The translations under genes and the position numbers were made by a program. This document shows, one piece after another, positions 1-64,000 of a stretch of DNA of 64,000 nucleotides (the first letter of the stretch is position 1; each line of letters opens with the position of its first letter). Under the pieces are notes generated by a model. The model had not been told where the DNA came from. It saw only the letters and a program-made list of their open reading frames with translations, and did not search any database. The stretch is from Raja brachyura (taxonomy: Eukaryota): assembly GCA_963514005.1 (NCBI GenBank), contig OY740812.1, positions 21,452,001 to 21,516,000 on the forward strand, read 5' to 3'.

Positions 1-229
1 GTTGGAGGAATTCAGCATGATTAGGAACAGCATCTCATATTTTGCTTGAGCAGCATACAACCCAATGGTATGAATATTGATGATCTAACTTCAAGTAACC
101 CCTGCAATCCCTCTCTCTCCATCCCTCCCCCACCAAGTCACACCAGGTTCACATACTCACCTAGTAAACAGTTAACAATGGCCTGTTTACTTTATCATCA
201 TTACTTTTTTTACATATATTTCATTCATT
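1..229 (+). mobile_element. Penelope-like element (PLE) 3' fragment: degenerate GIY-YIG endonuclease C-terminus plus 3' region
   Basis: Translates EQHLIFCLSSIQPNGMNID, matching the typical PLE endonuclease end; the same block recurs at ~51570 (+) and ~32830 (-), where it leads into the hammerhead tail. The tail resumes at ~600-626 after a CR1 insertion. Confidence 0.7.
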
Positions 230-600
230 TAGAAACATAGACATATAGAAACATAGAAAATAGGTGCAGGAGGAGGCCATTCGGCCCTTCGAGCCAGCAC
301 CGCCATTCATTGTGATCATGGTTGATCGTCCGATATCAATAACCCGTGCCTGCCTTCTCCCCATATCCCTTGACTCCACTAGCCCCTAGAGCTCTATCCA
401 ACTCTCTCTTAAATCCATCCAGTGATTTGGCCTCCACTGCCCTCTGTGGCAGGGAATTCCATAAATTCACAACTCTCTGGGTAAAAAAGTTTTTTCTCAC
501 CTCAGTCTTAAATGACCTCCCCTTTATTCTATGCAGGGGAGGTCATAGAATAACCTATGGCCCCTGGATCTGGACTCACCCAACATTGGGAACATGTTTC
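230..600 (-). mobile_element. CR1/HER1-like LINE 3' end, nested in the PLE fragment
   Basis: Reverse strand ends in tandem TTCTATGT-type octamers (agaaacatag repeats) after the ggccattcggccc motif; homologous to other CR1 tails in the window. Confidence 0.75.
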
Positions 601-1273
601 CTTACTCCAGCATTTTGTGTCTATCCATGATTTAGAAATATTTATTGATTGCATCATAGCATTTGTCAAATTTGTAAGCAGTACTGAGACTTTGTTCTGT
701 GCCTTTCTTGCATGACAAATAATATTACTTATTGGGCGTATCTTTCATATACACATCTCAGTTCTTTAGTACCAGCGTGTATTAACTTATTGCCAGACAC
801 CCACGCTGTTAAAGCAAAATGCATAACAACATGTGTGTGGCATATCCAATACATACAACAGGTCGGATTGGGGTGGACCTGTAATTCAGCATGCAACCTT
901 TCCTTCTTTGTGCAGTGCCTTTATCAGTTACACAACAGATTCATTTTCAATTCGCATGCGGAATGTGTGTTTCACTATATCAATCAGTGATAGAAAAAGC
1001 ATAGAAATATTCAAGCTTCACATTTTTAAAACGTCATAAATTATATCATAATAAATGTTATTTAATTCAAGTCAATTTAGATATGGTTGAATTACTTCAG
1101 TGGCTAATAATGCAATGCTTGTGACAAGGTTATTTAAAATGGATTTTCACTTCAGGAAGCCTATTCACAAATAACAACGTTTTTAAAAAAGAACCTGCAA
1201 AGTCTGCAACTCTGAAATTAAATATTAAAAGCTCCGGGACCTTTCATCAGAGTTGCCCTAGAATCATCAAGTC

Positions 1274-1455
1274 CAAAACACAAATTGCTGGAGAAACTTA
1301 GCAGGTCAGGCAGCATCTGTGAGGGAATGGGCAGATGACATTTCGGGTTGGACCCGTTTTCAGACTCCAGAATTTAAACTAGTCTGAAGAAGTCCCAACA
1401 CAAAACATCGCCCGTGCAATCCCTCCAGAGATGCTGCCTAACTCGCTGAGTTTTG
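1274..1455. mobile_element. Inverted (head-to-head) pair of PLE tail repeats with degenerate hammerhead cores
   Basis: Left arm ...gatgacatttcgggttggacccgttttcagact mirrors right arm agtctgaagaagtcccaac...gagatgctgcct across a 14-nt spacer. Confidence 0.7.
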
Positions 1456-1524
1456 CTAAAGTTCCCAGCATCTACAACCTGTTATGTTCCCTCATCCTCA
1501 AGTCCACCTCTATTAATAAATAGA

Positions 1525-1602
1525 ATCCCAACGCGAAACGCCACCTATCCATGTTCTCCATGGATGCTGCTTGACCGGCTGAGTTACTCCGGCACTTTGT
1601 GC
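1525..1602 (+). mobile_element. PLE tail repeat fragment
   Basis: cgaaacgccacctatccatgttctcc...gatgctgc...gagttactccggcactttgtg; same family as the other tails. Confidence 0.65.
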
Positions 1603-2595
1603 CTGTTTATTATTTTCATAAATAAAGCTGCACTTTGCAATTCTACCAAGAAGAAACACTGGGTGGCACCATTGTACATTGAATTATACCTTGTCAGCCA
1701 GAGAAACTGGTTAAGAAATTGGTTGTCTTGGGCGCTTGGCTCAGTCGTTTAGTAAAATAGTTATTTAATTGAAATATGATCAATGCGTCGTGTCCCGTTT
1801 CACACCTACAGCAAACGTGTGTTATTAAAATAAATTTAGTGTCAATCATTTGAGAATTCAATATTCTCCCTGCTTATTTTCCATGTGTTTCAACGTCGGT
1901 ATGAGACAATTTTAACTACATTTGTTATTGTGGGTTTCACAACAAGTATACCGATTGAATCCCATTGCGTCCCCACCACACATAAGGATAGCAAAATCAG
2001 CTCCTTCTCCCCCATTTTATTTAGTAAACATTCTTGCCTGAGTCAGAAGGGTGACTCGAAATAGTGGATCAGTAAAATCCAGGCTGGGAATTTGCTGATC
2101 TATGTTTGAGGTGCTCTCTTTTGGGTGAGAGATGACCTAGAAATTCCTAACTCGCTGACTGTCATAAATATGTTAGAAACTGTGTGTTCTAATTGTTGAC
2201 TGCTTTTAAGCCGATAGCATTGAACATATTCGTCGTTAGAATCGGAAATGAATTAAAATATTGTTTAAAATATCGCATCTGCCATTTTGGAGATATTACG
2301 TCCACTATTTATGTGGGGTTTGGAGAGTTAGCCTAAGTATAGTGGCCGTGTTTTAACAATGAATGAACTTGCTATTTAATGAGTATAACGTTGAAGTAGG
2401 TCATATTATTACGTTGCCGCCTGCAGGAGCTAACTGTGAAAATTGGCTGTGGTGTTTTCCATTTTCAGTTCAAAAACTGCGTCCTTGATTGTAAACTTAT
2501 TGAAGTGTCCCGTGATAGTTAAGGACGTTATCTGATGTCAGGGCTTCGCCTCTTTGCGGCGATTTATTAAAGAATGTCACAGACAATAAATAGGA

Positions 2596-2715
2596 TAGAC
2601 ACAAAATGCTGGAGTGACTCAGCGAGACTGGAGAGAAGGGATGGGTGACGTTTCGGGCCGAGACCCTTCTTCAGTTTCTATCTTCGGTGTAAACCAGTAT
2701 CTGCAGGTCCTTCCT
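2596..2715 (-). mobile_element. PLE tail repeat with intact hammerhead core (2644-2674)
   Basis: Reverse complement reads CTGAAGA-A-GGGT-CTCG-GCCC-GAAA-CG-TC-ACCC. Confidence 0.7.
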
Positions 2716-3767
2716 TAGACAATAAATAGGGACTGGTTTGGAGAGAGAATGCATCTGAGAGTCGCTGGCTTGAATTGTCCATAATTGTTGTCTGCCTACC
2801 TTACTCAGTAAGCCTGGAATAGCATCAATAAGTAACACGCAAACATTGACAGCAAACATGCCCTTCCTCGACACATTCAGGTAAAATTACGAGACATTGC
2901 CCTAAATTAATGTAAAGCATGTCATTAAGTTGTATGTAAAATATTCCAGGGTATATATTGTGATTTGTAGTATTTGCTAGTTTTCCTGATCTATTATTGA
3001 GTCTAATGGGCCAGTTAAAAAATGGTCGAATGATGGACATACAACAATAGGGACTCAGTTACATTTCTCCAGTTTTCAAACTTATTCATGTTCCTCCACT
3101 ATGTTTTCTGGACCCTCTTGAAAGGTGTAAAAAAAACCTGCCGACGGTCTGTATTCTCTTTTTTTCTGGCGTGTCAGGTAAACAATTAGTCACCGTGACG
3201 GCGAGTCAACAGTAACTCGGCGCCTGTCGCTGGTGTAACTCCGCGGGGGTGAATTTGTGGAGAGCTGGCGGCTGTCCGTGACTCACACACACAGCCTCTC
3301 AGCTTCCTCGCTGCTCCTGGGCGCGCGGTGGGAAGGGTGTTTCGCAAAAGGTGGAGACAGCATTGTTTTTTTTGTGTGTGTCAGGCGTCTGCGATCGTGG
3401 AGAAACCGGCAGCGCAGGTTAGACCACACCTAACTAACTCCCAGCAACCAAAACACTCTGATGCATTGCTGGAGGTGGATTGGAAGTTATTTAGAAGTTT
3501 GGTAATCTTGCAAGTAAAAAAAAGAATATAAGTGTACATTATAGCATAAAGGTACACGTAAGCGATGCACTGATTATAGATTAAATGGGTATAAATATCG
3601 CAACCCGTCCAAAATTGCATTGATTTTAAAGGAAGACAATATTACAACAGAAAAAATAAATAAAAAATATATAGATTCTAAACCAGTATCGAGTTCGAAT
3701 CCCATCTCAGCCACTCGGCCAGGAGTTTAGCGCAAAGTTTGAGATGACTCCAAACTCTAGAGATAAA

Positions 3768-3860
3768 TCTGAAGAAGGGTCTCGACCCGAAATGTCACCC
3801 ATTCCTTCGCTCCAGATATGCTGCCTGTCCCGCTAGTTATTCCATAATTTTGTGTCTATC
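3768..3860 (+). mobile_element. PLE tail repeat with hammerhead core (3769-3800)
   Basis: CTGAAGA-A-GGGT-CTCG-ACCC-GAAA-TG-TC-ACCC followed by the family tail ...gctgcctgtcccgct...ttttgtgtct. Confidence 0.7.
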
Positions 3861-4209
3861 CCTGGAAATATAGCAGTGTAAGGACTAATCGCAGATATTT
3901 CAAATGAGCTGGTGTAATATTCTGCTTCTATTTCCTTTGCAGTCTTTCTAGCGTGCATAGGTTAACAGCAAGAAAGTGGCCGGCATATATATGTTTTAAA
4001 GAAATGAGGGAGTTGCCGACCCGATGGGTTATAAGGAAACGTGTTGGAGCTTGTTCCGAATTCTGTTTTAAATTCTTCAAACCTCTGAAAATGTATGTTT
4101 GGAAGGAGCATCCACCGACAGGCAGACACTTTTAATAGTTGAGGAAGAGTGATAATAGACTTGGCTCCACAAACACGAGCGTGGGAAGTCTGAAAAACTT
4201 GAGGCTGCT

Positions 4210-4275
4210 TCTGCCGGCGACATCGCTGCAACCAATAGGCTTCCTGCATCCACCCTTCTGTTCCTTATAATTAGG
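4210..4275 (+). promoter_or_regulatory. Putative Dlx3 proximal promoter (CCAAT box and TATA-like element)
   Basis: CCAAT at 4232-4236 and TATAATTA at 4266-4273, ~170-210 nt upstream of the ATG, with no ATG between them and the start codon; CpG-rich context. Confidence 0.55.
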
Positions 4276-4439
4276 GGTTTAACCGCGCTGGCTCGTTGGG
4301 TTACATCAGTTTGCCTTGAGTTGCAATTGCTACAAGGATCCCGTCTCTACGGAGCAGAGTGATCCGTGCATAGTCTGAGCTTTAAAGATTAAATCGTCTT
4401 TTGTGTGTGTGTGTGTTAAGTATTTTTGTTTTTGAAAGA

Positions 4440-4773
4440 ATGAGTGGGAGCTATGAGAAAAAGCTGCCGGGTCTTTTGACGGACATTCAGAGTTCGATGG
4501 GCTGTCATCCCGCGAAAGATTCGCCAACTCTTCCAGAGTCTACGGCGACAGATGTTGGTTACTATAACCCGCAGAGCTGTCACCCCCCGCACGACTACTA
4601 CACGACTTCAGCCTATTCCCAACCTGTGAACCATTATCCGTATCACCAGTTTAACCTGAACAATCTTCCGGGGCCTGGCTCTTACTCGGAGAAGCCCGAG
4701 TACGCTTACAACAACTCGTACCGCCAGTATGGCCATTTCCACAGAGATCATCAAGTATCCGCGGCTGAGAGAG
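4440..4773 (+). CDS. dlx3: Distal-less homeobox 3, coding exon 1 (phase 1)
   Basis: [42 protein letters not shown] matches the DLX3 N-terminus (MSGSFDRKL...[18 protein letters not shown]); donor GAG|GTAAGG at 4773/4774. Confidence 0.95.
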
Positions 4774-4988
4774 GTAAGGACTCGTGAATTACCCAGTCGA
4801 CCAGAGAGTTTGTGGGAAGCGTTCTATTTGCAAACGAATTGTTGAATAATGCTGGATTCTCCAAAAGGGTAACGGAAGCGCTTCGTCTATTCAGTGGCCG
4901 GCGAAGAGGCTGCATGTTTACATATGACCAGTCACACCTGATCGGTCATTAAATATTTGAACTGTTAATCAATATATCTACACAACGC

Positions 4989-5055
4989 CACAAAGTGCTG
5001 GAGTACCTCAACAGGTCAGGTAGCCTGACCCGCTGACTGACTCCAGCACTTTGTG
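4989..5055. repeat. 67-nt inverted repeat (PLE-tail derived) in Dlx3 intron 1
   Basis: Arms 4989-5020 and 5024-5055 are complementary at 27 of 32 positions around a 3-nt loop. Confidence 0.85.
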
Positions 5056-5124
5056 TGTTAACCATCATCTGCAGTTCCTTGTTTCTACATATCATCAATA
5101 GAAATCAGGCATAATATTGAACAT

Positions 5125-5215
5125 AGACACAAAATGTTGGAGCAACTCAGCAGGACAGGCAGCATCTCTGGATAGAAGGGATGGGTGACGTTTCGGGTCG
5201 AGACCCTTCTTCAGA
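5125..5215 (-). mobile_element. PLE tail repeat in Dlx3 intron 1, antisense to Dlx3
   Basis: agacacaaaatgttggagcaactcagc...gggtgacgtttcgggtcgagacccttcttcag. Confidence 0.75.
5184..5215 (-). ncRNA. Minimal type I hammerhead ribozyme motif (best-preserved core in the window)
   Basis: CUGAAGA, extra A, stem II GGGU-CUCG-ACCC, GAAA, CG, UC; predicted cleavage between 5187 and 5186. Stem I is truncated to ~1 bp in this copy. Confidence 0.6.
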
Positions 5216-6752
5216 ATATTCAGTAATATTGCACGAGGATTGCAGTACTAGCACAGAGAGGCAAATCGGTAGAATATACACAGTACAATAGCATAGACTC
5301 CAGAGGCGAAGCTATCGATAGTCTGGCGCTGTTATTAATGCACCCAAAGCCTCGCTGCGGGGTATACGGCTCTTTGTCGGGAGATTCCGCTGTAAATGTC
5401 ACACTTCGTTAACTAAAGAATTTGAGTTTTAAGTAAGAAACCACATTTATGTTCACAAGGGCGCCGGTCGAGACAGGAAACGTCAAGTGTTCGATTCTTC
5501 GGCGAAACCAAGATCCCAGGGATAAATGCGAAAATCGCGTGGATTCCATTAGCGAGGACACTATTTATGAAAATGGCAGTTTTGCAGCAATCGGAAGCTG
5601 CAGGAAGTTCAGAGGCGCCATCAATAGATGCCCTGTCAGTTGTATGCGCGCACTGTTTTAATATGGTTATTCCGCGTCGTTTTATCAACGTACAAAGATT
5701 GTTTTTATTTTGCATGGGCGTGGGGAAATGCGGCATTCTTTTTGTAGAGGGAGTCCGACCCAACCCGTGTGGCGAGGTGGAAAAGTGGGTCAGGTATTGC
5801 GTTAGGATCATGGCCGAATTGTAGCTTCTGGTCGGAACGAACTGGCGAACTCTGGTCAGACTCGGTCCTGGCAGGCGAGAATGTGAAGGGTCTTCATGAG
5901 AAACATGGATTGTGGATTACGAGTCCCATTTCCCTACGATTGATAGACTAATTCTCAAAGGGAAAAATGGCGATAAGCAACACAAGATTCGCATATCACG
6001 GTACCTTAATTGGTACACGTGACAATAAAAGACCTTGTGAAACCTTTGAAGATGGCCTCACGAGTCCGAGTGATGCCCCCCCCCCCCCCCCAATAATCTT
6101 TTCAGAATTTTAAAACATTTATACACAAAATTAAAACAATGCAAAACAAATCTTCGGATATTTTCAACGTCATATTAGTGTCATCTTCAACAGTGTTCGC
6201 AATTATCCCTAAGCCAAGCATCCTTGCCACTCTTGTGTCGCTGTTGAGAGGTTTGCGACTTGTTGTTTCTCACTCTGCCAGGATACCATGCTGAGTACCA
6301 TGGGCTCACAACATATGTAAATATATCAAGTTATAAGTGAATCAATACGATTACGCTGAGCATCGATGCAGCGGAATGGAAAACTGGAAATTCCATATTC
6401 AAATGAGAACAATCGCTCGTATCTTATAATATTAATTATTAATTATAATAGTTATTCGCCCTTTCCCTCTGTTTGTAACGTTGCAATGGAAATAATCTTT
6501 GAACTGAGTAGCCGTATGGAAAAATAGCCCAGAGTTTAGAGACAGTATGTTTCTCAATTAGATTAATCAACATGACATCCCTGTCGCCTGAAGGAATCCA
6601 CCAACATATTTTAATTCTCTGTTCCATTTGATTTATTCTGCGTGAAATTAAATCCCTTGCTTAAGGGGAAATGATTTGCTGACTGCAAAACTTCCACCAT
6701 TCTGGGAAATCTTTGTCTTAAAGTTCGTTTTCTTTTTGTTTTTGTGCTGCAG

Positions 6753-6943
6753 TTTCAGTGAAAGAAGAGCCGGATCCCGAAGTGAGGATTGTCAACGGGA
6801 AACCCAAAAAGATTCGAAAACCGCGAACGATCTACTCCAGCTTCCAGCTGGCCGCTTTGCAGAAACGTTTCCAAAAGGCCCAGTATCTGGCGCTACCTGA
6901 GAGAGCGGAGCTTGCGGCTTCCCTGGGACTTACGCAAACACAG
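6753..6943 (+). CDS. dlx3: Distal-less homeobox 3, coding exon 2 (homeodomain N-terminal part)
   Basis: Polypyrimidine tract and CAG at 6750-6752; splicing gives [64 protein letters not shown]; donor CAG|GTAAAA; 334+191 nt = 175 codons. Confidence 0.96.
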
Positions 6944-7267
6944 GTAAAACTCGATAATCTCGCAGTATCGGTGCGCCCACTGCGTTTGAATTTCACCCTG
7001 TGCCCTCAGGCTAAGGCTTGCCCTGGGAAGATGAAGTTAGTATCAGTGTAGATTTAGACTCCACGCCCGTTTTTGTTGTTGGAAAAGCCCTCCCTTTATT
7101 AACCGGGTGTACCAGCTGAGATAATATTCTCTCTTAAATACCTTTAATGTCTTTCTAGGAGGTGTATTCCAACCATTCTACATAATCTCCCATTACTTCT
7201 CCTTTCCCGTTCTTTATTTTTCATAAATCTGCTTTGAGGGTAAATAATATTTCATAATATTATTTTA

Positions 7268-7485
7268 TAGACAATAGACAATGGTTGCAGGTGTAGGCCA
7301 TTTGGCCCTTGGAGCCAGCACCGCCATGCAATGTGATCATGGCTGGTCATCCCCAATCAGTACCCCGTTTCTGCCTTCTCCCCATATCCCCTGATTCTGC
7401 TATTTTTAAGAGCCCTATCTAGCTCCCTCTTGAAAGCATCCAGAGAACCTGCCTCCACCGCCCTCTGAGGCAGAGAATTCCACAG
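7268..7485 (-). mobile_element. CR1-like LINE 3' fragment in Dlx3 intron 2
   Basis: agacaatagacaat tail with a body homologous to 230-470. Confidence 0.7.
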
Positions 7486-8350
7486 ATATTTTCCTTAAAT
7501 ATTTTACTCCCTGTCACTATATGGTTATTTCTACAGTCAACCCTTATCCCTTATCAAACTTCACAAAATAAGTGCCAACTAAATATGGATAATGTAAGAC
7601 TGCAACATTTCAAGTGTGGCGCAAATTCATGAGCAGTGGTGCAGACAACAGGATTAGTGTGTATTCACGTTACCTGATTAATGACAAAATAAGATTCAGC
7701 AAATATTTACATTCATTAAGTTTATGTCCACAGATGGAATTCCCTACATTAATTAAACTCAGTGTATTGCCCACTCCAGTATTTGAACCAGAGTGGCCAT
7801 ACCATCAACACACGTGGCTGGATAGAACTAAGAGTCTCTCAATATCTTTGATGCTCAACCATTTGGAGAATTATATCACTCAAATCAAAATTTGATGTTA
7901 AAATGCACAATCACTTATGACCTGTTTTAGCTGGGAAGTTGTGGCTTACAAACTAATAAACAACCTTCTCAGTTGGAAAACATTAGAAATATAGGTGACA
8001 TTGGAGCAAAATATTTCAGCTCAAAGTATTTCAAAGGCTCCTGCAAAATGTCTTCTTAGTTGTTTAAGATAGACTGCCATGGATTACTTAAAGGGCATCC
8101 ATGAAATATAAAGCAACTCAATTGAGTAGGATTTTCACAATTTAGAAGTTTACCTATGTTTACTGCTACAATGACCAGCAAAAGGAATTAGTTAATTGCA
8201 CTGAAATAATCCCTACAATAATTGCTGTGGTGTGCATAATTCCAAGAGATTAATTTATAATGGTATCTCTCGCTACTTATTTATGTGCTTATTCGTTCAT
8301 GTTCTTAGTACTTGCCAATTGTAATTAATTTTTCTTTTCTATCTTTCCAG

Positions 8351-8656
8351 GTGAAAATTTGGTTTCAGAATAGACGATCCAAATTTAAGAAGTTATATAA
8401 AAATGGGGAACTCACAATGGAGCACAGTCCCAACAATAGTGACTCAATGGCATGCAATTCACCTCCTTCTCCAGCTATCTGGGAAAGTCATAGTACAACT
8501 CGGAATCCCCTCCAGCATCAGAACCCACATCATTCTTCTCAGAACTACCTGGAAGACTTCAATCACTGGTACCCAACACACCCTTCAGACTCTCACTTAT
8601 CAGCAACAAATTCACTGCACCAGCCCTCAGCTCAGAGTACTGGAGCAGTCTATTAA
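8351..8656 (+). CDS. dlx3: Distal-less homeobox 3, coding exon 3
   Basis: Acceptor tttccag|GTG; [39 protein letters not shown] and a terminal GAVY* are diagnostic of DLX3. Confidence 0.96.
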
Positions 8657-9304
8657 AACTTTTATTTTAACTTCAAAAACTTTGAACATTTTGCCTTTTA
8701 CTTTTTTTGGAATGCCAACGTCAACTTACTTGTCTCCAAGGCCTTTTAACACTAGGGGTGAAAGTTCCTTAAAGAATGAATAAATAACATTCAACACCCA
8801 TACTTCATGAAGAATCGGTGTGGAAATGAATTGGTCAGCAGCATAACTCACTCAATTACAGACACCTTTTGCACGTGTAGTGATGCACATCAGTTGTAAA
8901 TAATATCAAAAACTGTATATCAGGAAGAAAAAATCTGAGCATTTTGTAAGTGTTTGTTGTCAGATGGTTATTGCATACCAAACTGATTTTCCCAATTTCA
9001 GTAACAAATAATATTCTACATTCTTTGCCTAAGTTTTCTTATGTTATTTAAGGGGTTTTTTTGGTTTATTGGAGTGGTTAAATTATTACTGCCTGTATAT
9101 TATTAGATTAGCAGTCAGTTTGTTTAATGTAGCAGATATAAGGTATCAATTTGAATTATGTCCAATGCAGTATGATAAAACAACATGGAATTTACCGTAA
9201 AATAGAAACTCAATTTGCAAGAGAAAATATGATGGAATACAAATTTTCTGACAAATAACAGGAACTGTATTTATGATATTCTGTCTAAAATTATCTTTTT
9301 TTTA

Positions 9305-9310
9305 AATAAA
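9305..9310 (+). terminator. Candidate Dlx3 polyadenylation signal (alternative AATAAA at 8779-8784)
   Basis: AATAAA at the end of a U-rich 3'UTR-like stretch containing TGTA motifs. Confidence 0.4.
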
Positions 9311-11975
9311 ATGTATATAACATTTTACACATCAATTGTATAATAATAATAATTAAGAAACATCCTTGCGGGTAATTTTCAAGAACATGTATGACACTGC
9401 GAGGAATTCCTCAAAGAGAGCCTACATTTCTTTGGAACAAATTGGCTTGTAATGGAGACTCAGTGGACAATAACCTCTATTGTAACTTATGGTCTGTTTT
9501 GTAATAAAATATTTTAAATGTTTGATGATATTCTTGAGGATAATGTTAATAAAACTAATTGTTCCATGACCTGTTTTACTCACCTTATTTTGAGAAAAGA
9601 GCATCTTATGCCATGAATTACATTGACAAGAATAGTTGCCCAAAACTAAACTGCTACATGAACTCTTAATATTTATGTCATGCCCCATTAAGTCTAAAAG
9701 CCACTATACATCACTAAATATTCATACTTTTGCATGAAGTTGCATTTTATTGAAAGTATCATTTTAGTAGTGTTTACTTTCATCCTGTTTATACTAAATA
9801 ACCTATTTAAAGTGACCCAAAGTTGCACCTGCATTTCACTAAGGACCAGAAACATGCTTGCTGTTAAACTGTGAGGAAAGTTCACCAATTTACATTCTAA
9901 TCCATTTCCTGGATCGTGCTTACTATACAAATTGGAGCAAATGCCGAAAATACAACAAGGAAATGTAACTAGATGAAAAAAAAATCAAGAGCTACGTAAA
10001 AGGTCAGCATGTGGATAGCAAATAGTTAAAAATACACCCATCTCCTGCTATTAAAGGCAGTTTGGTTGGAGGGCTGCGTGCAAAAGCTCTATAGGCGACA
10101 GCGAGGCAGACATTCTGGAGACACTGAGTTGTGTGGAGCAGGATTTTATTAGGCACGACTGCCAGAAAAAAACTGCTCCATCGCCTGGGGTTAATATCGT
10201 GCTAGAATTCACATACCAGCAAGTGCATCAAAGCTGTTGCAATTGCCAGGCTGACTACAACAGGAGCTGCCCGACTTAACCCCTTTCTTACCAAACTCAG
10301 CCTCCGAATACAAATAACACCGCCCGCCTTTACAAAGGCAGGGACCTGTACACCACTTGATTGAAGCGGGGCTGGGATGGAGGAGGGGACGACGGAGCAG
10401 AGGGGGGAAAAAGGTTGTGACTTAAACCAAATGACATGCGTTTTCGAGCAATCCTGCCCCCGTCCTGTTATACCCCATGCATCAGACGAATGTTTAGGGT
10501 GGGAAACCATTTCAAGTATTGTCATTTTCCTCAGGTGATACATAAAGATTGGAAATGCAAATAATTAACTCAGAATCGATTCCGATTTCATTAACAAGAC
10601 GCTACATATATTAAAATGCAAAGACATGCTCTGTACAAGCTTTTACTGTAGTATTTACAACACTCCCATCCGCATATAAACAGGTCGGCGGGTGGTCCAT
10701 TTTATAAGCGTTCTGGGTGTATTTGTATCGGTTTGCACATCTATGCATATAGGTGAACGATGACAATACCTTCCTCGGATCGTGAGTACGTGTAATCCTT
10801 CCAGCGTTCCGGCACACCAACGCGGCGTCCTAACAACAGCTTGCTGTACAAGTCCTCACTTTTTTTTTACTCTAACCGGGATGCTCGTGGATCAGTTGTT
10901 TGTATATCTTGGCGCTCGCAATGAACAAGTCTGCGTAATAGACACGCTAGATTAAATACCGTGGGTGGTAATTAAAATGATATAACGGAATCCTAACAAC
11001 AGTCCCTTCATTGCAGTTGGGATGATGTTTGTGCCTTTTGCAAAGGATACGCCGTAATTCTGCATAATGTGAACCTAAAGCCCCAGAAGCAACGAGAGGC
11101 CAAGAAGATTTAGCGTACAGCGCAGGATGTTCGTGTGTTGGTTTATACAGTCTTATGTTAACTAAACCAGGATGTGGCCAGTCCTCTGTAAGGATAATTT
11201 TAATAAATCCAATGATTCCAATTAATCTAAAAAGAATATTTGCGACCAGTAAAATAATATTTCCACCTCAATGAATGGCTCTGCCACAGTAGACAGTGAC
11301 ACCTGTAAAAAATCATTTGGGAAAGAGAGTTCCCGAATACAGAAGTCTAAATAATTAAATTATATCGCCAGATAAGAACAAAGACCGGTGGTTTCATGGA
11401 AGCCCTGAAATATAAATTAGAAGCAGCAGTTAAAATCACTCGTCATTTATCCGTCCTCTTTATTAAAAAATGCAGACATGACATTTGCATTGTTTCACTG
11501 ACATTGTCCGTTATTATATCGTCTCATTATCCAAGTAACTACACTGTAGGCTTTGTCGTGGATGATTTACAGAAAACTTTCCCCTCTGTGCATGGACGTT
11601 CCTCTCAGATATAGCATGCTTGTGTCAGAATGGTTACAATAAAATACTATAATTTTGTGATTGCATTGTATCAAAGAACTATGGGTGGATATGTCCAGTC
11701 TTGTACGTGGCGGTGTGGATGTAATGTGCGGGAAACAAGCGAACGATGCATTGTGATTAGACGGTGTTACAATTTGATGACTTGTCCTAATTACAAATAT
11801 AAGTATCTCAGGAAGATTGCAATGTTTACAGACGCCCAATGTAGTGTCAAATGCATTCTAGTCGCCACTGCTGTTCGTCCCGAATTGTCCTATAACGAGC
11901 TACATTTTTTAATAAAAGGTATGTGAAATGAAAACTAAAACATTTTGGGGTGTTAAGCAAAAAAAAAAAACCCAA

Positions 11976-12145
11976 ATTGCCGGCGAAACAGCGCGTCAGA
12001 CAGCATCTGTGGGGCGTAAATAGACAGAATACCCTTCTGACCCGTCGACTGTCAATTCCCTCCACAGACGCTGCTTGACTCGCTGAGATTTCCAGCAGTT
12101 TGTTTTTTTTGCTCTAGATTCCAGCATTTGCAGCCTCTTGTGTCG
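11976..12145. mobile_element. Degenerate inverted PLE tail repeat
   Basis: cagcatctgtgg... mirrored by ...ccacagacgctgcttgactcgctgag...ccagca; the hammerhead core is lost. Confidence 0.55.
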
Positions 12146-24268: not shown

Positions 24269-24539
24269 TATTAACGAGGAAGTGCACAGGGCTGACTAGG
24301 AATGATCAGTCTGCAGGAAACTGACATGAAATTGACGCGCCACATGAAACTGACACAGAGTTTGATCGCCAACCAAATCCAAGCGTCTTCTCCTCAATTT
24401 CCCCCAAGTAGAGGTGATTTCCCCACTTGTCCGCCGAGTATAAAAAAAGAGGGTTAAGTTGAGAGAATTCCCCGTGAAATTCAGGAAAACTTCTGGATTT
24501 GCATGGCAGCTTCATGCATATGGATCTGATATGCAAACG

Positions 24540-24630
24540 CATCCAATTGGCTGTCTCCTGCCTTGCGATTGGACCAGCGGAATCTTACATCACTTGCCCG
24601 GCGGCGATCCTAATTAACTTTAATTAGAAT
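24540..24630 (-). promoter_or_regulatory. Putative Dlx4 proximal promoter
   Basis: CCAATTGG at 24543-24550, minus-strand CCAAT at 24568-24572, GC-rich gcccggcggcg, and paired TAATTA sites at 24611 and 24621. Confidence 0.5.
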
Positions 24631-26323
24631 CAGTTAATGAAAGCTGCATTTCCATCAGCGAACAACCCATCCGAAATAATCAGCAGACAATTTCATAAAC
24701 ACGTTATAACATGCTACCAAACTGTTTTATGGCGTGCCCCGAAAAAAAACTAGTAAACAAATAATAAATATAAGATCTGCAGCAATCATTCGAACGTAGC
24801 TTTGCAAACGCAAATGGACGTACTTATACTTCTCCCTCTCTCTCTCTCTGAAAAAAGAAACGGGTAGTGAACGATTAAAAAATACTTCCACTGTAAGAAC
24901 ACTGAGTTGCCGCTTTAGCGGTCTCTCCTGTTTAAAATACCGCCCCGGCTCATTCTGCAACACTCCGGAGACACAAGTTCACTGCTCTGTTGATAATGGA
25001 ATCTAAAATGGCTACATATAAATTGCACGCGTTACATAACTCAAGATGCAGAACAAGAAGCTCTAAGTTGTATTTCGTTTGAGCACTTACATCTGTCACT
25101 CCATGTTGTTGTAAACATTTCCATGCACTATTGACAAAAAAAACCTCACAGGCGCAAAGAACGACGTATTTTTTTTTAAGTGTGATTCGGGACATCTACC
25201 TACTTTACCCCTTAATTATACCCGGTCTCTTCCGCTATCTGCTAATCAATGCGGCGATTTAAATGAGATTCTCATGTGATACCCACTTCAACTATAAATG
25301 TCTTTAGTCCTGTCACAAGCGACGAGTTGTCTGGCGCTGTCACTTCTGTCTTTTGGTGTGGGGAATTACAATTGCTCGGTGTGTACCACCAGGTATTTGC
25401 CACGGTGGGGAAAATCCTCGTATTGATCATGTAACTGAACGCTGGCTGAATCCTGAATGCATCCGTTGGAGGAATAGTTAAAGCCCAGGTCATTTACTAA
25501 TTTCTGTGTGTTTTTTTACGTGCTGTTCGCTATGCTCATACCGCGTTGGGCGTGTCACTAAATTACCGGGCGATTCGCGAATCTGTATTAAGAGGAAAGG
25601 CTACTGAACAAAACAAGAACGCTTGATCTGATTATAACAGGCTGATAACATTGCCAAGGTGACGGTGGGGTGAAGATTGTAAACAAATGAAAATTATATT
25701 TGAACAAATGATGAACGAAATGTCCGCGAGTTGTTTAAAAACATAAAATGCATTTTATTTTACACGCGCGCCAGTGAAAGATGATGGATAGGAAATCGCT
25801 GTGACAGCAAAGGGTGACGTTGGAAATGAATGAGGGAGCTACCTAGCCTCCCCTACACCTATGGAGGAGGTCCAAAGGTGTCGGGAAGCATGTGGGGAGC
25901 CTGAGATTTTCTTTGTTTTGCTCTGCATGTTAACCTCGGAGTAGAACACGCGAGAAAGAAATCCGATCCGAGCCTTTCTCTTGACGGTCTGTGAAATTTA
26001 CAATATGAAACGCTCCAACAGTTCATTCACAATACAACAGAAAGGCGTCATTGCATTTATTTTATTGCATTGTATTTAATTGAATCGTCGTTGCATTTAA
26101 AGTTTTTTTTTAATGTTTAAATCGCCAGTCTAAGCATGTATGCGACACCCAAATAATCCCAAATTCTCTAAAAAATTAAGTTACTTGATGCTAAATCAAA
26201 ATACAGCCCGGCGCTCACGGATACTGGGTCTATCTTCATGATTCGCTGGCGCAGAAGCTGACATTTCCAATCTGGATGTTTCACTCGTTTTTTTGGCACA
26301 GAATAAAATAATCATAAGGGTCA

Positions 26324-26326
<3 letters not shown>

Positions 26327-26382
<56 letters not shown>
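26327..26382. repeat. (TC)n microsatellite
   Basis: Uninterrupted TC dinucleotide run of ~28 units. Confidence 0.95.
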
Positions 26383-26385
<3 letters not shown>

Positions 26386-29300
26386 TTCGTATTTTATCTT
26401 CGGCCTGCGATTTTATTCATCTCGTAAACAGATTCAAACTGTTTAGACATTTTTCTTGCGACAAATGCGGTATTTTGCTTAACGTTGGATACACTTTTTT
26501 TCAATCTCAAAATACCTTAAACGCGAAGCCAACGGCAAAGGACAGGTGGACAAGCTGGAGTTACAACTTATGTGAACAACGCGCAAAGCGAAACCACCTT
26601 TTTGTGTGTTTTTATCCCGCGTGTCGAAGCGAGTTCCCTGATATCTCTGCTTTGTCGAGATTTTCAGCACTATTTTTTAAAATTGGTTTTGTAAAATAAA
26701 AGAACGCTGCGGGACGTAGTCAGTATTTAACAGGTTTTTTTTTGCCTTGCAGCGGTCCGTAATTATTCCTGAGATCTGCCCCATGAATAAACATCTCATT
26801 GTGCGGAGCTTGTTCCGTTCCGTACGTTTGTTTTCTCCTGCTGGGAAGATGATTTGCAGCCTTCTAAATGTAACAGGACGGGCATTCAAAGCTCGGGCAA
26901 AGAAAAGGTTTTCATCCAGAAAAGAGAGGAGTGAGCTATTAAATAGTTAATTATATAACAGGTGCACCTATCTTACGAACGTTGGGGATAATTTTCGTGA
27001 TTTTCTTTTCATTTTTTTAATCTAAAAGCACGCAGCGATTTTGAAATCTGAAATATTGCTCATCTCAAATCTAAAGCCTGGGAGGCAGGCTTAAATAAAA
27101 GCAAAGGTCTATTACTTTGAAAACTGGCATTTAATAAAATAGAATAAGCAGGATATAATGCGGGATATTTGCATTGATGGGGTGTGTTAGCCAAAATATA
27201 GCAATTATTCTGTATTGAGAAGCAATGCCAGCTTCCTGCTTACACACATTCGCTCTGTTGACCATTTTCTGATGTGCGGTTTAGCGTTCGGATGCTTGCT
27301 CATAATCACAGCTCTTTCTGAAACCTTTCTATATTATATACGCCTTGTGTCTCCTTTTAAAATAGATTTTTTTTTGCAAAGGTTTTGTACCAGTCTGGGT
27401 TAAATGTTAACAAACACTCTGCAGAAATTACCACCTCGTGTTCCATTTCGCATTCACCTCTGGATGGCTGTCCATTTAATCTGCGTTCATAGATATTTAA
27501 TCGAAGGGTGCCTATGGTTAATGTATGTTTAATTTAAAGCGAGCGAGCAAGTCCAGTCGCTTAGAAGAACTCACATGTTATGCAGAACAGTGTCTGAACA
27601 AAGTTATTATTCTTTCCGGTGTAATCTTATTTTTATTCCTCTGATACGAAGAGGTGCAATTGATAAAGCACACCGACGCATATACCTGTTAATTACTTCA
27701 ATCTTCCCTAACGTACATAAACTACATTTATATCAATCGAGGCATGTGGAATTCTGATTCTCCACCCGGTTCACGCATATATTTCATTTTGTACCGTGTG
27801 TTGCCGCTTGCTTTTCATCTCGTAGTAACCATCCATGAAGTTTTGAATCGTGCATTGATACCGATCACAATGGCTGCATCCCCCCGTGTGCCTGATGTTG
27901 TTTGTGGTATGCGACTGAGAGTAGCATCACTTTGCCAAATAACTGCTGCTTTGTTATGCAAACAAATCATCAGAAGATTGAGAAAGTTAAAGCTTGAGGT
28001 ATGGGCGAGTTGCATTATCCAGGTACTGGAATGCTAAAAAAAAAACATTTGACATTGGCACAATTTCAATCAGCACTCTTAATTTTCTTTCCATTTTTAG
28101 CCAAAACATCATTTATTTGTTTTAACAAATTAAGTTAAACCATTGAGAATCGACTACAAATCTTCCTGGGCAGTCCATATGCGTCGCGGTTGACTTAAAT
28201 GTCCGTTATATCTTCCCTTTAGAACTTTATTCTACACTGAGCTCTTCCTCCTGTTGAATAAACTTTAGATGCCCATTCAAGTAGAACAGTTACCGTGTTC
28301 TTTGCATTGAACATATATGACCATCTCATGGATTAAACCAATCTACCTGGTATTCTTGCTGGCGTGTAAGACTTACAACACTGAAAATTGTACAATCCAA
28401 CACCCTAAACGTAGCGGTAAATAAAAGGGATAAATAGTTTTTCTCGGTGTTTGTATTAAATATTATTTACCCGATCACAATGTGACTGAGAGGCAACAGA
28501 TGATATATCTGTCACAATATTAAGGATACAAGTTGCAAAATACAAGCCTGATGTATTAATATAGTTCAACAATTAAGAAATATTAAGAAAAAGCGAACTC
28601 ATCTTTCATTTCCACTTCAGTTTCATAGTTTTAAGGGTGATTTTTTTTTGTGAATATTTTCTTCGCGATTATTGTGCAACCAGAACAATGACCCTGTAAT
28701 ATTAATTAATCGGCACATCTGCAATTTTCCACTCAGTACTTAAACTCACATTTCTTTATAAAAGAACGAACAATCCTGCAGGGAAGATACAATATAGAAG
28801 GAATATCGCCTTAGTAAGATGAAAAACGTGAGTTGTGTTATTAAGAAAAAGGTGATAAATTCAGAATACATTGGAAGATAACGAGGGGAGAAAGCGTGGC
28901 TGATAAAATCATTCAATAGCGATCATAAAGAACGGTTCAAATGTACTTGGTGAAGAATCCAATGGGTCAAACAAACTTTCAAAGATTTTTTTCCGAAGTG
29001 AACGCTCACCAGTTATTTTAATAAGAAATTCGTCAAAAATAATTCTTCTAAATCCGTTAACAAGTGTACAAACAATCTTGATTACATATTCTAACCTGCA
29101 GATGCATTTAAATACATTACATATACTCTTACTTCCCGAATTTATTTTTTTTAGTTATAACATGTAACTCTAATTATTTTGGGGGTGAAATTTCACTTGT
29201 CAATCCACGTCAATCCAGTTTTACAAATTCTTCAAGTTGTACCGATTTAATGTTAATACACCCTGAAATTACGACCCTACACGAACATGCACTCGAATTA

Positions 29301-32300
29301 GGTAACAACTTAAAATAACTTCATTAAAACACGATGCGTGAAAAATACACTGAGATTTCGCTCAGAATGTCCCCTCCCCCGCGCATAGGTGCACATATTA
29401 CATTTTCGCAATTGGACATTGAAATCTAAATGCAAAGGTATGGTGGCATTGCTTCGTTATTGAAGGTAAGCATCATATTTTTTTGTGTGGGGTTATTTTA
29501 TTTTATTTGGACCATTTCAGATTCGCAAAAACATTCGTTTAACATGCTGGATTAGCAAATCGTGCAGTCCAAGACGTAAATCATTTGGTGACAATTCAAA
29601 GTGGTTGTCATAACACGGAGAAGAACCGAGAAAAGGAAAGGTACCCTCTTTTAAAAGCTATAATTATGGATATAGGAAGAACAAAGGCGAGCCCTGGAGC
29701 AATGCATTGGAGGCTGAGGCTTCAATGTGGAGTAATAGAAGGAGAGGAGCTCTAATAACTAGACATGGCAACGTCAGAGCAGACATCCAGGCGTCTCAAC
29801 ACCCGCACTGCACGATTTAGAAACGAATTAATACGTTTTAAAAACAAGACCAACTACTATGGTGTAAGATAGGCATAAATAACAAGTGCCCTATTTAGAT
29901 CCACCGGAGAAACTGGTCTATTTGATTGGGTAGAGAGGTTTCCCTTAATTCACAAAACCAAAATAGTGCTTTTTAATCAAGATAAATATGGTTTATATTG
30001 CCAGAGTCAAGTTAAAGTGGGTAACTTTGGCTTAAGGAAAATTACTGTTTAGCTATGAATGATGAAACGCAAAGCAGCCGCTTTGTTCCAACTATAATCC
30101 ATTCTTCTCATTTGGACTTTGCTTATTCCACTCATTAGGTTGTGTGGGCCAATCTAGACGGTTTGATCGAACTGCACGACGAGTAATCAAAAGGCAGCGA
30201 GTTTTCACTTGAGGATGCACATCTACGTAGAAAAAATGTGCATTTCCTTGCGAACGTCGTCTAAAATCTGCTAATACATTTATGATTGTTCTACGCCCTT
30301 TGCACATTCATGGCCTAGCTTACTCTGAATAACTGAGAATTTATTGCATATTTATTGTTATCGTTGTGTCCAATGTGCCTCTAAAATCTGTATTGTTCCG
30401 GTTGCTATCTGGTGTTTTTTTGACAACTAACACTTGACTCTTGAGTTTCATTTTAAGAGATTTGCTCTGTTAAAAGCAGAGTCTGTTTAATTAAACATTC
30501 GTTTAAACGCGTGCTCAGTCACAACGTGACCTTCAACATTCGTATTCCAATAGTTCGTGTGTTGATAAACGTCTATTAATATGGTTATAAAGTCAGATTG
30601 AAACCGCAATCATTTTTTGGGTTGTTGCAACTTTTCAAACAGATAACTTTTGATTTAACAAAAAATACCAGTTGACAATTGACAATTACTTCACAATGAT
30701 GGCTCAATGGTACCCACATTATTTTATCTGCATCCTAGCACAGTCCACTGCAAACCACCAAGCAGTTGGACTGAGCTGGACAGGTAGCAGTTTGAGATCG
30801 GAACAAAACTGCGACGGGAAGCATTGGAGATCGGAGACGTCCCCCTCAATATAGCGGGAAATTGAAATTATAATGTAATAAATTAAATCCAATTATTCGA
30901 TCCATTAACAAAAAAACTATCGTTGTAAATTGGAATAAAATCAAATCGCTCTCGTCATTTTTAAACTTGTCAACCTTCAACTGGAATCATTCTCCGGCAC
31001 TGAATTTTTAACAAACATTATTTTTTATTGCACTACTCCTTACTACTTATTACTTCTAATGTGACCGATCCAAAATAAACAATGACCGTTATACCAACTA
31101 TATTGCGATGTCTATATGGGGGTGGAGAGAATTGGTCGACATTCACATTATTCACCATTAATGCTATGGCTCCGATACTTCAGATTTTGCCAGTGTTACT
31201 CAGCAGTAATCATCATTTTCTGATGGCATAGAAATGACTATAATCGCGACCTGATTGGGCTGAACTATTTATCAGCAATAAGCAAAGTGCAGCTGTGATT
31301 TGCAGCGATTAAAACATTTGAAAGGCTCTTCATAGTCAATGGGCATTCTCGTTTCCCCATCCCGAGAGGCAGCTTTGGTTTACAATGCATTCAGACAGAC
31401 CTGTTCCAAAGTCCACAGAGAGAGTTTCGTTGCACCTTCACACAGTTCCTATATTCAGGGAAACTTGAACAGTAGATAAACTGTTTACCATATTGCACCA
31501 TGCTGCTGTGACACATCGAATTTTAAAATCTTAATTTGTATTTTTAATAACACCAAACACAAGCCGTATACCAGAGACCACAAGCTTAGCAGATCATATT
31601 ATTATTTGATGTTTAATTTTCTACTTCAAATAATGGAGCGTTCACAATGGTTTTGTTAACCTTAACGTATTATTAACATTAATGTATTGTTCACCTCCTA
31701 ATCAGCACTTTTGATCTGTAGTTTACAAATAACAGCCCATAAGCAAACATATAATCAAAATTGAGTTTGAATCCGTGTAAAAGAATCTAAATACGACACA
31801 GCGTCCTCTTGTAAGTGAACGCGCACTGGAGCTATTTGCAATTTTTTTTTTTTGCTGGAAGGTTCGGAAAGTCAGTGTTGTTTCTATTACATTTGTGGTA
31901 CTGGATAGTGGCCAACTATCACATAACCGCTGGATGTGTTTAATCTTGCAGGTTTTGGAAAGCATTTTTGGAGAAGGACGAGTGGAAGGGGACTAATCCT
32001 GCGGTTCCCGGGCCCGTGCGCCTGTCACTTTAGGACCAATTTGCCCCCACCATCTATCTCCCCCTGATGGGTCCAAATTGCTGTCGTGGTCTTGGCTGCT
32101 GCAAAGTGAACCACTGAAGGGAGTTGAAACAGAGCCATTCGGTCGAGATAACGGGGACTCCCTGAGAAATATATTCCCTTCTGTTTTCAATGGACCTTGG
32201 CTTCCCAGCCTAAAATTAAATTTATGTTTGCTATCTTTGGTGGCTACTTGATGTGACTTCTTTCACAAATATTTTTTATACCGAGTGCAGTTTATTTATA

Positions 32301-32379
32301 AGTATATTAGGCGACGGAGTTTCTGATGACCTGAAGGGAGAGTTTGTCACAAAGGGGGCAAATCAGTTAATTGGAAAAA

Positions 32380-32835
32380 CGAGGAACTGCAGATGCTGGT
32401 TTACAAAATAAGACACAATGTGCTGGAGTAACTCAGCGGGTCAGGCGGCATCTTTGGGGAACATGCTTAGGTGCGGTTTCAGGTCGGGTCCCTTGTTCAG
32501 ACTGATTAGAGAGAGGAGGGGCAGGACAAAGCCTGGCAGGTAACAGAGTTGATACAGGTGAGGGGAAGGGGCTTGAGATGTAGATGGTTGGACAAAGGCC
32601 ATAGATGAAAAGACAGAAGGCGTGAGACAAAAGGATTGAAGAGTTGCGAATTGTGAAGCTTGAGAAAAGAATGTAGGTGGAAGGAGAGGGGGAGGGGAGA
32701 AATAGGTGCAAGTCCAGGTGAAGTACGAGAGGGGGGGGGGGGGGGAGGGGAAGGGTTGGGGGAGAAGGGAGAGGGGGAGGGTTTTATAGTGACCTAAAAT
32801 TGGACACTTCAATGTTCATGCCGTTGAGTAGTTAA
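32380..32835 (-). mobile_element. Penelope-like 3' fragment (endonuclease C-terminus through hammerhead tail)
   Basis: Reverse strand reads NGMNIEVSNFR, then a C/T-rich 3' region, then a decayed core (cagtCTGAACAagggacccgacctGAAA) and the family tail. This links the short tail repeats to a PLE. Confidence 0.75.
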
Positions 32836-34241
32836 TTGCTCGTTTTCTCAGATCTTCTTCTCCTACCATCTTTTTGACAGGACAATGATCGACGAATACA
32901 ATTTTAAATGAAAATTATATCCAAAGTATTTTTTAAATATTCGTTTATAGGTACCGTTAATTTAATTGTTTGTTTTTACCGTAAGCTCAGATAAAGATTG
33001 AATACGGTTTCAATTGGCGAAACCGCTCCTAATCATCAAGAAAATAATCTTAAATACGAGCGTGCAATCGTTATTTGGTTCATCCAGACTTCACTTTGTA
33101 TAGTCAGCATTTATTTTCCCTTCGCCCAAGTTTGATTGTGATTGTATTTGCATTCATCTATACAATTGTTCCTCAGTCTGGGATTTACATTTTATCCGAG
33201 GGCGGAGTTTTCACAGAAATTGTAAATATGAGCATCAAAAATGTTCTTCAGAAAAAAAACAGGCAAAACCCAACATATTACGAGGCCACACGGATAACAA
33301 CATCCGGGGAAAATTGCTTTGATCAGTATAATAACGCACTCTATAGGAGAAAAAACGTCTAGCGCCAAAAGCGCAATTATGGGTCAAAATTGGCTCCCTT
33401 TTCAATTTTTTGTTGTTGTGCCGCACAACTGTGACTAGAGGAAAAGCAAATTATACGCCAATTCAGGGGGGGGGGGGGATCTGAATGTTACGAGCATCTC
33501 ATCTGGATGAAATGAATGCTTTTCCATAGATATAAGACGTCGGGGGGTAGGGGGCGATTGAAATTAATTCATGGTTCCTGCCACAAAAAATAAAGGCAAA
33601 TTCGGACGAAACTTAAATTTACTGTGTGAAATGTGGGATGATTGATGAGCAAAAGTGCACCGCGGGCGTGCTTATTTTTGTAGTATAACATTTGGACCTC
33701 TATTAATAGTCAAAGGCATGTCGGTCCATTTCCACGCAATATTTCTGAAAATGATACATTTAAATATCTAACCAGAGCTTCCCACGCCAGAACCGTGCAG
33801 ATGATTTCCTCGTGATTTTATTCCACATGCCCGGTACTCCAGTTTCTGGCTTTGTTTTTCAACACCGGTGGTCCCCCCCCCCCCCCCCCCACCACACACA
33901 CACACACGTGTAGTTCTGTTCTTTTTTAACTTGAGAACAGGTAATAGGTTTCATGCCAAGCATCCGTTAATCAGCAGCCAATAAACAGAGGACCAGAGAG
34001 TGTCTTAATTTGGACATTCAGTTTCTGGATATTGAATGAATTCAACCCACCTTAGATTTATACATATCACAAGCTATTTAACATGGAAATAGCCAAGTGC
34101 AGAAGGGTCAAATTAATGATGATCCCTTTTAATAATCATTCCTTTGAAAATTGTAGATGATCATAGGAAGAAATGGTGCAGATTAATGTTTCAAGTTCAC
34201 AATAACTAACAACCAGCATCAAACTATTAATCCCACCAAAG

Positions 34242-34320
34242 GTAGACAGAAATGCTGGCGAAACTCAGCGGGCGAGGCAGCATCTATGGAGCGAAGGAAT
34301 AGGTGACGTTTCGGGTCACC
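34242..34320 (-). mobile_element. PLE tail fragment
   Basis: tgctggcgaaactcagcgggcgaggcagcatct...ggtgacgtttcgggtc. Confidence 0.65.
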
Positions 34321-34519
34321 TTACATATTTATTGTTTATTATTGTTTTAGTGGTTGGTGTTGCATTTGGTTTGGTGTGTTTCAACTTTAATTCATAGTTA
34401 TTCTCTCCTTGAGATGAAGCAGTTTCACCTTGATGGATAATTATTTAGGATTTGTAGGTGAATGATTAATAGAGATGATCATCATTATTTGCTTTGAGTT
34501 GGTCAATGTGCTTGAAATT

Positions 34520-34960
34520 ATATGGACTCGAGGGTCTGTGCTCCAGGGAGAGGTTGAGCAGGCTAAGACTCTATTCCTTGGAGCACAGGGGGATGAGGGG
34601 TGATCTTATGGAGGTGTACGAAATCATGAGAGAAATAGATTGGGTAAACGCACAGAGTCTCTTGCCCAAAGTAGGTGAATTGAGAACTAGAGGACATAGG
34701 TTTAACGTGAGGGGAGGAAAGATTTAATAGGAACCCAAGGGGTAACGCTTTTAATAAAAGGTGGTGCGTGCATGGAATGAGCTGTCAGAGGAGGTAGTTG
34801 AGGCTGGTACTATTGCAATGTTTCAGAAACATTTAGACAGGTACTTGGATAGGATAGGTTTAGAGGGATATAGGCTAAACGTGGATGGGTGGAAGTAGTG
34901 TAGATTAGACATGTTGGTCAGAGTGGGCCTGTTTCCATGTTGTATGGCAATGACTCTCTG
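34520..34960 (+). mobile_element. CR1-like LINE ORF2 C-terminus and 3'UTR
   Basis: ERLSRLRLYSLEHRGMRGDLMEVYEIM...RTRGH is a classic CR1 ORF2 end. Confidence 0.85.
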
Positions 34961-35005
34961 ACAAGGAGACATAAAGAACTGCTGATGTTGGAATATGCAA
35001 GAATC

Positions 35006-35100
35006 TAGGTCTGAAGAAGGGTCCCAACCCATAATGTCGCCTGTCCATGTCCTCCAGAGATGCTGCCTGACCCGTTGAGTTACTCCTGCTCTTTGTGTTT
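35006..35100 (+). mobile_element. PLE tail with decayed hammerhead
   Basis: taggtCTGAAGAagggtcccaaccc-ATAA-tgTCgcctg: GAAA is mutated; the flanks could form a 5-bp stem I including G-U pairs. Confidence 0.65.
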
Positions 35101-36546
35101 TATCAAGACTCATGTTCCCTGCAAATCATATTGAACTTCACACAAGTTGCAAATTACATCCCATCGCGTAATATATCACATGTTCCACATGAACCATGAT
35201 ATTTGCATAGCTTTCAATAGAAAGGCATTAGCTGCAAATTGAGCATTAGTTGATCGTTAATTGATCCACATTCAAGACTCCTGATCTGAAATGTCACCTG
35301 TCCATTCCTTCCCCAGGTGCTGACTGAGCAGTTGAGTTGCTCCAGCACCTTGAGTTGTGATCCACATTCATACCTGTTGTTGTTTATGAACTTTAACCAC
35401 ATTCCAGTCCTGACTGAGCTATTCGACATACTTTATTACAGTTGTTAATTATTTGAAACGTATTCTACCAGAAACAGTCTAGACTTTATCGCAGATAATT
35501 GTTCAGTTTAATCCATTTCCAGTGATATTCAATCAAGTATTTAAAAAATTTACACATACTTTATAATTGGCTGTTTAAAATTGATCCTGCAATAATGGAT
35601 GCATTAAGAATTGCATTTAAACAGATTCTTGCAGATTCATAGTCAGATGGAATTGTCATAATTGGATAAGAATACACGTAACATAATTTAGATAATACAT
35701 AATTTGCTACATTGAGAATGACATATATTGTGTTACAAGAGAAAAAGGTAATTCAGCAATCAGACGACAAAAGCAGAAACCTGAAACTTAAGAACTTTAT
35801 CATTTAAACCCCTCAGACTAGTCTTAAGGTCATTTAAGATAATTTTGTCATCCTCTTAAAATATTGGACAATTTGATAGTGATTTTATTCAGCATTATCC
35901 TTTTTTGATTCAAGTAGCTTTGTGATGAGATTTGTATTGACAACAAAATAATTATTACAAGCCTATTGTGATATTCGCATTTAATTACCAGGAAAATGGA
36001 TGGCATGAATAAATGCATATTTGAACTTATTCTACAAAGAAGTGAGGCAGCTGTGCAATAGAAATCTAAAGATACAGTACCATCAGTTGAATCAATAACA
36101 TCTGGACTATTGTTATATATTTGTATTTGGATTATCTTGATTGTGTTCTTTCAGGTTATGTTCTGATGGGGATGCAGTGATCTGAAACCACTGAACTGGA
36201 GTTAATTTACACAGTGTACATGAGCAGGAGTTATCCAGTGCAACTTGTTACAAAAGTGATCAACAGTTCACTGAATGTCCTCATCATGACTGAATGTGGT
36301 CCCATGGTCTTCCCCACAGCAGATTCCAACACTGCTAAGAATTCAATCTCAAACAGAAATAAAATCATATATAACATTATATAAAACATATAAAACTATG
36401 AGAAGCAGAGATAGCACAGGCAGTCAATAACTTGTTTCCCAGAGTGCAAATGTCAAAGACTAGAGGGCATAGGATTAAAGCAAGAAGGACATAGTTTAAA
36501 GGAGGTGTGCGGGGCAAACTCAGACTTCAGGACTTCAGTACTGAGA

Positions 36547-36838
36547 GTTTAGTTTAGAGACACAGCATGGACACAGGCACTTTGGCTAACCGAGTCCGTG
36601 CCGATCAGCGATCCCCGCACATTAACACTACCCGACACACACTAGTGCCAATTTTACATTTTATACCAAGCCTATAAACTTGTACTTCTTAGGAGCGTGG
36701 GAGGAAACTGAAGATCTTGGAGAAAACCCACGCAGATTCATGGGGAGAATGTACAAACTCCGTACAGACAAGCACCCACAGTCAGGGTTGAACCCGGGTC
36801 TCTGGTGCTGTAAGGCAGTAACTCTACAGCTACGCCCC
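36547..36838 (-). mobile_element. V-SINE (HE1-like, tRNA-derived)
   Basis: tRNA-like head with B box (cccgggttcaaccc), V-domain ggagtttgtacattctcccc..tgcgtgggtttt, and a CR1-like tail ending ctctaaactaaa. Confidence 0.8.
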
Positions 36839-36894
36839 TGTGCTGCCTTTGGTTGTCGTTGTCCGCAAAAACTCCAGTTAGTCTGCACAGGTTT

Positions 36895-37235
36895 TCAGAA
36901 CACAATCAGGTCCAGATGCTTTTCAAGGGTTAATCCTCCTGAAGGATCTTCTGACATCGGCCTCTGTGACTGAGATTGCAATACCATCGGAGGCTACAGG
37001 GGCTGGGAAGGCACGTCAGTGTTCTCCCTATCAAAGCGTGCATCAAACACATTGAGTTCCTGTGGGAGTAATGCTTCGCTGTCATTTGAGCTGCCCTCTC
37101 ATTTCGTCTTGTAGGATGAGATGGCATGTAAGCCCTGCCACAGCTGCCGAGCATCCACCTCATCCTCCAGTTTGGAGCAAAAGTGCCTTTTAGCCTTTCT
37201 GATGGTGTGGACTTCATGTATAACTGCATCGCCAG
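36895..37235 (-). mobile_element. Non-LTR retrotransposon ORF2 fragment (Rex1/Babar-like), decayed
   Basis: Reverse strand ISVTEADVRRSFRRINP*KASGPD, the pre-RT KAxGPD motif. Confidence 0.65.
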
Positions 37236-37504
37236 ACTAGAATGCCCAAAACCTGGTCCTCAGAAGAATGCCGGGCTCATTCAAATCTTCTGGTTAGGGA
37301 ACACACGGCTGGTTTTAGGAGGAACACCTACCTTTCAATCCAGTTTATAATCCTAGTTTTCTATCTAGATTTTAAACTTCTTACAGTTACCATCACATAA
37401 CAAGCATGGCCTCTGCTCTAGAGAAAGGTTTACAGTGGTCAGTATATGTATATGGCTCATAATTTCCTACACTGGTACCCGCCTGAGCGTACTGAGAGAC
37501 AGAA

Positions 37505-37600
37505 AAAGTAACTCAGGCAGATCTCTGAAGAGAAGGAATGGGTGACATTTCGGGTCGAGACCCTTCTTCAGATTGAAGGAGGGTCTTGACCCGAAACATA
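37505..37600. mobile_element. PLE tail with back-to-back inverted hammerhead cores
   Basis: Minus-strand core at 37541-37571 abuts a plus-strand copy tgaaggagggtcttgacccgaaaca. Confidence 0.7.
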
Positions 37601-39037
37601 CTCAAGAACGTGTTACAAATATAATCGGAATGTTTATACAGTCCATATTCACTATCTTAAATAATCATCTAACAAAGCAACTTATCTTGCTCATCTTCAA
37701 ATTTTAGCCATCATTTCTCAGAAGTTCCATTATTTCATGTTGTTAGCTGAGGATTGGAAAGGGAAAGCCATTGGTCTGTTCAGTTGTGATGCAGAAAAGC
37801 TAATGGCGAATGAAACAACTAGCACTTTTTTATCTCAGAAACCTATGTCTGTTTTATTTACTTAATACCAATACAGTTTGAAAATAATGACTGGTGATAC
37901 CACATCTGCATGATTCCAGACCAGCCAAAATCTTTCATTTATTAAGTGTTGACACAATAGCTTATTGCTTTACCCACCCGTGAATGCACTTTTACAGTAT
38001 TTACACACCAGCCATTTTCATGCTTCATTGAAATGAATGCTATATAGTAGCACTGATAATATGAGCAAATGGTAGCAGTGATAAGTTTCATTTATGACAT
38101 TAGACTTTAGAGATACAACGTGGAATCAGGCCCTTCGGCCTATTGTCCATGCCGACCATCGATCAACTGGAGTTCCATGGTACTACCCACGTTTTGAGTG
38201 CTTTCACTTTATTAACTTAATTATTATTAACTTTATTCACTTCACTTAACTTAAAAAGAGACTTGTTCCCAGAACAGATCAACCTATTTAATGAATTGGG
38301 TTCACATGACATGAATAGAACTGAGCTTTTTAATCCATCAGTGACCCCGAGAGGACCATCATGGCACAAATCAGGTAATCTAACATGGTAAAGTAGGGAG
38401 TTAAACTCTCTCCAAGCCAAATGTGTTGCTAGGTCATTATATCCACCAGATAAAATTGGCAATCATACTGGCTGTTGTAAAATAACATATGGAACCTCTC
38501 TGCTCCACTAATTCTTAGTAGTAAGTTTACTAGTACACATCCACTTAAATATAAATGCAAAAACTATCTGACAAAAAATAAAAATATAATTCAAATAGGA
38601 AATAATGTCAAATCTGATTAATGGGAAAGACAGAAAGAATAATTAGAAGATCAACAAGGGCTAACGTGAGAAATAATAACTTACATTTAATTTTTGGAAA
38701 TCATATACTTCCACGTAGTTGAATGGTAGTATTATGCAAGAACTATGCAAGAGTTTAGCAGACTTTTGAAATGGCTGCAAGTTTTAATCTCATGGGTTTT
38801 GTTGATTTCAGACTCCATGCAAGCCAGCTGTGGACCTTCTAATTTTAGAACATGTCATTGCATCACTGCCTTGGCAATTGATACAGGTTTGGATTAAATG
38901 ATTCTGTTTTGACTCAAGATTAGTGCCTGGTTACTTATATATGACAAAAATAAAGATAGTTTCACATATGTGGCTCTCAGAAGTCAATCTGTCCCTCACA
39001 CAAAATAGTCGAGGAGCACTGATGTTGAGGAGGTGAA

Positions 39038-39320
39038 TGTGGACTTGGGAGTGCTGGTGCAGGATTCCCAAAAGGTTAATTTGCAGGTTGAGTCGGTGGT
39101 AAGGAAGGAAAATGCAATGCTGGCATTCATTTCGAAGGGACTAGTATATAAAAGCCAGCATGTAATGCTGAGGCTTTATATGGTGCTGGTCAGGCCTATT
39201 TTGGAATGTTGTAAGCAGTTTTGAGCCTCTTATCTGAGGGAGGATGTATTAGCACTGGAGAGGGTACAGAGGAGGTTTACGAGAATTATCTTGGGATGCT
39301 TGGGTCCGTGTATGAGGAGC
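39038..39320 (+). mobile_element. CR1-like LINE RT fragment
   Basis: DLGVLVQDSQKVNLQVESVVRKENAMLAFI...LVRPILECC..F*..LALERVQRRFTR. Confidence 0.85.
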
Positions 39321-40164
39321 TCTGGACATTTCCTTTGTACCATCATATTGTGCACATGACATTAAACTAAACTTGATTGGTAATTGTTATCTTTTTAGGA
39401 AACAACAAAGGGAGTGGTTTTCTCAATTGAATTGTATTAGATTTTGGGTTAAAATGAATTCAGTTAGCCTGAGTCTGACAAGTGTCTGATTGTGATGTTG
39501 GCTCTGGAGTGGACCAGCAAGAAACTTGAATTCAAAGTTTACGAAGATCCATTCCAAGAATATTTCATTTCAATTGTTTTTGAAAGGTGTGGTAGCTTTG
39601 TAGAAACCTATAAGTACATTTGGAATCATATTTCCTTAAATTGCTCAAAGGATAGTCGCAGACTAGAGAAAAGTCATCAGAAAATTGACTCACTGCAAAC
39701 TGTACCTAGCACTTTATCAATAAGGCAAGGATTCAGAATTCACTTTTAACTTGGTCCTTTATCTATTTCTAATGCGCAGGGATTATTCAGTACCTCCATT
39801 CTCTCAAAACAGTTACAGGGAAACTGGAAGATTTGAGAAGGCTATTCTGTAGTCTTGTGGTTAATACAGTATGTTAAAATTTTCCTAGCTGAAATAATTG
39901 ATGACTTGATTATTTTCCTAAATGGAAGTTACTTATAAAATTATCTATTTCAAAGTCTTAATGAAAAATAATTTAAAACATTGTTTTCATGAGCAATATA
40001 TTGTAGTTCTATATCCAATAAATATAACCAATGAATACTTTACTGCAATTTCAACCATTGTAAGTTAGCTTATATATAGTTTTTATGTTATTATTTTATT
40101 TATTATTATTTCAACTTGGAAAATTCTAGACCAGCCATTTTGTCTTTCATAATATACTTTTTTT

Positions 40165-40455
40165 TAGTTTAGTTTTAGTTTAGTGTAGTTAATTGTCACG
40201 TGTACTGAGGTACAGTGAAAAGCTTTTTTGTTGCATGCTATCTAGTCAGCGGAATATGATGACCTATATACTATATATGATTACAATCAAGCCGTTGACA
40301 GTGTACAGGTACAGGATAAAGGGAATAATGTTTAGTCCAGTAAAGTCCGATTAAAGATAGTCCAAGGATAAATGGTAGGTCAGGACCATTCCCTAGTTGG
40401 TGATAGGATAGTTCAGTTGTCTGATAACAGCCGGGAAGAAATTGTCCCTCCGTCT
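40165..40455 (-). mobile_element. Rex1/Babar-like LINE 3' end
   Basis: ttagtt microsatellite tail plus attgtcacgtgtactgaggtacagtgaaa, shared with 50805 and 60395; ends in an SFFP.VIR.LN-type coding remnant. Confidence 0.6.
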
Positions 40456-40739
40456 GGAGAGATATCACACATTGTGAAAATGCACTTTCTAAAATATCAG
40501 TTTCAGCACACTGGTTTGCATGGATAAAATAAAGATTTTGAAATGTATATTGATGACATAAGTAATAAAGACTTTATGGAGGATAAGAAAACACTCAGTA
40601 TTAAAAAAAAAGAATGATTATTTATTATCACATGTGGCATGTCACAGTTAAATGCTTTGTTACACATACCATACACAAATCATGCAAAGTATTCAATGCA
40701 GTCCCAATGGTCATCCTTTGATCTTTCGACATGTCCAAC

Positions 40740-40960
40740 CTGTGGAATTCTTTGCCACAGAAGGCTATGGAGGCCAAGTCAGTGGATATTTTTAAGGGAG
40801 AGAAAGATAGATTCTTGATTGGTACGGGTGTCAGAGGTTATGGGGAGAGGGCAGGAGAATGGGGTTAGGAGGGAGAGATAGATCAGTCATGATTGAATGG
40901 CAGAGTAGACTTGATGGGCCGAATGGCCTAATTCTACTATCACTTAAGACATGACCTTAT
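40740..40960 (+). mobile_element. CR1-like LINE 3' fragment
   Basis: tgtggaattc...gatcagtcatgattgaatggc...gggccgaatggcct, the reverse complement of the 230-470 family. Confidence 0.75.
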
Positions 40961-41597
40961 GACCTCTGGCACATACTTTATGTACTAATGCTTTTAGGGT
41001 ATTCCTGCTGCATAAAACTATTATTTATCAGGGTGCATTCCTCTTTTGGTTGCAATGTATTAGAAAATTAATTTCATATTGGGGTTAACAATATTTATCT
41101 TCCACTGGAGTGCATCAGATACAATATGAATTGGCACAGGAATGGGAAGAGCAATACTATGCAAATGGAAATTGATTCTGGGCTTAGCAAAGAAATGTTT
41201 ATTGTAGGAAAGAAATATTGACAACAAGAAGTAAAATAAGCAAGTAATAGGATAGACTTAACTCTCACTATAACTTTAAAACAGTTTCCAACAGTGGAAT
41301 AAAATATACAGTATATATTGATGAGCTTTGGCTCAAGCGCATATTCCTACATTGAAATTAATTTCTCATTACAATAACCTATATATGTAAATATTTATGG
41401 TAAAACTGGTTAATGAAAAAAAATAGACAGCTATTGGAAGACCTTCATATTTTCATGATACAGGTTGATATTATTACGTAAATATGTTTTTCTGTTTGTA
41501 TATGTTAGCAACCTAGTGTCTGCAACTCATCTGGTTTAGTTGGAGATTGGGCCTAGTGTCTTTTTTTGTAAACCAGCATCTGCAGTTCCTTGTTTCT

Positions 41598-41895
41598 TTG
41601 GGCGGTGCAGCGGTAGAGTTGCTGTCTTACAGTGCCAGACCCAGGCTCGATCCTAATTACGGCTGCTGTCAGTATGGAGTTCGTACGCTCTTCCGGTGCC
41701 CTGCGTGGGTTTCCTCCGGGTGCTCTGGTTTCCTCCCACACTCCAGAGATGTAAAGGTTTGTAGGTTAATTGGCTTGGTGTAATTGTAATTGTAAAATTG
41801 TCCTTAGGGTAGTGTTAGTGTGCAAGGGCTGCTGGTTGGCGTGGACTCGATGGGCCAAAGAGCCTGTTTCCGCACTGTATCTCTAAACTAAACAA
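41598..41895 (+). mobile_element. V-SINE (HE1-like)
   Basis: ggtgcagcggtagagttgctg head, V-domain tgcgtgggtttcctccgggtgctctggtttcctcccaca, and a ctctaaactaaa tail. Confidence 0.85.
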
Positions 41896-42534
41896 AACTA
41901 CAACTTATGTTACTACCTATCTTTGTGCCAAATCTGTACATTTATCTAGATCATTGATATGAATTGCAAACACACTTGGCCATCAGCACCAACCCTTACA
42001 GCACCACACTCATTACATCTTTCCCACCAGAAACAAAAGGTTAATTTAAGTTTCATCACTATTCCATATTAGCCAGCTAAGTTTCTATCCAGGCCAATAT
42101 AAGTACCTCCAATTTGCTTATATATTCCTCAATATTGCTTGCTGTAGCATCATATAAAAATGCCTTCTGGTAACCCAAATTTCTACTTATTCCTCTTTAT
42201 CCACAGCACATGTTATTTATTCAAAGAAATTCCAATAAAGTGGTGAAACATGATTTCCTTGTTGCAAAGCCATGTTGACTTTGCCTGATTACCTTAACTG
42301 TTTCCAAGTGCGCTGCAATGGCTTCCTTAATAATAGCAGTTACCATTTCAAATTTAAATTTAATTACTTAAGTCAATTTGGAATAAGATGTTCGTGTTAA
42401 TAACAGTGGTCGTGAAACTATTGAATTGTCGTTAAAAACTTGTCTGTCAACCTGTCTGTAACTCCAGACTCCCTCGTCCATTCCAGAACAGTTGGGGATG
42501 GAGTATAAAATGTCAGTTCCCAGTAATTAATGAG

Positions 42535-42655
42535 TAAAGAAGGGGTCTTGACCCCAAGCATCACCTATCCATGTTCTCCAGAGATGCTGCCTCATCTGCT
42601 GGGTTTCTCCAGCACTTTGTGTCCTTTTGCCTTAATCAGCATCTGCAGTTCATTG
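42535..42655 (+). mobile_element. PLE tail repeat, decayed
   Basis: gaaggggtcttgacccc...cacctatccatgttctccagagatgctgcc...ctccagcactttgtg...cagcatctgcagttc. Confidence 0.65.
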
Positions 42656-44590
42656 GTTCTACTATATGAAAAACTTGTTAGGCTTTATGCAGGCCCGATT
42701 TCTGAGCTGGTTCAAGATGTCTTGGGGAAATGTTAGTTTTAGTGATATCTTCAAGACAGTGCATTAATCGCATAAAATACACAAACTGTCATAGGTATGG
42801 TATAGCGTGATTATTATTTTTTAAAATTCCATTCATAGGAAATGTAAATTTCCATTCTACCACAGATTAAGAGAACACATAATGCTTGACAAAGTTCTAG
42901 GCCTTGCCCCTTTTGTTACATCTGCATTAGATTTAATTGGTCAGATGGAACAATTTGCACAATTACTATGAGGAGAAAATATCACCTTGTCATCTGGATA
43001 TCCCTGGAAGCTCGGTGTTGTCTTTGCAGTAGCAAAAGTACAAAACACTGCCTGAGATAATATAGAACTCAGTTTTGTCTTAATCAACAAGAGGAGAAGT
43101 TTGTTTCTCTGTTAATCCTCTTGCATTAGTAACTCCAAACTCTCTTTGCAAATCTGACACATTTATTCTCTGACACTCACGAATAAAGGCACCAGAAATT
43201 CCTTCCAGAATGCAGTTATTAGAAACCAGTTTGAATCTGATATTAATATACACTGCTTCGTGTGTGCCTTTCCCCAACAAACATATGTAACTATTCAGGC
43301 AGAGAACCTTACAGCAAGTTGTCAGCGAAGTATGTCTTATTTTGGCCTAAGATATAATTTTAATGATAAGATATTAAATATACACACATTACAATTTGCA
43401 ACATGATGCACCCATCTCTATTACATTTATAACCAATGTGGGTTATGTGCACAAATTACCCACATTCAGTTAACAGTAGCAATTAGGAGAAGATTAAAAC
43501 TAGATTGATTTTCAGTCAATGGAAAATTCACATATCAGATATTCACTTAGCAAAAGTATTACAGTCAAGTGAGCTTAAGACATAGTTACATTAGCATTTT
43601 GTCTGTATGTAACAATATATTTGGAGGTCCATGACTATTATAATTATTATCCATGGGGCTTAAAGCAAAGCACTATTTGGCCCCAAACCAACAAAATAAT
43701 TGAAACATAATATTAAGGAAAATACTACCAAATTGTACATTTCAGTTAAGTCTGAAATATTGGCTTAGTATCATTTGTCCTAATTTGGGAACTGGCTCGT
43801 TGTGTATGCACCATTGGGTATCCATCTGAAAATGTTCCAGGGCCAATTTTTACCCCATCTGTGTGGAGATTTGATTTCCTGACAATATACATGACATTTA
43901 TAGCCCTTAAATTGAGCTATGATAGTGCCCTACGGTTGATCATTTGAAACTTCTTGCTCTGCATTGTTTAATTTGTGGTATGAGATCATTGAATTTAAAT
44001 GTGTTAAAGTTGCATTTAATATTCATAAGGTCATGTTATAGAAGCAGAATTAGGCAATTCAGACATCAAGTCTACTCCGCCATTCAATCATGGTTGTTCT
44101 ATCTTTCCCCCTCAATGCCATTCTCCTGCCTTCTCCCCATAATCCCTGACACCTGTATTTTGATTCTATAATACCAGTACTATTATTGGAGTGGACTTTA
44201 TGATATCTATATTACTAAAAGTCTCATCTTGACACTTCCTGTTGTTCTGTATATTGATTTTAGAAAAAACGCCGCCACTTATGGCTGTGACATCTTACTC
44301 AGAGTCCCCCTCCGCTGCGCAGGTAAAGAGGATTTTTCCCATCGATGTAAAGTAAAAGAGTTATTAGTGTTTAAAAAATGTTGAGATTCTCTCTCCTGAA
44401 GGCCATGCCCCTTCTGGAGGGACTAAGAAACCCGGAAGTGTTTAATGACTCAGTCAGTCTGTGCAAGATGGGGGAAGCGAGATGGTCACGTCTCTCAGTC
44501 TGAGCTGTGAATAACACTGAACACATGTCTACTAAACTGTGAGTGGTTTTACTGACCTGTCAGTGCCCTTAATGTGGTTTGAAAATATAG

Positions 44591-44771
44591 TTTGGAAATG
44601 CTAAGGCTGTGTTGCCTTTCGATTGGAAATGCTAAAGCTGTGTTGCCTTTGGTTTGGAAATGCTAAAGCTGTGTTGCCCTTGGTTTGGAAATGCTAAAGC
44701 TGTGTTGCCTTTGGTTTGGAAATGCTAAAGCTGTGTTGCCTTTGGTTTGGAAATGATAAAGCTGTGTTGCC
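44591..44771 (+). repeat. 31-bp minisatellite, ~6 copies, inside Helitron 1
   Basis: Unit TTTGGAAATGCTAAAGCTGTGTTGCCTTTGG. Confidence 0.95.
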
Positions 44772-45056
44772 TAATTAAAGTTGCCTTACCTAATTAAAGT
44801 TGCCTTGCCTTCAATATAATTAAAAGTACGGCTGTGATTTTTGGCCATCTTACTCAGTCCCCCTCCGCTCATCAGGTGCCAAGGATTTTTCCCGAAGAAA
44901 AATAAAAGAGTCATTAGTGTTTAAAAAATGTTGAGATTCTTTCTCCTGTCAATCACAACATGAAGGCCACGCCCCTTCTGGTGGGAGGGGTGGAGGGACT
45001 ATAAAACCCAGAAGTGTAGGCATGGCTCAGTCTCTGCAAGATGGAGGCTGTCTTTA

Positions 45057-45178
45057 GTGGCCTTGCATCCTGCTTGAAGTGGTATGAAACTGCACTTGAA
45101 TTTGGTGGCCTTGCGCCCTGCTTGAAGTGGTAAGAAACTGCACTTGAATTTGTTGGCCTTGCACCCTGCTTGAAATGG
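45057..45178 (+). repeat. 48-bp tandem repeat, ~2.5 copies, inside Helitron 1
   Basis: Unit GTGGCCTTGCATCCTGCTTGAAGTGGTATGAAACTGCACTTGAATTTG. Confidence 0.9.
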
Positions 45179-46247
45179 AATTTCAAGGAATAGCCGTGAG
45201 TTAACTGCCTGCCCACCAGACATGAGTGAGTGAGCTGTTAGCACAACAGGCTTGAGTAACTGAGTCGCCAGCCCAAGAATCCATTCGGCCCACAATGTCG
45301 ATACAAGACCTCTAGAAACCAGTCCCACAACACCCATACTAGTGCTACAGAAAGCCTCCCCTCCCCCCCCCCACTGGCCACCAATATTTTAATTGGTGGA
45401 GAGGAGAAATATTGCGTTGGGGGACCAGCCCTCCCGTGTGATGCTGGGACCCAACGGGTCCCACTTAGTCTCATACACTTTAAATATCTGTGCATTAGCT
45501 AAAATCCTTTTTGATCTTGTTAACATTTCACGTGTACTTTAGATGAATGGTCAGAAATTATGAGTTTAAATTAGGGATTAAGAAATAAACCAATTAATAG
45601 TAAATGTAATTCTGACTAAATGTAGAGCAAATTATCACTTTGCATGGAAGATATGTTCTTAATTTCCTCATCTGTGGCTTTAATTGAAAGGAAAGTACTG
45701 TCAGTATATCGGTGCACTCAACAAATGTAAACTCTGATGTTCCAGAAAAATACACTGAAATTTGGCAAAATATGGAAAATATCAAAATATCAAGAAAATA
45801 TACAACACCCTATGTTTCTAAAAGTTGACACCAAAATTCATGGATTGTAGCTGAACAACGACACACAATAAAGAAAAAAACCCTTCATTTCACTGGACAA
45901 TTAGGGATAGATCTATCTCCATCACCAGCATCACAAGAGCAATTAAGGAAAGGCTTGACAAGCAGTATTTGCTCGGATTGTACGAGAATGATAAGAGTTT
46001 ACATGATGTAGGGACTGAGTAATCCAATATTCAATTGACTATAAAAGTATTTAATTGGATGTAAAACATTTCAGAATGTCCTGGGACTGTAAAAGGGATG
46101 ACATAAATGTAACATAACTTCTTATTTCCTTCTTTTGCTTTTTCTTTTCCCTTTATCTTTTTCAGATTTTAGTTACCTCCCTTTCTGTATTCACTTACTC
46201 TTCCTTTTCACTTCACTAGACACAAGGCCAAACCAGAACAATGTGCG

Positions 46248-46550
46248 GGCACCATAGTGGGAATGCCTGTAGAGCTGTTGCCTCACAGCGCCAGAGACCT
46301 GGGTTTGATTCTGACTTCGGGTGTTATCTGTGTGGAAATTTCATGTTTTCCCTGTGACTGTGTGGGTTTCCTCCCTCATCCCAAAGACATGCAGGTTTGG
46401 AGGTAAATTTGGAATCTGTAAATTGCCCTTAGTGTATATGGAGTGGATGAGAAATTGGGATAACATAGAACAAGTGTGTAGGGCTGATCGATGGTCAGTG
46501 TGGACTTGGTGGTCCACTGTGCCTGTTTCTATTGCTGTATCTCTAACAAA
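46248..46550 (+). mobile_element. V-SINE (HE1-like), diverged
   Basis: gtagagctgttgcctcacagcgccagagacctgggtttgatt head, V-domain, and a cctgtttc..ctgtatctctaa tail. Confidence 0.75.
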
Positions 46551-47464
46551 AAAACTACTATCACTTGCTTTGTTGAAGAATGCATTGAAACAGCTAAAGT
46601 GATAATTGGGGTACAACTCTAATACTGTTGGTGGATCAATTGTTAATAAACTGAATGAGCATGAATGGAGTGTGAGCAACATGCTCATGAATGGGTCAGC
46701 CAAACTTGGAATAGGCATATTTTAGCATTGACAGAGTGGTGAAACTGCAAATAGTTTACATCAGTATTATGATCTGTAGAATATTGCAAGTATTGAGAGG
46801 GCAAACATGTTGCTTTAGGTTGGAGGCAAATTCCCAGAATAACATAAGGTGTGGAAGTCATGGGAAGCATCAGCCTTGAACATTGTAGGCCTGGTATTTA
46901 TGGGGAAACGGGAAGAGAACATAAGTTGTGTGGTGGTTGCAGACAAACCAGATATTCCAGAGAAGCAGAGGTTCTGTCCAATTTAGAGGCAGGAGATTTT
47001 AATAATGTTTTAATATTTAGTTTCTAACAGGGCAGCGGACAAAATTGACAAGTTGGTCACCGGCCAGGTGTGAGAAAAAGAAAGGGGATGCTGCATTCAC
47101 TCCAGACAGATGCGGGCTTGAAAGTTCCCTTCTATTCAGGTGGTTTGCCAGAATGAAACTTTGACAAGTTCAACACTGCCAAGCTTATGCTGACTGAAGC
47201 AAAAGTTAGGTTTTAAATTCAGGAGGCTGAGATAACGATTGTGGCTTGCACAGGATTGGCAGAGTTGATTAGACAATTGAAGAGCTGAAAAAAAAAAATC
47301 CTGTGTGATCAATGAAAGGTTTGTTTGAGAGGTTAAAGGAACATTTCTGATCTTTCTGGTTAACAGAGTGCATGGATTACCCCATTTCCACATCCACCGC
47401 AACTGTTCTTATCTTGCTTTAGTTAAGAGATTTACCAAATCCTGGAAAATGACTCTCCAATACC

Positions 47465-48506
47465 TAGCAATGTTACAAAATTTTGAGATTTTTAAAATCA
47501 AGTCTGCAATTTATCCCATCAGATAAACATAAAAAGAAGTTTAATTTGACACCTAATTCATTTTCATATCTTCAGTATGAAAACAGTTATGGCCATTTTC
47601 ATACTTGGAAATTAGCATCTTGTTCCATATTGCTTTTCCATTGACTTAACTCAAAAGCTGTGATCAAGGACAGTTAAAAGCCCATAACTTTCTTAAGAAT
47701 TAAGAAAACTGAATGAAATTTTCAGTTATTGTAGATTGAAGCATTCTGAAACAAATATGAAACAATCTTACTTGGATGACCTGAAATTAAAGCATATAAT
47801 TAGTTAGTTACCCAATTGTAGCTAATTACAAAATTCAATTACTAGATCTAAACATCTATCAATTTCTTAAGATAAGGTTAACATTTTTAAATAGCCTAAG
47901 TGTCCAAATAACACTCACACAAGACTTCACAATATAACAGGGTTTTTAAATCTTATTGTCATGAATTTATAGGCCAAATGGAAGGAATTTAGTGTTTATT
48001 TCCCGTAACTTAATGGCCATTTAAATCATCTTGCGAGTGGGATTTTGTGGAATGCGATTATTTGTAATGTTGCATTTGCGGTGAATTTAAACCCCATATC
48101 GGCAGGAAAAATAAAGCCGGTTCGGATGGGGCCGAAGCCACCTTTTTGCAACGTGAAACGTTGATTAAAGGCATCTTAAGAAGCACTTTTTAATGTAAAA
48201 ATAAACGGCGTTCCTTGCTTTGTCCCGTACATGAGATCCATCACGTTGTCAGCGTTCACGGCTTTAGAAGTTGATTTTAAATTTTCTCTAGCAATTAAAT
48301 TATCCAGCGCAGTTTAAAAGAAACTTCAGAGAACGAATGTCGGAGCGATTTTTCTTCAGCAACTAAACAGCCTGACAAACATCGATTTGAATAGTCTGGA
48401 GAAAACAGCATTTTAAACCCGCACCCCTCTCAAAGGCGCCAAAGTCGCGCACATGGGCAGTGACAAAACAGCAGCGCCACTGAAGATAAGTTTTGTAACA
48501 TACCTA
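47465..48506. mobile_element. Non-autonomous TIR DNA transposon (hAT-like), ~1.04 kb
   Basis: Termini TAGCAATGTTACAAAATTT and AAGTTTTGTAACATACCTA (16/19 complementary), flanked by direct repeat CAATACC at 47458-47464 and 48507-48513. Confidence 0.7.
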
Positions 48507-48710
48507 CAATACCCAGAAATACTAGGGGCCCAAAGATCTAGCGTGACGGAGGAACGGAAGGAAATTCACATTAGTCATGAAATGGTGTTGGGTGAACTGT
48601 TGCGACTGAAGGCAGATATATCCCCAGGGCCTGATGGTCTGCATCCCAAGGAGGTGGCCCGAGAAATCGCGTATGCATCGGTGATCATTTTCCAATGTTC
48701 TATAGACTCT
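48507..48710 (+). mobile_element. CR1-like LINE ORF2 fragment (pre-RT)
   Basis: EIHISHEMVLGELLRLKADISPGPDGLHPKEVAREIAYASVIIFQCSIDS. Confidence 0.8.
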
Positions 48711-48994
48711 GTCAAAGGCTACAGTGTAGGATCTATTGAATCCCACAACAAAACACAAAGAACAAACGACACTTAGCTGAGCCAGACACCTTGTGTCACG
48801 TTTATTCCAGAAGCCCTTTTTACCTACATTCTCACCGATCATAACTCATGTGCAGATAAGGCCAATTAGTGCGTCTGACCTTGGAGTTTTTATTGAACTC
48901 ATGAGGCTGCTGGTGAGTCGTGAATGGTGACCGGCAGTATGCAAAACCAATGAAGGTATGAAGGCGCCATAACAGAAAGAAAGAAAGAAAGAAA

Positions 48995-49105
48995 GAACTG
49001 CAGCTTCAGCAAAGGACACAAAGTGCTGGAGTAACTCAGCAGGTGAGGCAGCTTCTCTGGAGAACATGGATCGGTGATGTCTCGGGTCAAGGCCTTTTCT
49101 CAGAA
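48995..49105 (-). mobile_element. PLE tail repeat, decayed
   Basis: gacacaaagtgctggagtaactcagcagg...ggtgatgtctcgggtcaaggccttttctcag. Confidence 0.65.
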
Positions 49106-50197
49106 AGGTGCCATTGTTATATCACACTAGTTATTATGGCCTCGTTAAGAAAAATAATATTATTTCAATTTTTACCCTTGATTAATAAATACGTCCCTAT
49201 TTGAATGGCAACATGAATGGTTAGAGGAATAGGCTGATTATGTTTCTGTGCGAGAGAATGGGAGATAACGTGTCACTTCCATTTAGCGAACTGAGTTAAC
49301 GAGTGTGAGATGGATAGGAAACTGATTAATGACTTGAGCTAGCTCTCCTGGTACATGGATCTCCTGATTCACTTATGTCCTACTCAAGGCTTCAGTATAT
49401 ATTCTGCCTGTGGCATGTAATATCTGACCACTGCAATAAGTTATAACTAAAATGCTGACAATCATTAGAAACGTTGCTGGGCCAGAGACCTATCTTTAAC
49501 ATTTGCCTTGTTTTAATAATTTGTAATGGTTTTAGCAGATGACATAATGCATTTATCATTGTGACTAGTTTCTGATGTATGCCATATGGAGCACATGTGC
49601 CATGATATGACTCCAGGTCACTGAATGATGTGAATGAAATCATTCCAAGTTCCCTTTTACAGATATTTTACATTGGCAAAGCCCATATTTTAATAATTTA
49701 GTCTATCATCAGCCAACATACCAACAGAAGTGTAAACAGGTTGCGACACCACTATTAATTGAAATTCATGTGCTAACAATTTAAGCAATATACTTACATA
49801 TGAAGCTTAGAGCTTGTTGAGTGGAAAGCTATTCAATAAATTTAATCCTCGGTCGACTGGATTCATCTCACTCGCTGTTCTGATGTGTGTAGTTTCACTT
49901 CATGCAAGCCTCTGGCAGGGCAGCAGCCATTATCAGCTTCTGGGACATCATGGGTTAGTTGAAGGCAATAAAGGGAGACCAGGATCTTTAAAAAAAATCA
50001 GCAAACTTTTCAATAAAAACTTCCAACAGAAAATCTGGTGAAAATTGAGAATGAGGCGATCACTGTTAGGTCTAGTCTCTTCATTTTATTTCTGTGCTTC
50101 TGCTCCCATCACCATTTGCACAAACTCCAGCCAATATAAGGTTTTGCACCATAGACCTATGAAGCTGAGAGATCAGGGAAATGGGTTAAGGATAGAA

Positions 50198-50280
50198 GAG
50201 ACAAAGTGCTGGAGTAATTCAGGGGGTTCTCAGAAGAACATGGATCAGCAACGTATCGGGTCGGGACCCTTCTTCAGACG
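50198..50280 (-). mobile_element. PLE tail repeat, decayed
   Basis: gacaaagtgctggagtaattcag...caacgtatcgggtcgggacccttcttcagac. Confidence 0.65.
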
Positions 50281-50804
50281 ATTCAATTTGGTCTGATTCA
50301 GTTCAGTGGGTTACGGATGCAGCTTGAAGCTGGGACATCAGTGATATTCTGTTTCCCTCAATTTTGTCTTATTTTCTAGCAGGGTTAACAGAGAAAATTC
50401 CTTCCCCCTTTGGATGCAGTAACAAATAGCTCAAACCTTTTATGTTGTTCTGTTTTTCTTGCAATGCTATTGACTAGCTAATCAATACCATGAAAGATCG
50501 GGCTGTTGAAGTGGAAGTGAAACGCTCTGGAGCAAGTCATTCAAAATGTACATCCTAAATTACAGTATAAACATACACCTGGAATTTCCACAGGTAAATG
50601 ATTGGTAGAAATTATAGAGGAATGACATAAATGGCTACAATTTGCTGTTGAAGATGTTGTTCAGAGTTCTCTTTCAATCTATGGATCGAGTTATGCTGGA
50701 GAGAGGGAGAGCCCATTGGCATCTGCAATTTCAACTAAAGGTGCAGAGTACACAGATGTGTAGAAGAAAGTGTTTACAGGTACTACAGAATATATTGCTT
50801 AGGT

Positions 50805-51295
50805 TCAACTTTAGGTTTATTATTGTCATGTGTACTGAGGTGCAGTGAAATGCTTTGTTTTGCATGCTATTCAATCAGATCGGATAATACTATCATAAGT
50901 CATATGATCATAAGTGAGAGGAATAGAATTAGGCCATTTGGCCCATCAAATCTATTCCATCACTCAATTATGGCTGATCTATCTCTCCCTCCTAACTTAA
51001 ATCCAATTAGTTGTGGTTCTCAGCATTGCAGTGTGTTGTAGTGCATCAGTTCCAGAGACAAAATTCAATGTCCACAGTGGGGCAGAGGCGAATTGGACAG
51101 AACCCCGGCTTATGGAAGGACCGTTCAGAAACCTGATAACAAGGAGGGCTGTTCCTGAGTCTGGTGGTATGAAGCTTCTGTACCTTCTGCCAGATGGGAG
51201 CAGGGAGAAGAAGGAATGACCAGGACGGGGCAAGTCTTTGATAATGTTGGCTGCTTTTACAAGGCAACGTGAAGTGTAGATGCAGTCAGTGGTGA
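50805..51295 (-). mobile_element. Rex1/Babar-like 3' fragment interrupted by a short CR1 tail (~50900-51005)
   Basis: PGHSFFSLLPSGRRYRS coding remnant; the tail matches 40165. Confidence 0.65.
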
Positions 51296-51569
51296 ATTAA
51301 TATGATATTGGAGGCTTACTAATCTATTATTCAATCACCTCATAATTTGAAAAGGTGACTAAAAACATTTCTATACACATAATAAATCAGTTAACAAAGC
51401 ATCATAAAGTCAAAAAATCAAAAGTATTGAATGAATTGTAAAGAAATATCAAGTCTAGCACCATCATTTTAATCAACATTCAAACCCCAAATGAGCTGGA
51501 GAACAATTCACCACAAATCATTTTGCAAAGTATTAATGAACCTGTAATAATGGATATACTTAGTTTAGA

Positions 51570-52540
51570 TACGCAAATTAGAGGAACACCATCTCATATT
51601 TTGCTTAGGCCGCTAACAGCCCAGTGGTATGAATATTGATTTCTCTCACTTCAGGTAGCCCCGGCATTCCCACTCTCTCTACCCCTCGCTCACCCAAGTC
51701 GCACTAGCTTCTCATTTTCACACTACAAACAGCTGTTTCCTGTTTCCTTTATCATTTTTACTTTTTTGCATATCTTTCATTCATTGTTCTTTACCTTTCC
51801 GCATCAGAATCAGAATCAGAATGCCTTTTATTGTCACTATACACATGTACAGTGAGATTAAAAACTGCTCCTACTCAGTGCAAAAACAAGACAAAAAGGG
51901 GGGGGGGGGGGGGATAAGGTGCACAGTTTCTGCAGCGCTATATACATATCTATAAAAAGACAATGGATAAATAGAATGGATAATAGGATTCCTATATCCA
52001 GTATGGGTTACAGTTACAGTACAAATTACAGTAGGTGGATAGATGAAGGTCTGGGGGTTAGGCTGTGAAGTCAATGCATGTGTGTGTTCAGGGAGATGAT
52101 GGATTTTGGAAAGAAACTGTTCTTGAGTCTATTTGTCCTTGTGCTAATGCACCTATAGCGCCTCCCTGAGGGTAGCAGGTTGAACAGGCCAAATGCGGGA
52201 TGGGAGCTGTCCTTGATAATGTTCTTCGCCCTGCTGAGGCAGCGGGAGGTGTAAATGTCCATCAGAGAGGGGAGAGGGCAGCCGATGATCTTCTGTGCTG
52301 CCCTGACTACCCTCTGAAGCCTCTCCCTGTCTGCCATGGTGCAGCTGCCGTACCATGCTGTAATGCAGTATGTCAACAGGCTCTCAATGGACGAGCGGTA
52401 TCTGTATCACCATCTGTATCATTTGTTTCCGTTATCCCTAACCAGTCTGAAGAAGTGTCTCGACCCAAAAAGTCACCCATTCCTTCTCTCCAGAGATGCT
52501 GCCTGTCCCGCTGAGTTATTCCCGCGTTTTGTGTCAATTT
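51570..52540 (+). mobile_element. Penelope-like 3' fragment split by a Rex1 insertion
   Basis: RKLEEHHLIFCLGR*QPSGMNIDFSHFR*; the 3' region runs to 51805 and resumes at ~52399, leading to ccagtCTGAAGAagtgtctcgaccc and the family tail. Confidence 0.75.
51806..52398 (-). mobile_element. Rex1/Babar LINE 3' end with intact ORF remnant
   Basis: ORF 52071-52376 TYCITAWYGSC...LQRVVRAAQKIIG...SHPAFGLFNLLPSGRRYR...RLKNSFFP; (GATTCT)n tail. Confidence 0.85.
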
Positions 52541-52549
52541 TTCAATTAG

Positions 52550-52845
52550 TTTTGTTCAGTTTAGAGATACAGCACCAAAATAGGCCCTTTGGCCCACTGA
52601 GTCCGATCCCCGCAAATTAACTCAAGCCTACACACACTTGGGACAATTTACACTTATACAAATATTAACCTACAAACCTGCACCTCTTTCCAGTGTGGGA
52701 AGACACCGAAGATCAGGGCGAAAAACCACGCGGTCACTGGGAGAACGTGCAAACTCTGTACAGACAGCACCCATAGTCAGGATCGAACCCAGGTCTCCGT
52801 CACTGCAAGCGCTGTAAGGCAGCAACTCTACTGCTGTGCCACCAG
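52550..52845 (-). mobile_element. V-SINE (HE1-like)
   Basis: Homologous to 36547-36838; B box gggttcgatcc on the reverse strand. Confidence 0.8.
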
Positions 52846-53539
52846 GCGACCCTTCACATACATATTAATAATAATGCTGGAAAAGGTGCATGCATTGAAG
52901 AGAGGAATAGTGCGAACATTTCATGTATATCGACCCTCTTCATTGGAACTGATCAAAGGCCATTGGCATGAAATATTATCATTTCTCTTCCTACAGACTG
53001 TGGCTTGATCCACTGAGTGGTTACTAGACTTCCTGTTTTACCTCAGATTTCCATCATCTGCACTTTGTTTACTTTCATCTGCATTTCAATGCTTATTTAC
53101 ACATCATCGCATGCAGAACCCTCGGTATCTTTTTAAGATTACATTTTGGGAAAAGCTTGCACGCCTGTGAAAACTAAAGTAAATTTATTTCAGTCATTTT
53201 GTTAATTGCAGGAAAGTTTGTCAATTAATTATTGAACGAGAGTATTCTTTTACCAGAGTGTGCAAGCAATATGATTTAGATAACAAAAGAGCAAAAGTTT
53301 TAATTCCTTGATTATCTCTGGGGATCAGAATATTTCCACACTTCTTTGTCTTTGGAGATTAAATGCAGGTTTACATTGGACATCTTAAAAATCATCCCTC
53401 TCTCACTTAAATTATGGTTATTTATACAAACCCATACAGAAACAGATCCTTTAGCCCACCATACTCAGGCCAGTCATCAACTAACCATCTTTACTAAATC
53501 CCATCGTTTTTTTCTGAGTATTTTCATCAGCTCATAATT

Positions 53540-53755
53540 AATAGGAGCAGAATTAGGCCATTAGGCCATCAAGTCTATTCTACCATTCAATCATGGCTGA
53601 TTGATCTCTCCCTCCTAAGCCCATTCTCCTGCCATTTTCCGATAGCCCCTGACACCTGTACTAATCAAGAATCTATCTATCTCGGCCTTAAAGAAAACTT
53701 GGCCTCCACAGCCTTCTGTGGCAATGAATTCCACAGATTCACCACCCTCTGACTA
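53540..53755 (-). mobile_element. CR1-like LINE 3' fragment
   Basis: Reverse complement of the 40740-40960 family. Confidence 0.75.
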
Positions 53756-53774
53756 AAGTTGCATATGCATCACA

Positions 53775-54040
53775 GCATACTCCGCCAGCATAACTTGACC
53801 ATCAGATTCAAGAGCAGCTTCTTCCCAGCAACCAGCAAGCCTTTGAACACTACACGACAATAACCTCCGCAACCATGAACCGTTTCTTTGATTGCACTGC
53901 AATTTTGTTTCTCTGCCAGTATTATAGTTATTCATTTTTGATTAGTATATTTATCCATGTGTATTGGGTTTACTGGCATCTTAACGCTGCAAGTAAGAAT
54001 GTCACCATTGCATGTTGGTATATGTGACAATTAAAGACTC
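53775..54040 (+). mobile_element. Rex1/Babar-like 3' fragment
   Basis: agattcaagagcagcttcttcccagcaacc (RFKSSFFPAT) and a gtgacaattaaa tail. Confidence 0.5.
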
Positions 54041-54761
54041 TAGAATCTCCTTGATTCTCTAATTTGATTCTTTATTTCAGCATGAAATTCTGTTTCATTT
54101 GTTGCCCAACAGTTTTCTTCACAAATCTTGTGCAAAATTTTGCGAGATCCTTCACCAATTTTATTAGAGGTAAGTCTATACTTTTTACAAGACAAACCTT
54201 CGCTGCAATGGGTTTTCAAATGAGACCATCTGCAGCATACTGAAAATATTTAAAAGTGCTCATGCATGTTGTTGCAATAACATGCCAAGTTTGTTAAAGC
54301 AACTGTATATTTAGGTAGCACCACAATATGTAATTTAAACAAGGCAGCAGATTTCAAATGTGATATCTATATAACTAAAAGTCTCATCTTGACCACTTCC
54401 TGTCTGTGCTCTATATTGATTTTAGAAAGAACTCTACCCTATATTGCCATGATTTTTGGCCATCTTACTCAAAGTCCTCCTCCGCTGAGGCAGCCCTGAG
54501 GATTTTTCTGATCGATGAAAAAAAAAGTTATGAATGTTTAAAAAATCTTGAGATCAGCCGATTGGTCCTCTTGCCTGTCAATCACCACAATGAAGATAAC
54601 GCCCCTTCCTGGGGGGGACAGGACTATAAAACCCCTGATGCCTGGAAGTGAGGCAGTCACTCTGGAAGATCGCGAGGGAGAGGCCATCACTGTGAGTCTG
54701 CTGTGAGTCAACTGAACTGTGAGTCTGCAATGTACTTGCAAGAAATGATTGGTTAGCCCTT

Positions 54762-55210
54762 AATGAAAATAAAATGAGTTGTTTGGCTTGCCCTGTGCTT
54801 GAAAGTGGAATGGCAATGGAAATGAAATAAAATGAAAATGAGATGAGTTGTTTGGCCTGCCCTGTGCTTGAAACTGAAATGGCAATGGAAATGAAATGAT
54901 AGAAAATGAATTATTTGGCCTGCCCATGCTTGAAAGTGAAATGGCAATGGAAATGAAATGAAATGAAATGAAAATGAGATGAGTTGTTTTGCCTGCCCTG
55001 TGCTTGAAACTAAAATGGCAATGGAAATGAAATGAAATGAAAATTAGATGAGTTGTTTGGCCTGCCCTGTGCTTGAAACTGAAATGGCAATGGAAATGAA
55101 ATGAAATGAAAATAAGATAAGTTGTTTGGCCTGCTCTATGCATGAAACTGAAATGACAATAGAAATGAAATGAAATTAAATGAAAATGAGATGAGTTGTT
55201 TGGCCTGCCT
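54762..55210 (+). repeat. ~65-75-bp minisatellite, ~6-7 copies with internal (GAAAT)n, inside Helitron 2
   Basis: Unit ~ATGAGTTGTTTGGCCTGCCCTGTGCTTGAAACTGAAATGGCAATGGAAATGAAATGAAATGAAAATGAG. Confidence 0.95.
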
Positions 55211-55656
55211 GATAGCACTCATTTCTGCCTACAAGGCCCCTATTTGCAAAGAAACCAGTCCCTTTTGCCCAAAATGCCCGTATTAGCCCTGGAAGAGCAT
55301 TTTGACCCAAAAGGCATGTGCCAGGCCAGGAAAACTCCAGAAAAATGCCTTTCACTGATATTTCACTCAGTTTATTTTAAAGTCCCTTCAGCCCATCAGG
55401 CCAGTACTAGCCCAGGAGGAGTCCCTTCAGCCCATCAGTAAGTATTCCCCTTGCAAGTACAAAATCTCACCCCACTATTTTTCTCCCTCCCTTCATTGGC
55501 TCCCTGTGAGATCCAGGCCAGGATAGACTTTCCTGCTTCATTGCTGTGATCACAGATATAGATGAAAAATGTCTAAAATTGATTCCCCACCTTCTCCCCC
55601 TACTCTCTCACAGAGTCTCTCACCTGTTTTGGGCAGAATTTCTGGCCGTTTCTGGG

Positions 55657-55757
55657 CTGCCAGCCCACCAGCCCTGAGTGACTGAGCTGCCAGCCCACCA
55701 GCCCTGAGTGACTGAGCTGCCAGCCCACCAGGCCTGAGTGACTGAGCTGTCAGCCCA
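55657..55757 (+). repeat. 30-bp tandem repeat, ~3.3 copies, inside Helitron 2
   Basis: Unit CTGCCAGCCCACCAGCCCTGAGTGACTGAG. Confidence 0.95.
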
Positions 55758-56914
55758 AGAATCCATTCGGCCCATAATGTCCATACTAGCCCTCTGCAAA
55801 CCAATCCCTTCGGCCCACGCACTCAAACTAGCACTCCAGAAAGCCCCCCCCCCCCCCCCCCCCCTCTGACCACCAATATTGGAATTGGTGGAGAGATGGA
55901 ATATTGCATTCGGGGACCAGCCCTCCTAATGGGTCTCACTAAGTCTAGTATATTAATAAAAATGATTCAAGCCAGAAATAAAAAGGTTAACACAAGACAT
56001 TGTAGATTTGTAAATTAAAAAAAAAACAAGAAATCTAATTTAGCAACAAGGAACACTGATTAACTTTTGGTTCAGTCTCCAAATCCCATAAAATAAATGA
56101 CTCAAGGAACACACTAACAAATCCTGTGTTGGATAGTTCCTCATATTTAGTTTTACCAAGAGCAGAACACTTGAACAGAATACCAGCAAAAAATGCAAGA
56201 AGCACCAAATTGTGGTGACGGTATTTAGTTACTTGTAGAAACTGATTATTTAACTTTTTAGACCAGTGGAGGAAAAAAAATGGAATACTGCCAATTTGTA
56301 CTAGCCTGGGATGTAATTCAGTACCAAAGGACCGGAAATTGCTGGTCAAGTGTTCATAATGGAAGTTCAGACACAAAACATTCCCAATGAAAGCAAAGAG
56401 GAACTCACAAATTTCGGCACGTGGTTGTTGAGGAAAATACAGGATAGGATCAGGCAAAAAGGATAATGGTGACATATACCAATCGTTCAGCATTATAGAA
56501 AGTCAAGTCTAGTCACGTCAACTAAGGTTTATTCTTATGTACACAAGTACTGTTAGTTACAAGTACAATTAAAATCTTGCTTGCATCATCAAATGTGCAT
56601 AGACTATGCACTAAAACATAAATGATACATAAAGTATACATCAATTACACATAGATTCTATATCAATGAAATAAAAAAGACAGTGCAAAAAACAAGACAT
56701 TAGTGCAAACGTCATACAATTCGCAAACCAATCCATGGTGTGCAAAAGGTGATCTGCAGTTTTCATTTGCCAAGGTACGATTAGGTTGATTCAAGAACCT
56801 GACAGTTGTATCCTAATTGAACTTTATGAAGTATAAAGAAATAGAGGGACCTCAGAGAAAATGTCCACAGATCTCTGAAGGTAACTTGACATTTAGATAA
56901 GTATGTAGAAACAA

Positions 56915-57310
56915 AGAACTGCAGTTTACAATAAAAAAAAAGACACGCAGTGCTGGAGTAACTCAGCAGGTCAAGCAGCATCCCTGGTGAACATGGCTAA
57001 CGTTCTACTGGGATGCTGCTTAAGCTGCTGAGACATAGCATGGAAACAGGGCCTGCGGCCCACCTAGTCCACATCAACCATCGATCACCCATTCACACTA
57101 GTTCTATCTTATCCCACTTTCTCATCAACTCGATACACACAGGGAAATTTGCCGATGCCAATTAAACCTCAATACCGCAAATGTTTGGGATGCAGGAGGA
57201 AACCCATGCTGTTACAGAGAGAACATGCAGACTCCACACAGACAGCACCCAAGGTCAGAATCTATCCCTGATTTTGGCACTGTGAGTCAGCAACGCTACC
57301 AGCTACCACG
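56915..57310 (-). mobile_element. PLE tail (56915-57030) abutting a diverged V-SINE (57030-57310)
   Basis: gtgctggagtaactcagcagg..., then catggaaacaggg...cagacagcacccaaggtcag...gtgagtcagcaacgctacc. Confidence 0.65.
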
Positions 57311-57480
57311 CTCGATTTGATCATTTTCAAATGTGTTGTTTTTTATCAATGGCAAAATAAGGAAATGATTACATCCACTGAAGTATACTTTAAAACTTTA
57401 AACTGACAGCTGCTCAATGAAGTATTTAAAAATGGAAAAGATTATATTATTTATATGATCTTATGTAAGAGTTAGTATTA

Positions 57481-58002
57481 AGGGCCTGTCCCACCAGCAT
57501 CCGTTTGCATGCGTCTAGCGCGACCAAATGTGGTCGCTTGAGCCGTATGGCCTTGCGGGGCCGGTCCCAATTCGATCCGCGGAGGCGTATGGAGTTGTGT
57601 GGGGCTGGTCCCGACATCATACTCACCAATCAGCTGGGCAGGAGGCGGGCCGACTGAATTTGGACATCGCACGGCCTCAGACGGTGACGTCATCGCGCAA
57701 CACCACGCGCTAGGCATACACTGTCAAGACGCTGCGTATGACGTCAAGACGCTGCGTATGACGTCAAGACGCTGCGTACGACGTCGAGACACTGCGTATG
57801 TCCTCAATGCGGCTGCAGGACAGTGTCAGTTTTTGGAGAGTGTCAGTTTTTCGGAGCCCCGCGCAATGTCGGGACCAGCCCCGTACAACTCCATACGCCT
57901 CCAGCGATCGAAGTGGGACCGGCCCCGCGAGGCCGTACGACTCAAGCGACCACGTTAGGTCGTGCTAGCCGCATGCAGTCGCATGCTGGTGGGAGAGGCC
58001 CT
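57481..58002. mobile_element. PIF/Harbinger-type MITE with ~140-bp TIRs
   Basis: AGGGCC...GGCCCT termini, long imperfect inverted arms (57481-57617 vs ~57866-58002), TTA target-site duplication on both sides. Confidence 0.85.
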
Positions 58003-58644
58003 TTATACTTCTCAATAAACATTAATGATTCATCATAGTTTCCTTTCGATCCACATTGTGGAATGAGTTCTAATTAATTCAGTTTTAAAAACTGACAAAA
58101 ATTAGCCTTGGGTATGTTCCTAAAATATCAGCTAACACATTTCTCCCCTTGGTCAAAATGATTTACCTACTAATTAAAGTTATTGTGTATATTGAATATT
58201 GAATATTCTGTCAAACAATCGGATGGACTGCTGTAGTTTAAAAAGATGGCTCATAACAATTTTCCTCGTGTTAAAAATCTTGATAATCAGGATGGACACA
58301 GTAGGTTGAAGGGATACAAATCTGACTAATTTATTCTTGGTTTTTATACCTTTGTAATATCTCTGATACCCATAGGTTTAATTCATTAAATTACATCAGT
58401 AATTATCATGGGGAGATAATTGGCTGAGCTGATGGCAAGATTTTCCTTAAAAATGTATTGCTTTAAGACGTCCCTGTGGCATTGTGTGACAAGGTGGTAG
58501 CACATTGCTTTGTAGTCACATAGGATAGAAGCTTTCTCTGATCCCAGATTAAATTATGGACTGATTCCTCCAACAATTTAGATGCAGTAAGCAAAAGTAA
58601 AGCAATGCTACTCAGTGTGAAACCATGGAGTCCTGGCCTGTCAC

Positions 58645-59425
58645 ACACAGTCCAGACTCCCCACTATTGATTCCATCCACACTTGATGCTACCTTGGGAA
58701 AGGAGCCAACATACCCCAAAGACCTTTCCCACCTTGGTCATTCCGTCTTCTCCCTACTCCTGTCGGGCAGAAGACACATATAAGGCAGATTTGCTGCCTT
58801 ATAGCGCCGGAGACCCGGGCTCGATCCTGACTGTGCTTGTACGTTTCCCCGGAGCTCTGGGTTCCTCCTATATTCCAAACACGTACAGGTTTGAGGTTAA
58901 TTGGCTTAGGTAAAAATTGTAAATTGTCCACAGTATGTAGGATAGTGTTAGTGTACAGGGATCGCTGGTCACTCGGTGGGCCGAAAGACCTGTCTCTGCG
59001 CTGTATCTCTAAACTAAACAGCTTCTTCTTTTCTGTTATCAAACATTTGCACGATCATTCCATAAGCTACAGTACAGTCCCGATTCTGCAACCGACCTCA
59101 TTGCGGACATTGGCCATTTTCCTTGGAACTGTTGCCCTGCAATGCTGAGAGATGATATCTGCACGCTGAATCTTTGTCTTTGCTCTACCCTTTGCCCTTG
59201 AGTTCGGCTTGGTTGTATTCATGTATAGTATTATCTGATTTAGAAACATAGAAAATAGGTGCAGGAGTAGGCCATTCGGCCCTTCAAGCCTGCACCGCCA
59301 TTCAATATGATCATGGCTGATCATCCAACTCAGTATCCTGTACCTAATTTGTTGGAATAGCAGGCAAACAAAAGTGTTTAACTCTACCTCTGTAAAAGTG
59401 ACAGTAATAAATCTAAACCTAAACC
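58645..59425 (+). mobile_element. Rex1/Babar-like 3' fragment carrying a nested V-SINE (~58785-59020, +) and a CR1 tail (~59240-59345, -)
   Basis: GHSVFSLLLSGRR remnant before the SINE; a 3' region homologous to the reverse complement of 51005-51150 after it; gtgacagtaataaa(cctaaa)n tail. Confidence 0.65.
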
Positions 59426-59475
59426 TAACAGGAACGTTTTCCAAAAAATGCAGAAAAACGGAAAGAACGTCTTTT

Positions 59476-59752
59476 TTAGTTTAGTTTGCTTTCAGAGATA
59501 CAGTGTGGAAACAGGCCCTTCAGCCCACTGAGTCCGCAACAACCAGCGATTTCTGCACACTAACACTAGGGACAATTTACAATTTTACCAAGCCAATTAA
59601 CCTACAAAACTGTACATCTTTGGAGTGTGGGAGGAAACCAAAGATCTCGGAGAAAACCCACGCAGGTCACGGTGAGAATGTACAAACTCTGTACAGACAA
59701 GCACCCATAGTCAGGACTGAACCCACGTCTCTGGCACTATAAGGCAGCAACT
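59476..59752 (-). mobile_element. V-SINE (HE1-like)
   Basis: Homologous to 52550-52845. Confidence 0.8.
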
Positions 59753-62259
59753 CCCTTGCAGGGAAGAAAAGACCATGAGAATTAATATTTGTTAATAAGC
59801 ATATATACAACATTTTATTGCAGTGATAAAAATTATTTGAGATTAACATCATCTGAAATACTTCAGTGATTAACTTTATATAGTCAGTAATACCTATGAG
59901 TAGTAGGCTTTCGTGCATATTATATAACAATATAAGCAGCATGCATATCTTCTACATTTCAACAGCTCTCATGTGTCTGCCTTCCTCTTTGTACGGGCTG
60001 AAGAGATCAGGTTTCCTCCCATTCAGTCATTCAGTACCACCCTCCTCCAGCCCCATCCAAAGAACAAGTGGGACTTTTTATTTTCGTAAAACTTTTTCTT
60101 TAACCACCTCTGATTGTTATCCTTGGTTTCTGTCCAAGCAATCAATTCTTTATGCAAGGGTGCTTGTGCCTCTGCTGCTATACAAGATGTTAAATAAAAC
60201 TGACTAGAAGTGAGAGGGATTAATTTACAGATACAGTGGTTTATTTTACCACCTCTTTCAATATTTTCTGAAAAGGTTAGGCCATGAAGCAGGCAGCAGG
60301 AGATCACCTTCTATTTCCTTAAATTTGTTTTACTGTTCCTTACAATTTGGTGTGTGGAATGACTTGTTAATATAATAAGTTGAGACAACGCATTAGTTTA
60401 GTTTAGTTAATTGTCACGTGTACTGAGGTACAATGAAAAGCTTTTTGTTGCATGCATACCAGTCAGCAATAGTTCCATTAAAACATATATTCCTTTGATT
60501 CACTTTGATTAATGTCATATTTTGTAATAACAATTTTTATTCGAAAAGGTCTACCCAATAGTGAACATGAACAAATCTTAATTTCATAGTGTTTGAATTT
60601 TGTTAACAATAATACATCGCTACTGTACAAGATCTTTGTGTAGCAAACAGATGCAGATAAATAACAGAGGGAAGCATAAACTCCAATGTATTCTGCCTTA
60701 AATTTGTGTGGCCCTGTATAAGCAAGAACAATAATAATAATAATAATAATAAATGTACTGAGCTTATAATCAGTATAATTGCAACTTTGCAACTTGCAAG
60801 ATATCAAGTTCTTTCCAAATTAAAATAAAGATTGCTTTTACGTTTCACTTTAAAGGTACAATGATTAGGATACTGTCAGAGGAACATCCAATGATGCACT
60901 TTAAGGTAAATATACCAGTGGCCACTTTGACCCATAGGTTTTCTGACTGCCTAGGGCAACTATGTCACCTGAGATAGCCACGCTTGTTCAATAGGCTATT
61001 ACCTGGTGGTTACACAGCAATGGGAAGTTGCTGATAGATCAATAATAATCTCCATCCAAACAATCAACTCCTCAACTTACAAATTCAAGTGAGGATTATT
61101 CCAGTCAATACATACTGAAGTGCTTGAATTTGAAATGCAGCCAATTCAACTCTCCTTTATAAATACAAAAAATGCATTGAAGTAAGCATAAGACTACAGT
61201 TTAATGAAATCTTATTGTATTTTATGCATGCAATGCAGAGTGAAGAATGTGCCTATTCAGACTGCATGGGATGTTAATTCTGATTTCCTGACTGTAACCA
61301 CACTTAGTTTGGTAGATTGAACATAAAATGATCCCACAGATATGTTTGGGACCACAAACATTGCACGTTGTTAGATAGCCTGTATTTAAAAATCACAATT
61401 ATGTTGCTTTGCGGGAACCAAGAACTGTAATTTTAATTCAATCCATCGAATAAACTTTTTAAAGTTTCAACATGCATGTGCTTCTAATTTTATCAACATT
61501 CTACAAACATCTCAACTCACAATGGGGCTTTGTAACTCCAGAGTGAATCCAGACCGGAGTAAATGCTACTGGAGTCTACAGGCTCAGCCCCAGAGAAAAA
61601 CAGACTGTTCCGTAATTGTTTCGGCTCTGGAGTGAATTTGGAATTGTGTAAATGGCGATTCTGGAGTGATTCCCAAACATCCTCATTTTTGTTTGAGAGG
61701 ATGCCTCAAACATGCAAAAGGGAAGCTAATGTAATAATCTTACTACAACTGAATCTCTGTTGATTATCTGCAACTGTACTTTGAAGCTGTAAAGTAAAGC
61801 TGCTACCCTCTCGGCTGCTGCAGAGTAAAACTACTTGGGCTTAAATTAGGTGATCTGAAGTTTAACTTTAAAAATATATATCCAGGGCAATTCCCTATGA
61901 TCTCATTTTTTTCCCCACAGACTACACATTGTATAATTTGAGAGTTATGGCTACTGTCCACTGATAAATTGATTAATTGCATTATCTGAGGGGTACCGCG
62001 ATTGTTATATCACAAGTCATGGATATTGAGGAAGACCACTGGCACGGGGGGTATGATATTCGAATGAGGCAGATGGTTTGGGTGTGCAAAGTGGAAAACA
62101 GCAGAGTGGCAGATATTATAAAATGCAATCCAGTGGCTCTGTGTACACGTACAACCACAGAATGCAATCAAAATGAATTAAATAAAGTGGTGGGGTGGCA
62201 TTGGAAGAATGTGGCATGGGATATGCTGTGATGATTCACATGCTTCAATGAGGGGATGT

Positions 62260-62550
62260 ATCTATAAATAGTGAAAGGACTGGATAGAGTGGATGTGGAG
62301 AGGATGTTTCCACTAGTGGGAGTGTCTAGGAAGGGAGGCCATAACCTCAGAATAAAGTACCTTCAGAGGCCATGTCAATGGATATTTGTAAGGTGGTGAT
62401 TGACAGATTCTTGATTAGTACGAGTGTTAGGGGTTATGGGGAGAAGGCATGAGAATGGGGTTGAGAGGGAAAGATAGATCAGCCATGATTAAATGGAGGA
62501 GTAGACTTGGTGAGCCAGATGGCCTAATTCTGCTCCTATAACATGAATTT
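62260..62550 (+). mobile_element. CR1-like LINE 3' fragment with internal deletion
   Basis: YKIVKGLDRVDVERMFPLVGVSR remnant followed by the gatcagccatgatt...ggcctaattctgctccta tail. Confidence 0.75.
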
Positions 62551-62659
62551 ATGAAGCCTGTCAGGTCCACCTACCTCGTCCATACTATGAGGTTGAGTCA
62601 CAAGGATGGCTAAAATGGTGCAATTGTGAAAACAACGATGTGGCAGGTTTGCAGAAATA

Positions 62660-62795
62660 AGGAACTGCAGATGCTGGTTAATACTCAAAAGGGCACAAAG
62701 TGCTGGAGTAACTCAGGGTCTTGACTCAAAATGTCACCTATCCCTGTTCTCCAGAGATGCTGCCTGACCTCTTGAATTACTCCAGCACTTTATGT
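62660..62795. mobile_element. Inverted PLE tail pair
   Basis: cacaaagtgctggagtaactca mirrored by tgaattactccagcactttatg. Confidence 0.7.
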
Positions 62796-64000
62796 GGCAG
62801 ATTTGCTTGCTTATTTTCAGAAGAAATTGATAATTAATGCATCTTAACTTCCATGTTAATAAACCAAAACTAATACCAATACATTACAAGGATCTCTTGA
62901 GAACTTTAAACAAAAATGAAGCTACTTATAATGGAATTCTCTGGTTACAAAAAAGAGGATGAATATACTTTGCAGTAACAGAAGTGTGATGTTTTTGTTG
63001 CTTCTAATCAATATCCATTGAATTATTTTCCCCATTAATTAATGTTGTCTATTGCTAAAAATATGGTTTCTCAAGTTCTTAACAATACATTTACAAAAGT
63101 GAGTGAAATCTACTGATCATCCTTCCCAATGACTTTTTATGTGGGAGAAGAACGCCTTAATGTTTTTCTGCATAAAACAAGATATGCATTTTTGAAAACA
63201 TGCAAGATACATCTCCATCAAGTCGCTTTTGTATCTCTTCATGAAAAACAAGCGTAAATGATGGTAATGAATGCACCGTAATAGCAGTGCACAGATTTTG
63301 ATTGCTTCGACTCCTTTTCAGTGCTGCCCGTAGCGTTGAGTTTTTTTGATGTGCAGATCAATACATTTCACACAAACGCACAGCCTGTCAACTTTCACTG
63401 GCCTGCAGATACAATTACAGAAGCCACATAGCACATTCCTTGTTTCTTGGTTGCTAGACACAGCATGTAAATACGATAGAGGAAGGTGTAATGTTGTTTC
63501 TGGCAAGCCATTTTGGCTCCTGCGACAACATTAGTTATTCCACTTTATATTAAATGTCATCCCAAAGAAAACCTCGCTGCTTTGACTTAGATTAATTCTT
63601 GTGGTTCATGCAGCTTGCCAAGCTAATTCCCTTCCTTTACATGTGCTTGGCATTGGGAACGTATTTATGTTTTGCTAAAGCTTTCGGTTTCAGTGTAAAT
63701 GTTCATTTATAAGACAATGAAAATAAAGATGTGCTATATTTCATTGAGTTGGAGATAGAGGAGCTTTGTCCTGCTTTTGAAAGAAGAAGCTGGTAAATTA
63801 TGCCAGAAGTGAGTAACATGGACTACTTAATTAATTATTTTCAGCACACATTCTTTTGGATGCACATTTGTTGTTCGTCATTCCTAGTTGAAGAAGACCA
63901 TGACTTCAGTGTTTTTGTTTGTGTGTCCAGAGGTGACTGGTGAGACCGATCCAGGCACGGAAGGCTTGCCCGCATATAGGACACAGTTGGGTGGGTGCTG

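What the first reader, a model, noticed from the sequence alone, without database searches (positions are those of the whole stretch)
1336..52480. Dispersed family of minimal hammerhead ribozyme motifs in a Penelope-derived repeat
Seen: about a dozen copies, many decayed, of CTGAAGA-A-GGGT-CTCG-ACCC-GAAA-CG-TC. Cores are intact or nearly so at 2644-2674(-), 3769-3800(+), 5184-5214(-) and 37541-37571(-), and decayed at ~1340, 1385, 22670, 32490, 35010, 37575, 49090, 50260 and 52446. Two long copies (32380-32835, 51570-52540) join the motif to a GIY-YIG C-terminus. Established: the hammerhead core is CUGANGA-stemII-GAAA-stemIII-UH; PLE terminal repeats carry minimal type I hammerheads whose short palindromic stem III (here ACGU) can form by dimerisation. 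Inference: an abundant elasmobranch repeat is a ribozyme-bearing PLE tail, possibly retrozyme-like. Caveat: stem I is only 1-2 bp in most copies.
Basis: partly seen in the sequence, partly recalled or inferred. Interest (0 to 1): 0.75.

Follow-up and report, generated by a model that had tools for sequence, protein, structure and literature searches.

The report
Hammerhead-bearing ends of a Penelope retrotransposon
The repeat is the short end piece of a young, intact Penelope-type jumping gene and carries a known kind of minimal hammerhead ribozyme motif; the copies are likely reverse-transcribed from the uncut front end of the element's RNA, and whether the motif cuts RNA is untested.

Summary
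All 13 sites are present; the window has 25-29 segments and shuffles have none. Only 2 of the 4 'intact' cores keep every core base. The genome has 84,635 exact cores and an estimated 1.2 million segments (about 4% of a random sample).

The motif lies in both terminal repeats (pLTRs) of intact, 98%-identical 4-kb elements encoding RT, a linker zinc finger and GIY-YIG (Neptune-type PLE). The same core in unrelated metagenome contigs, some beside PLE ORF pieces, has covarying stem I, so it is a minimal type I hammerhead as described in 2014.

'Retrozyme-like' is not supported: close neighbours are mostly head-to-head, not tandem. Here stem I is only 2 bp, the monomer is predicted to misfold, and 319 of 431 segments span the cut site, so the copied RNA was uncut.

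Two features are testable additions. Copies start sharply 2-4 nt before the core, likely the transcript start. Head-to-head pairs join one short and one long 3' end more often than chance (42 of 58). Cleavage is untested. Verdict: a new, very abundant member of a known kind.

The parts
2585..2721 (.). Head-to-head mini insertion: short-ended copy on - strand (intact core 2647-2674) plus tail-only piece on + strand, with a 14-bp direct repeat at both ends
3769..3865 (+). Copy starting at the core; C15.2 lost by CpG decay; short 3' end
5108..5214 (-). Copy with fully intact core (5187-5214), in the first intron of a Dlx gene, antisense to it
37513..37600 (.). Head-to-head pair: near-intact core 37544-37571(-) and decayed core 37573-37600(+)
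1275..1456 (.). Decayed head-to-head pair (1363 -, 1385 +)
1522..1622 (+). Decayed copy lacking the 5' part of the core
4986..5089 (.). Head-to-head pair of downstream-only pieces (no core), one short and one long end
11956..12144 (.). Old head-to-head pair, one short and one long end
20292..20504 (.). Old head-to-head pair, one long and one short end
22609..22695 (-). Decayed copy
32375..32835 (-). Long 5'-truncated copy: last codons of the ORF (by eye), pyrimidine-rich spacer, decayed core 32473-32500, long 3' end
34215..34319 (-). Copy starting inside stem II
35011..35101 (+). Decayed copy
35274..35356 (+). Decayed copy
42534..42662 (+). Decayed copy, long 3' end
48986..49104 (-). Decayed copy, long 3' end
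50194..50277 (-). Decayed copy
51571..52545 (+). Long 5'-truncated copy: GIY-YIG C-terminus 51572-51652, spacer split by an unrelated insertion 51807-52405, decayed core 52447-52474
56904..56998 (-). Downstream-only piece, long 3' end
62648..62795 (.). Head-to-head pair, one long and one short end, with a 9-bp direct repeat in the flanks
23..229 (+). GIY-YIG C-terminal piece and spacer of a related subfamily, motif absent

Best explanation
The repeats are 5'-truncated copies of the terminal repeat of a Penelope-like retrotransposon with intact members in this genome, each carrying a minimal type I hammerhead motif, and they are likely made when the element's reverse transcriptase copies the uncut front end of its own RNA. 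Steps: (1, shown) intact elements read pLTR-ORF-pLTR, with the motif at both ends and the ORF start 163 nt downstream of C3. (2, shown as genomic ends; inferred as start sites) 3' ends fall at about +94 or +128, the two internal start sites that give the PLE 'tail'. (3, boundary shown; cause inferred) short copies begin at -4 to -2, most simply the transcript's 5' end in an initiator-like TCAGT, so priming in the 5' leader runs off after about 100 or 130 nt and floods the genome with mini copies, while priming in the 3' pLTR gives the rarer long copies. (4, inferred) a staggered cut and priming on both strands by a protein dimer give head-to-head pairs with one short and one long end. (5, inferred) the ribozyme is off by default, with a 2-bp stem I and the core paired to the downstream pyrimidine tract; it would cut only with help from the element's protein or a second copy, as a brake on or processing of transcripts rather than as a step needed for insertion.
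For: Architecture: 10 of 20 loci chosen for long ORFs have the motif at both ends, 3,979-4,051 nt apart, one with three in tandem. The ORF is 1,203 aa stop to stop, and 12 other long ORF alignments are 97.4-98.6% identical to L205. Pfam RVT_1 and GIY-YIG hits, both under the cut-offs; CX4CxxC linker and CCHH motif present. Core identical in 31 of 33 young contexts, the other 2 differing at N7. Across 7 subfamily consensuses 0 of 18 non-CpG core/stem columns vary against 15 of 55 downstream, p=0.015. Same core in 121 metagenome loci: over 46 distinct flanks, stem I mean 2.43 bp against 0.97 shuffled, 0 of 10,000; 21 tblastn hits to the PLE ORF in the flanks. 3' ends of 24 young termini: 15 at +94-99, 9 at +127-134. 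5' starts of 32 strict young-type copies: 20 at -4..0, none from -52 to -5, 3 longer, 9 at +1..+12, none at the cut site (8 belong to a sister subfamily with another spacer; without them 14 of 24 start at -4..0). Among 97 copies with unique flanks the signal falls to background upstream of -3. One full-length element (L201) also starts at -3. 319 of 431 segments span the cut site, 9 start within 2 nt of it, 1 ends there. Head-to-head pairs mixed short+long: 42 of 58 (expected 49%, p=3e-4), 28 of 32 in other loci, 5 of 5 in the window; flank repeats >=9 bp in 15 of 57 against 0.7%. Hammerhead fold 6.6-12.5 kcal/mol above the monomer MFE in 4 of 4 sequences. Literature: PMC11167929 shows two internal RT start sites, both-strand extension, protein-assisted cleavage and an unprocessed template for an anole PLE.
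Against: No RNA-end data: the runs laid were contigs from other organisms, RNA status guessed, and cannot show starts or ends. With finer clustering the core-versus-downstream contrast weakens to 1 of 18 against 16 of 55, p=0.054, and with CpG columns kept it is p=0.048-0.18. Within subfamilies the core decays like the flank (7.3% against 9.1%; CpG 21.9%), so individual copies are not under selection. Cofolding two minimal motifs pairs the stem II arms, not the ACGU helix. An old subfamily has C at position 9 in 23 of 25 copies. 10 of 11 full-length elements have a longer 5' pLTR, not a start at -3. Clade was not tested by a tree. PMC11167929 saw no strand difference in start-site use in vitro.
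Confidence: 0.7

Rival explanations
1. The motif is a hammerhead by descent but no longer cuts in this lineage; its sequence is kept as a promoter element just downstream of the transcript start, or as a protein-binding site.
For: Stem I is 2 bp in the youngest elements and 3 bp in an old subfamily. The hammerhead fold is disfavoured in silico; mean stem II probability is 0.11 in 25 own-genome cores against 0.50 in 115 metagenome cores. Copies span the cut site. PLEs have internal promoters near the start (PMC2377424 passages).
Against: The changes seen across subfamilies are those a hammerhead tolerates: N7, loop II, a U-A to U-G change in stem II, H17 C to U, and A or G at 1.1 opposite U. 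The D. virilis motif also has a 2-bp helix I and cut when helix III was lengthened (PMC4209133). The anole motif cut only with protein.
Confidence: 0.2
2. The sharp 5' boundary at -4 to -2 is an RT stall or fold-back point, or a splice acceptor (pyrimidine tract then CAG), rather than the transcript start.
For: Every subfamily has a pyrimidine-rich spacer ending in CAG-T before C3. In D. virilis an intron ends at helix I. TCAG-T-CTGA is a small inverted repeat, and self-priming has been proposed for PLE palindromes (PMC3846280 passage).
Against: A spliced template would leave a shared upstream exon, and none is seen in 97 unique flanks. No GT..AG joint to this site appears among the listed joints, and the joints near it also occur in a DNA-like run (many joints not shown). 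Unique-flank copies outnumber inverted ones 97 to 42.
Confidence: 0.25
3. The short repeat is an independent non-LTR retrozyme that spreads through self-cleaved circular RNAs.
For: Very high copy number; 27 same-strand neighbour pairs within 300 bp in 980 kb. A preprint reports retrozymes in one chondrichthyan genome and derives retrozymes from pLTRs (10.64898/2026.07.22.740005).
Against: Retrozymes are 150-450 bp head-to-tail repeats with canonical type I motifs (PMC7229834 passages). Here pairs are mostly head-to-head (87 of 143), there is no motif array in the window, and ends do not map to the cut site. Short copies share diagnostic bases with autonomous subfamilies.
Confidence: 0.05

Closest known systems
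[quoted passage not shown]
   Same: Motif in both pLTRs, extra base between 9 and 10.1, G10.1-C11.1 pair, palindromic 15.2-16.2, mostly dispersed single copies, some close pairs on opposite strands.
   Different: Stem I 2 bp instead of 4-5; stem II 4 bp; 84,635 exact cores against about 4,000 and 9,000 reported for coelacanth and Xenopus (different descriptor). No cartilaginous fish in the text parts read or the 2 supplements searched.
Drosophila virilis Penelope hammerhead variant (same paper)
   Same: 2-bp helix I, small palindromic helix III, found in a recently active family with many identical copies.
   Different: No bulge in helix II here; no intron shown; Penelope lacks the linker zinc finger.
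Poseidon element of Anolis carolinensis, PAc (Frangieh et al. 2024, PMC11167929)
   Same: Two 3' ends about 34 nt apart downstream of the motif; copies derive from uncut RNA; both strands used.
   Different: PAc's ORF starts inside stem II; here it starts 163 nt downstream, after a 41-codon upstream ORF. Linker zinc finger present. A sharp 5' boundary and short+long pairing are not reported in the parts read.
Neptune/Nematis clades of EN+ PLEs (Craig et al. 2021, PMC8557442)
   Same: RT, CX2-5CxxC linker, CCHH-containing C-terminal GIY-YIG, partial tandems, inverted 5'-truncated copies, 30-40 bp tail at one end.
   Different: Long Pro/Thr-rich insert gives a 1,191-aa protein; clade not tested by phylogeny.
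Non-LTR retrozymes (Cervera and de la Pena 2020, PMC7229834; Li et al. preprint 2026)
   Same: Short non-coding repeats with a type I hammerhead, related to pLTRs.
   Different: Not head-to-tail tandem, no canonical stem I, boundaries not at the cleavage site.

Membership tests
EN+ Penelope-like element | Single ORF with RT and C-terminal GIY-YIG | tested here: met
   1,203-aa open frame; RVT_1 E 3.8e-4 and GIY-YIG E 1.8e-3, both below Pfam cut-offs; 3,142 homologs at E<=1e-20, most listed ones with RVT_1
EN+ Penelope-like element | pLTRs from partial tandems; inverted 5'-truncated copies; optional 30-40 bp tail | tested here: met
Neptune/Nematis clade | CX2-5CxxC linker finger and CCHH motif | tested here: met
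   definition from PMC8557442
Neptune clade (versus Nematis) | Placement in an RT tree with named references | not tested
   no labelled reference sequences were on hand
Minimal type I hammerhead | Core C3-A9, G12-A15.1, U16.1-H17 | tested here: met
   33 of 33 young contexts; 84,635 exact cores; 2 of 13 named window sites fully intact
Minimal type I hammerhead | Stem II with G10.1-C11.1 and an extra base after A9 | tested here: met
   4-bp stem in all larger subfamily consensuses, one U-A to U-G change; no two-sided change within the genome
Minimal type I hammerhead | Palindromic stem III for dimer pairing | tested here: inconclusive
   ACGU present and conserved, but cofolding favours stem II arm pairing
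Minimal type I hammerhead | Stem I of 4-5 bp | tested here: not met
   2 bp in current subfamilies, 3 bp in an old one; covarying stem I only in relatives from other organisms; a 2-bp variant is published for D. virilis
Minimal type I hammerhead | Self-cleavage at NUH | not testable with these tools
   needs bench assay; genomic copies show no end pile-up at the site
Rfam hammerhead families | Covariance-model match | tested here: not met
   no hammerhead hit at E<=10 in the window
Non-LTR retrozyme | Head-to-tail 150-450 bp units each with a hammerhead | tested here: not met
   27 of 143 close pairs are same-strand; no array in the window; whole genome not scanned for arrays
Non-LTR retrozyme | Circular RNA joined at the cut site | not testable with these tools
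   only contigs were available

The most novel reading that the evidence does not exclude
The hammerhead sits at the very 5' end of the element's RNA, three bases from the cap. About a million genomic repeats are run-off cDNAs from two RT start sites to that end, and a single protein dimer uses one start site on each DNA strand in one insertion. The ribozyme has shrunk to a protein-gated off-switch that would decap the mRNA. This makes a vertebrate genome with intact copies a direct read-out of the unresolved PLE transposition cycle.
Probability: 0.35. Interest if true: 0.6.

Novelty: new member of a known kind. Interest (0 to 1): 0.36.

Why it matters
Hammerheads in PLE terminal repeats are known, so the core claim is not new. 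The value is in scale and tractability: about 85,000 intact cores, an estimated 4% of a vertebrate genome, and 98%-identical intact parents. How PLEs finish an insertion and what their ribozyme is for are open questions. The sharp 5' boundary, the two 3' ends and the short+long pairing give quantitative predictions for an in vitro system like the one published for the anole element.

Tried and rejected
Rfam scan: no hammerhead match. PDB sequence search with RT-EN: no match. Intron hypothesis: candidate acceptors before C3 and about 50 nt after it; contigs of 6 runs (X1-X5, X9) gave no convincing GT..AG joint, joints near the first site also occur in a DNA-like run, one single-contig joint (X2) was not interpretable, and many joints were not shown. 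Higher depth over the motif in the guessed-RNA runs is not used as evidence of expression. Cleavage-derived ends: no pile-up. Monomer folds of 6 sequences were not hammerhead-shaped, z-scores -1.9 to +0.8. Cap-derived extra G at -4: not enriched, 9 of 43. First structural alignment had 2 mis-addressed rows; it was redone with 23 rows, dropping L387 and four window copies and correcting L056. The 21 metagenome rows were hand-picked from 126 matches, so one search is the unbiased test. Two of 60 requested random stretches did not exist. Lunse et al. (dimer cleavage of PLE hammerhead variants) is not held; only its title was seen in a reference list. Literature searches for a cartilaginous-fish PLE hammerhead found nothing or unrelated papers; Repbase and Dfam could not be checked. 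Earlier findings of this scan: none.
Full report
Observation. All 13 sites listed are in the window. A profile built from 7 window copies finds 25 segments and none in 5 shuffles; a longer profile finds 29. Four copies keep CUGANGA, the 4-bp stem II and GAAA, but only 2647-2674(-) and 5187-5214(-) keep GAAACGUC. The long copy at 51571-52545 joins the last 27 codons of a GIY-YIG ORF (63%, E 3.5e-4 against an intact ORF) to the motif across a 600-bp insertion. The copy at 32375-32835 shows about 15 such codons by eye only. Rfam has no hammerhead match.

Abundance. The window lies in a 2.70-Gb genome. The exact core pattern occurs 84,635 times, the reversed control 0 times. In 98 evenly placed 10-kb stretches (980 kb) there are 431 segments and none after shuffling, covering 42,224 bases or 4.3%. 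That extrapolates to about 1.2 million segments. The same sample has 34 endonuclease-end pieces and 3 RT pieces, so short copies dominate.

Parent element. Walking upstream from the window's GIY-YIG piece led to a young subfamily. Of 20 loci chosen for long open frames, 10 have the motif at both ends of the ORF, 3,979-4,051 nt apart, and L215 has three in tandem. The frame is 1,203 aa, 1,191 from the first Met, and 12 other long alignments are 97.4-98.6% identical to L205. Pfam gives RVT_1 and GIY-YIG below cut-off. The CX4CxxC linker and the CCHH motif are present, which PMC8557442 (passages) gives for Neptune and Nematis. Named homologs with the highest identity are from sharks and rays. The ORF starts 163 nt after C3, behind a 41-codon upstream frame.

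Is it a hammerhead? In 33 young contexts the core is identical in 31 and differs at N7 in 2. Among 7 subfamily consensuses (194 usable copies; 4.7-17.5% internal divergence) no non-CpG core or stem column varies (0 of 18) against 15 of 55 downstream, p=0.015; finer clustering gives 1 of 18 against 16 of 55, p=0.054. Within subfamilies, copies decay about evenly (core 7.3%, flank 9.1%, CpG 21.9%). These share no downstream sequence with our family, yet their flanks pair: mean 2.43 bp against 0.97 in shuffles, 0 of 10,000, over 46 distinct flanks, with A-U/U-A and G-C/C-G swaps; 21 tblastn hits to the PLE ORF lie in the flanks. A hand-picked 23-row alignment shows two-sided changes in all four stem I pairs. 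So the motif is the minimal type I hammerhead of PLEs described in PMC4209133 (text parts 1-2 of 4 read; 2 supplements searched without hits, 1 not searchable), including the extra base after A9 and the palindromic stem III.

Is it a good one? In this genome stem I is 2 bp even in intact elements. An old subfamily had 3 bp and C at position 9 in 23 of 25 copies. Predicted monomer folds pair the purine-rich core with the pyrimidine tract after the cut site; forcing the hammerhead costs 6.6-12.5 kcal/mol in 4 of 4 sequences, and a dimer of the minimal motif pairs through stem II arms. 319 of 431 segments span the cut site, 9 start within 2 nt of it and 1 ends there; none of 32 strict young-type copies starts there. 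The copied RNA was therefore uncut, as shown in vitro for the anole element, whose ribozyme needs protein and is dispensable for insertion (PMC11167929, parts 1-2 of 4).

How the short copies arise. 3' ends of 24 young termini fall at +94-99 (15) or +127-134 (9), matching the two RT start sites behind the PLE tail. 5' ends are sharp: 20 of 32 strict young-type copies start at -4..0, none between -52 and -5, 3 run longer and 9 start at +1..+12; leaving out 8 copies of a sister subfamily gives 14 of 24. In 97 of 211 core copies with unique flanks, A, G, T hold at -3..-1 (65-82%) and the signal is near background from -4 on. One of 11 full-length elements starts at -3. I infer that -3 is the transcript start; TCAGT fits the initiator consensus (recalled; an Inr-like TCACT is noted in a pLTR in PMC3846280, passage). 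Close neighbours are 87 head-to-head, 29 tail-to-tail and 27 tandem. Of 75 head-to-head pairs within 60 bp, 58 could be classed and 42 join a short and a long end (49% expected, p=3e-4); 28 of 32 in other loci and 5 of 5 in the window do so; 15 of 57 have flank repeats of 9-14 bp against 0.7% in controls. Inverted copies and a one-sided tail are described qualitatively in PMC8557442 and PMC3846280; I did not find the 5' boundary or this count in print, but subscription papers and repeat databases were not searchable.

Retrozyme claim. Non-LTR retrozymes are head-to-tail repeats with canonical motifs (PMC7229834 passages; preprint 10.64898/2026.07.22.740005, parts 1-2 of 5, which reports some in one chondrichthyan genome; its supplements were not seen and may name this family). 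The window has no such array and boundaries ignore the cut site. RNA evidence was inconclusive: only contigs of other organisms' runs were available.

Verdict. This is a new, very abundant member of a known kind, with two measurable features that bear on the PLE cycle. Activity and the transcript start remain inferred. Interest 0.36.

Noticed in passing
window 4440-8500 (+) and about 19700-23300 (-): Two convergent Dlx homeobox genes (DLL_N hit E 1e-21; homeobox exons at 6815, 8348, 23212, 19825). The intact core at 5187-5214 lies antisense in intron 1 of the first; the copies lying sense in the second gene's intron (20400, 22695) are decayed. Too few to test for bias.
   Followed up: partly
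L261-L288 (old subfamily): Core reads CUGAUGCA: C at position 9 in 23 of 25 copies, with a 3-bp stem I; either an A9 variant or the extra base lies between G8 and A9.
   Followed up: partly
L205:3092-3116 and all subfamily consensuses: A pyrimidine tract ending in YAG-ATG about 50 nt after C3 is kept in every subfamily; it could be the strand that holds the core off, or a splice acceptor that would remove the ribozyme from the mRNA.
   Followed up: partly
L205:3114-3239: 41-codon upstream ORF overlapping the start of the main ORF in another frame.
   Followed up: no
L205 ORF residues about 170-470: Long Pro/Thr/Ala-rich low-complexity insert makes the protein about 300 aa longer than most listed homologs.
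   Followed up: no
L212:9351-9919: Tandem array of 54-nt units from the downstream part of the repeat, without the ribozyme core.
   Followed up: no
L283-L286 (contig C37): Four near-identical copies of a variant with a changed core on one contig, probably inside a larger duplicated unit.
   Followed up: no
P0054: A stingray protein named as a kinase-domain isoform matches the PLE RT-EN region at 65% over 73% of the query: exonised element or annotation artefact.
   Followed up: no
window 36546-36831, 41608-41903, 46269-46543, 52546-52836, 57030-57300, 59474-59753; 243-461, 7254-7487, 40737-40962: Other dispersed repeat families of about 200-290 bp, likely SINE/LINE pieces; not examined.
   Followed up: no
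window 54762-55209, 44590-44772, 45053-45178, 55652-55757: Tandem repeats of 69, 31, 48 and 30 bp.
   Followed up: no
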